The notes beneath the pieces were generated by a model, which saw only the letters and a list, made by a program, of their open reading frames with translations, did no database searches and was not told the origin of the DNA. DNA of 64,000 nucleotides, taken from positions 4,064,001 to 4,128,000 of the forward strand of contig OZ241867.1 in NCBI GenBank assembly GCA_965203175.1, read 5' to 3'. The DNA is from Candidatus Latescibacterota bacterium. Lineage in GTDB: Bacteria; Latescibacterota; UBA2968; UBA8231. A program made the translations under genes and the position numbers. This document shows positions 1-64,000 of this stretch, piece after piece (within the stretch, counting starts at the first letter, position 1; each line of letters opens with the position of its first letter).

Positions 1-179
1 ACGGCCTCTTCTATGGCATTGCGGGCCGTGTTCAACACGAAGAGATCGACCAGCAACACGGGCACTAGTCCCAAGGCGAGGTAATAGCCCAGCAGACGCA
101 GCCACAGCCGTTGCCTTTTACCGCGCCAGCCTTTAAGCCTCACGGCCCAAGTCTTCAGGCTTGAGATCATCTGTCGCAT
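1..179 (-). CDS. Partial CDS (N-terminus only), membrane-anchored protein, possibly a sensor/signalling protein
   Basis: Open frame from ATG 179/170 off the window edge: MISSLKTWAVRLKGWRGKRQRLWLRLLGYYLALGLVPVLLVDLFVLNTARNAIEEA. Basic N-terminus plus TM helix, typical of sensor kinases/Cache proteins. Confidence 0.45.
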   Translation of the reverse strand, partial: MRQMISSLKTWAVRLKGWRGKRQRLWLRLLGYYLALGLVPVLLVDLFVLNTARNAIEEA

Positions 180-230
180 GTGCCGCGCAACCACGAAAAA
201 GCTGCTTTCTCCGTTTCTCGCCGCAGCCCT

Positions 231-1001
231 TCAGCGACCGACGACGGCGTCAGAGAAGATGAGGATGCCGAATCGGTTGGCGCGGTGGAAGTCGGCCTTG
301 GGCGTGCCTGTGTCGGACCACAGCCCAAATTGGCCTTGGTAGCCCTTGGTGCGGTTGAGTCCGGCGCGCCATTGGTCGCCGTCTTGGGGTGGGATCTGCC
401 CATCCAAGTGGCGGAAATTGTCGTGGGGAATGGAGATTTCGAGGATCCAGCTTTGGTCGGTGTCCGAGTGGTCGTTGAGGGTGCCGTCGTAGGTCGTGGC
501 GATGACCACGCCTTCGCTCTGCCAAGACGAGTGAATGGCCTTGGTGCGCTCCTTGCCGCCGCGGAAGGCGATGTAGTCGAGCAGCGTGCCGTTGATGTTC
601 ATCTCATAGCCATAGTAGTTGCCGGGGACTTCCATGTTGGGGGAGGCGAAAATTTCAACGGCGTCCTCTTGGTACACCGCTCCATCGTGCTCGGTTACTT
701 CTGAGTGCAGATACGGATCGACGCACTCGTAGATGATGTAGAGGTTGTCGTCGTCCCAGAGCAAGCGGGCAGTCGTGGATTGCGGTTCCTCTTTTTCGAG
801 ATCGCTCCAAGGCATTACAAAGGCAATGGGCGCGGCGCGCTGCCAGTCGGCTTCGTCGAGGCGACCATCGACTTGGATCCCCTCGTTGGTGCGGAGGACT
901 TGGTAAGTGGGTAGCTCATCAGGAGGAGCTTGGAAGCGGGTGTTCTCTTGGGCGCTGGCAGAGCCAGCAAAGGCGAGGGCGAAGAGCAGACTGTAGAGCA
1001 T
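231..1001 (-). CDS. Secreted carbohydrate-binding family 9-like (DOMON-like) protein
   Basis: Start reassigned to MLYSLLFALAFAGSASA (signal peptide). IQVDGRLDEADW, LLWDDDNLY, EDAVEIF and WILEISIP motifs are typical of CBM9-like domains. Confidence 0.75.
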   Translation of the reverse strand: MLYSLLFALAFAGSASAQENTRFQAPPDELPTYQVLRTNEGIQVDGRLDEADWQRAAPIAFVMPWSDLEKEEPQSTTARLLWDDDNLYIIYECVDPYLHSEVTEHDGAVYQEDAVEIFASPNMEVPGNYYGYEMNINGTLLDYIAFRGGKERTKAIHSSWQSEGVVIATTYDGTLNDHSDTDQSWILEISIPHDNFRHLDGQIPPQDGDQWRAGLNRTKGYQGQFGLWSDTGTPKADFHRANRFGILIFSDAVVGR

Positions 1002-1030
1002 GGTCAATCCTTTCGACTTTGGTGGTTGGG

Positions 1031-1507
1031 TCAGGCGTTGTTTAGGTAGGGCGTCTCCCCGCGCGAAAATGCCTGGGCGATCTGGTCGCAGCGTTCGTTG
1101 TCTGGGTCGCCGGCGTGGCCTTGGGTGTACTGCCACTGGATGGCGGGCGTATTGAGTTGGTCCAGGGTGCGCCACAGGTCTTGGTTGAGCACGGGTTTTT
1201 TGGCGGCCGTGCGCCAGCTCCGCTTCTTCCAGCCGTGAATCCACTCGGTAATGCCCTTGCGCAGGTACTCGCTGTCCGTAACGAGCGTAATAGCGATGTC
1301 GGATGGGACGGCGCGGAGACCTTCGATGGCTGCTTGCAATTCCATGCGGTTGTTGGTCGTCTCCGGGACGAAGCCGCCTAGCTCCACGACGCGGCCATCG
1401 CCGTAGAGCAGCCGCGCTGCCCAGCCGCCTGGCCCTGGGTTGAACGAACAGGCACCATCGGTGAAAATGGTTACGGTTCTCGCGGGATTGGATTGCTGTT
1501 GTAGCAC
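1031..1507 (-). CDS. rnhA: Ribonuclease HI
   Basis: IFTDGACSFNPGPGGW, TTNNRMEL, TDSEY, GHAGDPDNERCD catalytic motifs. Confidence 0.96.
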   Translation of the reverse strand: MLQQQSNPARTVTIFTDGACSFNPGPGGWAARLLYGDGRVVELGGFVPETTNNRMELQAAIEGLRAVPSDIAITLVTDSEYLRKGITEWIHGWKKRSWRTAAKKPVLNQDLWRTLDQLNTPAIQWQYTQGHAGDPDNERCDQIAQAFSRGETPYLNNA

Positions 1508-1678
1508 CGGATTTGCCTTTATTTAGGGGGTGCCGCTAGTTTGGCTACGATAAAACATGGCGCGAGTAAGGGCAATCGAGGGGTATTCATGGTCCTCTGC
1601 CTGATCCTATTTGTGCCCAAGGTGATTGCCTTTAGATTAAGAGCTTCCTTTATCTGAACCTTAGAAAGAAAATGCAAT

Positions 1679-3073
1679 ATGGCAGCGTATGATGTGGCAG
1701 TTATCGGCGGCGGCCCAGGTGGGTATTCAGCCGCTATTCGCGCGCGGCAGTTGGAGTTAAAAACCGCGCTGATTGAAGACGCTGAGTTGGGCGGCACCTG
1801 TCTCAATTGGGGCTGCATTCCCACCAAGGCTCTGCTCAAGCAAGCCGAAGTGTACCAGCTTTTCTTGCGCGCCGAGGAGTTCGGCCTACGAGTTGATAAG
1901 CCGACAGTGGATTGGGATGCGGTCATTAGCCGGAGCCGTCAAGTCGCCGCGCAGTTGTCCAAAGGCGTGGCCTACCTGATGCAGAAGAATCAAGTCGAGG
2001 TGTTCGCTGGCAGGGGCCGATTGACGCCCAGCCGCCAAGTCGCGGTTGAGGACGCCGAGGGCGAGGTCGTGGCCGAGTTAGATGCCGCACATGTGGTGCT
2101 GGCTACAGGCGGTCGTCCCAAATCCATTCCGGGCGTGGAATTCGACGGTGAGCGGATCATCGCCAGCCGCGAGGCCATGATCGTCGCCGAGCAGCCCGCG
2201 TCTCTCGCCATCATCGGGGCCGGAGCCATCGGCGTAGAATTCGCCTATTTCTATCGCGCCTTTGGCAGCAAGGTGCTGCTTTTGGAAGCCCTGCCCCAAG
2301 TCTTGCCGCGCGAAGACGAGGAGATTGCCGCGGGACTGGCTGAGAGTTTGACACGGCAGGGAATCGAAGTGGTGACCGAAGCCCGGGTCGAAGAGGTCAA
2401 AAAACAAAAGCGCGGGGTCGCGTTGCGCTATCGGGTCGGCGAGGAGGAGCAGACGCGGAGAGTGGATCGAGTACTGGTTGCCACCGGCGTCGAGGGCAAT
2501 ATCGAGGGACTGGGGTTAGAAGCGCTGGGCATCCGCACCCGCGACGGCGCAATTGTGGTTGATGAGCGGATGCAGACTAGTGCCAAGGGTATCTACGCGA
2601 TTGGCGATGTGGCCGGTCCGCCGCTGTTGGCGCACGCGGCCACGCAGGAGGGAATTGCGGCCGTCGAGTTTATAGCGGGCCGCGACCGGCCCACCTTGGA
2701 CCCGCGCCAAGTGCCCAACTGCATCTATTGCCATCCGCAAGTGGCCAGCGTTGGCTTGAGCGAAAGCCAAGCGCGCGAAGCCGGGTACGACGTCAAAGTC
2801 GGACGCTTCCCGTTTGCGGCCAGCGGCAAGGGACAAGCAGCCGGGGAAACCGAGGGCTTGGTCAAGCTGATTTTTGATTCGCGCTACGGCGAGTTGTTGG
2901 GCGGTGCCATTCTGGGGGCCGAGGCCACGGAGTTGATCGCCGAATTGACGCTGGCCCTCCGGCTCGAAGCCACGTATGAAGAGCTGTTGGCTACCATGCA
3001 CGCCCATCCGACGCTGTCCGAGGCCGTGATGGAAGCGGCTGGACAGGCATTTGGCGAGGCGATTAACTACTAG
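1679..3073 (+). CDS. lpdA: Dihydrolipoyl dehydrogenase
   Basis: GGGPGG FAD motif, GGTCLNWGCIP redox disulfide, GAGAIG NAD motif, C-terminal HAHPTLSE. Confidence 0.96.
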   Translation: MAAYDVAVIGGGPGGYSAAIRARQLELKTALIEDAELGGTCLNWGCIPTKALLKQAEVYQLFLRAEEFGLRVDKPTVDWDAVISRSRQVAAQLSKGVAYLMQKNQVEVFAGRGRLTPSRQVAVEDAEGEVVAELDAAHVVLATGGRPKSIPGVEFDGERIIASREAMIVAEQPASLAIIGAGAIGVEFAYFYRAFGSKVLLLEALPQVLPREDEEIAAGLAESLTRQGIEVVTEARVEEVKKQKRGVALRYRVGEEEQTRRVDRVLVATGVEGNIEGLGLEALGIRTRDGAIVVDERMQTSAKGIYAIGDVAGPPLLAHAATQEGIAAVEFIAGRDRPTLDPRQVPNCIYCHPQVASVGLSESQAREAGYDVKVGRFPFAASGKGQAAGETEGLVKLIFDSRYGELLGGAILGAEATELIAELTLALRLEATYEELLATMHAHPTLSEAVMEAAGQAFGEAINY

Positions 3074-3082
3074 GATTTGGGA

Positions 3083-4297
3083 ATGAGGAATCATAGTATA
3101 GAGCCTCCCGCGCTTCCACCGCTGGACCAGCTCCTGCCGGCCGAGCCGTTGTTGCTGATGGGGGCTGGGCCGGTGCCGGTGGCGGCGGAGATCGCGCGGG
3201 CGGGCGGCATGGTCATCAACCACTTGGGGCCGACGATGGACCGGCTGGTCGAACACATCAAGCAGTTGGCTGGCTATGCCTTCCAGACGGCCGACGAGCA
3301 CATCTTAGGGATTGGAGGGCCAGCGTCGGCCGCCATGGAGATGGCGATGGGCAATCTGCTGTGGCCGGGCCGTCGCGCCTTGGTGCTGCAAAACGGCTGG
3401 TTCAGCGGGCGCTTCGCCGAGATGGCGGCTGGCGTGGGGGCTGAGGTTGACGTGCTGGCCGTGCCGGAAGGGCAAGCCATCTGCGCTGAGCGCGTCGCCG
3501 AGCGCCTCAAGAATCAGCACTACGACGTAGTGACAATGGTGCAGGGTGAGACGTCGAGCGGCGTCTGCACGACCGAGCTACCGGCGATTGCCCGCTTGTG
3601 CCGCGAGCACGGGGCGCTGGCCGTCGTCGATGCGGTCTGCACGTTGAGTACCATGCCGTTGGAAAAGGACGCTTGGGGCGTTGACGTGGTTTTCACGGGC
3701 AGCCAGAAGGGCCTGTCGTCGCTGCCGGGCGTGGCGCTGATTGCCTTTTCCGACGCGGCTTGGGAGCAGGCACAGCAGCATCCCGGCCCAAGGCCGCACT
3801 GGTGTTTGGACGCACTGCGGGCAGAAAACTTTTGGCGGCAACACCAGTACCACTACACGGCCCCGGTCTCGGGCCTGTTGGCCCTGCACGAAGCCCTGCG
3901 GCTGGTCTGCGAGGAGACGCTGGAGCGCCGCTTTGCGCGGCATCGGCACTCGTCGCTGGCCCTGCAAGCTGGCATCGAGAAGATGGGACTGGTGCTGGCC
4001 GCGCCGCGTCGCATTCGCCTTAACTCGGTGGTGGCAATCCAAGTGCCCGCTGGGGTAGATAGCGCCCGGGTCCGCGCCGATATGTCGAACCGCTTTCACG
4101 TCGAAATCTCCGGGGCCTTTGGCCTCGACATCGTGCGCATCGGCCAGATGGGCGAGCAGTGCCGAGCTCCCCACCTGTTCCGCGTGTTGCACGCCTTGGG
4201 CGGTGCTCTAGCACACGAAGGGGCCAGCGTAGATACTAGCGCGGGTATGGCGGCGCTGGAGTATTATTTGGCGGGCTATGCAGACGACTTGTTTTGA
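3083..4297 (+). CDS. Alanine-glyoxylate/serine-pyruvate aminotransferase family (class V PLP)
   Basis: LLMGAGP, QGETSSG, VDAV, TGSQKGLS (PLP lysine), YHYTAP, VRIGQMG. Confidence 0.88.
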   Translation: MRNHSIEPPALPPLDQLLPAEPLLLMGAGPVPVAAEIARAGGMVINHLGPTMDRLVEHIKQLAGYAFQTADEHILGIGGPASAAMEMAMGNLLWPGRRALVLQNGWFSGRFAEMAAGVGAEVDVLAVPEGQAICAERVAERLKNQHYDVVTMVQGETSSGVCTTELPAIARLCREHGALAVVDAVCTLSTMPLEKDAWGVDVVFTGSQKGLSSLPGVALIAFSDAAWEQAQQHPGPRPHWCLDALRAENFWRQHQYHYTAPVSGLLALHEALRLVCEETLERRFARHRHSSLALQAGIEKMGLVLAAPRRIRLNSVVAIQVPAGVDSARVRADMSNRFHVEISGAFGLDIVRIGQMGEQCRAPHLFRVLHALGGALAHEGASVDTSAGMAALEYYLAGYADDLF

Positions 4298-4363
4298 CCT
4301 ATTAAAGGCAACCAAGAGGATGGATAGGTCAATCGGCTGGCATTTCTGTGGAAAGGACTCCTG

Positions 4364-5470
4364 ATGCGTGATACCCTAGCGTATCCAACCTACGAAAGCC
4401 TCGGCGTGCGCCCCCTGATCAACTGCCAGGGGACCTATACCATCATCAGCGGTTCGTTGATTTTGCCCGAAGTGCGGCAGGCCATGGTCGAGGCCTCCAA
4501 GCAATACGTCCATCTCGACGAGCTGATGGAGGCCGTTGGAGCGCGCATCGGCGAGCTGATGCAGTGCGAGTGGGGGCTCGTTACCAATGGTTGCGCCGCG
4601 GCGTTGTGCCAAGTTACGGCCGCTTGCGTGGCCGGCACGGATCACGAGAAAATGACGCGGTTGCCCGACACTACGGACATGAAAAACCAAGTCATCGTCC
4701 AGCCGAGCCACCGCCACGTGTACGATCACGCTGTGCGCATGGTCGGCGTCGAAATGGTCGAGGTCGAGACTCTCGCCGAGCTTGAAGCGGCTGTGTCGAA
4801 CCGCACGGCCATGCTGTTGGTGTTTGGCGATGCGGCCGAGCGGGGGCCGATCTCGGTGGCAGACATGGCAGCGGCTGGGCAGCGACATGGCGTACCGACG
4901 TTTGTCGATGCCGCTGCCGAGCGGCCGGACGTGCCCAACTGGTATTTGGAGCAAGGGGTTGATGCAGTGGCCTATTCGGGCGGCAAGTGCCTGCGCGGAC
5001 CGCAGGCGTCGGGCTTGGTCTTGGGGCGCAAGGAACTGTTGCAGGCAGCATTCCTCAATGGAGCACCGCACCACGCGCTGGGGAGGCCAATGAAGGCGGG
5101 CAAGGAAGAAATCATGGGGCTGTTGGCCGCGGTGGAGCAGTGGGTGGTACGCGACCACGCGGCCGAGTGGCGGGAGTGGGAGCGGCGCTTGGCCGTGATA
5201 GCGGCGGCAGTGGAGCTGTTCCCCTCGGTGGCCACGCAAGTCAATCAGCCCGGGCGTTCGAATGTCGCGCCGAACTTGGCGGTGCGCTGGGATCGAGAAA
5301 AGCTAGCCATCAGTGGCCACGAGCTTGCGCGCCAACTATCGGCTGGTCAACCGCGAATCGAGATCGCCGCCCACGAGAGCGGCTTTGGTATCAATCCCTA
5401 TATGATGGAGATTGGCGAGGAAGACATTGTGGCGCGGCGGGTGAGCGAGGTTTTGGCCGCGGTCTGCTGA
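4364..5470 (+). CDS. SelA-like PLP-dependent enzyme (DgaE/D-glucosaminate-6-phosphate ammonia-lyase-like family)
   Basis: GVRPLINCQGTYT, VDAAAE, YSGGKCLRGPQASG, GRPMKAGKEEI. At 368 aa it is shorter than true SelA. Confidence 0.8.
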   Translation: MRDTLAYPTYESLGVRPLINCQGTYTIISGSLILPEVRQAMVEASKQYVHLDELMEAVGARIGELMQCEWGLVTNGCAAALCQVTAACVAGTDHEKMTRLPDTTDMKNQVIVQPSHRHVYDHAVRMVGVEMVEVETLAELEAAVSNRTAMLLVFGDAAERGPISVADMAAAGQRHGVPTFVDAAAERPDVPNWYLEQGVDAVAYSGGKCLRGPQASGLVLGRKELLQAAFLNGAPHHALGRPMKAGKEEIMGLLAAVEQWVVRDHAAEWREWERRLAVIAAAVELFPSVATQVNQPGRSNVAPNLAVRWDREKLAISGHELARQLSAGQPRIEIAAHESGFGINPYMMEIGEEDIVARRVSEVLAAVC

Positions 5471-5478
5471 TCGAGTTC

Positions 5479-7521
5479 TCAGTTGGGCCGCTCGCTCCGG
5501 CGCAAGGCCACGGACAGCGGCTCAACCCCGTCCTCGTTGGGCTCTGAACTCACCTCGCCGGTGCGGGGATCCACGCTGTGGATCATCACGTCCTCGGGCA
5601 CGTCAAAATCCTTTTCCGGCCGTCCCTCGTTTATGGCGATCATGAAGTCCGTCCAGATGGGCACGGCTCCGTTGCCGCCGGTGATTTGCACCCCGCGCGT
5701 ATCCACCAGTTTATGGGCGCGGCGCTCGTCGAACCCCACCCAGACGCTGGCGATTAAGTCCGGGGTGAATCCAGTAAACCAAGCGTCGGTATTGTCGTTG
5801 GTCGTGCCAGTCTTGCCAGCGGCTGGCCGCGCGAAGCCGCGCTTGCGCACTTGGTGACCGGTGCCGCGGTCCACGGTCTGGCGCAAGAGGTGGACCATCT
5901 GCGCGGCGAGGTCGGGTGCGATGGCTTGGCGGATCTGCGGCTGGTGGGTAAAGATCTGCTGGCCGTCGGCATCGACGATTCGCTCTATCAAGATCGGCGT
6001 CACTTGCAAGCCGTAGTTGGCAAAAATCCCGTACGCCGCGGCCATTTCCAACACAGTGACTTCGGCGACGCCCAAGGCAATGCTCTTGTAGGCTCCTATT
6101 GGCCCGGCAAAACCCAAGCGGTGGGCAATCTCGACGACGCGGTCCGGGCCGACGAGTTCGGAGATTTGTATGGCCGTGGAGTTGGCCGAGCGAACTAAGG
6201 CCCATGCCGCGATCGTTTGTCCCAAGTAGCGTCCGCCGTAGTTGCGCGGTTGCCACTTTTTCTCGTTGTCGATATAGGTGCGCGGCTCGTCGTTAAAGAC
6301 GGTGACCGGGCTGATCTCACCCGCTTCCAAAGCTGCTAGGTAGGCAATCGGTTTAAAGCCGGAGCCAGGCTGGCGGCGGGCGGTGAGGGCCCGGTTGTAG
6401 TAGCTGACGAAGATGTCCCGGCCCCCGACCATGGCCAGCACTTTCCCCGTCGGCGACAGGCACACCAATGCGCCTTGGACGTAGGCCGGGCGCTCGGCCA
6501 TCGACGCTTCCGAATAGGGTTTAAATCCCAGCCGCTCATCCAACTCGACCATCCCCTTGGCCACCGCTTCTTCGGCCGCTTCTTGCATCGCAATGTCCAA
6601 GGTAGTATAGACCTTCAGACTCCCATAATGCAGGGCCGACGGTCCCCACTGCCGGACGATTTCTGCGTTGATGGCTTCGACCCAATAGGGTACTGGGTTG
6701 CGAGGCGGGTAGCCTGGGTTGATGAGGTCTTCGGCTCGGAGGGTGGCGTATTCCCGGCGCGTTTCTAAGTCGAGGAAGCCGCTGGCAACCATGCGGTCGA
6801 ACACGTGTTGCAGCCGGGAGGTAGCTCGTTGGGGGTGCCGCAGGGGATTGTACTTGGTCGGGGCGTTGACCTGGCCGATGAGCATGGCGGCGCGGGGCAG
6901 GCTCAGCGAGTCTGGGGTCGTATCGAAGAAGGTGATCGCGGCGTCGTGAATGCCGTAGGCGTTGGTGCCGTAGAAGACTGCATTGAGGTACAGCTCTAGG
7001 AGGCGATTTTTGTAAGCGGGTTGCCCAGCGGCGTTGGTGTCTGGATACGAGGCGGCAAAGAACGCTTCTAGTTGCAAGGCGAGGAGCGCTTCCGAGAGCT
7101 TGCGTTCAAAGGTCTTTTTTGGCGAAAAGAACAGGCGCTTGACGAGCTGTTGGGTCAAGGTACTGCCGCCGCGAGTAAGGCTGCGCTCTCGCAGATTGTC
7201 GCGAATCGCGCCGACAATGGCCGTCAGGTCAATGCCTCGGTGGTGGTAAAAGTGTGCGTCTTCCGTGGCGATGAGTGCTTTTACCACGTGGGGGCTGATG
7301 TGTTCGAGGGGCACCCATTGGCGGCTCTGATTAAAGGTGTAGATGCGCTCGCCAGAGGCTGCGTACATCTCCGTGCCGGGGCGGATGCCTAGCTCGCGAT
7401 GATCAGTGGGCAGACTGGGCAAGCCCGGGGTCATGCGCCAGATGGCGTACCCCACTCCCAGTCCAGTCGCCAATACGAAGAGCACGGTCAGGACCGCACC
7501 GATGAGCAACGCGCGTCTCAT
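5479..7521 (-). CDS. Class A penicillin-binding protein (PBP1A family, transglycosylase-transpeptidase)
   Basis: N-terminal TM helix; GT51 motifs EDAHFYHHRG, GGSTLTQQL, RKLSE; TP motifs SGFK, SAN, KTGT. Confidence 0.93.
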   Translation of the reverse strand: MRRALLIGAVLTVLFVLATGLGVGYAIWRMTPGLPSLPTDHRELGIRPGTEMYAASGERIYTFNQSRQWVPLEHISPHVVKALIATEDAHFYHHRGIDLTAIVGAIRDNLRERSLTRGGSTLTQQLVKRLFFSPKKTFERKLSEALLALQLEAFFAASYPDTNAAGQPAYKNRLLELYLNAVFYGTNAYGIHDAAITFFDTTPDSLSLPRAAMLIGQVNAPTKYNPLRHPQRATSRLQHVFDRMVASGFLDLETRREYATLRAEDLINPGYPPRNPVPYWVEAINAEIVRQWGPSALHYGSLKVYTTLDIAMQEAAEEAVAKGMVELDERLGFKPYSEASMAERPAYVQGALVCLSPTGKVLAMVGGRDIFVSYYNRALTARRQPGSGFKPIAYLAALEAGEISPVTVFNDEPRTYIDNEKKWQPRNYGGRYLGQTIAAWALVRSANSTAIQISELVGPDRVVEIAHRLGFAGPIGAYKSIALGVAEVTVLEMAAAYGIFANYGLQVTPILIERIVDADGQQIFTHQPQIRQAIAPDLAAQMVHLLRQTVDRGTGHQVRKRGFARPAAGKTGTTNDNTDAWFTGFTPDLIASVWVGFDERRAHKLVDTRGVQITGGNGAVPIWTDFMIAINEGRPEKDFDVPEDVMIHSVDPRTGEVSSEPNEDGVEPLSVALRRSERPN

Positions 7522-8411
7522 TGCTCTTCTAGTCCAAGGTGTTGTTGCACGAACTGGTCCGGAAGCAAGAGCGCTATGGCCTCTTGGCCCGGCACGAGCG
7601 CGTACGCGGCGAATTGGTCTTCGTCTCCAGTGCGGGTCAGGCGTAGTTCAAAGCCGTCTGCGCTGTCCCAAGCTGTGAGTAGATGCTTGTTCTCGCCCTG
7701 GCGCAGCGAATCGGCCCGCGTTTGCACGACCTCTGCTAGGGCGGCTGTGATGATCGGCCCGGCATCGCTTTGCACACGCTCGGGGTCAGGACCCAAAAGC
7801 GGCGCTAAATGCTGACGCCAGTAGGCCATGTCTTCCTCTTTCATCCGCAGAAAAGTCCAAGCCTCGGGCTCGTCTTTTGCCAGCAGGGATTTGTGAAGCT
7901 GGTAGAACAGCGAACCGTCTTCTAGGGCCATTTGCGCGCCGACGAGGGCGCGGAGATACGAAGCGTCGTCGGGTACGGTGGCTTGGGTTAGCAGGTAGCG
8001 GCCCTGCTCGTAAATCTGGAGAGAATAGGCGAGCTCGCGCAGCGTCTCTGGGCTGAGGCGATCAGGTTGGAGGGCGGTGTCGCGCCGCGCGACCGCAAAG
8101 AACGCCGCGTGAGTGCCGTGGTACTGGAGTTGGTAGTGGTTTTGCAAAACCGGCAGTGGGGTTTGGCTCGGCTCTAGGGTAGTCTCGGCCAGCGAGTCGG
8201 ATAGAGCCGTGCGGGTCTGCCGAGTGGCGAGAATGCCTTGCCAAAGCGCACCCCCTGGCTGGCGCTTTGAGTTTTGTTGCATCAGGTATTGGCCGATGTA
8301 GCGGGCCGCGTATTGGGTTTGGTATTCGAGTAAAAAAAGAACGCAAGCCACGCAGAAAGGCACCAACACACACAGGGCGATGCGGACGAGGCCATAGAGC
8401 AAAGACAACAT
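7518..8411 (-). CDS. Hypothetical membrane-anchored protein, translationally coupled to PBP1A
   Basis: 297-aa ORF with N-terminal hydrophobic helix; 4-nt ATGA overlap with the PBP start. Confidence 0.65.
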   Translation of the reverse strand: MLSLLYGLVRIALCVLVPFCVACVLFLLEYQTQYAARYIGQYLMQQNSKRQPGGALWQGILATRQTRTALSDSLAETTLEPSQTPLPVLQNHYQLQYHGTHAAFFAVARRDTALQPDRLSPETLRELAYSLQIYEQGRYLLTQATVPDDASYLRALVGAQMALEDGSLFYQLHKSLLAKDEPEAWTFLRMKEEDMAYWRQHLAPLLGPDPERVQSDAGPIITAALAEVVQTRADSLRQGENKHLLTAWDSADGFELRLTRTGDEDQFAAYALVPGQEAIALLLPDQFVQQHLGLEEQ

Positions 8412-8417
8412 AGCGAC

Positions 8418-8446
8418 ACAATAAGTTAGAGGCGGCTGCTTGTCAA
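8418..8446 (-). promoter_or_regulatory. Sigma70-type promoter, predicted leaderless transcript
   Basis: TTGACA-17 nt-TATTGT, then 6 nt to the ATG at 8411; no SD. Confidence 0.55.
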
Positions 8447-8522
8447 AAGTGCTTGCCCATTTTAGGAGCCTAATGGTACTTTTAGCAGTGAGGCGATTAA
8501 TCTATCTGGGGAGGTAGAAAAA

Positions 8523-9509
8523 ATGAAACGCCTAAAATTTGCATGGATTGTCGTCGTCATCGGCTTGTGGCACTGCGGCGATGACGGCGAAAAGGGAACC
8601 AGTCCCATCGCGATTGCCGATCCTCCGCAGGAGCCACGCGCGCTGAGTGTAGAGCGTATTGGCGATGGCGAGATATGGCTCAATTGGCAGGCCGCCGAGG
8701 GCGCGGACGAGGTGCTCTACGTCGTCTATCGCTCGATGGGAGACGATGCGGCCGTGGCCATTGACTCTACGTTCCAGACCCGGTACAAGGATCAGGGTCT
8801 ACGATACGAACTGGAGTACACTTATCGCATAACCGCGATAGACGGCGGCGGCGAGAGCGATCCCTCGAATGCCGTCAGCGGACAGCCCCTCAACAGCCTG
8901 ACTCCGCAGGTGCCGACTGCGGTGCGCGCCGTAGCGCACCACCTCGAAGTATTCGGCCAGCTCGATATCGCACTCGACTGGGCTGACAACGCGGAGACCG
9001 ATCTCGCAGGTTACCGGGTCTATCGCTCGACTGAGCAGGGTTTCACCCCGGGCGTTGAGCATTTGCTGATGCAGGTATCGGGACCGGGCTTCATCGACGA
9101 GGAAATCGAGGTGGGCACGGTGTACTACTATCGAATTACGGCGATAGATCTCGGCGGCAAGGAAAGCAATGCCTCCGAGGAAGTGGGCGATGTCGCGCTG
9201 CCCTCGCCGGTGCTGTTGGTCCCGGTCGCCGGGGAAGAGACCGCTGCACCTTTGACCTTTACTTGGAATCGCTTGCCCGAGGCGCGCGCATTCCGGGTGA
9301 TCGTCACCACCTCGTTGACCAGCGGCGAAGTGTCGGACATGCCACTGACTAGCGATACCACAGCCGTATTTACTGGTCGCATTAAGGAAGGGCGCTTGGT
9401 CTCGCTCGAACCCGGACAAGTGTACTACTGGAAGGTCGTGGCCAGTACGCACATCGAGGGGATTGAGAATTCGGTGAGTCGGGTTGAGAGTTTTAAGGTG
9501 GCTGAGTAG
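8523..9509 (+). CDS. Fibronectin type III repeat lipoprotein
   Basis: Lipobox-like GLWHC; two FN3 units (WLNW...YVVYRS...YTYRITAID..GES; LDW...GYRVYRS...YYYRITAIDLGGKES); GGAGG SD. Confidence 0.8.
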   Translation: MKRLKFAWIVVVIGLWHCGDDGEKGTSPIAIADPPQEPRALSVERIGDGEIWLNWQAAEGADEVLYVVYRSMGDDAAVAIDSTFQTRYKDQGLRYELEYTYRITAIDGGGESDPSNAVSGQPLNSLTPQVPTAVRAVAHHLEVFGQLDIALDWADNAETDLAGYRVYRSTEQGFTPGVEHLLMQVSGPGFIDEEIEVGTVYYYRITAIDLGGKESNASEEVGDVALPSPVLLVPVAGEETAAPLTFTWNRLPEARAFRVIVTTSLTSGEVSDMPLTSDTTAVFTGRIKEGRLVSLEPGQVYYWKVVASTHIEGIENSVSRVESFKVAE

Positions 9510-9514
9510 CTAGG

Positions 9515-10837
9515 ATGGACGCAGATATAGACGCTGGGGCTCTGCGCATCGTCGAGACCTTGCGTGGGGTCGGTTTCCAAGCTCTGCTAGCCGGTGGTTG
9601 TGTGCGCGACTTGGCGTTGGGACGCGCGCCCAAGGACTGGGATGTGGCTACGGATGCCGGGCCAGAAGAAGTGGCCGTGCTTTTCGCTAACACAGTGGCG
9701 GTGGGCGCGCAGTTTGGCATCTCAGTGGTGATGCTCGACGAGGGTGACTACGAGGTAGCGCGCTTCCGCCGCGACGGCCCGTACCGCAATGGCCGCCGTC
9801 CCGCATCTATTGAGCCGGCCGACGCCTGCGCCGACGCCCAGCGCCGCGACTTTACCATCAACGGTCTGTTCTACGATCCGGCGAGTGGCGAGATACTCGA
9901 TTACGTCGGCGGGCAGCAAGACCTCGACGCCAAGGTCATCCGCGCCATCGGCGACCCGGCTGCGCGCTTTGCCGAAGACTATTTGCGCCTGTTGCGGGCC
10001 GTGCGCTTTGCAGCTCGGCTCGGTTTTACCATCGAACCCGCGACGTGGGACGCGCTCTGCGCCCAGGCCGAGCGCATTGCCGGCGTCAGTGCCGAGCGCA
10101 TCCGCGATGAGCTAACCTTGCTGTTGACTGAGGGAGGGGCTGTGCGTGGCTTGCGCCTTTTGGACCAGTCGGGCCTGCTGCAGGCCGTGCTGCCAGAAGT
10201 CGCGGCCATGCGCGGCGTGCCGCAGGAAGCTGAATTCCATCCCGAAGGCGACGTGTGGACCCACGTCCAACTTTTGTTTGAATACCTCGACGAGCCCTCG
10301 GCTGAGTTGGCTTGGAGCGCGTTGCTCCACGACATTGGCAAGCCGTCAACTATGGTGCGAGCCGAGCGCATCCGCTTCCATGGCCACGACGCGGTTGGGG
10401 CCGAAATGGCGGCGGCGATCTGCGGGCGGTTGCGGATGTCCAACGAATCGCGGAGGGTCATCTGCACGCTCGTGGCCGAACATATGCGGATAAGCCACGT
10501 GCGCCAGATGCGTCCGAGCACGCTCATGCGCCTGTTGCGCGAGCCACACTTTCCCGAGTTGCTCCAATTGCATCGCGCCGATTGCCTAGCCAGCCACGGC
10601 AAGCTCGACCTATACGAGTTTTGCCAAGAACAGCTCGCCGCCCTAAAAAAGGAGCATCTGCGCCCGCCGGCTCTGCTCACGGGAAGCGATCTCATTGCCT
10701 TGGGCTTTGCCCCTGGGCCTCTGTTTAGAGAAATTCTCGCCGCGGTCGAGGATGCCCAGTTGGAAGGGAAGCTCGATAGCTACCAATCCGCACTGCGCTT
10801 TGTGCAGCGCAAATTCTGCGCTGAACCCACCGCCTAG
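9515..10837 (+). CDS. cca: CCA tRNA nucleotidyltransferase / poly(A) polymerase family with HD domain
   Basis: GGCVRD, DWDVAT, RRDFTIN, EDYLRLLRAVRF, SAERIRDE, HPEGDVWTH, LLHDIGK. Confidence 0.88.
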   Translation: MDADIDAGALRIVETLRGVGFQALLAGGCVRDLALGRAPKDWDVATDAGPEEVAVLFANTVAVGAQFGISVVMLDEGDYEVARFRRDGPYRNGRRPASIEPADACADAQRRDFTINGLFYDPASGEILDYVGGQQDLDAKVIRAIGDPAARFAEDYLRLLRAVRFAARLGFTIEPATWDALCAQAERIAGVSAERIRDELTLLLTEGGAVRGLRLLDQSGLLQAVLPEVAAMRGVPQEAEFHPEGDVWTHVQLLFEYLDEPSAELAWSALLHDIGKPSTMVRAERIRFHGHDAVGAEMAAAICGRLRMSNESRRVICTLVAEHMRISHVRQMRPSTLMRLLREPHFPELLQLHRADCLASHGKLDLYEFCQEQLAALKKEHLRPPALLTGSDLIALGFAPGPLFREILAAVEDAQLEGKLDSYQSALRFVQRKFCAEPTA

Positions 10838-10868
10838 TCGGTGGGCTATTCGATCTGGTCCAAGCTAT

Positions 10869-11210
10869 TTAATGGTCGTGATCGTCGTGAATGCCAGCGG
10901 CGCATTCCGCTGTTCTGGCGTCGAGTTGTTCCCGGCTGATCAAGCCCTTGGTAACGATCAATTCTGCGAGAGAAGCGATCCATTGGGCATAATAGCTCGA
11001 TGGGGCGTTGTTTTGTTCGGCCGCCGCGATTTTCGCAGCCAATTCCGCACTGAACTCGCGCCACTCGTAGATCTCTCGTTCGTTGAGTGCAACGGCCAGG
11101 CCAAAGGCGCGCGCTTCCCAAGGTGCCTGAAAAACCAGTTCTCCATTTTCTCTGGGTAGAGCGATTTGTGCTTCCATTGCGGAGATTTGTCCGTCGGCTT
11201 TTTGCGTCAT
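10869..11210 (-). CDS. Nitrile hydratase accessory/activator protein (P14K/NhlE-like)
   Basis: LVFQAPWEARAFGLAVAL, YYAQWIASL, His-rich C-terminus HDDHDH; follows nthA. Confidence 0.85.
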   Translation of the reverse strand: MTQKADGQISAMEAQIALPRENGELVFQAPWEARAFGLAVALNEREIYEWREFSAELAAKIAAAEQNNAPSSYYAQWIASLAELIVTKGLISREQLDARTAECAAGIHDDHDH

Positions 11211-11217
11211 CCCGGCC

Positions 11218-11826
11218 TCACTTTGCAGGAGATTCGATCGTAGCCACGCCGATCATCGAGTCGCGCGTGACGAGCGAAACGAGTTGTTCTTCGGTGTGGT
11301 CTTCCGTGCTGGCAGGGCGTTCGGGCAGCACCATGTAGCGGAGATCCGAGTTGCTGTCCCAGACGCGGATTTCGACCGAATCGGGTAGATCGAGGTCAAA
11401 TTCCCGCAAGACCACTCTCGGCTCCCGCACCACCCGAGCGCGATACGCGTAGGATTTGTACCAATTCGGCGGCAGACCGAGTACGGACCAGGGATAACAA
11501 GAGCAAAGGGTGCAAACGACGACGTGGTGGACGCTTGATGTGTTTTCCAGTACGACGATTTTGCTGCCGTGGGCGTCGCTAAAACCCAGTTCGGCAATAG
11601 CTGCGGTGCCGTCTTCGAGTAGCCGACGCTTGTAGTCCGGGTCGCTCCAGGCGCGGGCAACTACTTTGGCACCATTGAGTGGGCCTACGTCTTGTTCGTA
11701 TTTCTGCACGACTTCGTCTATGATATCCGTTGTAAGCAAGCCCTTTTCGATCAGGAGCGATTCGAGTGCTCTGGTGCGCAGGGCGGCATCTGGCTCGGTA
11801 TGGACGGCTGCGCGAGAATTATTCAT
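11218..11826 (-). CDS. nthA: Nitrile hydratase alpha subunit, cobalt type
   Basis: [11 protein letters not shown] (Thr/Tyr variant diagnostic of Co-type), [26 protein letters not shown]; start set at MNNSR. Confidence 0.95.
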
Positions 11827-11855
11827 AACAAAATCCTTTTGCGATTGGGGATTGG

Positions 11856-12527
11856 TTACGCCGGTTCCAAGTAGCTTTCCCACATATCCAAATAGACGGC
11901 ACTTTTTGTTTCCGCGGCGCTACCCCACAGTTCCGCGGCGTCAAAGCGCACGGCATATAGGGGCTGTTGGCGCGTTGCACACCCTGCGGGCAGTTCGGCG
12001 TCTTGGAGGTTGTAGATGCCGTAGAAATTGGTGACCGTGCCGTGTTTTCCTCGCGCGTAGCGGGGAAGCCGGGTGTGGCCTGTGGGGTGGATATTGCGCG
12101 ATCGCACGCGGTCGCCGTGGGAAAATTGCGGCTGGATATCCATTTTCTGTGAGGGTGGAGCCGCAGGACGCGAGCGCTTGAATTCGGCGCAAACGGCATC
12201 GGGGTCGGGATGCACCGGGGTTTTGGCATTGGGATGATCCCGGAAAAGTGCCATCCGTTTATCCAACTCTTCTTGGGTTAGCACGCCGGCGTCAATCAGC
12301 CCTTTGATGCGGGAGTGTAGCCATTTTTCGTAATAGCTGGACGATAGGTAGTGTGCTGGATCCATGTTTTCGATGTTGTTACGGGAGCCGCCGGGGATCG
12401 GTACGGGTGTCGCTACCGTCATGGCAAGTACCCGGCCCTCCCAGGGATGGTGGAATAAAGGTTCGTTTTCTTCGCGTATAATGGGACCAAATCCATGCAT
12501 CCCACCCATGTCGTGAATGCCGTCCAT
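11856..12527 (-). CDS. nthB: Nitrile hydratase beta subunit
   Basis: [45 protein letters not shown]. Confidence 0.95.
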
Positions 12528-12653
12528 GGTTGCTCCTGTCTTTGCACGACCGTTTAGCTGTCGTGGAAGGTTACGTAGGTTCCGAATGGAAGAGCGATCC
12601 CGTAGCAGGCTGCCATTTCCACGCGCCGCCTCGAGGGTTCACCAATGTAATGC

Positions 12654-13892
12654 TCACTTGCTAGGTTGCCCAGCGGCGGACGGTTCAATCTGGTCCAATA
12701 GATGTATGACGTCTTTGGGCTGGACCTTATTGCGAAAAAAGAAGACTCCGCCAGGCACGTTCTTAAAATCATCCTCACTGACATTGAGGTTGGAAGAGAC
12801 GGCCACGAGCAAGTCCTTGCGCTGGGCTTGGCGCAGTTTTGCGAGCTTGCGCCGTAGATACTCCGGTCGCCAGTAGCCCATGATTTCCAAAAACGCTGTG
12901 CGGCCGTCGGGATGGCGGAAGGTAAAATCCGGGATCATCACAGTCTCTTTGAGGTTGACCACTTCGCTCTCGCGTTCGAGTTGCCAGGCGGTTTTGGCCC
13001 TGGCAAAGCGCGCGGCAAACGTCTCCTCCAATAGCGAGTCGTACAGGGTCTGATCCTTGTAATGCGACACGAGACCCGATTGGTCGTCGAGGACGAAATG
13101 CTGGCGGCGGCCGTCTTTGCGCAAAATGTCGGCCTGCATCGACCAGCGGGTACACAGCAATAAGGCCGGGAGAAAAACCGCCATTTGCAGACCGTATTTC
13201 TGCGAGTGGCGGAACATGCTCACCGGGCCGTCGAGCCCGATCTCATAGCCGGCATCGACGTCGCCTTCGATGGTGTGGATCAGCCGGTAGAACTTGATGA
13301 ATTTGAAAAGCTGCTTGTAGCGCACCGGCAGGTTGCGATACACGCTCAGGCGCAGGACTTCGCAGCGATAGAGCATGGCTTGGGCTAGTGCCACGTTGTA
13401 GCGCAGCAGCAACTCGTTGGGCGCGGGGGCGGTAAAGGTGGCAAGCTGGTGGTTTTCAGGCAGGTCGGCGTACAGCCCTGCGAGCACGTCTTCGCTGCTG
13501 ATCTGGTGTTTGAGAGCGACCTGCTCCAGCAGATCCTCGCGCTTGACTGGGTAGATGAGGCTGGTCTCGCGGACGACCGGATGGTGGGCGCGGGCTAGCG
13601 TAAAAACGGCGTGGCGCAATTCTTCGGGAGGCTGGGGACTGGCGACGTGGAATTCGCAGTAGTGGTCGCAAAGTAGCTTGGCTAGGCCGCGCTGGACGCG
13701 GTAGTCGGTGCGGTCTCCAGCGAGCAAGTCGAGGGCGCGTTGCAGTTCTCGCCGAGTTTTGCCTTGGTGTTCGGTGTGGGTCTCGATGAGCGCTTGGGCT
13801 AGGTCAATGAGGGCCGGAGCCTCGACATCGACATAGCGCGGTTCAATGTAAGGACCGCGCGAGCGGGTCAGTAGGAGGTCCGAGGTCAGCAC
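12654..13892 (-). CDS. DUF790 family (Bax1-like) predicted endonuclease
   Basis: MLTSDLL start, GLAKLL, LYADL, YNVALAQ, LDGPVSMF..SQKYG, IPDF..., EIMGYWRPEYL; directly downstream of an XPB-like helicase. Confidence 0.85.
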   Translation of the reverse strand: MLTSDLLLTRSRGPYIEPRYVDVEAPALIDLAQALIETHTEHQGKTRRELQRALDLLAGDRTDYRVQRGLAKLLCDHYCEFHVASPQPPEELRHAVFTLARAHHPVVRETSLIYPVKREDLLEQVALKHQISSEDVLAGLYADLPENHQLATFTAPAPNELLLRYNVALAQAMLYRCEVLRLSVYRNLPVRYKQLFKFIKFYRLIHTIEGDVDAGYEIGLDGPVSMFRHSQKYGLQMAVFLPALLLCTRWSMQADILRKDGRRQHFVLDDQSGLVSHYKDQTLYDSLLEETFAARFARAKTAWQLERESEVVNLKETVMIPDFTFRHPDGRTAFLEIMGYWRPEYLRRKLAKLRQAQRKDLLVAVSSNLNVSEDDFKNVPGGVFFFRNKVQPKDVIHLLDQIEPSAAGQPSK

Positions 13893-13897
13893 GGTGC

Positions 13898-15253
13898 TTA
13901 CTCGTAGGCTTCGTGGCGGCGGCGACGGTCGCTGATGCGATCTTCGACCGTGTCCTTAGAAACCACTTCGTAGAGCACGGCTTCCTTGCCTTGGCGGCGG
14001 CGGAGGATGCGCCCGAGGCGCTGGACGTGCTCGCGGATGGTCCCCGAGCCGGAGAGGACTACCGCGACATTGGCTTCGGGGATATTGACGCCCTCGTTGA
14101 GCACTTTTGAGGCGACGAGGGCGAGGTACTCCCCCTTGTTGAAGGCTTCGAGGATGGCCTTGCGTTCCCGCGTGCGGGTGCGGTGGGTAATGGCCGGGAC
14201 TAAGAAGGTGCGGGAGATCTGATGGACGGTCTCGTTGTCGTTGGTAAAAATCAACACGCGGTCGCGCGGGTGGGCCTTGAGGATGTCTTCGAGGACGCGG
14301 ATCTTGGCCGTCGCGCCGAGGGCGAGTTGGCGATGGCGGCGGTAAGCGTGCATGGCTCGTCGGCCGCTGGTGCTTTTGGCCGAGAGCATGACAAAGTGGC
14401 GCCAGCCGTCTTTGGTGCCGAGGCGGATGTTCTTGTCGGCGAGGAAGGCCTGGTACTCGTCGCGGGCGGTCTCGTACTGGGCGCGCTCCTCGGCGACCAT
14501 ATCCACTTGGCGGCGCTCGACGCGATACTCGGCCAAGTACTCGCCGGACAAGGCGCGGATGCCGCGCTCATAGGCTATGGGGCCGACGAGGGTGTCGAGA
14601 AGCACGTGGCGGCCATCGGCGCGTTCCGGCGTGGCCGTCAGCCCTAGGCGGTAGGGCGCTAGGCACATTTCAGCGGCATGGCTGTACATTTCGCCGGGCA
14701 GGTGATGGACCTCATCGAAGACTATGAGGCCGAAGCGATTGCCGTAGCGGTCCATCTGCATATAGGCGCTGTCGTAGGTGGCGACGGTCACGTCGGCTAG
14801 TTCGTGGTATCCGCCGCCGAGCAGGCCGACTTCGACGGCAAACGAGCGGGTGAGCAGGTCGTACCACTGGTTCATCAGGTCGATGGTCGGAGCGACGACG
14901 AGGGTGCTGCGCTGGACTTCTACCATCGCCATGAGCGCGACTTGTGACTTGCCCGTGCCCGTGGGCAAGACGACCACGCCGCGGCAGCCGTGCTGCTGCC
15001 AAGCGGCGATGCTTTCAGCTTGGTGCGGGTGTGGCTCAGGCGCGGTTCGCAGTTGCAGGGAAAGGGTATTATAACGCGGGGCCGTATTCTTGAATGCGAC
15101 TTCGTGCCGTTTGAGGTGTTCTATGCTTTCGCGATAGAAGTGGGCTTGGGCACGCCAGTGATCGACGCGCGCGTCCCAGACAAAGGCCGGGGGCGCGTCT
15201 GGGCCGACGTAGTCGCGTAGGAGCAGGGTGCCTTCTTCAAAGGTCAGACGCAT
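13898..15253 (-). CDS. XPB/Ssl2-like SF2 DNA helicase
   Basis: LPTGTGKS Walker A, DEVHH, GLTATPER, EGVNIP, QRLGRILR; start reassigned to MRLTFEEG. Confidence 0.9.
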   Translation of the reverse strand: MRLTFEEGTLLLRDYVGPDAPPAFVWDARVDHWRAQAHFYRESIEHLKRHEVAFKNTAPRYNTLSLQLRTAPEPHPHQAESIAAWQQHGCRGVVVLPTGTGKSQVALMAMVEVQRSTLVVAPTIDLMNQWYDLLTRSFAVEVGLLGGGYHELADVTVATYDSAYMQMDRYGNRFGLIVFDEVHHLPGEMYSHAAEMCLAPYRLGLTATPERADGRHVLLDTLVGPIAYERGIRALSGEYLAEYRVERRQVDMVAEERAQYETARDEYQAFLADKNIRLGTKDGWRHFVMLSAKSTSGRRAMHAYRRHRQLALGATAKIRVLEDILKAHPRDRVLIFTNDNETVHQISRTFLVPAITHRTRTRERKAILEAFNKGEYLALVASKVLNEGVNIPEANVAVVLSGSGTIREHVQRLGRILRRRQGKEAVLYEVVSKDTVEDRISDRRRRHEAYE

Positions 15254-15338
15254 AGGAGTAGATTGATTGTGAGGAAGAGAAATGATACATTGGGGCCAGA
15301 GAGCGGGCAAGGCATTATCAACCAAGGAGACATGCGAT

Positions 15339-16286
15339 ATGGACACAGCCCGAGTGGGTTTAGCACGCGCCGGTGCGCGGCAAGCCAACGTATATCAATC
15401 GCTGGATTTGGTGCGCGAGGATGTCGAGCCGAAGCTGGCCGCGCAAGTGATGCTCAAGCCGAACTTCCTGTCTAGCGAAAATCCCCTCGCCTCGACTCAT
15501 GCCGACGCCATGCGCGGTGCGATTGACTTTTTGCTGAGCACGCCGCAGCCGCCCGAGGAGATCGTCATAGCCGAAGGCGGCAACGAGAAGTACTCGGGCG
15601 AGGCGTTTGCCAACTTCGGCTATGATGCACTAGTCGAAGAATACACAGTGCCGATTCGCTTGGTCGATCTGCATCAGGAGACGCGGTGGGAAGAGACAAC
15701 GATTTACATGGCCGGCGGCGTCGAGGCGACCGTGCGGATGCCGAGCGTGGTCCTCGAATGTCCCTGCACTATCTCGGTGGCCGTGGCCAAGACCCACGAT
15801 GTGTGCGTGGTTACGTTGGCGCAGAAGAACATGATCATGGGGACGCTGCACAAAGAGGATCGCATCAAGATGCACGGCTATCCCTCGCACGCCGAGCGCG
15901 TGTTGCCCAGCGAGGCCGAGGTGCTCAATGTGAACTTGATCCGCTTGGCTCAGTATCTCAAGCCTGACATTGGGGTCGTCGATGGCACGGTGGGCTTGCA
16001 GGGTAATGGCCCTGGGGGAACCGATGCGGTGCCTATGGGTGCGGCCGCGGCGTCAGCCGATGTGTTTGCCGTGGATGCGGTTATGGCCAAGGCTATGGGC
16101 TTTGAGCCGATGGAACTGGGCCTTTTGCACTACGCCGACACCTTGGGCTACGGCGTGGGCGACTTGGAGCGGATCGAAGTATGGGGTGTGCCGATTGCCG
16201 AGGTCTCCTGCGCTTTCAAGCCGCACGAGACGACTGAGCAGCAGATGCAGTGGCGCAGCGCGGCAGTGGCGCAGTTTTTGCCATAA
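15339..16286 (+). CDS. DUF362 domain protein
   Basis: LKPNF, IAEG, AKTH..TLAQKN, VVDG..G.QGNGP, D.FAVD motifs; AAGGAG SD before ATG 15339. Confidence 0.75.
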   Translation: MDTARVGLARAGARQANVYQSLDLVREDVEPKLAAQVMLKPNFLSSENPLASTHADAMRGAIDFLLSTPQPPEEIVIAEGGNEKYSGEAFANFGYDALVEEYTVPIRLVDLHQETRWEETTIYMAGGVEATVRMPSVVLECPCTISVAVAKTHDVCVVTLAQKNMIMGTLHKEDRIKMHGYPSHAERVLPSEAEVLNVNLIRLAQYLKPDIGVVDGTVGLQGNGPGGTDAVPMGAAAASADVFAVDAVMAKAMGFEPMELGLLHYADTLGYGVGDLERIEVWGVPIAEVSCAFKPHETTEQQMQWRSAAVAQFLP

Positions 16287-16330
16287 GACCGACTTTCATT
16301 GAATACGTCCGATATAGAGAAGAGAGAGTC

Positions 16331-18151
16331 ATGCATGATTTGTCCATCATTGAGGGACTGCGCAAGGCTTGCGAAGAGGCAGAAGCAAAGTATGCCGATC
16401 CCGAACGGCGTGAGCAAATATTCCACCTGTTAGAGTATGTTGCGAATGCCTCCTTAGAGGAGCGCAAGAGCGAAGAATTTCACTACCAAATTTGGTATGA
16501 CAATCCCATTTTAGGTGGGTGGTATGGGAATTTCGATATTGATCAGGCCATAAGCCATATGGAGTTCCGTTCGTGGTTGGCAGAGGAATCAATGAAAATT
16601 CTGCCTAGTGATCCTCTGGTGAGACCCGACGCCCTGGAAAAAATCCTCAGAGATCTGATTGAGCGTGTCCAGGAGTCTGGCGCGAGTATAAGGTCGAGGG
16701 GGATCGTAACCGCGATTTTGGCCGCACTATTTCCCTATGATTTCACCACGCTGTTCGCTAATAGATTACTCGTAGACCTCTTAAGAGAAATGGATATCAG
16801 ACCGGCGAAGAATGTTGTCGGCAAACATCAGCAGATACTCGATAAGTTGCAGGAAGCTTTGGGGCCAGTACCTGATAGTGACCTCGAACAGTTGACCCAT
16901 CGGATGACTTTGCCGTGGATGCTGAGTAGACTACCGGGACGGGGTAAATCGACGACTGAGTCGAAATCTACTGCGAATTTTGACGCGAGGATTTCGTCGC
17001 TCACCGAAGAGATTGCCGTATCGGAGGCCGTCATACCGCAGAACATCATTCTCTACGGCCCGCCGGGTACCGGTAAGACCTATAGTACAATCCAAAGGGC
17101 ACTTGAGTTGTTGGGTGAAGGGAATATCGATGGTCGTGAGTCAAAGGAGTTCGAAGACTTATTCCGCAAATACCAGGAGGAAGGACAAATCGAGTTCGTC
17201 ACATTCCATCAGTCCTATGGCTACGAGGAATTCGTAGAGGGGCTACGTCCAGTCCTCGATGAGGACGAGGGAGGCGATGTACGCTATGAGCTACATGACG
17301 GTATATTCAAGCGCATTGCTCTGCGAGCTACCAACGATCAGGGCCGCCAATACGTGCTCATAATTGACGAAATTAACCGAGGCAATGTGAGCAAGATTCT
17401 CGGTGAGTTGATTACTTTGCTTGAACCGGACAAGAGACTCGGGGCCGATAACGAACTAAAGCTGCCGCTCTCCTATTCGCCGTCGCATCGTTTTGGCGTC
17501 CCGCCGAACCTGCACATTCTCGGCACTATGAATACAGCAGACCGCTCCATTGCCCTAATGGATGTGGCGTTAAGACGACGCTTCACATTTGAAGAGCTCA
17601 TGCCAGACGAGGATATTATCCGTGCCGATCTTTATAACTTGACGGACAACGATCCCTTCATTGATCTGGTTGTTGATCTGTTCAAGATCCTGAACGAGCG
17701 GATCCGGTTTCTATACGACCGAGACCATCAGCTTGGTCATGCGTATTTCCTAGGAATGAAGGCCCTAGAGGATTTGCGCTTGGTTTTTGTTAACCGAGTG
17801 GTTCCACTCCTCCAGGAGTATTTCTATGGTGACTGGCACAAGATATGTATTGTCCTCGGTTGCCCATACGATGAGAATGGAGGAAAAATGAGGGACAACG
17901 ATTATCCGATTGTGAAAGCTAGTAAATTTCTAGAAGTGGACACGCTCGGCTTCGATCACGACGAATACGAAGACCGGGTGGATTTCGGTATAACGTCCAA
18001 TTTTCGGAACGGTAACCTATCGGAGAAAAATCTCATTCGCACATTCCTTGGAGTACTGCAAATCGACAAAGACGAGTTGGAAAGACGTTCTGAAGAACTA
18101 ACAGATAGTATCATTCCGTCGGATAAGGAAGAGACGAAGAACAATCAGTGA
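16331..18151 (+). CDS. mcrB: McrB family AAA+ GTPase (type IV modification-dependent restriction)
   Basis: YGPPGTGKT, FVTFHQSYGYEEFVEG, IIDEINRGN, GTMNTADRS (NxxD), ALRRRF, LGHAYF; lower GC than flanks. Confidence 0.92.
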   Translation: MHDLSIIEGLRKACEEAEAKYADPERREQIFHLLEYVANASLEERKSEEFHYQIWYDNPILGGWYGNFDIDQAISHMEFRSWLAEESMKILPSDPLVRPDALEKILRDLIERVQESGASIRSRGIVTAILAALFPYDFTTLFANRLLVDLLREMDIRPAKNVVGKHQQILDKLQEALGPVPDSDLEQLTHRMTLPWMLSRLPGRGKSTTESKSTANFDARISSLTEEIAVSEAVIPQNIILYGPPGTGKTYSTIQRALELLGEGNIDGRESKEFEDLFRKYQEEGQIEFVTFHQSYGYEEFVEGLRPVLDEDEGGDVRYELHDGIFKRIALRATNDQGRQYVLIIDEINRGNVSKILGELITLLEPDKRLGADNELKLPLSYSPSHRFGVPPNLHILGTMNTADRSIALMDVALRRRFTFEELMPDEDIIRADLYNLTDNDPFIDLVVDLFKILNERIRFLYDRDHQLGHAYFLGMKALEDLRLVFVNRVVPLLQEYFYGDWHKICIVLGCPYDENGGKMRDNDYPIVKASKFLEVDTLGFDHDEYEDRVDFGITSNFRNGNLSEKNLIRTFLGVLQIDKDELERRSEELTDSIIPSDKEETKNNQ

Positions 18152-19476
18152 AACGCCTCATCATCCGAGAGCATACACGCATTGTCCGATGGGATGGTGT
18201 AGGTATGCCTCCATCTCTTCCACACATTGAACAGCGTCTCTATGATCGACTCAAACGATTCGATCAGCGCGGTCGTAACGAGAGAGACCGGGTGTTCTCG
18301 TGGAACGACGGTAGCACCCGAACAACGCAGTGGGTCGGTGTTATTCAGGTCCCTGGCTTACAAGTCGAAGTGCTACCTAAGATCGATGAGACAAACATCA
18401 ATGGGGATGGGGAAAAAGAAATCCAGGCGCGTAGCAATTTGCTCTACATGCTCTCTGTCGCTAGTCAAGTGCCCGCTCGGGACCGCGACGTTGCACGTTT
18501 AGCCAGTCGCAAGGTGCCGCTCTCTGAATCCCTTGCGGCTGTCTTCGCGGATCGGCTCCGCCGTGAACTACTACGCGGTCCCGAACGGACTTATATGCGT
18601 CGGGAGGAAAACCTTCGACGGTTCAAGGGCAAACTACTGATAGCCCAACAGACGCTCCGCAACGCAGCGCACCGCGAGCGTTTCTTCTGTCGGTTTGATG
18701 AGTTCTCCGAAGATACGTTGATGAACCGCATCTTTCGAGCCGCATGCCGAGTCCTGCTCGACTCCACGCACACTCCATCGACCCAAGACAGGCTGCGGCA
18801 TTGCCTACTTTTACTCGACGACGTTGAGGATATATTTGTCCAAGACGAGCTATTTGACCAGATAACCATCACGCGACAGAATGAGCGCTTCGCCGATCTG
18901 CTTCGCTTCTGCCGACTGATCTTGCAGGAACGTTCTCCCACGGTTCGATCAGGAAGCGAACGCAGCTTTTCGTTACTGTTTGACATGAACCGCGTCTTTG
19001 AAGACTTCGTGGCAGCCTTTCTCAAGAAACAAGTGATACCCCACTTGGACGGGTACCGTCTTTATCCTCAGGCTAAAAATCAGCGGCTACATTTGATGAC
19101 GTCCAAGGGCCGAGGTGTATTACCGCTCCGTCCCGATCTCTTGATTAAGGCATCAGATGGCCGACGATTCGTCTTGGATACCAAATGGAAACAGCTCTCG
19201 GGCGAGAGGGCTCGGGGTGGCGTTGGAACAGACGACCTGTACCAACTCTACGCCTACACGAGACGATATGAGTGTAGGCGTAGCGTTCTCCTCTACCCCC
19301 ATATATTTGGGGCTAAGCGTCGCGACTTCGACATAGTGAGTGAATCTGGGCCTACTGGCGAACAGGTGGGTGTTCGGTTTGTCAACCTTCGTCGTGACCT
19401 ACATAAACGTTCAGATAGAGATGCTCTTGCTTGTGAGCTCACGCATATCGTGAAAGAAGGCATCACGGCACAGTGA
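18148..19476 (+). CDS. mcrC: McrC family restriction endonuclease subunit
   Basis: WVGVI..VEVLPK, LFDMNRVFEDFV, LRPDLL, LDTKWK (PD-D/ExK), DLYQLYAY; overlaps the mcrB stop. Confidence 0.92.
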   Translation: MKRLIIREHTRIVRWDGVGMPPSLPHIEQRLYDRLKRFDQRGRNERDRVFSWNDGSTRTTQWVGVIQVPGLQVEVLPKIDETNINGDGEKEIQARSNLLYMLSVASQVPARDRDVARLASRKVPLSESLAAVFADRLRRELLRGPERTYMRREENLRRFKGKLLIAQQTLRNAAHRERFFCRFDEFSEDTLMNRIFRAACRVLLDSTHTPSTQDRLRHCLLLLDDVEDIFVQDELFDQITITRQNERFADLLRFCRLILQERSPTVRSGSERSFSLLFDMNRVFEDFVAAFLKKQVIPHLDGYRLYPQAKNQRLHLMTSKGRGVLPLRPDLLIKASDGRRFVLDTKWKQLSGERARGGVGTDDLYQLYAYTRRYECRRSVLLYPHIFGAKRRDFDIVSESGPTGEQVGVRFVNLRRDLHKRSDRDALACELTHIVKEGITAQ

Positions 19477-19499
19477 GGTTGACTTGGTGATCCAGTGGC

Positions 19500-19724
19500 T
19501 CAGCTATGGGCTTCAAGGCGCTCGGATATCCAGAGCTTGATGAGCGAGTGGCGCGGCACGCCCAGACGCTGGGCTTCGCGATCTAAGGATTGAATCATCC
19601 AGACGGGGAAACTGATATTAACGCGCTTTTGGACTTGATTGATTCGTTTGGCTTGAGAAATATCCAGCACCTTTGTTAGGTCTTCGCCCGCTGCAAATTT
19701 CTCGTCGAACTCAGTGGCCTTCAT
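19500..19724 (-). CDS. brnA: BrnA/CopG-like antitoxin
   Basis: MKATEFDEKF..GED, KRVNISFPVWMIQSLDREAQRLGV...LIKLWISERL; overlaps brnT. Confidence 0.82.
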   Translation of the reverse strand: MKATEFDEKFAAGEDLTKVLDISQAKRINQVQKRVNISFPVWMIQSLDREAQRLGVPRHSLIKLWISERLEAHS

Positions 19725-19974
19725 AGAGTCTGATCTCCTCTTGGCGTGCCCTCCGCACAGAAATAATCCTGATTGCATCACCGCGATATGTTATCACGCC
19801 AGACCAGTGCTTGTCGGCAATGCGACCGATCACCAAGTAGCGCGGTTCATCGGTGGTCCGGGCTGGAATTTCGATCAACGCTGAGTCGTCCCACAAGAGC
19901 TGCGCTACGACGAAGTCGATGCCGTGTTTTGCTTTATTGGCATGGTTTTTCTCGGGGTCGAACTCGAATTCCAT
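19711..19974 (-). CDS. brnT: BrnT family toxin
   Basis: MEFEFDPEKNHANKAKHGIDF, EPRYLVIG, IRIISVRRA. Confidence 0.9.
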   Translation of the reverse strand: MEFEFDPEKNHANKAKHGIDFVVAQLLWDDSALIEIPARTTDEPRYLVIGRIADKHWSGVITYRGDAIRIISVRRARQEEIRLYEGH

Positions 19975-19980
19975 AGATAG

Positions 19981-20009
19981 ATTATAAAAAATAACAGACA
20001 ATTCGTCTA
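19981..20009 (-). promoter_or_regulatory. Sigma70 promoter of brnTA, predicted leaderless
   Basis: TAGACG-17 nt-TATAAT, then 6 nt to ATG 19974; no SD. Confidence 0.55.
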
Positions 20010-20148
20010 AATCTGTACATGCCTGATGGCCCAAGTCTGCGTTTGCCATGGTAAATAGCAGTGGCCGATAGTCGCTCCTTGTGTCCTGTTGCTCTGCGCC
20101 ATAACTTATCCAAAAAACGAGACTTACCCCAATAAAGGACACTTCTCC

Positions 20149-20418
20149 ATGACGCCTCCCAACATCCTCTGGGTTTGCACGGATCAGCAGCGCTACGACA
20201 CAATCGGCGCACTCGGTTATTCCCACGTCGATACGCCACATGTTGCTCGGCTGGTCGCCGAGGGCGTGGCCTTTACGCACGCCTATTGCCAAAGCCCGAT
20301 CTGCACGCCGAGCCGTGCGAGTTTTCTTACCGGCTAGTACGCCAGCGCCGTGCATATCAACGGCAATGGCCTCGACAGTTTTCCCGACCACCCACCGCTG
20401 GTTACGCGGATGTTGGCC
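20149..20418 (+). pseudogene. Truncated, diverged copy of the 5' 270 nt of the sulfatase at 21177
   Basis: Colinear with 21177-21446, about 26 mismatches in 270 nt by manual count; CAG>TAG stop at 20335-20337; homology ends abruptly at 20418. Confidence 0.9.
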
Positions 20419-20518
20419 AACCCGAGCAGGCCGCTGAGACCTTGCGGATCATCGCCAGATAGCGGCCGTCTCCGTGCCGAGATCGGGGGACATAGAGGGG
20501 CACACGGGCACTGTGTGG

Positions 20519-20566
20519 TTGACAAAAGAATAATATGGATCATTATAGCTATGAGAATAGCTATTC
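20519..20566 (+). promoter_or_regulatory. Putative TA promoter with tandem palindromic operator
   Basis: TTGACA at 20519, CATTAT about 16 nt later; palindrome ATAGCTAT twice (20545-20552, 20557-20564), the second within the 12-bp palindrome GAATAGCTATTC. Confidence 0.5.
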
Positions 20567-20594
20567 TGTTTAACTTGATGCCGGAGGCCAAAAT

Positions 20595-20825
20595 ATGAAA
20601 ACCGTACAAATGACCCTCGATGAGGAACTAATCGAGGAGGTTGATAAAGTTACAAAGAAAATAGGTACGACGAGATCGGCTTTTGCGCGGGAGGCTTTAT
20701 ACGCTGCTCTCAGGCGGACAAAAATACAAGAAAAGGAGCAAAAACACCGCGAGGGATATGCCCGCAAGCCGGTTCAATCGGGCGAATTCAGCCAGTGGGA
20801 AGACGAGCAAGTGTGGACTGAGTGA
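20595..20825 (+). CDS. Ribbon-helix-helix (CopG-type) antitoxin
   Basis: MKTVQMTLDEELIEEVD...TRSAFAREAL; GGAGG SD; upstream of a PemK toxin. Confidence 0.85.
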   Translation: MKTVQMTLDEELIEEVDKVTKKIGTTRSAFAREALYAALRRTKIQEKEQKHREGYARKPVQSGEFSQWEDEQVWTE

Positions 20826-21142
20826 TGCGGCGTGGTGAGGTTCGTTGGTACAGATTCGCCCAGCCGGACAAGAAAAGGCCCGTTGTTATTCTCACTAGGG
20901 ATTCGGCGATCCAATATCTGGGAGAAGTTACCGTGGCACCAGTGACATCGACCATTCGGGACATTCCCTCAGAGGTGCTTCTGTCCCAACGAGATGGAAT
21001 GCCTAGAGAGTGTGCGATCAATCTGGATCACATCCAGACTGTGTCCAAGGGTAAAATAGGCCCCCTGATTGTATCTCTCCCACTGGCGAAGATGAATGAA
21101 TTGCGCGATGCATTGCTTTTTGCATTGGGATTTGACGGCTAA
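20825..21142 (+). CDS. mazF: PemK/MazF family endoribonuclease toxin
   Basis: MRRGEVRW, DKKRPVVILT, VTVAPVTST, INLDHIQTV. Confidence 0.9.
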   Translation: MRRGEVRWYRFAQPDKKRPVVILTRDSAIQYLGEVTVAPVTSTIRDIPSEVLLSQRDGMPRECAINLDHIQTVSKGKIGPLIVSLPLAKMNELRDALLFALGFDG

Positions 21143-21176
21143 TTCTATGATACCGTTTCAAAAGGACCCTTCCACC

Positions 21177-22601
21177 ATGACGCCTCCCAACATTCTCTGG
21201 ATTTGCACGGATCAGCAGCGCTACGACACGATCGGTGCGCTTGGCTATGATCACGTCGATACGCCGCACGTCGATCAGCTAGTCGCCGAGGGCGTGGCCT
21301 TTACACACGCCTATTGCCAAAGCCCGATTTGCACGCCGAGCCGCGCGAGTTTTCTCACCGGCCAGTACGCCAGCGCCGTCCACATCAACGGCAATGGCCT
21401 CGACAGTTTTCCCGACCACCCGCCGCTGGTCACGCGGATATTGGCCGAGGCCGGGTACGACTGCGGGCTGATTGGCAAGCTGCACTTGGCCAGCGCGTAT
21501 GGCCGCATTGAGCCGCGCGTCAATGATGGGTATCGCTGCTGGGAGTACAGCCACGCGCCCCGCGACGACTGGCCGCAGGGGCACGGCTATGCCGATTGGG
21601 TGCGGGAAAAGGGGGAAGTCTTAGGCGAGCTGATGAAGCAATATCCCCACGGATTGCCCGCTGAGTTCCACCAGACGACGTGGTGCGCCGAGAAAACCAT
21701 TGAGTTTATGAGCCAACAGCGCGACAGCCCTTGGCTGGCGAGTGTCAACATTTACGATCCACACCCGCCGTTCAATCCGCCGCAGAGCTACCGCGACCGC
21801 TTTGACCCAGCGGCCATGCCCGGACCGCTGTTTGCCGACAGCGACTTGGCACAACAGGAAAAGCTAGCGGCGATTGATTTCCAATCCAAGGGACGGCGGC
21901 CCGACCAACTCGATATCCGCGATCCCTTGCACCAAGACCGTCCGACGCCTGGGGCTGACGCGCGCGTGTTGCAGGCGGCGTACTGCGCGATGATCAAGCA
22001 GATCGACGATCAAGTAGGGAGGATGTTGGCCGCGCTCGAAGACACGGGCCAGCGCGACAATACGGTGGTGATTTTTACGTCCGACCACGGCGAAATGCTC
22101 GGCGACCACGGGCTGATCCAGAAGGGATGCCGCTTTTACGAGGGCTTGGTGCGGGTGCCGCTGATTTTTTCTTGGCCGGGGCACTTTGAGGAAGGCTTGG
22201 TGCGCGACGATCTAGTCGAGTTGACCGACAAAGCGCCGACACTTTTGGAGCTGGCCGGGCTGGAAGTGCCGGAGCGGATGACCGGTCGTTCGCTTGTGCC
22301 GGTCCTGCGCGGCGAGAGCGAGCAACCGCACCGCGACTTTGTCCGCTGCGAGTACTACGACGCCTTGGACGCGCCCGATGGCACCTTTGCCACCATGTAC
22401 CGCGACGAGCGCTACAAGTTGGTGCTCTACCACGGACACGATTTGGGCGAGCTGTACGACTTGCAAGAGGACCCGGGTGAGTTTGAAAACATGTGGGACG
22501 AGCCGGAAGCGCAGCCGCTCAAGTTGGCGCTGATGCAAAAGAGTTTTGACGCTTCGATGCTGGCGATGGATCGAGGACCTCGGCGCGTGGGGCCGATGTG
22601 A
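21177..22601 (+). CDS. Sulfatase (formylglycine-dependent)
   Basis: PNILWICTDQQR, CTPSRAS (CxPxR), GKLH, PHPP, TSDHGEMLGDHG, ELYDL..DPGE. Confidence 0.93.
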   Translation: MTPPNILWICTDQQRYDTIGALGYDHVDTPHVDQLVAEGVAFTHAYCQSPICTPSRASFLTGQYASAVHINGNGLDSFPDHPPLVTRILAEAGYDCGLIGKLHLASAYGRIEPRVNDGYRCWEYSHAPRDDWPQGHGYADWVREKGEVLGELMKQYPHGLPAEFHQTTWCAEKTIEFMSQQRDSPWLASVNIYDPHPPFNPPQSYRDRFDPAAMPGPLFADSDLAQQEKLAAIDFQSKGRRPDQLDIRDPLHQDRPTPGADARVLQAAYCAMIKQIDDQVGRMLAALEDTGQRDNTVVIFTSDHGEMLGDHGLIQKGCRFYEGLVRVPLIFSWPGHFEEGLVRDDLVELTDKAPTLLELAGLEVPERMTGRSLVPVLRGESEQPHRDFVRCEYYDALDAPDGTFATMYRDERYKLVLYHGHDLGELYDLQEDPGEFENMWDEPEAQPLKLALMQKSFDASMLAMDRGPRRVGPM

Positions 22602-23419
22602 TGGAGCGACAGCAGCGGGTGACGCAGCGGCCGATTTGGCGTTTCCGCGAGGCGGACAAAGCGGCCGAAGACGACCAAGTAACGGTCGAAGAGCCGCTGG
22701 AGATCCGCGTGGAGGAGACGCCAATCGCGGTAATCATGCGCACCCCGCGCCACGACTTTGAGTTGGCGGCTGGTTTTTTGTGTACCGAGGGGCTGATCAA
22801 ATCGCCGCAGGAGCTGGGCGCGATCTCGTACTGCACGGCCGCGGAGCCGCCCAACGAGGAGAATATCGTCGAGGTCAAGTTGGCCGCTGGCGTGGAGTTT
22901 GATCGGCAGCAGCTCCAGCGCAATTTTTACGCCTCGTCGAGTTGCGGGGTCTGCGGCAAGGCCAGCATTGAGGCCATCACCTGCGAGGCTCCCAAGCTGA
23001 CGGGAAATTTTACTGTATCGCTGGCCATGCTCTACGATCTTAGCGACCGCATGCGCCAAGCACAGGATGTGTTCGAGCAAACCGGCTCGCTGCACGCGGC
23101 GGCCCTGTTCGATCAAGCGGGCGACTTGCTCGTCCTGCGCGAGGACGTGGGTCGGCACAACGCAGTGGACAAACTCATCGGCCACTATGCGCTGCGCAAC
23201 GAGTCGGTGCCAGCGAAGAGCGTGCTGATGGTCAGCGGGCGCACCAGTTTTGAGATCGTGCAGAAGGCGAGGATGGCGGGAATTGCCGTGGTTGCCGCCG
23301 TGTCTGCGCCATCGAGCTTGGCGGTGGATCTGGCGCGGGAATCGGGGATGACGCTGCTGGGATTTTTGCGCGGGCGGGGATTCAATGTATATACCGGAGA
23401 AAAGCGAATTGCCGTTTAA
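22598..23419 (+). CDS. fdhD: Formate dehydrogenase accessory sulfurtransferase
   Basis: EEPL, MRTP, SSCGVCGK, TGSLHAAA, REDVGRHNAVDK, SGRTSFE, SAPSSLA. Confidence 0.95.
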   Translation: MMERQQRVTQRPIWRFREADKAAEDDQVTVEEPLEIRVEETPIAVIMRTPRHDFELAAGFLCTEGLIKSPQELGAISYCTAAEPPNEENIVEVKLAAGVEFDRQQLQRNFYASSSCGVCGKASIEAITCEAPKLTGNFTVSLAMLYDLSDRMRQAQDVFEQTGSLHAAALFDQAGDLLVLREDVGRHNAVDKLIGHYALRNESVPAKSVLMVSGRTSFEIVQKARMAGIAVVAAVSAPSSLAVDLARESGMTLLGFLRGRGFNVYTGEKRIAV

Positions 23420-23444
23420 TTTTTCCACGTAAAAGGAGAGAACA

Positions 23445-24317
23445 ATGGCTAAGAAAAAGCAGGCCAAAGGACCGCAACTCAAACTCTGCGCCGCGGCGTG
23501 GACGTTGACCAATTACCCGTCCGAAGCCAAGCAGTGGTCCATGGACCGCAAAGTCCGCGCGGCTAAGGACGCTGGCTTTGCCGGCTTCAGCGCTGGGGCC
23601 GATTCCGAGATCGCCGAGGCGTGCGCCAAGCACGGGATACAGCTTGTCGGCGGGGTCGATATAGCCACAGTAGAAGAAGCTGGGCCAAAACTGGCGGCTT
23701 TTAAAGAAGCTGGTGCCGAGCACATCAACGTCCAGCTTTGCGATCACGATACCGAAATCCGCAAGGCGGTGACCGTGGCGCGGGCGGTGATGAAGGCGGG
23801 CAAAGAGCTCAAGCTCAAACCGGCGATTGAGTGGCACCGCGACACGTGTACTGAGACGCCTGAGAAGGGGCTGGCGCTGGCCGAGCAGTACGAGAAGCGC
23901 TACAAGGAAAAGCTGCGCACGAATTTCGACCACTCGCACCCGGCGATCATCAAACAGCTCCGGCCCACCAACTTCTGGGAGCGCATCTCCGAGTACCGCC
24001 CCGACCTGCTCAAAATGAGTGAGTTGATTCACTTCCGCACCTTTACGGGCAGCCATTGCCAGACGCCGGTCACCAATGGCCGCGGGGTGCTGGACGCGGA
24101 TTTTATCACTTGGCGCGACAACTTCCTCAAGCACTTGCTCTACAACTGGGTCAAAGGGCAGCGCGGCGCTACTGAGCTATGGGCTGTCGTCGAGCTGGGG
24201 CCGAAGGGTTCGGGCTATGCGCTCGACTGTTTTCCCGATGTGTGGAAGGACGCGATTGTTGCGCGCGGTGAGATCGAGAAGGCATTTAAGGGGGCGCTGA
24301 GGAAAGCGAAGAAGTAG
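23445..24317 (+). CDS. Xylose isomerase-like TIM barrel protein (sugar phosphate isomerase/epimerase family)
   Basis: IEWHRDT, FDHSH, IHFR and VELGP metal-ligand pattern; AGGAG SD. Confidence 0.65.
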   Translation: MAKKKQAKGPQLKLCAAAWTLTNYPSEAKQWSMDRKVRAAKDAGFAGFSAGADSEIAEACAKHGIQLVGGVDIATVEEAGPKLAAFKEAGAEHINVQLCDHDTEIRKAVTVARAVMKAGKELKLKPAIEWHRDTCTETPEKGLALAEQYEKRYKEKLRTNFDHSHPAIIKQLRPTNFWERISEYRPDLLKMSELIHFRTFTGSHCQTPVTNGRGVLDADFITWRDNFLKHLLYNWVKGQRGATELWAVVELGPKGSGYALDCFPDVWKDAIVARGEIEKAFKGALRKAKK

Positions 24318-24348
24318 CGTTTTACTCGGTTCAGAGAGTGATAGGAAC

Positions 24349-24888
24349 ATGTTACCGAGTACATGGTCGGAGGGGCAGATTGTCGTACGGGCGGTTGTGG
24401 CAGCGCAGACACCGGCGCTGCATGCTGCGGTTACGGAATGCGTAGATATCGTCGCGCTCGATCCCACTTTTGCCGAGGTGCCCGAAAGCGAGGTCGGTGA
24501 GTTGGTGGAGCAGTCGGTAGCGGAGGAGGAGCAGGAACGCGGCTTCCGCATGAGGAGCATTCACGTCGGACCGGCTGAAGAGCTGGCTGGATACTTTCAC
24601 TTAATGGAGGATGTGCCCAACGCAGGGGACGCGTGGCTCTCGATCCTAGCGATCCGGCCACGATTCCGGCGCAGCGGCGTCGGCACGACACTCATCAAAA
24701 GCCTCAAGAGCGTGCTGGCCGCTCAAGGTTTCCGCTTCGCCCTCGCACGCGTTTATCTGGCCAATGTTCCAGCCTTGCAATTTTGGACTCGATTGGGGTT
24801 CACCGAAATCGTCCCCCATCGCGGTGACTACATCGGCCACGACCTAGGAAAGCCCTGTATCGTCCTGCGAGCATCGCTCGGAGGGTAG
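24349..24888 (+). CDS. GNAT family N-acetyltransferase
   Basis: LAIRPRFRRSGVGT acetyl-CoA motif; N.PALQFWTRLGF. Confidence 0.85.
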   Translation: MLPSTWSEGQIVVRAVVAAQTPALHAAVTECVDIVALDPTFAEVPESEVGELVEQSVAEEEQERGFRMRSIHVGPAEELAGYFHLMEDVPNAGDAWLSILAIRPRFRRSGVGTTLIKSLKSVLAAQGFRFALARVYLANVPALQFWTRLGFTEIVPHRGDYIGHDLGKPCIVLRASLGG

Positions 24889-24917
24889 CCGGCCTTGTAG
24901 AACGCAGGATTTTGGAG

Positions 24918-25433
24918 TTAGGGGTCAATAGTGCGGTGCTTGACCTGTCCCCAACTTTTGCTTTCGACGGCTGTTGGCAGCGACTCGGATGGGTCAAAGT
25001 AACTTATCAGCGAGCGATAGGGGGTGCCGTTGCGTTCGACGAGGGCGGAGATGCCCCAATTAGTTCGTACTCCATCGAGGGTGGAGACAACGATAAAGGC
25101 ACCGAAACGGCCGTTTGATGGCGCGTCAACTGTTGCCCAAGGAACAAATTGCCTAGCCGGCTCTTCGAGTGTCACCACGTTGTCGTTTCCCTCTAGGCCG
25201 CGAAGGACCGGGAATTCTCGCCAAATCCGATAAGATGTGGCGTCCGGCACGAGGCTAAACTGGATTAGCCAGAAACTGCCAGTCAACTCGCTGTCGGCAT
25301 CCTCAAAGGGTTGTATGCTGAGGATTTGAGGCGGAGTAATGGTGGCGTCTTCTTCTATGTCGCCATGGATGCGGTCGGTCCAAGCTGTAGAAACTGCGAA
25401 GACAGAGAGGATGATAGGGGCGAGTGCAAACAT
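24918..25433 (-). CDS. Small secreted protein with C-terminal TAVE-x2-SWG-x-VK motif
   Basis: Signal peptide MFALAPIILSVFAVSTAWT; ends PTAVESKSWGQVKHRTIDP; AGGAGG SD. Confidence 0.7.
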   Translation of the reverse strand: MFALAPIILSVFAVSTAWTDRIHGDIEEDATITPPQILSIQPFEDADSELTGSFWLIQFSLVPDATSYRIWREFPVLRGLEGNDNVVTLEEPARQFVPWATVDAPSNGRFGAFIVVSTLDGVRTNWGISALVERNGTPYRSLISYFDPSESLPTAVESKSWGQVKHRTIDP

Positions 25434-25606
25434 CGCGGGCCTCCTTGAAGGTAAAGCAGCCGTAGGGACTGCGGTTAGGCGTGGAACATAATTATAATAT
25501 CATTTTCATTCGACATACAACGTACCAAACGAAAAATATAGCCTAAGCGTTATTTTTTCGGTCCCGGGCATTTATAGGGCGAGTGCACTCGAAAAAAGGA
25601 GTTTCC

Positions 25607-27457
25607 GTGAACGACGCCCAACTGGTAGAGGCGTGCTTGGAGGGGGACCACCGCGCCTACGCGATCTTGGTCGACCGTTACCGCTACCCCGTCTTCGGGC
25701 TGTGCCTGAGCTATGTCAAGGATTTCGACGCGGCCGAGGACGCGGCGCAAGAGGCGCTGATCGCTGCCTACCTGAAGCTGGAAAGCCTGCCCGAGCCGCA
25801 AAAATTTGGCCCTTGGCTGCGGACCATCGCCGCCAACCAGTGCCGCATGTGGCTCCGGCGTCAGCGCCGACAGGTCGCCATTGACGAAGAAAAGGCGGTC
25901 GTTGATCCCGCCCCGTCGCCGGCGGAACAAGTGCTTTTGCGCGAGCGCCGGCAGCGGGTTCTGGCCGCGGTCTTCCGACTGAGCCGGCCGCAACAGCAGG
26001 CCGTGGTCCTTTTTTATCTCGAGGGCCTTTCACTCAAGCGGATCGCCGCCTTTCTCGATGTCGCGGTCCCTACCGTCGAGCAACGGCTCTACCGGGCGCG
26101 TCTCAACCTAAAAGAGGAGATGGCAACTATGGTCGAGGAAAATCTGCAAGAACACCGCCTGCCCGAGGACTTCACACAGGAAGTAGTGCAAGAGGCCCTA
26201 GCCCGGGGCCGACACCTATTGCAGGAGCGCCAGTGGCCCGAAGCCCGCAAAGCCTTCAACCGCATCGTCGCCGCCGTGCCGGATCACCTCGAAGCCCACC
26301 GAGGTTTAGCCCTGGCCTTTGACGGCGAAACGCGCGAGGCCCTGAGACAGGACGTGCACTTCAGCGACGGCCGCCTGCTCGACAATACCTTCGCCGCCCT
26401 GCACAAAGTCTGCGAACTGGGTGACGACGACCCGGAGATCACCCGCGCGCTCAGCCGGCTCTACTCGCACTATGGCCGCCACGGAGAAGGCGGCCAATTC
26501 CTCGAAAGGGCTGCCGACCACCTCGACGACTGGCAGGGCAGCGTGCCGTTGTATAAAATGGCCATCTCCGTGTACTACCACGCCCACTATACCGGACGCG
26601 GCGACCATATGGAAGCCTGCGTGCGCTGTCACCGCCGCGCTCGCCAGCTAGTGCCCGCCGACTGGCCGCCGCGCCGCCGCTTCGCGCTTTGGCAGCCTTC
26701 CGGGATGAGCATGGCCTACGCGCATTTGGGATTGAGCCAGGAGGTCTTCGACGAGTTGGACGTACTCAAGACGCAGAGCGAGGACGAGTGGTCGGTAGAG
26801 GAGCACTTCCAATACTACGGCATCTGCTCCAATCAGTACCGGGAAATGGGTCGATGGGGCGAGGTGGAGGAGCATAGTCGGTCCTATGTCGATTGGGCCA
26901 AGGCCCTGCCTGCCGACGACCCGAGCCTCCAGATCCGACCCTTGGCGCTCACCGAAGAAGGCGACGAAAATGCTAGCACGCACAACGGAGACGATTTCCG
27001 CTGGTGGACGGTGTGCTACGCACTCGCAGACCGCATCCTGCGGGCGAGACACGAGACGGGAGGAGCAACCGCGGACATCCTCGCCGAACTCGACTGGGCA
27101 CTTGACCAGCACCAGAGCGCTGGATCCTATTCCATCGCCGGACAATCTGCCTGCGAAACCGGCCACTACTCGGAGGCGCTGCGCTATTTGCGCCAAGAGG
27201 AGGAACTGGGCGGTCGGCTCGCCAATCGCGGCGACATCTATCTGGCCGCCGCACTGGTCGCGCTAGGACAGGTGGAGGAGGGGAAGGAGCGGCTGCGCAA
27301 TATCTACGGCCGACTCGTGGCCAACGGCCAGTGCCGGAGTTGGTTCGGCAAGCTGTCAGCCTTTGACGCGATCCGCGGGGACGCGGACATGGTCGAATTG
27401 GTCGATGAATGGGAACGGGCCGAGCGCGTAGGCGCGCCTACAACGCAAGGTGGTTGA
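25607..27457 (+). CDS. ECF sigma-70 factor with long C-terminal TPR-like extension
   Basis: Region 2 (DAQLV..GD..AY..LV.RY, AEDAAQEA, FGPWLRTIAAN) and region 4 (LFYLEGLS..IA..L......V..RL.RAR), then about 440 aa of helical repeats; AAGGAG SD before GTG 25607. Confidence 0.88.
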   Translation: MNDAQLVEACLEGDHRAYAILVDRYRYPVFGLCLSYVKDFDAAEDAAQEALIAAYLKLESLPEPQKFGPWLRTIAANQCRMWLRRQRRQVAIDEEKAVVDPAPSPAEQVLLRERRQRVLAAVFRLSRPQQQAVVLFYLEGLSLKRIAAFLDVAVPTVEQRLYRARLNLKEEMATMVEENLQEHRLPEDFTQEVVQEALARGRHLLQERQWPEARKAFNRIVAAVPDHLEAHRGLALAFDGETREALRQDVHFSDGRLLDNTFAALHKVCELGDDDPEITRALSRLYSHYGRHGEGGQFLERAADHLDDWQGSVPLYKMAISVYYHAHYTGRGDHMEACVRCHRRARQLVPADWPPRRRFALWQPSGMSMAYAHLGLSQEVFDELDVLKTQSEDEWSVEEHFQYYGICSNQYREMGRWGEVEEHSRSYVDWAKALPADDPSLQIRPLALTEEGDENASTHNGDDFRWWTVCYALADRILRARHETGGATADILAELDWALDQHQSAGSYSIAGQSACETGHYSEALRYLRQEEELGGRLANRGDIYLAAALVALGQVEEGKERLRNIYGRLVANGQCRSWFGKLSAFDAIRGDADMVELVDEWERAERVGAPTTQGG

Positions 27458-27546
27458 AATCGCCAGGGGTAGCCGATCCTGCGAAGGTGCTACTCAATGG
27501 ATCCCAGGGCGCTTGAGCGGAAATTCACGGGGGCCGCCCCTGCTGT

Positions 27547-28392
27547 TCAGACGATTCCCCACTGTACTCGTCCCAATTCGCGCGACCGCTCTCGGTCGTA
27601 TGACGGATCTATGTCGAATTCGCGATCCAGCCACAGCACCTCCTGCTGATCTGGACTCAGCGCATCGAGCAGCTCAGGCGTCAGGTAGTCGCCCCACGTG
27701 AAGCGATGGTTGTCGATCGCGTGGGGATGGAACAGCCAGTGGCTCAGATACCGGCAGTCACTGGTGCGGTTGAGCCACGTTGAGTGAAACAGCTTGGCAT
27801 GGCGGACGATTAGCTGGTGGGGTTCGACCTCTAGGGAAATCTCGTCGTCGAGTGCGACGTCTTCCCAGCCGTCATCGGCCTGCGAACCGGGGATTCCCCG
27901 TTCTTCCCTGAGGTGGGTGGCCGTTTCTTGGAGAGAGATGGGCGGCCCGGTGTGACTGCCTGGGACGATGCGCAGACACCCATTGGCGCGCGACGCCCCA
28001 GAGAAGTAGTGCATGAACTCCGCCCATCCCGGCCCTCCGTCGATGTGCCACCCGACCGACCGGTTCGGGGCTTGCTCATTGATGCCGCCGTTGCGCAGAT
28101 AGATATCGCGGTCCTCGTTCAGTTGGCGGGCGAGTTCGATGATTTCGGGATGCAGGATGATCTGCATGAACGGCAGGGAGTGATCGAGGGCGCACCAGTA
28201 CGAGTCTTCCAACTGAGGTCTCAGGCGAAAGTGATTTCTCTTGCTGCCGTCTGCCGGTCCTCCCGATGGATCTTGGGAAGCCTTTTCGACCGCCGCCATG
28301 CACGCCTCGGTGAGACTTTCGGGGAACGGACAGTCGACGATGACGTAGCCTTCAGTGCGGTACTGCGCCAATTGTGCTTCGCTAAATTTCAT
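27547..28392 (-). CDS. Phytanoyl-CoA dioxygenase (PhyH) family Fe(II)/2OG oxygenase
   Basis: YRTEGYVIV, WHID (HxD), NGCLRIVPGSH, LFHS..N..R. Confidence 0.82.
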   Translation of the reverse strand: MKFSEAQLAQYRTEGYVIVDCPFPESLTEACMAAVEKASQDPSGGPADGSKRNHFRLRPQLEDSYWCALDHSLPFMQIILHPEIIELARQLNEDRDIYLRNGGINEQAPNRSVGWHIDGGPGWAEFMHYFSGASRANGCLRIVPGSHTGPPISLQETATHLREERGIPGSQADDGWEDVALDDEISLEVEPHQLIVRHAKLFHSTWLNRTSDCRYLSHWLFHPHAIDNHRFTWGDYLTPELLDALSPDQQEVLWLDREFDIDPSYDRERSRELGRVQWGIV

Positions 28393-28424
28393 GCTGTTTT
28401 CCTCGCGCGGTGTGGCGTCGGTTC

Positions 28425-29231
28425 TTATTCCAACCTGCGGTTGGGCGGAGTCCGCAAGGAGTGGGTCTCGATATCCCAGTCGCCGTCGAAGATGGTCACG
28501 GCGTCACCGGCGGCTGCTCCCGCATCGGAGGCGAGATCGATGAGCTTGATGGCCGAATGCTCGGGCGGCGATAGGCCGGGGCGCGACTTTCGCTCTGCTT
28601 CGTCGGCGGAGTGGCCCGCTTTCTCGGCCATCTCACGGATAGCGCCCAGCTTCATGTTCGTCGCCATCTCTCCCGGAGATATGGCGTGGATGCGGATGTT
28701 CAGGGGTCGGAGCTGTTCGCGGGCCACTAGGACCAGCCCGCGGACGCCCCCTTTGCTCGATCCGTACGGAAGGGAGGCACTGCCGCCTAACACGCCGGCA
28801 CCAGATATGACGAGCAAGACCACGCCCCCACCCGCCTGCTGCATGAGAGGAACAGCGTACTTCAACAGCAGGAAGCTGCCGGTGAGGTTGACGTCGATGA
28901 CTCGCCGCCAGGACTCTTCGGAATACTCGTCTATGCGCGTCCCCGCATCGACGAGTATAGCCGCTGGATTGATCAGGATGTCGAGGTGGCCGAAGTGCTC
29001 GCCAACGGTGTCCATCAAGCGGCGAACGTCTGCGGACTGACTCAAATCGGTGTGTACGAAGTGAGCTGCGCCGCCTTCGTCGGAGATTAGTTGGGCAGTA
29101 GCTTCGCCGCCGATCTCATCGATGTCGGCGAGGACGAGCCGCGCCCCCTCGCGCGCCGCACCGATGGCAGTGGCGCGGCCGAGGCCGGTCGCGCCACCGG
29201 TGACGACCGCTACCTTGTTTGCAAGTTTCAT
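28425..29231 (-). CDS. SDR family oxidoreductase
   Basis: TGGATGLG, VNLTG, YGSSK (YxxxK), ISPG. Confidence 0.9.
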   Translation of the reverse strand: MKLANKVAVVTGGATGLGRATAIGAAREGARLVLADIDEIGGEATAQLISDEGGAAHFVHTDLSQSADVRRLMDTVGEHFGHLDILINPAAILVDAGTRIDEYSEESWRRVIDVNLTGSFLLLKYAVPLMQQAGGGVVLLVISGAGVLGGSASLPYGSSKGGVRGLVLVAREQLRPLNIRIHAISPGEMATNMKLGAIREMAEKAGHSADEAERKSRPGLSPPEHSAIKLIDLASDAGAAAGDAVTIFDGDWDIETHSLRTPPNRRLE

Positions 29232-29252
29232 GCTTGAGCCTGAGAGATCGGC

Positions 29253-30878
<1,626 letters not shown>

Positions 30879-30890
30879 TGAGAGCCTTAG

Positions 30891-30990
30891 TTAAGGGTCC
30901 ATAGTGAGGTGCTTGACCTGTCTCCAACTTTGAGGTTCAACCTCCGTTGGGACGTAGTTAACATAGAATATATTACAAAAGCGCACTTGG
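30891..30990 (-). pseudogene. Orphan 3' remnant of a secreted-protein gene encoding only the SWG-type C-terminus
   Basis: Reads ..YVPTEVEPQSWRQVKHLTMDP*; 30891-30950 matches 24918-24977 at 48/60 nt. Confidence 0.7.
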
Positions 30991-30991
30991 G

Positions 30992-31056
30992 GAAGCGGTC
31001 GTTATCCGAGGCTTCTAGGTCGTCGAGGATGCGGCGCGGTTGGATTAGATGGCCGG
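30992..31056 (-). repeat. Diverged duplicate fragment of the fumarase gene (codons ~62-83)
   Basis: 56/65 nt identical to 30630-30694; encodes [21 protein letters not shown] versus [21 protein letters not shown]. Confidence 0.85.
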
Positions 31057-31192
31057 ACGCAAAAAAGGGCAATCGGATACGCATGTTAAAAAGAAAAATT
31101 GACATGCGAGTAGGGATTTTACATTTAGTTAGACAATTATTGGCCAGTTGTTTAGGACTTTCACCGCCCGCCGCGAGCAGGCTTTATCACCG

Positions 31193-32824
31193 ATGAAAAG
31201 ACCCTTGCTGCTCACATCGGGTTTTTGCACAGCCGCGCTATTGCTCGCGGGGTGCGGCAAAGACGATCCAGTACTCGCTCGGGTCGGCGATGTGGATATC
31301 CGGGCCAGTGCATATCGGAGTTTTGTCGAGCGCCTACCCGCTAGCCTGCAGAGCGAGCAGGAGGGGCGGGCGGGCGATTTGGAGCACCTGCAATCAATGG
31401 TCGATCGGGAACTGCTCTTCCACGAAGCCCAGGCCAAGGGGATAGATTCGAGCGCGGCTGTAAAAGGGCCGGTTGAACGGTTAGCCAGGAACCGCTTGGT
31501 CAATACCTATCAGTTGCGGATAGTAGCACCGAGGATAAAAGTGGAGGCGGCACAGGTGGAACGCGCTTTTCTCGACCGAGGTTTTGACCGGGAGCGGCTG
31601 CTCAGTCGCATTGTGGTGGAGAGTCCAGAGGAGCGCGACCAAGTGCTGATTGAGCTGCGGGAAGGCAGGGCCTTTGCCGAATTGGCGCAGCGCTTCGCCG
31701 ACAACGATCCAGTGGCCGAGGAAGATGGGGTAGTAGGGTGGATCGGGCTACCCCACTTGGACTGGTACAAAGTGCCGAGAGCGGCTTTTTTCTCTCTGCC
31801 AAAGGGACAGGTGGCTCGACCAGTGCGTCTGCCGGGAGCGTGGCAGATCTATCGTTTTGCGGAAGACCGAAAATCCGAGCTGACCGACTACTCGGAAGGT
31901 GTACACCGTCTGCTGGAAAGCGAGGCTTGGCAAGCGGAACTAGAGCGAGAGTTTGAGCTTTTGAGCCAGAGTTATGGGTTGCGCCTGAACGTCGAAGGTC
32001 TGGAACGGCTGCGGCAGGGACCGATTAGGAACCTCGTTCTGGCGTCGGACGAAGCGACCCAGACTTTATACAGCTTTTCGGAGGAGAAGATTGCGGTCGG
32101 GGAGGGTTTGACCGAGCTCAGAGAAGCGGGGATGGGTGGAGAATTGCCCAGCGGCCAGCAAGGGGTTGATCTTTTAGAGGACTTGGTAGTGCGGCCTAGG
32201 CTTTTCGCCGCAGCCGCCCGGGCTAAGGGCTGGGAGCGCGAGCCGGAGTTTGCGGAGTGGCTGACGCGCAAGAGGGAATGGTTGGTTCTGCGGGCCTTGG
32301 TGCAGGCGCAGACGGCTTTGCAGGAGCCGATCTCAGAAGCCGAGAGTAAGGCTTATTATCAAGCCAACGCAAATAAATTTCGCAGCCCAGAGGAGGTGGA
32401 AATTCGCGAGGTCCTAATGGCGACGGAAGCGCAAGCTCAGTCCCTGCGGGAGGAGATCGAACAGGGGGCCGAGATGTCTGCACTGCTGAACAGACCGGGC
32501 GTCGGCTCCCACGCAGGACCGGGTAGAACGGGAAAAATGACTTTGCGCCGCCTCTTCCGATCCCGCTATCCACAACTGGTTGACGCTGCATTTGCTGCTG
32601 AGGAAGGCGAACTAGTGGGGCCGGTGGAGACGCACGATGGCTTTGCGGTTTTTAGGGTTTTGGGACGAAAAGGAGGGCAGACCCTGCCCTTTGAACGGGT
32701 GCGGAAAAGGGCGGAAGCCCTGCTGAGACAGCGTCGCGAGCAAGAGGGTATTGTCGAACTGATCGGAGCCCTGCGGGCCAAAGGCAAAACTCAGGTAGTT
32801 TTTTTTACCGACCGCCTGCAATGA
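31193..32824 (+). CDS. SurA/PrsA-like parvulin (PpiC) peptidyl-prolyl isomerase lipoprotein, two rotamase domains
   Basis: Lipobox LLAGC; VLARVG, F.ELAQRF..D..., G..A.PV, YY.AN..KF..PE.V.IREVL, G.LVGPVET..GF.VF.V. Confidence 0.8.
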   Translation: MKRPLLLTSGFCTAALLLAGCGKDDPVLARVGDVDIRASAYRSFVERLPASLQSEQEGRAGDLEHLQSMVDRELLFHEAQAKGIDSSAAVKGPVERLARNRLVNTYQLRIVAPRIKVEAAQVERAFLDRGFDRERLLSRIVVESPEERDQVLIELREGRAFAELAQRFADNDPVAEEDGVVGWIGLPHLDWYKVPRAAFFSLPKGQVARPVRLPGAWQIYRFAEDRKSELTDYSEGVHRLLESEAWQAELEREFELLSQSYGLRLNVEGLERLRQGPIRNLVLASDEATQTLYSFSEEKIAVGEGLTELREAGMGGELPSGQQGVDLLEDLVVRPRLFAAAARAKGWEREPEFAEWLTRKREWLVLRALVQAQTALQEPISEAESKAYYQANANKFRSPEEVEIREVLMATEAQAQSLREEIEQGAEMSALLNRPGVGSHAGPGRTGKMTLRRLFRSRYPQLVDAAFAAEEGELVGPVETHDGFAVFRVLGRKGGQTLPFERVRKRAEALLRQRREQEGIVELIGALRAKGKTQVVFFTDRLQ

Positions 32825-32848
32825 GCGGCAACGGAAGGAAAATCCGTT

Positions 32849-35800
32849 ATGAAAGCGAGCCGCAAATTCAGTAAGGGGATTACGTACGCAGCAGTCTGGC
32901 TGGCCGGAATGTGCGCTCCTAGTCCGATCAATGCCCAGCAAGGATACGATATTGTCGGCGATCAAGTCGTCGTCGAAGGTGAGCAGCACTGGGTCAACTG
33001 GAAGCGGCCCGGCCATTTGACCGCTATAGATGCTTCCGGGGCCGTGCGGCCCCGCGAGCTGCGCCAAGTCTACAATCTGTTGGACGATAGGAGCTTTGAG
33101 CGCCCGGTAGAGATCGACAAAAAGGCTCCGCGGATTGCAACCGTCGACAGTACCCTGCGCTTAGATGTACTGGGTAACCCCCTGCAGGACGTCAGCAAAA
33201 ATTTCATCTACGACTACATAGTGCGGCCGGGCGTTAGCCGGGTGGGCTCCAACCCGCACTTGGCTCCCAACATTCTCGACGACGATACGACCACATTCTG
33301 GGAACCGAATCCAGACGATCCAATCGGCGACTGGTGGATCGAGGTGCACCTCGGGAGAGTGGTGCCGCTGGAGCGGCTCAGGCTGCAATTCGTCGACGAG
33401 CAATTGGGCGACCCCTTCCTCAAGTTCCTGCTGTTCTTCGAGAAAAAACAGTTGCCCTTGGTGCGGGACGACAGCAAGCTCAGATTTTCGATTTTCGCGC
33501 CTTTTGACGGGGTCAACAAAGACCAGCGGATCTTCGCATTCGACAGCGAGCGCACCAGTGGCTTGTTGCCCGCCGATGTGTCCGGCCTTATGGCGAAGCG
33601 GCTGTCCATGGGCAATGCCGATCCCAACTGGACGGGCCGACTGGTAGAGGTCATCCGCATCACCATAACGGACACCCGAGGGGCCCGAAGCGAGCAAATA
33701 ACCCAAGAGGCGTGGGAAGCGCTGCCCGAGGGGGAGCGCGGCGATGTGGTGTACTTTGTGCGCGATGTGGCCGGACGGGAGGAACCCGTGGACGAGGCCA
33801 CCTACGAGGTCCTGAGACCGGATCGACAAGGGCGGAGGGTCTATTACCGGCGGGAACTGCCGCGCTTGGCCGAAGTGGACGCTTGGGGCTGGGGAGATAA
33901 TATCGCGTTGGGCATGCTCGAAACGGGTGGTGGGATCGAGCACACCATCGCCGCTTCGGGCGGCACGGGCAAGGCCTTTGACGGGCAAGTGTCATCCTTC
34001 TATCGCCACACCTATTTCCTCGAGGAGGTTCCCGACGACAACATCCTGATCGCCGATGTAGGGGGCACTGTGTGGATGGACCAAATGCGGATCCTCTCCG
34101 AAGGCTACGTCCATGCCCCGACAGTACGGGGCTATACCATGCGGGGCTCGTCGGGAGTTCGAGACGCCCAAGGCCGGCTCAAATGGCAACTCATTAGTCC
34201 GAAACAGCGCGACAAAAACGTCGATGAGGGGTATTACTCGTTGCTCAACGACGTGCAGAGTCCACCTATAAAGCTGCGATTTTTTGAATTTATCACCCTC
34301 AAGAACCAGCCGCCCGGCAACACGGGTACGCAGGGTTTCTATAATCCCGGTATTGGGGAGTTCATGATCTTCTCCAAAGGGTCTCCGGCCGAGGTAGTGC
34401 TCGAATCCGATGCGATCGAGTTGCCCGGATTGGTGGTGCTGGGGTCCGTGCGCTGGGAGGCCGAGTTGCCGTTCGGCACTGATGTGGAGATCCGCACGCG
34501 CACAGGAGACCAACTGCTGCAGCACATCCGCTACTTTGACAGTGGCGGCGGCGAGGTCACAGCGGACAAGCACAAGAAGCTGCCGGGCTTTCGCAAAGGA
34601 CCCGTTGACACCTCGTTCGTAATCGGGCCGGATTGGACCCCTTGGAGCCAGCGCTACTTGCATTCGGGCGCCCGGGTGACGTCTCCGAGTCTGCGCAAAT
34701 TCATGCAGCTCCAGGCGAAACTGGTCAGCAATGACCGCAACGTCGCTCCCCTGCTCCGCAGGATTGAAGTCGATATGCACCGTCCAGTTCTACAAAATCT
34801 GCTGGCCGAAGTCTGGCCAGAGGAGACGAGCGTGGGTCAGGTAGATACCTTTGAGGTCTATCTCCAGCCGACCTTGCTAGAAGAACCCCGCTCGGAGCGG
34901 AGTCCTGGCTACGACGAGGTACTGCTGAGTTCGGAGCCGAGCCTCGACATGCGCCTGCTGGATGTGGCTCTGGGAACGGAAGGGGAATTCGCCCGCGGAC
35001 AGCCGCTGCAGTTGTTCTCGATAGATCGAGCAGAGGACGCGGTCAGTGCCGATGGTGCAGTACTGCAGATCCTGCGCAGCCAGGGGGATTCACTACAGGT
35101 GCGTTTTCCCCAAGTGAAGCGCGGCGAGTCCGCAGACGTCCTGCCGCACCGCTACTATCGGCTGCTAGTCGAGGGGGACGAGGTGCCAACGCGGTCGGAC
35201 GGCCGATTGCTCGACTTGCTTTCCTACGAGCGGCTCGACGAAGAATTGCAGGGAGCGATCCGCTATTTCCGCAAAACTGATCGTGACGGCGCACAGTTGG
35301 AGGAGGTGGACGCAGCGACCTATGAAGCCTTAGAAGAGGGCGAGCGGGGTCCGGTGCGCTATTTTCGCAGGGTAACTGGAGTGGGCAACCAGTCGCTCTT
35401 CGATTCGCTGGGCGATACGCTGAGTGCGGCCCAGTACAACCGACTCGGGAGGGCAAAGGGATGGGTTTTGGGTCATGGCCGCCTAGTGCGCCTGCGCTTT
35501 GCCGCGGCGGTCTTTTTGCACGGAACCAAACTAAAGACCGCGATGCGCAACAGCGCCATTGAGGGCCCTTGGCAGGAAAGCGATCCCGGCGATGTCACCC
35601 GGACCCGGCCCGGCCAGGGCTTGGTGATCGGGGCCTTGGGAGCCGGCGACGTAGTGGACGATTTGCAGATTAGCCCCAACCCATTCACCCCCAACGGCGA
35701 CGGCATCAACGACGTGGCAGAAGTCGGCTTTTCGCTTTTCAAAGTATATGAAGCTCGGTCGCTCAAGCTGCGCATCTTTCGCCTAGACGGGACGCGGGTG

Positions 35801-35974
35801 CGCACGGTAGCCATGAGGGCCTTGGGGGGGAGGCAGAACTTTGCTTGGGATGGAAGAGACGACAACGGTGCGCTGGTGCCTCCGGGACTCTACTTAGCTC
35901 AGATAGAGGTCGATGCAGATCAGGCTGGGGCGGCGGGACAAAAGCGGTCGCGTCTGATTGCAGTGGTGTATTAG
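32849..35974 (+). CDS. Large secreted protein with discoidin-like domains and C-terminal FlgD-Ig/gliding-motility-CTD-like domain
   Basis: Signal peptide; ILDDDTTTFW...WIEVHLG (F5/8-like); IRTRTG, WTPWS, SPS..KFMQ, EVWP; C-terminal SPNPFTPNGDGINDV, IFRLDG..VR, WDGRD, VPPGLY. Confidence 0.8.
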   Translation: MKASRKFSKGITYAAVWLAGMCAPSPINAQQGYDIVGDQVVVEGEQHWVNWKRPGHLTAIDASGAVRPRELRQVYNLLDDRSFERPVEIDKKAPRIATVDSTLRLDVLGNPLQDVSKNFIYDYIVRPGVSRVGSNPHLAPNILDDDTTTFWEPNPDDPIGDWWIEVHLGRVVPLERLRLQFVDEQLGDPFLKFLLFFEKKQLPLVRDDSKLRFSIFAPFDGVNKDQRIFAFDSERTSGLLPADVSGLMAKRLSMGNADPNWTGRLVEVIRITITDTRGARSEQITQEAWEALPEGERGDVVYFVRDVAGREEPVDEATYEVLRPDRQGRRVYYRRELPRLAEVDAWGWGDNIALGMLETGGGIEHTIAASGGTGKAFDGQVSSFYRHTYFLEEVPDDNILIADVGGTVWMDQMRILSEGYVHAPTVRGYTMRGSSGVRDAQGRLKWQLISPKQRDKNVDEGYYSLLNDVQSPPIKLRFFEFITLKNQPPGNTGTQGFYNPGIGEFMIFSKGSPAEVVLESDAIELPGLVVLGSVRWEAELPFGTDVEIRTRTGDQLLQHIRYFDSGGGEVTADKHKKLPGFRKGPVDTSFVIGPDWTPWSQRYLHSGARVTSPSLRKFMQLQAKLVSNDRNVAPLLRRIEVDMHRPVLQNLLAEVWPEETSVGQVDTFEVYLQPTLLEEPRSERSPGYDEVLLSSEPSLDMRLLDVALGTEGEFARGQPLQLFSIDRAEDAVSADGAVLQILRSQGDSLQVRFPQVKRGESADVLPHRYYRLLVEGDEVPTRSDGRLLDLLSYERLDEELQGAIRYFRKTDRDGAQLEEVDAATYEALEEGERGPVRYFRRVTGVGNQSLFDSLGDTLSAAQYNRLGRAKGWVLGHGRLVRLRFAAAVFLHGTKLKTAMRNSAIEGPWQESDPGDVTRTRPGQGLVIGALGAGDVVDDLQISPNPFTPNGDGINDVAEVGFSLFKVYEARSLKLRIFRLDGTRVRTVAMRALGGRQNFAWDGRDDNGALVPPGLYLAQIEVDADQAGAAGQKRSRLIAVVY

Positions 35975-36017
35975 AAGAGAGGTCCGACGGCTGTACCCTT
36001 TGAGAAATGGGGATGCT

Positions 36018-38675
36018 GTGAGAGCCAAATTTTCGACACTGTGCTTGTTGCTTGGCGTCTTGGCTGGGATGGCCGAGGCGCAGATGGACTATGGCATGCG
36101 TCTCGGGCTCAGGCAGGGTGCCGAGACCAGTTTTCGGCCCCAGGGACCGGGAGTGATGCTGGACGCCTTAGACCCAGCGGTGCGGCGCTGGTACGTGCCG
36201 CAGGAGCTCTACAACGAGTATGGCTGGCGCCAGTGGGAGTACACCAACTACGCCCGCGACCATTTTGATCGTTACGTCAATACGGCCCTGGAGGGGGATT
36301 ACTTCTACGATATCTACGGGAATTTTGTCACGCGCGGTTGGCTGATCTTCAACAACACGCAGACCCGGCCGCAACAATTTGGCAATACCCTGTTCAAGTC
36401 GGAGCGCTTCCGGCAGTGGTTCTCAGAGGTGGTGGTGGCTGGTGACCAGAAAGGGGAGTACGCCTACGCGCTGACCTTAAGCAGCCAGTTGCGCACCACC
36501 CTGACGCCGATGACCTTCTCCAAACCGCGGATGGACGGGGTGCAATTTGATCTAGCCACGGATCGCTACGAGACGACACTGATCTACTCGCGCATCAGCA
36601 GCCCGGGTGGGGGCGAGACCGGTGGCCAGGAAGTGCTGCGCACCAACAATACGACTCTGGTCGCCGGACGCTTTGTCGGCCAAATCGGCGAGTACGCCCG
36701 GCTGGGCTTCAATTTGGCCAATTCGCACCAGTCGAATACGCTGACGGATCGGCTGGCTGGGAATCCGTTCTCCGGTCTGCTGACCGTGGGGCAAAACCGG
36801 ACGATTGATCTAGTGCAAATTGTGCTGCGCGACGACTCGCCGGAAGACGAAGTCGGTGGGGCTGCTTTCTTCCCGGCCGGTTCCGACGTGGTCATCACCT
36901 ACAGCGACGGTCGCAAGGAGCGGGGCAAGGACATTGGCTTTGAGCCCGTGGTGGAAGGCGGCTTCGTAGAGAAGGGCTTTATCGCGGCCAAGGGCGTTGA
37001 AGAGATCCGCCTGCTCTACGATTTTGACAGCCTCGACTTCATCGAGCGGGCCAGCGCTGCCAAGGATTCCATTGTCAACGTGGAATTCGAACTAGTAGTC
37101 GGCAACGACTACCAGATCTGGATGACTTCGAACAACCAGACCAACCGGCAGGGAGAGTTGGTGTTGCTTTTGGTCGACCAAGCTAGGGGCAATATCAAGG
37201 ACGCGACCAACCTGCGCACGATTCGCTTTGCCTATGGTCTGCCCACGGCTACGCACATTTTTGGGGGAACTCTAGAGTTACTCGATGTGGCGGGGTTTGA
37301 TTTGTACGCCGAGTACGATCTGAACTGGAACTACCGCAAGTACCCCAACACCTTTGCAGAGACGCACCGGACTTCGTCGGGGGTCGAGGGACGGCGCTAT
37401 GCACCAGCGTGGATGGTGAACGTGGCCAAGCGCGCCCATCCGTTTTTCATGTTTGGCGAGGTCTACAGCATGGACCCCCTCTACAATACCAGCACCTTTG
37501 TCACCTTGGGAACGGGCGAGATCAACTACGAGAGCGAGCGCGAGGGCATCGTCGAACTAGTCGAGGACAACGACGACCAAGATCGCTTCCCCGACACGGT
37601 TCGGTCCGACTGGCAGGCGGGTGACCCTCAGGTCTTTCCAGGCTGGGACCAAAACAACGACTTTGTGCCCGACTTCAATCAGAACGACAACTTAGTCAAG
37701 ACTAATATCATCCCCGATTACGAAGAGCCCTTTCTGCGCTTTGGCGTCGATCGGCCGGAGTTTTTGTTCGGGGTGGACATGAACAACAATTTCTGGGTTG
37801 ATCAGTACGAAAACGACGAAGAGCCCGACTATCCCTACCGCAGAGACCACCGGGGCTACAATGTGTACGGCGGCGTCAACGCGACCCCTAAGTTGCGGCT
37901 GACGGCCGGCGTGTTGCGCGAAGACCTGATTTCCTCGGACCAGAAAAACCACAGTGTGTACGCGGCTTTGACCTTTGACGAAGATTCGCCGCGCTTTGGT
38001 CGTTTGCGCGTCTTTGAGATGAGCAAGAAGGTGGAGGACGATATCCCCAACCCATTGCTACAGTGGTCGCCGGACAACACCGTCTTGGGCGGGGTGCTAA
38101 CCCGGGTGGACGATCCGCTGCTGGCGCGCGATACCTGGGTCAACCAGCTCTTTGTCGGCCACAATTTGCAGAGCGCGGCGCTGCACCTGATGAGTAAGCT
38201 GAACTATGTGCACTTCCGCCAACTGATGGGCCAGGCAAAACGGCAGGAGTTGGGGTTGGACGAGACGGATTTCTTCCTCGGGCTGATCAACAAGGCCAGC
38301 TACCGCTATCAACTGGGCCAGTTAGTCCTGGAACCGCGCTGGAAGAGCGAGTTCCGCAAGCAGAGCCGCAGCCTCTTCGACGCGGTCGAGCGCACAAGCC
38401 TAATGCAGCTCTTCTCGACTCTAATGGAGGTGCAGCTCCTACAGGTGACGCGGCTGCAGGTGGGCGTCGAATACGTGGTTTTCAACGACTTCGATATCGA
38501 CGCCGAAGATTTCAACTCTCTGACCGTAGGCCTGCAGTTTGCCAATACATCGGCCTACCACGGCTACCAAGTGATGGCCTTGGTGGGTATTGCGCTGGAA
38601 CGGCGGGATTTTAAGGAAGCCGAGCCTAGTACTACGAGCCGGTCTTTCGTGACTATTTACGCGGGGCTGGAATAG
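36018..38675 (+). CDS. Uncharacterised exported protein, predicted outer-membrane beta-barrel-containing (paralog A)
   Basis: Signal peptide from GTG 36018 (..LAGMAEA|Q); alternating hydrophobic strands in the C-terminal third ending FVTIYAGLE; Asp/Asn-rich Ca-binding-like block. Confidence 0.7.
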   Translation: MRAKFSTLCLLLGVLAGMAEAQMDYGMRLGLRQGAETSFRPQGPGVMLDALDPAVRRWYVPQELYNEYGWRQWEYTNYARDHFDRYVNTALEGDYFYDIYGNFVTRGWLIFNNTQTRPQQFGNTLFKSERFRQWFSEVVVAGDQKGEYAYALTLSSQLRTTLTPMTFSKPRMDGVQFDLATDRYETTLIYSRISSPGGGETGGQEVLRTNNTTLVAGRFVGQIGEYARLGFNLANSHQSNTLTDRLAGNPFSGLLTVGQNRTIDLVQIVLRDDSPEDEVGGAAFFPAGSDVVITYSDGRKERGKDIGFEPVVEGGFVEKGFIAAKGVEEIRLLYDFDSLDFIERASAAKDSIVNVEFELVVGNDYQIWMTSNNQTNRQGELVLLLVDQARGNIKDATNLRTIRFAYGLPTATHIFGGTLELLDVAGFDLYAEYDLNWNYRKYPNTFAETHRTSSGVEGRRYAPAWMVNVAKRAHPFFMFGEVYSMDPLYNTSTFVTLGTGEINYESEREGIVELVEDNDDQDRFPDTVRSDWQAGDPQVFPGWDQNNDFVPDFNQNDNLVKTNIIPDYEEPFLRFGVDRPEFLFGVDMNNNFWVDQYENDEEPDYPYRRDHRGYNVYGGVNATPKLRLTAGVLREDLISSDQKNHSVYAALTFDEDSPRFGRLRVFEMSKKVEDDIPNPLLQWSPDNTVLGGVLTRVDDPLLARDTWVNQLFVGHNLQSAALHLMSKLNYVHFRQLMGQAKRQELGLDETDFFLGLINKASYRYQLGQLVLEPRWKSEFRKQSRSLFDAVERTSLMQLFSTLMEVQLLQVTRLQVGVEYVVFNDFDIDAEDFNSLTVGLQFANTSAYHGYQVMALVGIALERRDFKEAEPSTTSRSFVTIYAGLE

Positions 38676-38687
38676 GCGGTTGTCAGG

Positions 38688-39623
38688 GTGGTGCCGATTC
38701 TGCTGGGGATAGGGCTCTTTTGGAGTTGTAGTGAAACCGGGCCAGAGGCCCGCGCCCAACAGCACTACCAACGGGGGGTCGAATACGAAGCGCAGGACAT
38801 GCCGGCCAGCGCAGCGCGGGAGTACGAGGAGGCCGCGGCTGCGGGGATGATGGAGGCCTATTACGCGCTGGGCACAGTGTACGGGAAGGAGGAGCAACAC
38901 GAGCGGGCCATTGGCGCGTACCGAGCGTTGCTGCGGCAGTGGCCGGAGGAGGAGCAGGCGCGCAAGGGATTGGCGGATCAGTATCTAGCGGTGGGACGGG
39001 CCGCGGAAGCGGGTGCTCTATACGAAGCGCTCTTGGCCGTGGGGGAGCCGTGGGAGGGATTGTGGGGACGGCTGGGGGATGCCCGGCTCGTAGCCGGCGA
39101 TGCGGAAGGGGCTGAGGAAGCGTATCGAAAGATGCTCGCAGCGGCACCGGATAGCACTCGGGTGCGCTATAGCTTGGCGCGGCTTTGGGCGGAACAGGGA
39201 CAGCGCCGGGAGGCGATTGTCGAGTACCGGCAGCTTGTGGAAAACCCCGCTTGGGCGGACGAGGCCGGGCAGCGCTTGGCCGATCTGCTCTTGGAAGCGG
39301 GGGAAGTGGAGGAAGCCGAGCAGTTGCTGCGGGATTTGTTGGAGCGCCAGCCCGAAGCGCGGTCGGCGCTGTGGAGCTTGGGAGGGCTGCTCTTTCGCGC
39401 GGAGCGCTACAGCGAATCCTTGGTCTGCTTCGAGCGCTTGCGGGCGCTAGACCAGGAGGACTATCGCGTCTATTTCTTGCTCGCCAAGCTCTACGGCCGC
39501 ACGGGCAGGGAAGCAGAAGGATTAGAGGCGCTCGCAGCGTACGAACGCGGACGGCGGACGGCGCAGGTGCACGAGCGCATGGAGGAAGAGATCGAGGGCC
39601 TTTTGCGGAACATCCTGAAATAG
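38688..39623 (+). CDS. TPR repeat lipoprotein
   Basis: Lipobox LFWSC; multiple TPR units (AYYALG..Y, A...Y..LL, ALWSLG). Confidence 0.85.
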   Translation: MVPILLGIGLFWSCSETGPEARAQQHYQRGVEYEAQDMPASAAREYEEAAAAGMMEAYYALGTVYGKEEQHERAIGAYRALLRQWPEEEQARKGLADQYLAVGRAAEAGALYEALLAVGEPWEGLWGRLGDARLVAGDAEGAEEAYRKMLAAAPDSTRVRYSLARLWAEQGQRREAIVEYRQLVENPAWADEAGQRLADLLLEAGEVEEAEQLLRDLLERQPEARSALWSLGGLLFRAERYSESLVCFERLRALDQEDYRVYFLLAKLYGRTGREAEGLEALAAYERGRRTAQVHERMEEEIEGLLRNILK

Positions 39624-39629
39624 AGAAAA

Positions 39630-41711
39630 ATGAGACACCTCTTCCACATCACATGGCTGGTATGCGGCTCGCTGATCCTGATGGCTAGCGCGGGACAAGC
39701 GCGCCAAGTACTGAGGATCGGCGGGGAGGGACAGATTTCGTGGGCGGGGCAGGTTTTGGACGCGGAAGGCATTGAGACGATTGAGCCCGAGCATCGCTCT
39801 ACCCTCAACCCGAACCTCACCGAGATCGGCACCTCTCCGGCCGACCTGGTCGAATTCGCCAGTGCCAATTTCCCCGGCGGCATTCTGCCACGGCAGGTGG
39901 CCGAAGGCGAGAATCTGGCTACTGGTATTTACGCGCGCGGCGGTGGCATGAGTGCGCCGACGGTCGTCAATCTCGGCCGGGCACAGCTAGAGGAGGTCTT
40001 GGCGCAAGTGGCCGGGGAAAAGTCCACGGGCAAGGCCTTCACGCGCCAGCAGAACGACGCTTTGGGTACGCTGCTGGTCATGGATTTGGGGGCTCGCTTT
40101 GGGGTCAACCAGATCCGCTTTTTTCCGCGCAACACGGTTTTTCCCGCGCCGATGACGCCGTTCCAGAGCAATTTTCTCAAGAATTTCGAGGTCCACGTCA
40201 ACGATGGGCTGGTACTGACCGAGGGCGGCAATCCAATCTGGGAGATATTTGAAATCCGCAACAACAACACCCAGGCCGTCACTACAGTCGATGTCGAGCC
40301 GCCGCGCTACATCCGTTTTGTGCGCTTGAAGGCCACTTCGTCGATTCCATTTGAAATAGAAAAGCTGCAAATCTTCGGCGAGGGCTTCCTGCCCACTGTG
40401 CGCTATATCTCGCCGATCATTGACATGGGCACGCCGGCCAATTGGGGCCAGTTGCGCTGGGCACAGGAACTGGTGGGCCAAGCGGACAAGGCGCAAATGC
40501 AGATTCGCACCCGCAGTGGCGGCGACCCCTCGCCGCTGTCCTACACCCGCAAGCAGGTCGGTCTGAGAAACGCCGAGCCAATTCCATTCTCGGTAGAAGA
40601 CCCGTCCCAGCCTTTGTTGCGGGACGAGTTCCTCGATCTGCCGTTGAGGGGTGGGCAGACCGATGCTTGGGAGCGCGGCCCGGTGCGAGACGATTTGGCG
40701 AATTGGAGCCCTTGGTCGCCGCCCTACGGCATAGAGGCGGGCACCAGCGAAGCGGGTACGCCGATCCTGTCGCCCTCGCCACGGCGCTACTTCCAGTTTC
40801 GGGTCGACTTTCTCAGCGACGATCTGGGATCGGCCTTTGTACTCAAAGATCTCTCGTTCGATTACACCTCGCCGCCGCTGGCCGACCGCTTGGTCGGCGA
40901 GGTCTTCCCGCGCCAAGTGCCGGCGGCCACGGATATTTCCTTTGTCTTCGCCCTGAAAGTCGAAATGGAGAACGCCGGACTACAGGGCTTCGACAGCGTC
41001 GAAATTGCCACTGTCCAACGAGTGGACCGCATCGAGCGCATCGAGATCATCGACGGAGATGGCGAAAAGCGGCTCGACCACGCCTTTGCCGTGCAGGACG
41101 ATGTGAGCGAAGAAGGCGAGGTGGCCATCACTCATTTGACGGATGCGGGTTTTGCGGTGCGCTTTCCGCGCATAGCAGAGGACAATACTGTGCTGAAAAT
41201 TCACTTTGTCACTCGGGTGTTGTCGTATAGCACATCCTTTGCGGGCCGGGCCATGCTGCTAGCAGAGGACGAGTTCCAAGGGGTTATTGCCGGCGACGCC
41301 GCTCAGTTGGCCGACGCCGACCAGGCCACTCGATCCGGGGTCACGGTCCTGAGCCCGGCGGTGAATCAGGGCAGTCTGATCGGCAGTTTTTCGCTCGACC
41401 GCAACGTGCTAACGCCCAACGGCGACGGAACCAACGACGAGTTGGCCCTGTCCTGCGAAGTGCTGGCCGTAGTGGGCACGGCCCGAGTCCGGGTGGATAT
41501 TTTCGATCTGGCAGGCCGCCGCGTGCGCCATCTTTTCGAATTCGACGGGGAGAGCGGCGTGTACGACGCCGTGCGTTTCCCCATGTTGGTATGGGATGGA
41601 AAAGATGGGGTCGGCGAACTAGTTCAGCCTGGGATCTACTTGGTGCGTCTCGAAGTGGGCGGCGACGCGCGCCAGAGTGCGAGTGCTCGTCCAGTGGGCG
41701 TGATTTATTAA
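39630..41711 (+). CDS. Secreted FlgD-Ig/CTD-domain protein (paralog 2)
   Basis: Signal peptide; DLG..FGVNQIRFFPR, FEIEKLQIFGEGF, IRTRSG, WSPWSPPY, SPSPRRYFQ, GEVFP, LTPNGDGTND, IFDLAGRRVR, WDGKD, VQPGIY. Confidence 0.8.
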   Translation: MRHLFHITWLVCGSLILMASAGQARQVLRIGGEGQISWAGQVLDAEGIETIEPEHRSTLNPNLTEIGTSPADLVEFASANFPGGILPRQVAEGENLATGIYARGGGMSAPTVVNLGRAQLEEVLAQVAGEKSTGKAFTRQQNDALGTLLVMDLGARFGVNQIRFFPRNTVFPAPMTPFQSNFLKNFEVHVNDGLVLTEGGNPIWEIFEIRNNNTQAVTTVDVEPPRYIRFVRLKATSSIPFEIEKLQIFGEGFLPTVRYISPIIDMGTPANWGQLRWAQELVGQADKAQMQIRTRSGGDPSPLSYTRKQVGLRNAEPIPFSVEDPSQPLLRDEFLDLPLRGGQTDAWERGPVRDDLANWSPWSPPYGIEAGTSEAGTPILSPSPRRYFQFRVDFLSDDLGSAFVLKDLSFDYTSPPLADRLVGEVFPRQVPAATDISFVFALKVEMENAGLQGFDSVEIATVQRVDRIERIEIIDGDGEKRLDHAFAVQDDVSEEGEVAITHLTDAGFAVRFPRIAEDNTVLKIHFVTRVLSYSTSFAGRAMLLAEDEFQGVIAGDAAQLADADQATRSGVTVLSPAVNQGSLIGSFSLDRNVLTPNGDGTNDELALSCEVLAVVGTARVRVDIFDLAGRRVRHLFEFDGESGVYDAVRFPMLVWDGKDGVGELVQPGIYLVRLEVGGDARQSASARPVGVIY

Positions 41712-41723
41712 AAGGAGGCCGCA

Positions 41724-43769
41724 ATGCTGCGCCTAGGACTGATGATCTGCGGAGTGGGGACTTTTATTAGCACCGAGGCTTGGGGCCGGGCGGAGTTCCA
41801 CCTCGGTGGTGCTGAGGGCAATGTCTGGCAGGAGCTAGTCGAAGGCGGAGAAGGGGAGTACGCGGCAGTTGACGCCGAAGGGAATATCGTCGGGGTCTTC
41901 CCCGTCTCCTCGGTGCCGCTGGAGCCAGTGGCCGATCCTTTGATGAAGGACTCCGGCAAAGTCGTCATGATCGATTTCGCCGACAATACCCTGCGGCCGG
42001 TTTTGATTGATCCTGCGGAAAACCTGTCGCTGTCCATTGCCGAAAGGGGAGGCGACATCAACACCAGCATCCACGTCGCGTATACCAAAGAGGAGAGAAA
42101 GACCGTCGAACCAATCGTCGACGGCAATATCGAAACAGCGACGCTGCGACCCGTGGATATCTCGCCGCGCCTCGCCGGAGTCAACATAGGCAATGTCAAG
42201 AACATAGTGGTCAACCTAGGGGCTGAGTTACCCATCAACCGCATTCGCTTCTATCCGCGGCCGGGGTTTGAGGACAATTACTTGGCTTGGTACGAAATTA
42301 GCGTGGCCGACGCTACGGTGCCCTTTGTAGACCTGCCTGGTCAGCGCCGCCCAGGCAAGCGCTGGTACCAAGACATAAGCCGCGCTCTCGGAGCGAAAAA
42401 CGATCCGGCCTTTGACATCTTAGAGCGGAACTTGGAAAACCTCGACGTGGTAGTGGACTACCGCTTCCCAACGCGCGATCTAAAGTGGATTGGCATTCGG
42501 CCCTTGGACCCCGAGCGCACTTGGGAGATCGCCGAATTCGAGATCTACGGCGAGGGTTTTGTCACCCACACCGAGTACCGCACGCCCATCCTCGACTTTG
42601 GTCGTCCGGTGTCTTGGAGCAAAATCCGCTGGCGCGGTGCCATGCCCGAGGGTACACAAATTCAGTTGCGCACCCGCACCGGCAATACGCCGCAGCCCAA
42701 TCGGTTCTTCAGCATTGAGCGGACGGGCAATTTCGTCGAGATCGATCGCAAAGCCTACGACCTGACGTTCAGCGCCGGGTCTTTCAACGACGTGACTAGA
42801 AGCATCGACGCAGAGAACTGGAGCTCCTGGTCGCCGCCATACGACTTTGCAAGCGGTCTCCGCGACGAGGCCGTGTCGGCCGCAGCCTGGACGGATGGCA
42901 CACCACTGATGTCGCCTGGGCCGAGCCGCTATTTGCAACTCGAGATCGTCTTAACTGCCGACCGCGACCAAGCGCCCCGCATCGACGAGTTGTCGCTGCT
43001 TTTTGGCGAGGAATCGGCGGCCCGGGACGTGATCGCCGAGGTCTGGCCGATCGAGACGGAGAGTTTTGCTCCCCACACCTTTACGTATGTGGTGCGACCC
43101 CTCCTCGAAGAGAACAATACCGGGTTCGACCGCTTGGAAATTGCGACCCAGACTCGGGCTGAAGCCGTGCGGGCCGTTCTGGTGGATGGGGTGGACACAA
43201 CAGCGGATTTCCCGCCCGAGATCCAAGACGATCGCATCGTGGTGGGCTTTGAATTGCTGCGGGGGGTAGAGGATAGTGAGAAGCGGGTCGAGGTGGTCTT
43301 TGACGCCAAGGTGCTGCGTTTTGGCACCGAGTTCAGCGGCTGGGTCTACAACAGCGCCGAGCCGACCTTGAAGCAGCAGGTAAAGGCGGGAAACGCGACC
43401 TTTCGTTTTGGCGGGGACGTGCTTTCGGTCAACACGCCCATGGGCGGGGATCTGATCAGCGATTTGCGGGTGATGCCGCCGACCTTTACGCCCAATGACG
43501 ACGGGGTCAACGACCGCGTGCGCATTGCCCACGATGTGCGCAACTTAGGTACCTTGCGACAGCTAGAGGTGCAGATCTTCGACCTAGCCGGACGCCTAGT
43601 GGCAGATGTGGCCGGAACTGGAACCCAAAGTGGCGTTTTTGAGCACCAGTGGGACGGGCGAGACGCAGGGGGGAAAGTGGTTGCGCCCGGAATATACGTG
43701 TACAAAATATCGCTCGATACAGACCGGGGCAGCCAAGCGGCCAGTGGTCTGGTTGCCGTGGCCTATTGA
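41724..43769 (+). CDS. Secreted FlgD-Ig/CTD-domain protein (paralog 3)
   Basis: AGGAGG SD; NLG..LPINRIRFYPR, WEIAEFEIYGEGF, LRTRTG, WSSWSPPY, SPGPSRYLQ, EVWP, FTPNDDGVND, IFDLAGR, WDGRD, VAPGIY. Confidence 0.8.
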   Translation: MLRLGLMICGVGTFISTEAWGRAEFHLGGAEGNVWQELVEGGEGEYAAVDAEGNIVGVFPVSSVPLEPVADPLMKDSGKVVMIDFADNTLRPVLIDPAENLSLSIAERGGDINTSIHVAYTKEERKTVEPIVDGNIETATLRPVDISPRLAGVNIGNVKNIVVNLGAELPINRIRFYPRPGFEDNYLAWYEISVADATVPFVDLPGQRRPGKRWYQDISRALGAKNDPAFDILERNLENLDVVVDYRFPTRDLKWIGIRPLDPERTWEIAEFEIYGEGFVTHTEYRTPILDFGRPVSWSKIRWRGAMPEGTQIQLRTRTGNTPQPNRFFSIERTGNFVEIDRKAYDLTFSAGSFNDVTRSIDAENWSSWSPPYDFASGLRDEAVSAAAWTDGTPLMSPGPSRYLQLEIVLTADRDQAPRIDELSLLFGEESAARDVIAEVWPIETESFAPHTFTYVVRPLLEENNTGFDRLEIATQTRAEAVRAVLVDGVDTTADFPPEIQDDRIVVGFELLRGVEDSEKRVEVVFDAKVLRFGTEFSGWVYNSAEPTLKQQVKAGNATFRFGGDVLSVNTPMGGDLISDLRVMPPTFTPNDDGVNDRVRIAHDVRNLGTLRQLEVQIFDLAGRLVADVAGTGTQSGVFEHQWDGRDAGGKVVAPGIYVYKISLDTDRGSQAASGLVAVAY

Positions 43770-43801
43770 CGAGGCCGGCCATTTACTGGAGAAAGTTCGC
43801 A

Positions 43802-46534
43802 TTGAGACAGCAGCGCAACATACTCAGGGGGATCTTACTCCTGGCCATAGTCGCAGAGGCGACTTGGGGTCAGCAGCCCGACTACGGCTCGCGCTTGGGG
43901 GTCGGGCAGGGCACTGCGACTAATTTCCGGCCCCAAGGGGCCCAGGGGATGTTGGACGCGATCGACCCGGCGGTGCGGCGCTGGTACGTACCGCAGGAAC
44001 TCTTCGCCGAATACCGCTGGCGCCAGTGGGAATACACCAACTACGCCCGCTCTCCCTACCAGCGCTATATAAATGCCGATATAGAGGGGAGCTATTTCTA
44101 CGATCTCTACGGCAATTTCATCAATCAGGGGTGGCTAGTCTACAATACGTCCCAGGAAAGGCCGCAAGAATTTGGCAACGTCGTATTTCAATCCAGCCGT
44201 CTTGACCGATGGTTTTCCGGGGTGGTGGTAGCCGCAGATCAGAAGGGTTCGTATTTCTATGCGCTGACAGTGAGCCGCGACCTGCGCACGACCTTGACGC
44301 CCATGACCTTTTCCAAGGCGCGGCTGGACGGGGTGCAGGCTGACTTGGCCTCGGACAAATACGAGGGCACGCTGATTTATTCGCGCATCAGCGGTCCGCG
44401 GGGGGTCCGGGGACGCGAGGTGCGGCGAACGAGCGCTACTACCTTGTTCGGGGGGCGCTTTACAGCCCAAGTGGGCGACTTCACTGAGATGGGGATTCAC
44501 ATGGTGAATGCCCACCAAGCGAATGCGCTAACGGACCGGGATTTTTTTAAAAATATGATCACCGGTGCGCTGACCGAGAGGCAAAATTTTCAGGGGACCA
44601 GCCAAGCAGTGACCGCGGCTGGCCTGTTCGGAGGGGCCCAAGGAGGAACCGTGGGCTCGAATGCGATAACTGGAATCCAGATTGTGTTGCGCGACGATTC
44701 GCCCGAGGACGGCGTCGGTGGGGCGGCCTTTTTCCCGACCGGCTCCGATGTGCTCATCACCTACAGGGACGGCAGCGTCGATCGCGGCAGAGATATAGGC
44801 TTAGAGCCACTGGTTGAAGGGGGGCTGACAGAGCGGGGCTTTATCTCGGCCAACGGCAGCGAAGAGATCCGGCTGTTCTACGATTTTGGCAAGTCCGATT
44901 TTACCAACCGGGCCAGTGGCGAAGTAGGCGAAATCGTCGGGGTGGAGTTTCGCTTGGTCGTGGCCAACGACTACCAGATCTGGATGACATCGAACAACCA
45001 ACTCGATGTATCGGGCAATCCAGTGCTGCTGCTAGTGGACCAAGCGCGAGGCAATATCCGCGACCTGACCAATTTGCGCACCGTCAGCTTTGAATATGGC
45101 CTGCCCACGGCTACCCATATCTTGGGGGGTACGCTTGCAGTGAACGAGGTACTCGGTTTCGACTTGTACGGCGAGTACGACTTGAGCTGGAGCTACCGCA
45201 AGTATCCCAATGTGCTGGAGAATAAGCACAGAGCTTCTTCGGGCATCAAAGGCCGTCCCAACGCACCAGCTTGGATGGTGAACGCGTCCAAGCTGGCCGA
45301 GCCGTTCTTTTTTTACGGCGAGGCCTACAGCATGGATCCCTTCTACAATACCCAGGCATTTGTCGCCGCAGGTGGCGGCCAGATCGACTACAGTGCCGAC
45401 CGGGACCGCGTGGAACTGGTTGAGGACAACGACGATCAAGACCGAGTCCCCGACGCCTTTCGCAGCGACTGGGTGCAGCCGGATTTGCAGGTCTTCCCAG
45501 GGTGGGACCAGAACAACGACTTTGTACCGGATCTCAACCAGAACGACAATAGAGTCAAGATCAACAATACGCCCGACTACGAAGAGCCCTTCATGCGCTT
45601 TGGCGTCGATCGGCCGGAGTTTTTGTTCGGGGTGGACATGAACAACAATTTCTGGGTTGATCAGTACGAAAACGACGAGGAACCCGACTACCCCTACCGA
45701 CGCGACCATCGGGGCTACAACGCGTACGGCGGTGTATATCTGACGCCGCAACTGCGGCTGATGGCCGGGGTATTGCGCGAGGGGCTGATCTCTTCAGACC
45801 AAAAGAACCACGGTACCTACGCGGTGCTCAACTACGACGGGCTGTCACCGCGCTACGGCCGCCTGCGGATCTTTGAGATGGCCAAGCGGGTAGAGGACGA
45901 CATCCCCAACCCGCTGTTGCAGTGGGCCCCGGACAATACGATCCGGGGCGGAGCCCTGACCCCGTTGGACGATCCGCTCCTGGGACGCGACACCTGGGTG
46001 AACCAGTTCTTTGTCGGCCATAGTCTGAGAACGGCTTCGCTCCTTTTGCTGAGCAAATTGAACTACGTGTACTTCCACCAACGGCTGGACGAGGCGCAGC
46101 GGCAGCGATTGGGGCTGGACGAGACCGACTTTTTCTTTGGTCTCATCAACAAGGCTAGGTACGAGTACGAGTTGGGTCGGCTGATTGTTGAGCCGCGTTG
46201 GAAAAGCGAGTTCCGCAAGCAGAGCCGCACGTTGTTTGCGGCGGGCCAGCACACCAGCCTGATGGAATTGCTCGGTGCCTTGGCGCGGATGCAGCTTTTA
46301 GAGGTGACGCAAGTGCAGGCGGGGATGGAATACGTGTGGTTCGACGACTTTGACGACGACTTCAATGATTTCAACTCCCTGACGGTAGGGCTGCAATTCG
46401 CCAATACGTCGGCCTATCAAGGCTACAGCATCCGGTTATTGACGGGCATCGTCTTGGAGCGCAAGGATTTCAAAGAGCGTCAAGCGATAAATACAACGCA
46501 GGCGTTTATTACAATTTACGCGGGACTGGAGTGA
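43802..46534 (+). CDS. Uncharacterised exported protein, predicted outer-membrane beta-barrel-containing (paralog B)
   Basis: TTG start with signal peptide (..IVAEATWG|Q); colinear with 36018-38675 (DPAVRRWYVPQEL, LRTTLTPMTFSK, LRDDSPED, EPRWKSEFRKQ); ends FITIYAGLE. Confidence 0.7.
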   Translation: MRQQRNILRGILLLAIVAEATWGQQPDYGSRLGVGQGTATNFRPQGAQGMLDAIDPAVRRWYVPQELFAEYRWRQWEYTNYARSPYQRYINADIEGSYFYDLYGNFINQGWLVYNTSQERPQEFGNVVFQSSRLDRWFSGVVVAADQKGSYFYALTVSRDLRTTLTPMTFSKARLDGVQADLASDKYEGTLIYSRISGPRGVRGREVRRTSATTLFGGRFTAQVGDFTEMGIHMVNAHQANALTDRDFFKNMITGALTERQNFQGTSQAVTAAGLFGGAQGGTVGSNAITGIQIVLRDDSPEDGVGGAAFFPTGSDVLITYRDGSVDRGRDIGLEPLVEGGLTERGFISANGSEEIRLFYDFGKSDFTNRASGEVGEIVGVEFRLVVANDYQIWMTSNNQLDVSGNPVLLLVDQARGNIRDLTNLRTVSFEYGLPTATHILGGTLAVNEVLGFDLYGEYDLSWSYRKYPNVLENKHRASSGIKGRPNAPAWMVNASKLAEPFFFYGEAYSMDPFYNTQAFVAAGGGQIDYSADRDRVELVEDNDDQDRVPDAFRSDWVQPDLQVFPGWDQNNDFVPDLNQNDNRVKINNTPDYEEPFMRFGVDRPEFLFGVDMNNNFWVDQYENDEEPDYPYRRDHRGYNAYGGVYLTPQLRLMAGVLREGLISSDQKNHGTYAVLNYDGLSPRYGRLRIFEMAKRVEDDIPNPLLQWAPDNTIRGGALTPLDDPLLGRDTWVNQFFVGHSLRTASLLLLSKLNYVYFHQRLDEAQRQRLGLDETDFFFGLINKARYEYELGRLIVEPRWKSEFRKQSRTLFAAGQHTSLMELLGALARMQLLEVTQVQAGMEYVWFDDFDDDFNDFNSLTVGLQFANTSAYQGYSIRLLTGIVLERKDFKERQAINTTQAFITIYAGLE

Positions 46535-46690
46535 TTGGTCGTTAGAGATCAATAATCTACTGTAAACATTGAATTTATTGAGATTTTACAGCAAGAGAGC
46601 GACATTTTTATTTGCTTTTGGGTACTCAATGAATTAAGTATTTGGCACTATCATCCACTTTTGCCACCCTATGTAAAGGAGGGTATTATC

Positions 46691-47599
46691 ATGCGGAAAC
46701 TATTCTTGGTGTTAGGGATAGGGATTGCATCTATTGCCCAAGCCCACGATCCACCTGACTTGCTGCTGCTCGCAGTGCAGTTCCCCGATACCAATGTGCC
46801 GGTAATCGACGGATTCGACGACGACTGGTCTGCCATTCCCGTTGACCAGTATGGCATTTTCGCCGAGACGACCTATCCGGTGGGTGCTTCGACCCGAGAG
46901 GGGAGAGCGCTGGAATTTGCCTCGCAGGGTGAGATTGATCCCAGCGATATGAATTTCCGCCATTTGATCGGCTGGAGCGATAGCCAGAATATGTTCTACG
47001 TCACGACCTCGGTGTACGACAATTTGCACGTGACCAGCCGCCAGGATCCGGGCAGGTTCTACTGGGACGACAGCTACGAGATGGGGCTAAACGCCGACCA
47101 CACCAATATCGACGACCAGAACACAGGGGATATCGCCAACGGGTTCTACTACAAGTACGCGCTGCCGCCCAAGGACGGTGCCTTTGAATTTTTTAGGCCC
47201 AACCGCAATTTGCCGTGGCTGGTCAACGGTACGCGCTACGTCGAAATCGCCTGGAGCTTTACGGGCGAGGAGTTCGGCGAAAGCACGTATATCTACGAAA
47301 TCCGCATCCTGCCGATCGCGCAGATGCCCCTGAGCGAAGAAGCCACCGAGGATCAGGTAGTGGTTTGGGATTTCGAGGAAGGGCAGATCATCCACTGGGG
47401 CAATATGGTGATCGACGTCGATGTGCTCACCGGCGATGACGATTATCGCCATGGCCAGTGGAGTACCAGCCCTGGGGGGACGGCTGGCCGACCAGTGAGC
47501 GATGTGTTGCTCTCGCCCATAGACCCCGGCATCGAGTGGCCCGAAGCAACCGCAGTGGAAGCGGAGAGCTGGGGGCGGATTAAGGCTCAGTACCAGTAG
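46691..47599 (+). CDS. Secreted CBM9/DOMON-like putative sugar-binding protein with C-terminal TAVE-x2-SWG-x-IK motif
   Basis: AAGGAGG SD; signal peptide; PVIDGFDDDW, IGWS....FY..V.D, DDSYE, YIYE.RI; ends ATAVEAESWGRIKAQYQ. Confidence 0.7.
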   Translation: MRKLFLVLGIGIASIAQAHDPPDLLLLAVQFPDTNVPVIDGFDDDWSAIPVDQYGIFAETTYPVGASTREGRALEFASQGEIDPSDMNFRHLIGWSDSQNMFYVTTSVYDNLHVTSRQDPGRFYWDDSYEMGLNADHTNIDDQNTGDIANGFYYKYALPPKDGAFEFFRPNRNLPWLVNGTRYVEIAWSFTGEEFGESTYIYEIRILPIAQMPLSEEATEDQVVVWDFEEGQIIHWGNMVIDVDVLTGDDDYRHGQWSTSPGGTAGRPVSDVLLSPIDPGIEWPEATAVEAESWGRIKAQYQ

Positions 47600-47626
47600 T
47601 AATCCCACGAGTATTGGCCGAGTAGC

Positions 47627-47662
47627 AGAGAGCCCGTCTTTCTAGGCGGGCTCTCTTTTTTT
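47627..47662 (+). terminator. Rho-independent terminator
   Basis: AGAGAGCCCGTCT-ttct-AGGCGGGCTCTCT stem followed by a T run. Confidence 0.85.
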
Positions 47663-47682
47663 CGCACAACGGGCACGACACT

Positions 47683-48966
47683 ATGCGATTTTTGCGCTTG
47701 GGAGGACTGGTGGTCATCGTCCTCAGCGTCTTAATCGGCGCCAGCCAGTTTCGCCTGTACCCCACCGAAAACGTGCTGACCATCTGGGTCAGGGGTACGC
47801 CCGAACAGACGGCCATCTATCGCCAGATCATCGACGAATTCCGTACCCTGAACCCGGAGGCCAAGCTGCGGGTGGAGGTGATGCCAGCGCGGCGCTTTGT
47901 GCAAAAACTTTTGGCCGGCATTGACGCGGGGCACGCACCCGATGTGTTCAATTTGCACTGGAGAGATATGCCACAAGTGTCTAGCACCGGCCAGCTTTTG
48001 CCCCTAGATGAGTTGATCGATCGCCACGGGATTGACCGCGGTGACTACTACCCGGTAGGGCTGCGGGCCTATACCTACCGAGGCGTTCTCTACGGCCTGC
48101 CAGTCAAAGGATCGACCATCTCCTGCTATTACAATATGGACCTCTTCGACCGCTACGGGGTGGACTATCCGACCGACGACTGGACCTGGGAGGAACTGGT
48201 GGAGAAAGCCCGGAAGCTGACAGTCGATGAAGACGGCGATGGCATGACGGATATCTACGGGCTGACGCCCTATGATATCGCCAACTACGTGTGGAGTGCG
48301 GGCGGAGATTTTCTGCGGCAGGAGGACGGGCGTTGGGTGTCTAATCTGGACGACCCCAAGGTGCTCCTAGGTACGCAATTCTACGTGGATCTCTACTTTG
48401 AGAACAAAGTAAGTCCACCGCGGCCGGGAATGCGCAGCGACAACCCAATGAGCACCTTCACTTTTGAGGCGGGAAGGGTGGCCATGGCGATCACCGGTCC
48501 GTGGCGCATACCGGATTACCAACTTCTGGATCGCTTTCGCTGGAATTTGGCACTGGTTCCCGAAGGGCCGGGTGGGCGGCAGACGCGCTACGCTGGCTCG
48601 GGTTTTTCAATCTGGAAGGACACGCCGCAACCCGAAGCCGCTTGGAAACTAGTCGAGTTCCTAGTGGGGCCTGAGTCCATGGCCAAGATGGCGGTTTTGG
48701 GCAGCGATTTGCCGCCGCAGCGCTCAGTGGCCAGAACCGCCTTCCTGCGCGAGGACACGCCGTGGGACGAAGAGGTCTTTGTGCGGGCCATGGACTACGA
48801 GGTGCAGATCTTTCCGCAGGAGGTGTGGTGGGAAGATCTGTTCCGGCGCATGCAGGATGAGTTGGACGCGGCTTTGGCGGGCCGGGAGACAGTGGCGGAG
48901 TCGCTGCGGCAGGCCCACGAAGTGACCAACGCCTATCTAGATCGGATCTACAGGGAAGCTCCATGA
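47683..48966 (+). CDS. Sugar ABC transporter substrate-binding protein (CUT1)
   Basis: APDVF, LLPLD, YGLP, YYNMDLF, WTWEEL, FEAGRVAM..TGPW, AAWKLVEFL. Confidence 0.9.
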   Translation: MRFLRLGGLVVIVLSVLIGASQFRLYPTENVLTIWVRGTPEQTAIYRQIIDEFRTLNPEAKLRVEVMPARRFVQKLLAGIDAGHAPDVFNLHWRDMPQVSSTGQLLPLDELIDRHGIDRGDYYPVGLRAYTYRGVLYGLPVKGSTISCYYNMDLFDRYGVDYPTDDWTWEELVEKARKLTVDEDGDGMTDIYGLTPYDIANYVWSAGGDFLRQEDGRWVSNLDDPKVLLGTQFYVDLYFENKVSPPRPGMRSDNPMSTFTFEAGRVAMAITGPWRIPDYQLLDRFRWNLALVPEGPGGRQTRYAGSGFSIWKDTPQPEAAWKLVEFLVGPESMAKMAVLGSDLPPQRSVARTAFLREDTPWDEEVFVRAMDYEVQIFPQEVWWEDLFRRMQDELDAALAGRETVAESLRQAHEVTNAYLDRIYREAP

Positions 48967-49910
48967 AGCGCCAGGGATGGGCTGCCATCGGTTTCCTCAC
49001 ACCCAATTTAGTCGGCTTTCTGATCTTCACCTTGGGGCCGGTGGTGGCGGCTGCGGGGCTGAGCTTCTATCGCTACCAACTGGCCAGCGGCCAAGCGCCC
49101 GATTTCATTGGGCTGGCCAACTTTGCCGAGTTAGTGGGCTTTGATCGGGTGGACGGCGAGTGGAAGGCGCTCGACCCCTACTTCTGGCAGTATCTGGGCA
49201 ATACCTTGTTCCTCATGCTCAACATCCCCTTCTCAATGGCTGGGGCCCTGATCTTGGCGGTGCTGCTCAACAAAAATCTGAAGGGACGCATCGCCTTTCG
49301 CACCTTGTTTTTCATCCCGCATCTGTGCCACGGCGTGGCCATCTTCATGGTGTGGAAGATGGTCTTCACTTTCGAGCCAAACGTCGGCATCGTCAACGGA
49401 CTATTGTGGAGTCTATACAAATTTTTGGGCATTCCCGCCGAGCAGGCCATCGGGCTTTTGCCGGGCTGGCTGATCGACAAAAACTGGGCCAAGCCGGCTT
49501 TCATCATCATGTTCGTGTGGGCCAGCGTCGGGGGATTTAACATGATCCTCTACTTGGCGGGGCTGCAGAATATCCCGCCGGAACTCTACGAGGCTGCGGA
49601 GATGGACGGAGCTGGCTGGTGGGCGCGGTTGCGCCACATCACGGTACCGCAGTTGGCACCGACGACCTTTTTCATCTTTGTCACCAGCATCATCGGTGGA
49701 TTGCAGGGCGGTTTTGAGGCGGCCTATATCATGACTGCGGGCGGGCCGGAGGGATCGACGACGACCATGAGTTACTACATCTACACCCAGGCGTACGAGC
49801 GCTTGGAAATCGGCTATGCCGCAACGGTGTCCATGGTGCTGTTCGGGCTGATTTTTGCGCTGACGATGATCAACTGGCGCTTTGGCGGCAAAAGACTGGA
49901 GGCGGCCTGA
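48963..49910 (+). CDS. Carbohydrate ABC transporter permease
   Basis: Six TM segments; EAA motif LQNIPPELYEAAEMDGA. Confidence 0.92.
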   Translation: MKRQGWAAIGFLTPNLVGFLIFTLGPVVAAAGLSFYRYQLASGQAPDFIGLANFAELVGFDRVDGEWKALDPYFWQYLGNTLFLMLNIPFSMAGALILAVLLNKNLKGRIAFRTLFFIPHLCHGVAIFMVWKMVFTFEPNVGIVNGLLWSLYKFLGIPAEQAIGLLPGWLIDKNWAKPAFIIMFVWASVGGFNMILYLAGLQNIPPELYEAAEMDGAGWWARLRHITVPQLAPTTFFIFVTSIIGGLQGGFEAAYIMTAGGPEGSTTTMSYYIYTQAYERLEIGYAATVSMVLFGLIFALTMINWRFGGKRLEAA

Positions 49911-49911
49911 G

Positions 49912-50850
49912 ATGGCGGACGAACGCGCAGACATTGACGTCGATAAAAGTCGAGGGCCGCGGCGGGACCAAGCCGGAACCTTCACGTATGTGGCGCTGCT
50001 CTTTCTGCTCAGCGGCATGGTATTGCCCTTGCTGTGGACCGTGCTGACTTCGTTCAAATACAACGTCGATGTGACCTTGGGGTGGGTTCCGCCGCGCTGG
50101 ACTGTGGACAACTACGTGGGGGTAGTGGAGGCGTTCTCCTTTCTGCGCTACTACCTCAATTCGCTCTTTATCGCCTGTGCTGTGACGCTGGTGCAGGTGG
50201 CCACTAGCGTCATGGCGGCCTATGCCTTTGCGCGGCTCCAGTTCCGGGGGCGCGATCTAGTTTTTTTGGGCTACTTGGCGACGATGATGATTCCGTCCGA
50301 CGTGCTGATGATCCCGCAGTTCGTATTGATGAAGAAAATACCAGAATGGCTGAACATGGTCTTTGGCACGGAGGCGTTCGGCGGATTCGTCTATTTTCGC
50401 CATCACTACGTGGGGCGTCCCGTGGGGCTGGACAGCTTTTTCGCGCTGATCGCCCCGGGCTGCTTCAGCGCCTATGGCACCTTCATGCTCAGACAATTTC
50501 TGTTGGGCATCTCGCACGAAATTGAAGAGGCCGCCTATATTGACGGCTGCTCGCCTTGGGGGGTATTTCGGCACGTGATTCTGCCGCTGGCGAAGCCGGC
50601 GCTGGCCGCGCTCGCCATTTTCACGTTCCTAGGGCGCTGGCGCGCCTTTTTATGGCCTTTGATTATGATCGACTCGGATTCGATGATGGTGCTGTCGGTG
50701 GGACTGGCTAAGCTTTCGGATCTGTACAGCAATAACTACGGGCTGATCTGCGCTGGCACGGTGCTGATGCTCATTCCCATGATCGCCGTCTTTGTGCTCT
50801 GCCAGCGCTGGTTCATCAGCGGCATCCAACTCGGATCGGTCAAGGGATAA
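49912..50850 (+). CDS. Carbohydrate ABC transporter permease
   Basis: AAYAFARL, EIEEAAYIDG, Q.WFISGI..GSVKG. Confidence 0.92.
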   Translation: MADERADIDVDKSRGPRRDQAGTFTYVALLFLLSGMVLPLLWTVLTSFKYNVDVTLGWVPPRWTVDNYVGVVEAFSFLRYYLNSLFIACAVTLVQVATSVMAAYAFARLQFRGRDLVFLGYLATMMIPSDVLMIPQFVLMKKIPEWLNMVFGTEAFGGFVYFRHHYVGRPVGLDSFFALIAPGCFSAYGTFMLRQFLLGISHEIEEAAYIDGCSPWGVFRHVILPLAKPALAALAIFTFLGRWRAFLWPLIMIDSDSMMVLSVGLAKLSDLYSNNYGLICAGTVLMLIPMIAVFVLCQRWFISGIQLGSVKG

Positions 50851-50866
50851 TTGCGAGGAGGGCAAT

Positions 50867-52375
50867 ATGCCGGATTTGAACCTGTACTGGGGCGAGTTGC
50901 ACAACCACAACGAACTCGGCTATGCCCAGGGCAGTCTCGAGCGCAGCTACGAGATCGCCCGCTCCCACCTCGACTTCTACGCTTTCACCCCGCACGGGCT
51001 ACACGCCGACGGCGGTGTGCCGGACGGCTATCCCGTGGTGGTCGCCAATTGGGAGCGGATCCGCCGGGCTGCCAGCGAAAACAACCAGCCGGGCGAGTTT
51101 ACCTGTTTTCCAGCCTACGAGTGGCACTCTTCGGCTTGGGGGCACCTGCACGTGCTCAGCGCCGAGGATATGGAGTCGATGTACTGTGCGCGGAATCTCG
51201 CTGATTTGCAGGACCACTTCAGGAATAGACAGGCCATCTTGGTGCCCCATCACACGGCCTACGAGCGCGGGGTGGACTGGGAGGGCTTTGACGAGGCACT
51301 GTCGCCGGTGGTGGAAATTTTCTCCGAGCACGGCTCGTCGGAGCGCGACAGTGGCCTCTATCCCATGCTGGGGCACAGCGGCGGTCCGGCTGGATATCAA
51401 TACACCGTGCAACATGGCTTGGCTCTGGGCAAGCGGTTTGGCCTTGTGGCCGGCACTGATAACCACGACGGCTATCCTGGGGGTTACGGGTTAGGACTGA
51501 CGGGGATTTGGGCCGAGGAGAATAGCCGCGCTGCGCTCTTTGACGCCTTGCAGAAGCGGCGCACCACAGCCGTCACCGGAGATCGGATCGAGGTGTGTTT
51601 TCGCGCTGGGGAGGCTTGGATGGGCGAGGTGGTGAGTGGGCCAGCGGAGTGCAGGCTGGACTATCGGGTCGAGGGTTGGGACGCGCTCAAAAGCGTGGAA
51701 GTCGTGCGCGACAATTTTCCGGTGCACATAGAGGTGCCAGACTACAGCACGCCGCGGGCAACACAGCCGCAGCCCTATCGCCTGCGCTTTGAGTGGGGCT
51801 GGGGGCCGATGAAGGGATACCAAGTTTACGACTGGCAGGGGCGACTGCAGGTCGAAGGGGGACGGCTTTTGCAGGTCGTGCCCTGCTTTAGCTCCGATCC
51901 CTTTGACGAGGTGCGGCGCAAGCGCGTCCTCGAATGGGATGAGAGGCGGTGTGCTTGGCAGTCCCACACTTCGCGCGGTTCTGTCTTTACCACGCGCAAT
52001 GGTTCCACAGCGCCAAGGGCCAACGACGCCCTGTGCGTGGAGGTGGAGGGGACACAAGAGACGCGGGTCGAACTTGAATTCGACTGCCGCACCAGCAAGA
52101 GCCTGTTGGCCACGGCTACCGACTGGTCGCTCACGGGCAAACTCGGCGGTTCCCGGACCTGCTTCAGCATCGGCGAGCTTTTGCAGGGACGCCAGGGCTG
52201 GCGCGTGGATGGGCTACCCACTTGGGTCGTGGCCCACCGGGCCTTGCCCGAGGTGCTCTACGCCCTAAAGGGTCACTTTATCGACCGGAGCGAGATGCCG
52301 ACCTATTACTATCTGCGCGTCACCCAAGAAAACGGCCAGTTGGCTTGGAGCAGTCCCATCTGGTTTGAGGAATGA
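50867..52375 (+). CDS. PHP-fold metallohydrolase (DUF3604/CehA-McbA-like)
   Basis: WGELHNH, DFYAFTPH, AYEW, GHLHV, PHH, VEIFSEHG, GTDNHDG.PG, YYYLRVTQ..G.LAWSSPIW. Confidence 0.75.
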   Translation: MPDLNLYWGELHNHNELGYAQGSLERSYEIARSHLDFYAFTPHGLHADGGVPDGYPVVVANWERIRRAASENNQPGEFTCFPAYEWHSSAWGHLHVLSAEDMESMYCARNLADLQDHFRNRQAILVPHHTAYERGVDWEGFDEALSPVVEIFSEHGSSERDSGLYPMLGHSGGPAGYQYTVQHGLALGKRFGLVAGTDNHDGYPGGYGLGLTGIWAEENSRAALFDALQKRRTTAVTGDRIEVCFRAGEAWMGEVVSGPAECRLDYRVEGWDALKSVEVVRDNFPVHIEVPDYSTPRATQPQPYRLRFEWGWGPMKGYQVYDWQGRLQVEGGRLLQVVPCFSSDPFDEVRRKRVLEWDERRCAWQSHTSRGSVFTTRNGSTAPRANDALCVEVEGTQETRVELEFDCRTSKSLLATATDWSLTGKLGGSRTCFSIGELLQGRQGWRVDGLPTWVVAHRALPEVLYALKGHFIDRSEMPTYYYLRVTQENGQLAWSSPIWFEE

Positions 52376-52392
52376 CGAGAACGGAGCGTTCT

Positions 52393-53550
52393 ATGAAAAT
52401 TACCTCTATCGACGTCTTTTCCTGCGAGGGTGGCTGGCGCACGCTGAATTTTGTCAAGGTGGGGACAGACGAGGGCATTACCGGTTATGCGGAATGCAAT
52501 TGCGTCCGCTCGGAGGCCATTTTGCGAGCGGCGATCACCTATCTGGGGTCGCTGGTCATGGGCTGCAACCCGTTCCAGACCGAGAAAATCCAGTTCGATC
52601 TCTACCGGGCGACCCAGCGGCAGTTGGGCGGTGCGGCGCACCAGGCTATTTCGGCCATTGACGCGGCGTTGCTCGACATCAAAGGCAAGGCGCTCGGAGT
52701 ACCGGTTTACGAATTGTTCGGTGGCGCATTCCAAACCCGGATTCGGACTTATTACACCCACTGCGGGCGGGCGGAGCCACAAAATCCAGAGGTGCCGCCC
52801 GTCAAAGCGCCTGCTGATATCCCAGCCTGTGCGGCCTATGTAAAGAGCTTGGGATTCCGCGACGTCAAAGTCAACTATCCGCTGACCCCGGAAGACCGCG
52901 GCGATATCACTCCGGGTACCCTTGGGAAGATCGTCGAGTGGATTGGCGCTTGGCAGGAGGCCCTAGGGCCGGAGTGCAGCATCGCGCTCGACGTGGCCTT
53001 TGCCTTCAAAATGGCGGGGATTTCCAAACTGGCCAAGGCGCTCGAGCCCTTCAATATGCTGTGGCTCGAAGCCGAAACCCTCGACCCGCAGGCGCTGAAG
53101 TCCGTCCGGGAATCGACATCGACGCCCATTTGCATTGGCGAGAGTTTGTACCGGACCCAGGGTTTTAAGCCCTATCTGGAGGAGCACGCGCTCGATATCA
53201 TCATGCCCGATACGGTGTGGAATGGCATCACCATGGGCAAAAAGGTGGCCGACTACGCCAATACCTATGATATCCTCTTTGCGCCGCACAACTCTCACGG
53301 CGTGCTAGGCGGATTGCAGGCCGCTCACCTGTGCGCCACTTGCGAGAATTTTAAGATCCTCGAGTACGAGCACGACGATGTGCCTTGGCGCAACGACATC
53401 GCGACCGATCCGATCGTCATTGAGGACGGCTGTATCGAGCTGTCGGACCGCCCGGGCTTTGGCTGCGATATTGTCGAAGAGCAAATCGCCGAGCATCCGC
53501 CCAAAACGGGGACTAGTACTCTCGCGATGGCTATGGGACAAACCAGATAA
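52393..53550 (+). CDS. Mandelate racemase/galactonate dehydratase-like enolase superfamily enzyme
   Basis: VKVGTDEGITG, AISAIDAALLDIKGK..GVPVY.L.GG, WLE, IGES, DIIMPD, APHN, PGFG. Confidence 0.88.
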   Translation: MKITSIDVFSCEGGWRTLNFVKVGTDEGITGYAECNCVRSEAILRAAITYLGSLVMGCNPFQTEKIQFDLYRATQRQLGGAAHQAISAIDAALLDIKGKALGVPVYELFGGAFQTRIRTYYTHCGRAEPQNPEVPPVKAPADIPACAAYVKSLGFRDVKVNYPLTPEDRGDITPGTLGKIVEWIGAWQEALGPECSIALDVAFAFKMAGISKLAKALEPFNMLWLEAETLDPQALKSVRESTSTPICIGESLYRTQGFKPYLEEHALDIIMPDTVWNGITMGKKVADYANTYDILFAPHNSHGVLGGLQAAHLCATCENFKILEYEHDDVPWRNDIATDPIVIEDGCIELSDRPGFGCDIVEEQIAEHPPKTGTSTLAMAMGQTR

Positions 53551-53562
53551 TTCTCTATAGAC

Positions 53563-55017
53563 CTAGAAGCTCGGGGCTGGCGCGTCTTCGGGCCGTCCGC
53601 CCGCTTGGCGAAATGCGTGGTATTCTCTTTCGAGTACGGTGCGTACCCGGTACTGGGGTTGGCTGTGGGTCTTGGACTGATAGGGCAAGTTGCCGAGCCA
53701 GTGCTCGGAGAGCAGGCCGCGCAGGTGGTGTTCGGCCTCCCGATATTGGGGATCGCCGGCTAGGTTTTTCAGCTCGTGGGGATCGGCCACCACATCGTAG
53801 AGTTCGGCCGAGCCATCGGCGTAGTGGGCGTACTTGTGCTCTTTGGTCAATACCATGATCCGCGTCTGAATCTCGCTGAAGACGGCGTCGCGGATGGAGC
53901 CGGTGGGATTGTCAAACAGCGGGGCGATGTCCTCGCCCTGCAGCGTAGGAGGCAATTCCGCATCGCAGGCTCGATAGAACAAAGGCACCAAGTCCAGAGT
54001 GCTGACTAGGGCCGGACTCCGCTGCCCGGCTGGCACGCCCGGCCCGCGCATAATCAGCGGTACGTGTACCATAGAATCGTAAAAGAAGCCCTTGTAGCTG
54101 AGGCCGTGATCGCCGAGAGCATCGCCGTGGTCGGAGGTGAAGATGATGAGGGTGTCGTCGAGGGTGCCAGCCGCCTCCAAGACTTGGAGCATCTTGCCAA
54201 TGCCCTCGTCGATGAGGGTGATATTGGCGTAGTAGTGCGCCCGCCAGCGCCGATACTGCTTGGGGGTGGCGAGCGAGGGGTCGATGCGGAACATGGAGTT
54301 GCCGAGCGAACTCTGGCTGTGGCGTTGGGCGGGAGGTTTGGTCGCCAGTTCCTCTGCGGAGCCGATGGGTTCGGGGATGGGAGCGTCGTAGTAGAGGGCG
54401 GCCATTTCTTCGGGGGGATCGTACGGGTCGTGCGGCCCGGCAAAACTCACCCATGCAGCGAACGGCTCGGCTCCGTGCCCCGCTAGCCAATCTGCGGCTT
54501 GGTCGCCAATGAAGCCATCGACGTGGAAGCGCTTGGGCCGAGGAGTGATCGGCGCACCTAGGCTCTCGAAATACTGGGGCAGAGTCACTGGATGGGGCCG
54601 GTCCAGTCCGTGGGCTTTGAGGAAGTGGACGTGGTCGTCGGGCAAGTACACGTGGCGCTTGTCCTCGGCGATAATGCGCTCGTCAAAGCCGCCCAAATCG
54701 TCCCAAGGACTGAAGTGCATCTTGCCGATGCCAGCGGTGCGTCGTCCCGTCGCCTCCAGTCGCGCTGGCCACGTTGGCACGGACGGGTGGAGCCAGCCGC
54801 CGTTGTCGATTACGCCGGTGGCCGAAGCGTACTGGCCGCTGAGGAAGGAGGCTCGGCAGGGCACGCAAACTGGAGAGGAGACGCTGCAGTTTTCAAAGAC
54901 CATGCCCTCTGCGGCCAAGCGATCGAGGGCGGGCGTCTGCATGAAGTCGAGGCCGTAGCACGGCAGGCTGTCCCAACGCTGTTGGTCCGTGGTGATGAAT
55001 AGTAAATTTCTGGCCAT
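53563..55017 (-). CDS. Sulfatase
   Basis: NLLFITTDQQR, CVPCRAS (CxPxR), GKMH, PHDPYD, TSDHGD..GDHG, ELYD..ADPHE. Confidence 0.92.
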   Translation of the reverse strand: MARNLLFITTDQQRWDSLPCYGLDFMQTPALDRLAAEGMVFENCSVSSPVCVPCRASFLSGQYASATGVIDNGGWLHPSVPTWPARLEATGRRTAGIGKMHFSPWDDLGGFDERIIAEDKRHVYLPDDHVHFLKAHGLDRPHPVTLPQYFESLGAPITPRPKRFHVDGFIGDQAADWLAGHGAEPFAAWVSFAGPHDPYDPPEEMAALYYDAPIPEPIGSAEELATKPPAQRHSQSSLGNSMFRIDPSLATPKQYRRWRAHYYANITLIDEGIGKMLQVLEAAGTLDDTLIIFTSDHGDALGDHGLSYKGFFYDSMVHVPLIMRGPGVPAGQRSPALVSTLDLVPLFYRACDAELPPTLQGEDIAPLFDNPTGSIRDAVFSEIQTRIMVLTKEHKYAHYADGSAELYDVVADPHELKNLAGDPQYREAEHHLRGLLSEHWLGNLPYQSKTHSQPQYRVRTVLEREYHAFRQAGGRPEDAPAPSF

Positions 55018-55065
55018 AAGTAGATTCCTTTGACTGACCTGCACAGGGTGGGAAAAGGCGAAGGG

Positions 55066-55094
55066 ATAATAGATTTGTCTAAATCGAGCGTCAA
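55066..55094 (-). promoter_or_regulatory. Sigma70-type promoter for the sulfatase
   Basis: TTGACG-17 nt-TATTAT about 48 nt upstream of ATG 55017; AAGGA SD present. Confidence 0.5.
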
Positions 55095-55104
55095 GTAAGT
55101 GCAG

Positions 55105-56046
55105 ATGCGTCTAGAATTTTGGCTAATTATCGGGTTGCTGGTGGCCTGCGATAGCGGCGAGAAACCGGCAGCGTCAGGGGACCGTGCCAGCATAAGTCGG
55201 GAGAGCGCCGAGGGGTTCCGGTTGTTGCAACAGGGCCGGACCGAGGAAGCGCTGACCCTGCTGCAGCGGGCTGCCGAGAAAGACTCGGCAAGCATGGAAG
55301 TCCACTACAATATGGGCGTGGCGCATACGCACCTGAAAGAGTACGCAAAAGCCATTGTGGCCTTTGCGCGCGCCGTGGAGCTGGGGCCGGAAAATCCAGA
55401 CGCGCATTTTGCCTTGGGGATTGCCTTGGGGGTTGAACACCGCCAGCGCGACGCAGCTAAACACTTTGCGCGGGCGGCGGTATTGGCACCAGACCGCGCC
55501 GCATACCATTTTCGTCTCGGAGAGGCCCGCCAAGCCCTAGGCGAGGTCGAGGGGGCACTCGCGGCGTTTGCCGCGGCAATCCGCGTGGATTCGACGCACG
55601 TGGACGCTCATTTCTTGCGCGCTGGTCTGCTGGCCTCAAGCAACCGGCCGGAGGAAGCCGAGCAAGGATATAGACGTGCGAGTGAGTTAGACAGCCGACG
55701 TGCGGACATCCTGTGGGAACTGGGTCAGGTCTATATGCAGAAGGGCCAATACCCGCAGGCCGCTGAAGTGCTGAGAAGCGCCCTTGAACTCGAACCGCGC
55801 AATACTCATGCGCTCTATCTGTTGAGCCAAGTGTATTTGCTCTGCGGCCAGCCGGACGAACGAGCGGAAGTCTTGCGCACCTTCCAGCGCCTGAGCGCGG
55901 CCCAGCGGCATTTCAAGCAAGGCGCGTTATACGCCGAACGCGGGGCCATAGACGAGGCGCGGAAGGCACTAAAAGAAGCCTTGGTGCTCGATCCAGACCA
56001 TGCCAAGGCTCAGGGAAAATTGGAACAGTTGGATAAAGAACGATGA
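55105..56046 (+). CDS. TPR repeat lipoprotein
   Basis: Lipobox LLVAC; about 8 TPR repeats (HYNMGVA, AHFALG, YHFRLG, LWELG). Confidence 0.88.
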   Translation: MRLEFWLIIGLLVACDSGEKPAASGDRASISRESAEGFRLLQQGRTEEALTLLQRAAEKDSASMEVHYNMGVAHTHLKEYAKAIVAFARAVELGPENPDAHFALGIALGVEHRQRDAAKHFARAAVLAPDRAAYHFRLGEARQALGEVEGALAAFAAAIRVDSTHVDAHFLRAGLLASSNRPEEAEQGYRRASELDSRRADILWELGQVYMQKGQYPQAAEVLRSALELEPRNTHALYLLSQVYLLCGQPDERAEVLRTFQRLSAAQRHFKQGALYAERGAIDEARKALKEALVLDPDHAKAQGKLEQLDKER

Positions 56047-57704
56047 AGGCGTGCATCTTGTTCGTTCTTTTGCTGGCTTGCTCACCTCCAGAAGAGCAGC
56101 CGCTTGACTCGGAGCCTATGGCGTCTGAACAGTCCCACTTTGTCGATGTGGCTGCGGATATGGGTCTGACGAAAGTCCACACGGGCGGCAGCGCAGAAAA
56201 AGGCTATATCGCAGAGGCCAAAGGAGGGGGTGCGGCTTGGTTGGACTTTGACGGCGACGGCGATTTGGATCTCTACTGGGTGAACGGAGCCGCGCTGGAC
56301 GATATACAAGGAGGCGGCAATGCTCTCTACCGCAACGATGGAGGAAGCGGTTTTGTCGATGTGGCCAATTCTTTAAACGCAGCGGGCCGGGGCTGGGGCA
56401 TGGGTGCTGTCAGCGCCGACTACGACAACGACGGGGATGCGGACCTCTACGTCACCAACCTGCGCGCGAATATATTCTACCGCAACGACGGCGATGCGGG
56501 TTTTGCCGAAGTGGGAGGCGAGGTCGGGGCGGCTGGAGCCGCTTGGAGCACGGGCGCGGCGTTTGGGGACTACGACCGGGACGGGGACGTCGATCTGTAC
56601 GTGGCCGGCTACGCCGAGTTCGAACCTGGGGAAATCCCGCGACTGGGCAGCCAGTGGAAAGGGGTCGATGTATTTGTCGGGCCGCTGGGGTTGGCACCGG
56701 AGGCCGACTCGTTCTACCGCAACGAGGACGGCTTCTTTGTGGAGGTCACCGAGGAGACCGGCTTGGCCCATCCAGAGCCGGGCTACGGTTTTGGGGTGCT
56801 CTTCGTCGATGTGGACGACGATGGGGATGTCGATCTGTACGTGGCCAATGACTCTACGCCCAATTTCCTGTGGCGCAACGAGGGGGATGGCACCTTCGCC
56901 GAGGTGGGGCTGCAAGCCCAAGTGGCGTATGGGGCGATGGGGCACTCACAGGCCGGCATGGGCGTGGCCTGGGGCGATTACGACGGGGACGGTCGGCTTG
57001 ATATTTTCTCGACGCACTTTGAGGACGACTACAATACCCTCTACCGCAACGAGGGTGAGGGCCTGTTCGCCGATGCGTCTGTCGCGGCGGGTCTGGGCAG
57101 GACCAGCTTTCACTTGGTGGGTTTTGGCACTGGATTTTTCGACCGCGACAACGACGGAGACCTAGACCTGCTGGTGGCCAACGGACACGTCTATCCGCAA
57201 ATAGAGCGCGCGGGCAGCGGCACTTCGTATGCCCAACCCAACCAGCTCCTCGACAATCGCGGCGGCCACTTCGAGTTGCTCTTGCCTAGCAACGGCGACA
57301 GCCTGGGTGCGGCCAAGGTGAGTCGGGGGAGCGCGATTGCCGACTACGACAACGACGGCGATCTGGACATTCTCGTCACCAATCTCGACGACCGACCGAC
57401 GCTCTTGCGCAACGATGTCGGGAATAGACAGAACTGGTTGGGGGTCGAGTTGGTCGGCAGGGAGAGCAATCGGGGTGGGATTGGTGCTCGCCTGCGCTTG
57501 GCAGCCGGCGGCAAAGTGCAAGTCCGCGATATTATCAGCGGCAGCAGTTTTCTCTCCAGCGAGGATCCGCGCGCCCATTTTGGTTTGGGCCGAACTGAGA
57601 CGGTGGACTCGCTATGGATGCGCTGGCCGAGCGGGGCCGTGCAGGTGTTGAAGAACTTGCGGATTAACCAGTATTTGGTCGTGGAAGAGGACGGGACTGA
57701 ATGA
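56043..57704 (+). CDS. CRTAC1-like FG-GAP repeat / ASPIC-UnbV lipoprotein
   Basis: Lipobox LLAC; repeated D[FY]D.DGD.DLY; C-terminal SNRGGIGA..., HFGLG, RWPSG. Confidence 0.9.
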   Translation: MKACILFVLLLACSPPEEQPLDSEPMASEQSHFVDVAADMGLTKVHTGGSAEKGYIAEAKGGGAAWLDFDGDGDLDLYWVNGAALDDIQGGGNALYRNDGGSGFVDVANSLNAAGRGWGMGAVSADYDNDGDADLYVTNLRANIFYRNDGDAGFAEVGGEVGAAGAAWSTGAAFGDYDRDGDVDLYVAGYAEFEPGEIPRLGSQWKGVDVFVGPLGLAPEADSFYRNEDGFFVEVTEETGLAHPEPGYGFGVLFVDVDDDGDVDLYVANDSTPNFLWRNEGDGTFAEVGLQAQVAYGAMGHSQAGMGVAWGDYDGDGRLDIFSTHFEDDYNTLYRNEGEGLFADASVAAGLGRTSFHLVGFGTGFFDRDNDGDLDLLVANGHVYPQIERAGSGTSYAQPNQLLDNRGGHFELLLPSNGDSLGAAKVSRGSAIADYDNDGDLDILVTNLDDRPTLLRNDVGNRQNWLGVELVGRESNRGGIGARLRLAAGGKVQVRDIISGSSFLSSEDPRAHFGLGRTETVDSLWMRWPSGAVQVLKNLRINQYLVVEEDGTE

Positions 57705-57713
57705 CGCTGAGCC

Positions 57714-58871
57714 TCAGACCGCGACTCCTTCGAGCCACGGCAAATCCACCTCAATGCCAAAGCCGGGCGCGGCACTGGGCACGAGATAGCCGTCTTGGAT
57801 GGCTGGCGTGCCGGGCAAGAGGACCATTTCGTGGAGCGGCACCCCAGGCGGCGACACGCTTTCCGAGCGCTCGCCCCAGACGATGGCGGGCATGGCAAAA
57901 GAAAGGTGCTGGCCGTAGGGGTGGTTCATGCCGCCGTGGGTGATTACCGAGACGCCTGCGGCCTCGGCGAGGTGGCAGATTTTGACCCCGGCCGTTATCC
58001 CTCCGACCCACAGCACGTCTGGTTGCAGAATATCGACGAAGCGGCCGTCGAGCGCTTGAGCAAAGGAGCGCGGCAAGTACCAGTGCTCGCCCGAGGCAAG
58101 GGTTTGCCAAGGGAGCCGTTGGCGCACTTGGGCGTAGCCGAGCCAATCGTCTGCGGGTAGGTAGTCTTCGATCCACTTCAGGCGATAGGGACGGAGCATT
58201 TCGGCGAGGCGGACTAGGTGTTCCACATCCTGCGACAGCCAGCAGTCGAGGCACAGCTCGATCTCATCGCCGATGAGCTGGCGCGTGGAGGCCACGAGTT
58301 CCTCGATTTTTTGGAGGCCGTCGAGGCCGTCGGCCGCGCCCCACGGGGTGAAGAGCTTGGTCGCCTTAAAGCCTAGCTCCATGTACCACTCCTGTTCAAA
58401 CCCAGAAGCGTAGCAGAAAATTTTGTCCTTTTGCGGGCCGCCGAGCAGTTCGTACACGGGTCTTTGCAGCAGCTTGCCCTTGAGGTCCCACAGCGCAGTA
58501 TCCACGGCGCTAATGGCGTAGCTGGCCAGCCCTTGGCCGCCAAAGGGCGCGGTGGAGCGGACCATGACGTCCCACAGCTTCTCCGTCGCCATGCAGTTTT
58601 CGCCGGTGAGCAGGGAGGCGAAGTGATCGTTGATGATGGGCAGCACGGGCGGCGAGTGGACGGTTAGCCCGAGGCCCCAAGTGCCGTCCTCAGCCGTGAC
58701 CACGCAGGCGATGCGGTGCCACGGTGGGGTGCCAGAGCGGTCGGCGCGGAAGCGGTCGTAGCGGTCGAGCGGCCGGTGTAGGGTATGATTGGGCCGTTGG
58801 GCGGGGCGCGGGGTTGTCTTCTGAGGGGGCGTGAGTGCGATTTGCGCGGCGCGGATTTCCTTGATTTTCAC
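57714..58871 (-). CDS. L-rhamnonate dehydratase-like enolase superfamily enzyme
   Basis: AISAVDTALWDLKGK, PVYELLGG, YASG, LDCW, KWIEDYL, GEH, LQPD..W.GG, PGFG. Confidence 0.82.
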   Translation of the reverse strand: MKIKEIRAAQIALTPPQKTTPRPAQRPNHTLHRPLDRYDRFRADRSGTPPWHRIACVVTAEDGTWGLGLTVHSPPVLPIINDHFASLLTGENCMATEKLWDVMVRSTAPFGGQGLASYAISAVDTALWDLKGKLLQRPVYELLGGPQKDKIFCYASGFEQEWYMELGFKATKLFTPWGAADGLDGLQKIEELVASTRQLIGDEIELCLDCWLSQDVEHLVRLAEMLRPYRLKWIEDYLPADDWLGYAQVRQRLPWQTLASGEHWYLPRSFAQALDGRFVDILQPDVLWVGGITAGVKICHLAEAAGVSVITHGGMNHPYGQHLSFAMPAIVWGERSESVSPPGVPLHEMVLLPGTPAIQDGYLVPSAAPGFGIEVDLPWLEGVAV

Positions 58872-58881
58872 GGGAGCCTGC

Positions 58882-60156
58882 TCAGGTGAGTTGGGAAAAG
58901 CGGTTGGGCGTGAAGAGGGTTTGTAGAGTTTGGGCGATGCCGGCGCGGGTTACTTGTCGGCCCGCATCGTGCAGGTCTTGGTATTTTTCGGTTAGGACGT
59001 TGGCGAGGATGTCGCGGAAGCGCTGCCACTTGGGGATGAGGTTTTCTAGCACGCGGGCGTCTGAGTTGAAGGGGATGAAGCGGTCGCCGGTCATCTCCAA
59101 GCGCATCCGCAGGTCCTGTTCGACCAAGCCCGGATGGTAGTTAAACCACCAGTGGCCAATGACCATGATGTTGTCGTTGTGGCAGGAGAGGACGCTGGCG
59201 TCGTATTGGTTGGCGTTGTGGAGCGGTGTGATGAAGAAGGCGTTGTCGGGATGGCGGCGCACTAACTGCTGGTAGGGATACATGTCGGCTAGGCCCACGC
59301 CGTCGCCGGCGTCGCGCCACTCGGGTTTGAGTTGGCGGATGGGGCCGGGCATCATGAAGAAGGGCAAGTTGAGTTCGCGCAGGGCTGGCAGCACGGAGTG
59401 GTGGAGGACGGCGCCTTCTAGTCCGCTGAGGTCGTGGACTTGGCAATGGGGCGGGAACGAGCACGCGCCGTACGCGACGCCGTGCAGCTTGTCGTACCAG
59501 TCGGCGAGGAAGCGGCGGATCGCACGGGCTGTGGCTGGCTGGCTGGGGTCGTTGCCAACTTCGTAGCCCCAGGCGTTGAGTTTCACTGCGGCGCGCGGGT
59601 AGTGCAAGACGAGTTCGTCGAGGCGGTAGCCGGATAGATAGCACTCGTCCCACTCGCCGCTTTCGTAATAGGCGCGCTCTTGGTCGTTGAACACGTCTTG
59701 GGTGCCGACGATGCGACGCACACCGGCCAACTCCATGCAGCGGCGTTGGATTTCTTCAGGGGCGGTGTCCGCGTAGAACTGGCGCGCTTCGTCGAGGGTC
59801 GCGGCGTTGGAGTCGAGGCCGAGGGCTTCTAGTGCGACGACCACGCCGCGACAACCTTCGTCGAATGGATCGGAAGCAGCGTCGGCGAAAAGCCTCTGCC
59901 AAGTAAAGTCGCCTTGCTGTTCTAAGCTCCAGGAGTAGAAAGTAGCCGGGTCGATGTGACCGGCGGCGAAGAGCTTGCGGCGCACGTAGTGATAGGCGAG
60001 TTGCTGGTCGATGCCGTACAGGCAGAGCTGGGGGCCAGCTTGGGGGCCGAGGAGATGGGTGTGCCAGTCGTCGACGATCAGCCGTTGGGCTGAGGTTTCT
60101 TCGGCGACGACGGCGGGGATTTGGTCGCGGAATAAGGGTAGAGTAGAGGTGCTCAT
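58882..60156 (-). CDS. Uronate (glucuronate) isomerase, amidohydrolase fold, divergent type
   Basis: DWHTHL, YHY, GHWWF, RLEM.G..F....SDARVLE; start at MSTST with GGAG SD. Confidence 0.72.
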   Translation of the reverse strand: MSTSTLPLFRDQIPAVVAEETSAQRLIVDDWHTHLLGPQAGPQLCLYGIDQQLAYHYVRRKLFAAGHIDPATFYSWSLEQQGDFTWQRLFADAASDPFDEGCRGVVVALEALGLDSNAATLDEARQFYADTAPEEIQRRCMELAGVRRIVGTQDVFNDQERAYYESGEWDECYLSGYRLDELVLHYPRAAVKLNAWGYEVGNDPSQPATARAIRRFLADWYDKLHGVAYGACSFPPHCQVHDLSGLEGAVLHHSVLPALRELNLPFFMMPGPIRQLKPEWRDAGDGVGLADMYPYQQLVRRHPDNAFFITPLHNANQYDASVLSCHNDNIMVIGHWWFNYHPGLVEQDLRMRLEMTGDRFIPFNSDARVLENLIPKWQRFRDILANVLTEKYQDLHDAGRQVTRAGIAQTLQTLFTPNRFSQLT

Positions 60157-60302
60157 GGCGGAGGCTCCTGTCGGGGTAAGGGCCATAAACAGTAGGCCAA
60201 GAGCCACGGGGAGTCAAAGTTGCTCTTGTGTGCCGATGGACCAAGAGCTTTCGCCGTTACTGCGTCGCTTGTTATTTTTTTAAAACAACAACGAGGTTTT
60301 AT

Positions 60303-60494
60303 ATGGCTACAACAGTTACTTTAGACTCGGGAATCGTCCAAGCCATCCAGCAGGCGACAGGGCAAAAAGACAAAGCCTCCGCAGTGCACATGGCATTAAA
60401 TGAATACCTGCGTTGGCAAAAGCTCCGCCAACTAGCCGATCTAGCCGGTACTGTTGAGCTACGCTATTCCAACGACGAGTTGGAGGCGATGTAA
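60303..60494 (+). CDS. VapB-like antitoxin (orphan)
   Basis: MATTVTLDSGIV..ATG..K..AV..AL.EYLR...L..LAG.V; GAGG SD; no downstream PIN toxin. Confidence 0.65.
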   Translation: MATTVTLDSGIVQAIQQATGQKDKASAVHMALNEYLRWQKLRQLADLAGTVELRYSNDELEAM

Positions 60495-60519
60495 AAGTCT
60501 GGTCTCCACGAATAGGTGT

Positions 60520-60864
60520 CTGTGAGATTCGTGGGCTTCTGGCTGCATTTGTCTCAGCACTGCTGAGACTTTTGGCGGACTAAGTACGGTCCGCTCGAAC
60601 AAGGCCCCTCGGAATTGGCGCTCCAATTCCCGTTTACTCCATTTTTCGCGGATCGCCGTTTTCAGGTAAAACTCGCGTTCTTCCGGGGTTTTACTCTGCG
60701 ATAGGATGATGAGGTTGTGCGTCCAGGGTAATTGTGGCACCAGTGGTGGCACTTTCTAATCGCCCCGATACGTCGCGTAAAATTGCCGCATCCGAAATAA
60801 GTTTCGCCGCGTAAATCCACGCAGCCCGGCCTGCGTGGATTTGAGGTACTTAGCCAGTTTAGAA
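60520..60864 (-). pseudogene. DUF1016/YhcG N-terminal fragment
   Basis: LAKYL..GLRGFTRRNLFRMRQFY..D*KV..QLPWTHNLIILS..EEREFYL..EKWSKRELERQ; in-frame TAG, no start, no nuclease domain. Confidence 0.8.
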
Positions 60865-60915
60865 TAAGAATTTTTCCTTTGCAATTTCAGGGCGAAGATA
60901 CAGGTTTAGGTCTTC

Positions 60916-61137
60916 TTACTTGAGCAAGTTAAGCACTTTTGCCTGTGCAGATTCCGTAATCGAATCCCGAATGAAGTCACTAGCTCTGAGAATTTCAATA
61001 CCAATGAGCTCTCCCTTATCATTGTATTCTGCTGTTATATTGGGACTAAGTTCGATACTGCCGTTTTCTGGATCGTCAGAGATCGACAAGTATAAAATAT
61101 TTTCTTGCTCAAAATACCTCAGCTTCGCCTTATCCAT
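60916..61137 (-). CDS. DUF2283 domain protein
   Basis: LRYFEQENILYL.I, ITAEYNDKGELIGIEILRAS. Confidence 0.75.
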   Translation of the reverse strand: MDKAKLRYFEQENILYLSISDDPENGSIELSPNITAEYNDKGELIGIEILRASDFIRDSITESAQAKVLNLLK

Positions 61138-61156
61138 TTTTCATTTTTTTATTTTA

Positions 61157-63880
61157 TCAGACCTCGCTCTCGACCAACGCCTCGATGCGTACAGGACAGA
61201 CCTTGAGCTCGGCGGTGTGGGTGACGGGGTCGTAGCCGGAGCCGGTGAGGATGTTGATTGGCACGTCGTTGAAGCTGAAGCTGGCAAAAACTGTGCCGCG
61301 CGGCGAGCGGGTGGTGCCCTTGACGCGGATTTCAATGGCACCGCGTGCGCTGGACAGGCGGCACAAGTCTCCGTCTTCGAGGCCCCAAGCGGTGAGGTCT
61401 TCGGGATGGGCTTCGAGGCGCTCTTCGGCGAGTAGGTAGTCGATCCCTTGGGAGCGACCAGTCTGGGTGCGGGTGTGGTAGGCTTGGAGTCGGCGGCCGG
61501 TCGTCAGCCAGACTGGGAACTCGGCCGAAATGGTCTCGGCCGGGTCGCGGTAGCGGATGATCTTGAAAAGGCCGCGGCCGTTTCTGAAGGCTCCCTCGTG
61601 CAAAATCGGCGTCCCCGGGTGGTCCTTTTCGGGCACGGGCCAGTGGTACTCGCCCTTGTCGATCCGCTCCCAATCGAGGCCAGCGTAGATGGGCGAGAGG
61701 CCGCACAGTTCGTTGAACACGTCCTCGGCCGAGGTGTAGTCGAAGCCGCTAAAGCCTAGCCGCTGGGCGAGCTGACTTATGATCCACCAGTCGGGTTTGG
61801 CCTCGCCGGGCGGGGGCACGGCTTGGCGCAGGCGCTGGACCCGACGCTCGGTGTTGGCACAGCTCCCGTCGGTCTCGGCAAAGGCGCTGGCAGGGAAGAC
61901 CACGTCGGCCAGCGCCGCAGTCTCGGTGAGGAAGATGTCGATGACCACGAGGTGATCTAGGCTCTTGAGGGCGTGCTCGCAGTGATGGCGGTCTGGGTCG
62001 GAGACGAGGGTGTTTTCGCCGTCGATAATCATGGCAAAAATCTCGGTGCCGCAGCGGTTGAGCGCTTGGACTTTGGTGATGCCTTTGTCCAAGTCCATCT
62101 CCCGCCCGTAGAGCGCGGTGAATTTTTCCTTGTTTTCAGGCTGGTCAGTCGGTTGGAAGCCGGGATAATTGGACGGGACGGCCCCGGAGTCGCCGGCACC
62201 TTGAATGTTGTTCTGCCCGCGCATGGGGTTGATGCCAGTGCCCTCGCGGCCGATGTTGCCGGTCATCAGGGCGAGATTGCACAGGCTTTGGACGTTGTCC
62301 ACGCCGCAGATGTGCTCGGTGATGCCGAGGGTGTAGTAGATGCCGGATTTGTCGGCGGCACCGTACCAACGGGCGGCTTGTTCAATGTCTGCGGCAGGCA
62401 CCTCGGTAATGGTCGAAGCCCACTCGGGAGTGAACTCGACGACGTGCTCTAGGAATTGCTCAAAATCGGCTGTGCGCGCTTCCATAAAGTCGCGATCTAC
62501 TAAGTCGTCGCGGACGATCACGTGGGCCATGGCCAACAGCAAGGCCACGTCCGAGCCGACGCGGATGGGCAGGTACAGATCGGCCATATCTGCGAGGTCG
62601 GTCTTGCGCGGGTCGGCGACGATCATTTTGGCCCCGCGCTTGAGAGCCTTTTTGATGCGCGTGGCCGCGACCGGATGGCACTCGGTCATGTTGGTGCCGA
62701 TGCAGAAGATCAGGTCCGGTTTGTCCATGTCGGCCAAGGGGTTCGACATGGCACCGCGTCCGATGGTGGCTGCCAGACCGGCAACCGTGGGGGCGTGTCA
62801 GGCACGGCTACAGTTGTCTATGTAGTGCGTGCCGTAGCCTCGGCGGATGAATTTTTGCAGACAGTAGTTGGCCTCCGACGGTGTGCGGCCAGAGGCGACG
62901 CCGTAGATGGCGTGGCGGCCGTGCTCGGCGAGGACCTTGGCAAAGCCTTGGGCGGCGCGGTCGAGCGCGGTGTCCCAATCGGTGGGGTGAAGCTGACCGT
63001 CCTCGCCGCGGACTAGGGGCTGTGCGAGCCGGTCGCTGTGCTGGACGAAGTCAAAGGCAAACTGGCCTTTGATGCACAGCGCGCCCTCGTTGGCTGGGCC
63101 GTCCATGGCCGGTTGGATGCCGACGAGTTTATCCTCTTTGGACAGCAGATCCACTGAGCAGCCAACGCCGCAGTACGGGCAGACCGAGCGGGTCTTTTCG
63201 ATCTCGCCGGGCAGGTCGGCGGCGCGCAGGGCCTTTTTGTCGGCGAGGGCACCGGTGGGGCAGGTCTGGACGCATTGGCCGCAGAAGGTGCAGGACGAAT
63301 CCTTGAGCAGGCCATTGAACTCGGTGGTGATCTGCTTGTGGAAGCCGCGCCCCATCGCGGCAATGGCGTGGTCGCCTTCTTGCTCGGCGCAGACGCGGAC
63401 GCAGCGGTTGCACGAGATGCACAAGTCGTAGTCGCGCAAGATGAAGGGGTTGTCGTCGGTGGGATGCGCCTGGCCCGATTGCGCGCCTTGGAAGCGGCCG
63501 GAGCGGGCTTGGTAGCGGTCGGCGAGGTCGGTTAGCTCTTGCGAAGCGTACCCGCGCAGGGGATCCACCTCGACTTCGCGGTTTTCCGAGACGACCATTT
63601 CCAGCAGCGTCTTGCGGTGCTTTTCGATGGCCGCGGTCGCCGTTTTGACGACCATGCCGGGCGCAGCTTGCGACGTGCAGGAGGCGACCGGATTGCGCGC
63701 TCCTTCGACTTCGACCACGCAGAGCCGGCAGGCCCCAAAAGATTCTAAGCGCGGATCGTAGCAAAGGGTGGGAATATCGCGGCGATGGCGTTGGGCGACC
63801 TCGTAGAGGGTCTCGCCAGGAGCAAAGGCGACTTCTTCGCCGTCTAAGGTCAGGGTGTGTTGTTTACCATTGGTATCCAT
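61157..63880 (-). CDS. fdhF: Formate dehydrogenase alpha subunit, selenocysteine-containing (Mo/W-bis-PGD), with N-terminal 2Fe-2S and 4Fe-4S domains
   Basis: ORFs 62798-63898 and 61157-62749 are in frame across TGA 62798-62800: DNCSRA-U-HAPTVAGL. Also CPYCGVGC, LCIKG, MRGQNNIQG; GAGGA SD before ATG 63880. Confidence 0.93.
62768..62786 (-). promoter_or_regulatory. Bacterial SECIS hairpin
   Basis: GGUUGCC-GGUCU-GGCAGCC stem-loop starting 11 nt after the UGA, closely resembling the E. coli fdhF SECIS. Confidence 0.85.
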
Positions 63881-63894
63881 GTAAAGGTCCTCGT

Positions 63895-64000
63895 TCAAGC
63901 GCAGACGCGCTGGGCTACTTGGTCTGGAAAGTACTTGAGGAGGCTATCGGTGATAAAGGGGGCGGCCACGCCGAGGCCGCAGGCGCTGGTGGACTTCATG
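63895..64000 (-). CDS. Partial (C-terminus) NuoF/FdsB-like NADH-binding subunit
   Basis: MKSTSACGLGVAAP...LKYFPDQV* matches the NuoF S-x-CGLG Fe-S motif; lies directly upstream of the FDH alpha gene. Confidence 0.75.
   Translation of the reverse strand, partial: MKSTSACGLGVAAPFITDSLLKYFPDQVAQRVCA

Follow-up and report, generated by a model that had tools for sequence, protein, structure and literature searches.

A candidate trans-envelope system of Latescibacterota combining giant outer-membrane barrels, type IX secretion cargo and an ExbB/ExbD motor

In this study, we analysed a window of 64,000 nucleotides from a sponge-associated Latescibacterota genome and found an eight-gene cassette belonging to a cell-envelope system that is apparently undescribed. 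In this system, very large outer-membrane barrels are encoded together with lectin-like surface proteins bearing a type-B T9SS tail, and in other lineages also with an ExbB/ExbD motor. We propose that it may act as a pmf-coupled capture-and-import complex for large solutes, which would resemble SusC/SusD in action while being built from unrelated parts; based on gene content, linkage, co-occurrence and predicted folds, the probability of this reading is estimated at about 0.45. Literature searches, with subscription journals and supplements outside their scope, yielded no description of the system, nor of type IX secretion in Latescibacterota. A search combining Latescibacterota with outer membrane or beta-barrel returned only unrelated work as judged by titles and abstract starts, a search on DUF4159 returned only a Pfam database paper, and in the main text of PMC12993501 secretion, TonB and outer membrane are all unmentioned.

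As an earlier note on this DNA had described, the cassette consists of eight ORFs, all on the + strand and in the order PPIase, CTD1, partner A, TPR, CTD2, CTD3, partner B and CBM9-like protein. The intergenic gaps are 6-43 bp, with the exception of about 156 bp ahead of the CBM9-like gene. The first gene (31193-32824) encodes the chaperone of the cassette, a parvulin/PrsA-SurA-like PPIase with a lipoprotein-type signal (Rotamase_2, 84.5 bits). It is followed by CTD1 (32849-35974), a long CTD protein of 1041 aa with signal peptide, discoidin domains, conserved beta scaffold, type-B-like T9SS tail and final Tyr, which lies directly upstream of partner A (barrel A; 36018-38675, 885 aa). Downstream of a TPR lipoprotein gene (38688-39623, 311 aa), two short CTD proteins are encoded, CTD2 (39630-41711, 693 aa), an ORF recognised by the shared motifs, and CTD3 (41724-43769, 681 aa). 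Partner B (barrel B; 43802-46534) is 66% identical to barrel A, and its 910 aa are counted from a TTG start behind a GGAGA site, as read from the sequence. The last gene (46691-47599) encodes a secreted CBM9-like protein (CBM9 match, E 2e-4; Atlas CBM9_1). The TPR lipoprotein corresponds to one half, the TPR part, of a glycosyltransferase of the GT-C (PMT-like)-TPR type, a relation that the earlier note did not include; such a GT-C-TPR protein occupies the same position in six of eight sister cassettes. Neither motor genes nor a SusD lipoprotein adjoining the barrels were found in the window cassette.

At the end of the cassette (47627-47656, + strand), a hairpin with a stem of 13 pairs and a T run behind it resembles an intrinsic terminator; this site, a consensus match only, was the strongest among 24 terminator-like sites scanned. 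A promoter scan remained at chance level (6 found vs 5.1 expected), and inspection by eye upstream of 24 CBM9-like genes revealed no common motif. Contigs of about 91-99% identity from four metatranscriptomes, runs picked using this stretch and to which DNA may contribute, cover 30, 27, 30 and 17 of 30 bins. In all four, the CBM9-like gene forms a separate, deeper contig, a depth that cannot rank genes.

The partners had been regarded in the earlier note as barrel-like members of an unrecognised family, and both parts of this description were borne out. Barrel A was modelled by AlphaFold2 with a pLDDT of 86.6 and a pTM of 0.84, and the model confidently predicts an outer-membrane barrel of ~24 strands and of no named family. 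DSSP of the model gave 23 long strands plus N-terminal strands, and hydropathy alternation was clear in about half of 25 strands. Fold matches were exclusively outer-membrane barrels and not soluble folds, with query-normalised Foldseek TM scores of 0.27 or less. A beta insert of 165 aa (mature residues 220-386) and a conserved acidic loop of 125 aa (465-589) probably lie on the outer side of the modelled barrel; searched as part of the whole model, the inserts had no fold match reported. Neither partner matched an NCBIfam family, TIGR03519 or PF11751 (PorP/SprF), or PF00593, the window barrels being absent from the 30 PF00593 matches in the genome (about 27 TonB-dependent receptor ORFs). In Pfam, partner A had no match and partner B only one (E 0.087), and PDB sequence searches with the barrel gave nothing credible. 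TBDTs, which are 22-strand barrels with an N-terminal plug fold, were generic barrel matches only, for example FptA (Z 11.9, rmsd 7.1, 256 aligned), and a TonB-box-like element was not seen in the barrel A model because its first 28 residues are of low confidence. At 50% identity, the barrel family comprises 1236 representatives, fragments included.

Two other barrel types had to be weighed. In strand number, the giant barrel comes close to FimD (282 aligned, rmsd 4.7, Z 11.6), and it might be an usher-like pore through which the CTD proteins are exported and assembled; the PPIase would be their chaperone, and one long subunit together with several short ones would build short fibres. Such a role would fit the genomic ratio of about 2.7 CTD proteins per barrel, the PPIase chaperone in most cassettes and the all-beta subunits. 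Unlike the fimbrial ushers FimD/PapC, which have periplasmic N- and C-terminal domains, however, the barrels had no usher match in Pfam or NCBIfam, and the barrel A model terminates at the last barrel strand. T9SS-type tails, the presence of SprA, a co-encoded PorP-like shuttle and Ignavibacteria loci with mostly one or two CTD proteins and a PPIase in none further make an usher improbable.

The S-layer barrel SlpA of Deinococcus has 30 strands. SlpA provided the top Foldseek matches (PDB 8ae1, 8agd) and the longest structural alignment of barrel A (419 residues, rmsd 6.7, Z 11.6), and 9 of 41 distant barrel members had weak Pfam SlpA_C matches, all to a single region. These resemblances favour surface display or adhesion, with the barrel as anchoring platform and the lectin-like proteins as glycosylated adhesins or a variable coat in sponge life. 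Against this, the best SlpA_C match reached 28.3 of a cut-off of 35 over about 100 residues, and the window barrels, with no SLH domain or SlpA_C match by Pfam, have fewer strands than SlpA and low TM scores. For a mere anchor, a barrel of 24 strands in which a conserved segment probably lies in the lumen would also be large.

The colinear scaffold attributed to the three CTD proteins was confirmed, since all seven motifs occur once each and in identical order in CTD1, CTD2 and CTD3, at only 23-34% identity. Profile searches for their tails gave a divided result. FlgD_ig exceeded its Pfam cut-off of 27 in CTD1 (29.7 bits) and was also above cut-off in CTD3 (36.2), CHU_C was over cut-off in CTD3 only (42.9), and the tail-family scores of CTD2 were below cut-off; TIGR04131, which the earlier note had suggested as a check, stayed under its cut-off of 35 in all three (CTD3 27.3, CTD1 16.1, CTD2 no match). 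In the AlphaFold2 model of CTD3 (pLDDT 92.6), a CBM32-fold domain (mature residues 74-257; Z 14.2, rmsd 2.2, 123 aligned) is followed by the scaffold, a further beta domain and a T9SS CTD (553-659), which folds like the tails of PorU (Z 12.8, rmsd 2.3, 99 aligned) and PorZ (Z 10.9, rmsd 2.5, 91 aligned). By its predicted fold, the C-terminal Ig-like domain is thus a T9SS domain as in type-B cargo. The scaffold (258-552), searched as part of the whole-protein model, had no fold match reported, and PDB sequence searches with it gave nothing credible. In the genome, two tail classes can be distinguished. All 169 CBM32-scaffold proteins have a final Tyr; TPNGDGxND is present in 116 of them and PNPFN in none. 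For 121, a barrel is encoded within 10 kb, compared with 16% for random places; among 76 other tail matches, PNPFN is present in 62 and only 7 are near a barrel.

The T9SS core genes for which a check had been proposed are present, as the genome carries SprA (618 bits), PorU and PorV. In known type-B systems, cargo is combined with a PorP/SprF shuttle and PorE, as in SprB-SprF and PG1035-PorP-PorE (PMC9143113, PMC12618676). The system described here shares with them the TPNGDGxND-type Ig tail, the Sec signal and SprA; as in those systems, ancestral loci have a PorP-family barrel next to the cargo, and type-A proteins, with PorV and PorU, form a class of their own. It differs by the additional ~900-aa barrel of another family, ExbB/ExbD motor, TM-DUF4159 protein, long TPR protein and lipoprotein, and by 169 cargo proteins on about three shuttles.

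In the earlier note, the large partner was the counterpart of the cognate PorP/SprF barrel; as its functional replacement, the partner would be the shuttle or anchor that binds the type-B CTD. For this speak the 43 of 62 barrels with a CTD gene directly upstream, and the presence of only three close PorP-like genes for all the cargo. However, PorP-like shuttles are 14-stranded barrels (PMC9143113) of about 300 aa, compared with 885-910 aa and ~24 strands for partners A and B. Moreover, in 69 of 70 informative loci, which come from Ignavibacteria, Kryptonia and further MAGs labelled Bacteroidota, the CTD gene and the giant barrel are separated by a true PorP/PorV-family barrel, and the small neighbouring barrel of one locus (L088) passes PF11751 (28.7 vs cut-off 22.3). 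The three close homologues of the small PorP-like barrel in the genome include one scored on TIGR03519 with 48.8 bits, under the cut-off of 90.55; as the TIGR03519 genome search matched only a PorV ORF and missed this gene, it was insensitive. A T9SS translocon and a PorP-like shuttle, as used by type-B cargo, are both present in the genome. Finally, in 43 adjacent pairs of barrel and CTD protein, barrel divergence tracks the CTD least (rho 0.14, vs 0.29-0.59 for other 90-column windows; within clade I 0.23 vs 0.28-0.41) and the domain preceding the CTD most. A replacement of PorP/SprF by the giant barrel is therefore very unlikely.

In Ignavibacteria and Kryptonia, the gene order is CTD protein, PorP-like barrel, giant barrel, long TPR protein, TonB-like DUF4159 protein, ExbB/ExbD and lipoprotein. 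The motor parts, the long TPR protein and this lipoprotein were absent from the earlier note. In 80 distant loci, flanks often being cut, the neighbours of the barrel include TPR genes in 64, lipoprotein genes in 56, ExbB in 41, TM-DUF4159 in 40 and ExbD in 36; genes for DUF6785, CBM9-like and PPIase proteins were all absent. A TonB-like membrane helix with His is present in 8/8 TM-DUF4159 N-termini examined, and a PDB sequence search with the lipoprotein gave nothing credible. Within the phylum, the barrel of genome G030 is directly followed by TPR-ExbB-ExbD-DUF4159, and the source genome carries its motor-part genes (TPR, DUF4159, ExbB/ExbD, lipoprotein) and PorP-like genes at a few separate loci. 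The long TPR protein was detected in at least 85 of 168 phylum genomes; with four candidates scored per genome, copies in G010, G030 and G003 were missed, and absences are not evidence. Since motor genes are missing from the window cassette and three genomes (G000, G010, G003) carry a motor locus with a PorP-like gene and without giant barrel, the motor may serve the shuttle.

Agl-Glt/Nfs and Tol-Pal are machines composed of motor, TPR protein and barrel, and those of the Agl-Glt/Nfs type move complexes along the envelope. The present system is similar in that ExbB and its one or two ExbD are accompanied by a TonB-like protein anchored in the membrane, by a long TPR protein and a lipoprotein and, at the outer membrane, by barrels and a surface protein. 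It differs in that the transducer carries DUF4159, the TPR and DUF4159 proteins have no Glt family match at E 1e-5, and the surface proteins are T9SS cargo. If the system serves surface display, the motor would extract shuttle-cargo from SprA, in place of GldLM/GldKN, or move complexes along the envelope. The motor loci with PorP-like gene and without giant barrel agree with this, as does the result that in G000 and the relatives tried no GldL, GldM or GldN match exceeded its cut-off, although these searches were run without a positive control. According to the discussion section of PMC12618676, known type-B cargo are largely adhesins.

The module is far more abundant than the two copies given in the earlier note would suggest: the window cassette is one of 40 barrel-bearing loci, and the 62 paralogous barrels and 169 scaffold proteins with type-B tail make up about 10% of the genome. 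Each of the 62 barrels has a CTD protein within 6 kb, and 34 of 43 PPIase-family matches have a barrel within 10 kb, in line with the dedicated folding catalyst postulated before. Co-occurrence in relatives, a further expectation of the note, was observed in 168 Latescibacterota genomes, with the barrel in 107, the scaffold in 106, both in 105 and neither in 60; four genomes (G098, G099, G107, G108) have 46-89 barrel candidates, yet 2-6 scaffold matches among 15 scored. SprA was found in 52/52 genomes sampled, and 28 barrel-negative genomes retain it, so that T9SS as a whole does not require the barrel module. The DNA pattern for TPNGDGxND occurred in 0/14 SprA-positive barrel-negative genomes vs 4/7 barrel-positive ones; for PF13585 and for the lipoprotein, searches of genomes other than this one lacked a positive control.

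GT-C-TPR proteins (14/15 near barrels) and FG-GAP proteins (42/57) are the tightest extra neighbours, which points to the building or decoration of a surface structure. Together with the clustered PPIase genes and the scarcity of carbohydrate-active enzymes (only 3 of 60 neighbour proteins scanned, out of 100 candidates), this linkage favours display. Sulfatases are only mildly enriched (12/52), and enolases (6/85) and PhyH (11/108) are not. However, DUF6785 membrane proteins (32/53 within 15 kb of a barrel; background 13%) would be left unexplained by display, and the retention of SprA in barrel-negative genomes also speaks against it. ABC permeases (8/17 within 15 kb; same background) are likewise frequent. 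Overall, we consider surface display possible, if rather unlikely.

SusC/SusD loci (PULs) encode a TonB-dependent, large outer-membrane barrel, surface glycan-binding partners and TPR lipoprotein lids. Here, too, a large outer-membrane barrel occurs with glycan-binding-type surface partners and with ExbBD plus a TonB-like protein; the loci are paralogous and number in the dozens, and inner-membrane transporters are linked to them. Unlike SusC, the barrel does not match the TonB-dependent receptor family, the lids would be CBM32-fold T9SS cargo, and CAZymes are rare nearby; SusD in the genome is a single weak match with an internal stop. The earlier suggestion that the system may act in place of SusC/D is plausible. 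Against import speak the TonB-dependent receptors that the genome already has, the absence of DUF6785 genes from the distant loci and the four genomes with many barrel candidates but few scaffold matches.

In the proposed capture-and-import complex, Sec would bring the CTD proteins across the inner membrane, and their exit, as suggested by tail fold and SprA, would be through the T9SS translocon. A few shared PorP-like 14-strand shuttles encoded elsewhere would recognise the conserved Tyr-ending type-B tail, in analogy to the orphan shuttles of F. johnsoniae. The CBM32-bearing proteins would then dock on their cognate giant barrel, probably via the beta domain preceding the CTD, and serve as substrate-binding lids. 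The ExbB/ExbD motor, the inner-membrane TonB-like DUF4159 protein, the ~1080-aa TPR protein and the small lipoprotein, whose genes are linked, would pass force to barrel or shuttle, whereby the channel may open; the motor parts would act in cis at ancestral loci and in trans for the window cassette. That these four steps form one shared architecture is considered likely. In addition, the PPIase would fold components, and DUF6785 or ABC transporters would take up the cargo.

The CBM9-like protein has His at mature position 1, for a cleavage site placed by eye, a second conserved His119, which aligns with Asn of CBM9, and a C-terminal AVExxxWGxIK tail. Among 44 paralogues, which as kin are not independent, His1 occurs in 35 and His119 in 36 (both in 35, His119 alone in 1, neither in 8). 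At the level of sequence, His1 and the second conserved His are the signature of histidine-brace copper proteins, making this a putative member.

The giant barrels represent a large outer-membrane family without Pfam, NCBIfam or PDB sequence family, and several lineages link them to T9SS cargo and to a motor that is conserved. Tentatively, and with somewhat less confidence than for import itself, we suggest a new class of trans-envelope machine common to Latescibacterota, Ignavibacteria and Kryptonia. In it, an ExbBD/DUF4159/TPR chain would supply the energy for a hitherto unknown ~24-strand barrel with T9SS-delivered, substrate-binding lids. It may be a second, independent SusC/D-like importer that in sponge-associated Latescibacterota has been amplified to a tenth of the genome, and a copper-dependent CBM9-fold enzyme may be attached to it. 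The single-copy operon of Ignavibacteria and Kryptonia is a compact form of the system, suited to structural and genetic work. If the system displays surface proteins, it would show how type-B cargo is handled by a T9SS without a detectable Gld motor; if it imports, it would explain how Latescibacterota feed on polymers almost without SusD, and the SusC/D solution would have evolved twice.

The eight open reading frames of the cassette (31193..47599, + strand) showed the order and spacing claimed in the earlier note, and all seven motifs described there were recovered. The source genome, one contig (C1) of 6.58 Mb, contains 62 paralogues of the large partner proteins across 40 loci, 169 proteins combining scaffold and tail, and 46 CBM9-like and 43 PPIase family matches; together these account for 10.4% of the genome, barrels plus scaffold proteins for 8.6%. 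Among 30 other genomes of the genus, the cassette is intact at 95–96% identity in three and fragmented in one more, and the remaining ones carry paralogous cassettes of ~70% identity. Homologues of partner A bearing names belong to Candidatus Latescibacteria/Latescibacterota, and close relatives were present in RNA runs labelled sponge metagenome. Elsewhere in the window, an ECF sigma factor is encoded whose C-terminus is extended by ~450 aa containing TPR-like repeats (25583-27457, +), and GC content is 0.51 at 16001-20000 compared with ~0.60 in the surroundings, possibly reflecting acquired DNA.

The partners had zero NCBIfam matches, no significant Pfam match and no sequence relative in the PDB; by the family criteria applied, they do not qualify as PorP proteins, TonB-dependent receptors, SlpA or ushers. 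An AlphaFold2 model from a 150-row alignment (pLDDT 86.6, pTM 0.84) has 23 long strands plus N-terminal strands, with connectors alternating between short turns and long loops. From this we infer a barrel of about 24 strands; the turn pattern would place two elements on its outer side, an insert of beta structure (165 aa) and an acidic loop (125 aa). Conservation peaks in the acidic loop and at residues 53-81. The fold matches listed are all outer-membrane (or mitochondrial) barrels, none of them close. The longest structural alignment, with SlpA, covers 419 residues (rmsd 6.7); SlpA_C matches occurred in 9 of 41 distant members, all below cut-off, and remote kinship with SlpA is possible. With E-values up to 0.001, the family counts 1236 representatives, and its two clades in the source genome (51 and 11 copies) are homologous over 779 columns. 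That the giant barrel is an usher-like pore fits less well and appears improbable.

CTD3 was modelled with a pLDDT of 92.6 as a predicted CBM32 fold plus a tail whose fold matches the CTDs of PorU and PorZ; variability of the CTD proteins is highest in the N-terminus and CBM32 region and lowest in the tail. All 169 scaffold proteins terminate with Tyr and 116 contain TPNGDGxND; for 121 of the 169, a barrel is no more than 10 kb away (16% for random places). Another 76 tail matches, a few of them false (e.g. ankyrin and WD40 proteins), include 62 with PNPFN and seven near a barrel. The genome has two classes of T9SS tails, which parallel the division into type A and type B in Bacteroidota (PMC12618676, PMC9143113). 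T9SS-like genes beyond Bacteroidota had been suggested before (PMC11285876). Of the T9SS core genes named in the earlier note, SprA (2129 aa; C1:2481570-2487959) as well as PorU and PorV (operon at C1:2958213-2963109) exceeded the cut-off, and GldL, GldM and GldN were not detected in the genome by searches run without positive control.

Across 168 genomes of the phylum, in which kin are not independent, 107 have the barrel and 106 the scaffold: both occur in 105, the barrel alone in two, the scaffold alone in one borderline case and neither in 60. SprA was present in 52/52 hand-picked genomes including 28 barrel-negative ones, and the exact type-B motif in 0/14 barrel-negative versus 4/7 barrel-positive genomes. 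Because of this co-occurrence, the SprA of barrel-negative genomes and the motif distribution, we regard the T9SS as phylum-wide and the barrel with its type-B cargo as an accessory module added to it. Four genomes (G098, G099, G107, G108) have 46-89 barrel candidates with clade II-typical best scores and few scaffold matches, perhaps a separate expansion with different partners.

A scan for distant loci, using an alignment of six sequences built around one from Ignavibacteria, gave 96 loci. The best 80 of these, titled Ignavibacteria, Kryptonia or Bacteroidota MAGs and with flanks of 8 kb that contig ends often truncate, contained a scaffold-CTD gene (71), a ~310-aa small barrel (74), a ~1050-aa TPR protein (64), a lipoprotein (56), ExbB (41), membrane-anchored, TonB-like DUF4159 protein (TM-DUF4159; 40) and ExbD (36); PPIase, CBM9-like and DUF6785 genes were found in none of these 80 within such flanks. 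In 69 of the 70 among them with sufficient upstream DNA, the CTD gene comes first, then the small barrel and then the giant barrel, and the small barrel tested passed the PF11751 and NF033709 profiles. Hence the giant barrel coexists with a PorP-type shuttle, and the earlier proposal that it stands in place of PorP is not supported; such a replacement is very unlikely. In six Ignavibacteria loci (L073, L083, L088, L091, L098, L104), a ~285-aa protein, which we take to be PstS-like, follows ExbB-ExbD-ExbD within the operon.

The source genome has three close small-barrel and five long-TPR homologues, the latter with TM-DUF4159 nearby in 5/5, ExbB/ExbD in 3/5 and a barrel within 10 kb in 4/5 cases. 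At C1:2.79-2.81 Mb, genes for CTD, PorP-like protein, barrel, TPR, ExbB, ExbD, ExbD, lipoprotein and PPIase are consecutive. Genome G010 combines window-type cassettes with a lipoprotein-PorP-TPR-ExbB-ExbD-DUF4159 locus elsewhere, and in G030 motor genes lie directly 3′ of a clade I barrel. An ExbB-ExbD-ExbD set 67 kb from any barrel (C1:5537719-5539427) appears near-identical to that at 6172155-6173755, and a solitary PorP-like gene (C1:4466216-4467226) shares its C-terminus with the copy at 3054857.

For 43 barrels with a directly upstream CTD gene, barrel distances correlated more strongly with those of the 90-column stretch preceding the tail (rho 0.59; 0/500 shuffles) than with those of the tail (rho 0.14; 16/500); in clade I alone the gap is narrower (0.41 vs 0.23). 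As co-duplication by itself yields such correlations, they only suggest that the tail addresses a shared shuttle and another domain the barrel.

The window TPR gene is similar (28-40%) to the C-terminal half of GT-C (PMT_2)-TPR proteins, which follow barrel A in 6/8 sister cassettes. For families defined by custom profiles, the share of members lying no more than 15 kb from a barrel (13% as background) was 14/15 for GT-C-TPR, 42/57 for FG-GAP and 32/53 for DUF6785 proteins, 8/17 for ABC permeases, 12/52 for sulfatases, 6/85 for enolases, 11/108 for PhyH and 4/34 for TonB-dependent receptors; CAZymes were 3 of 60 neighbour proteins scanned. Directly past the putative cassette terminator, within 47683-52375 (+), lie a sugar ABC transporter (SBP_bac_1, two permeases) and a DUF3604 protein, followed by presumably enolase-like and sulfatase-like genes. 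The CBM9-like protein has His directly after the predicted signal peptide; His1 and His119 co-occur, with 35 paralogues having both, eight neither and one His119 alone. A C-terminal AVExxxWGxIK tail (47560-47599 in the window) is present on 61 genes of the genome, 38 of them CBM9-like, and is possibly an undescribed sorting signal; Pfam and NCBIfam gave no match to it in the window protein.

The gene combination matches no system known to us, SusC/D, Agl-Glt, Tol-Pal and histidine-brace proteins having been compared by their general features, and no description was found in the literature searched (main texts, mostly of open-access journals). What the analysis shows is the gene content with its linkage and distribution, and the folds as predicted. 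In the mechanism proposed from these, CTD proteins would be exported by Sec and then SprA, collected by a few shared PorP-like shuttles, by analogy with the one shuttle serving three orphan cargo proteins in F. johnsoniae (PMC12618676), and docked onto cognate giant barrels, while ExbBD force may be relayed via TM-DUF4159, TPR protein and lipoprotein. Display or adhesion as the purpose, a tentative reading close behind import, agrees with the glycosyltransferases, the lack of CAZymes nearby, motor loci holding a shuttle without a barrel, and the energy-requiring step of Bacteroidota, which PMC12635249 places at ejection of carrier-cargo complexes from SprA. Import, to which we assign a probability of about 45%, is our best guess, given that the barrel is large, the motor TonB-like and the putative lectin-fold lids variable, that transporter genes are linked and that SusD is almost absent.
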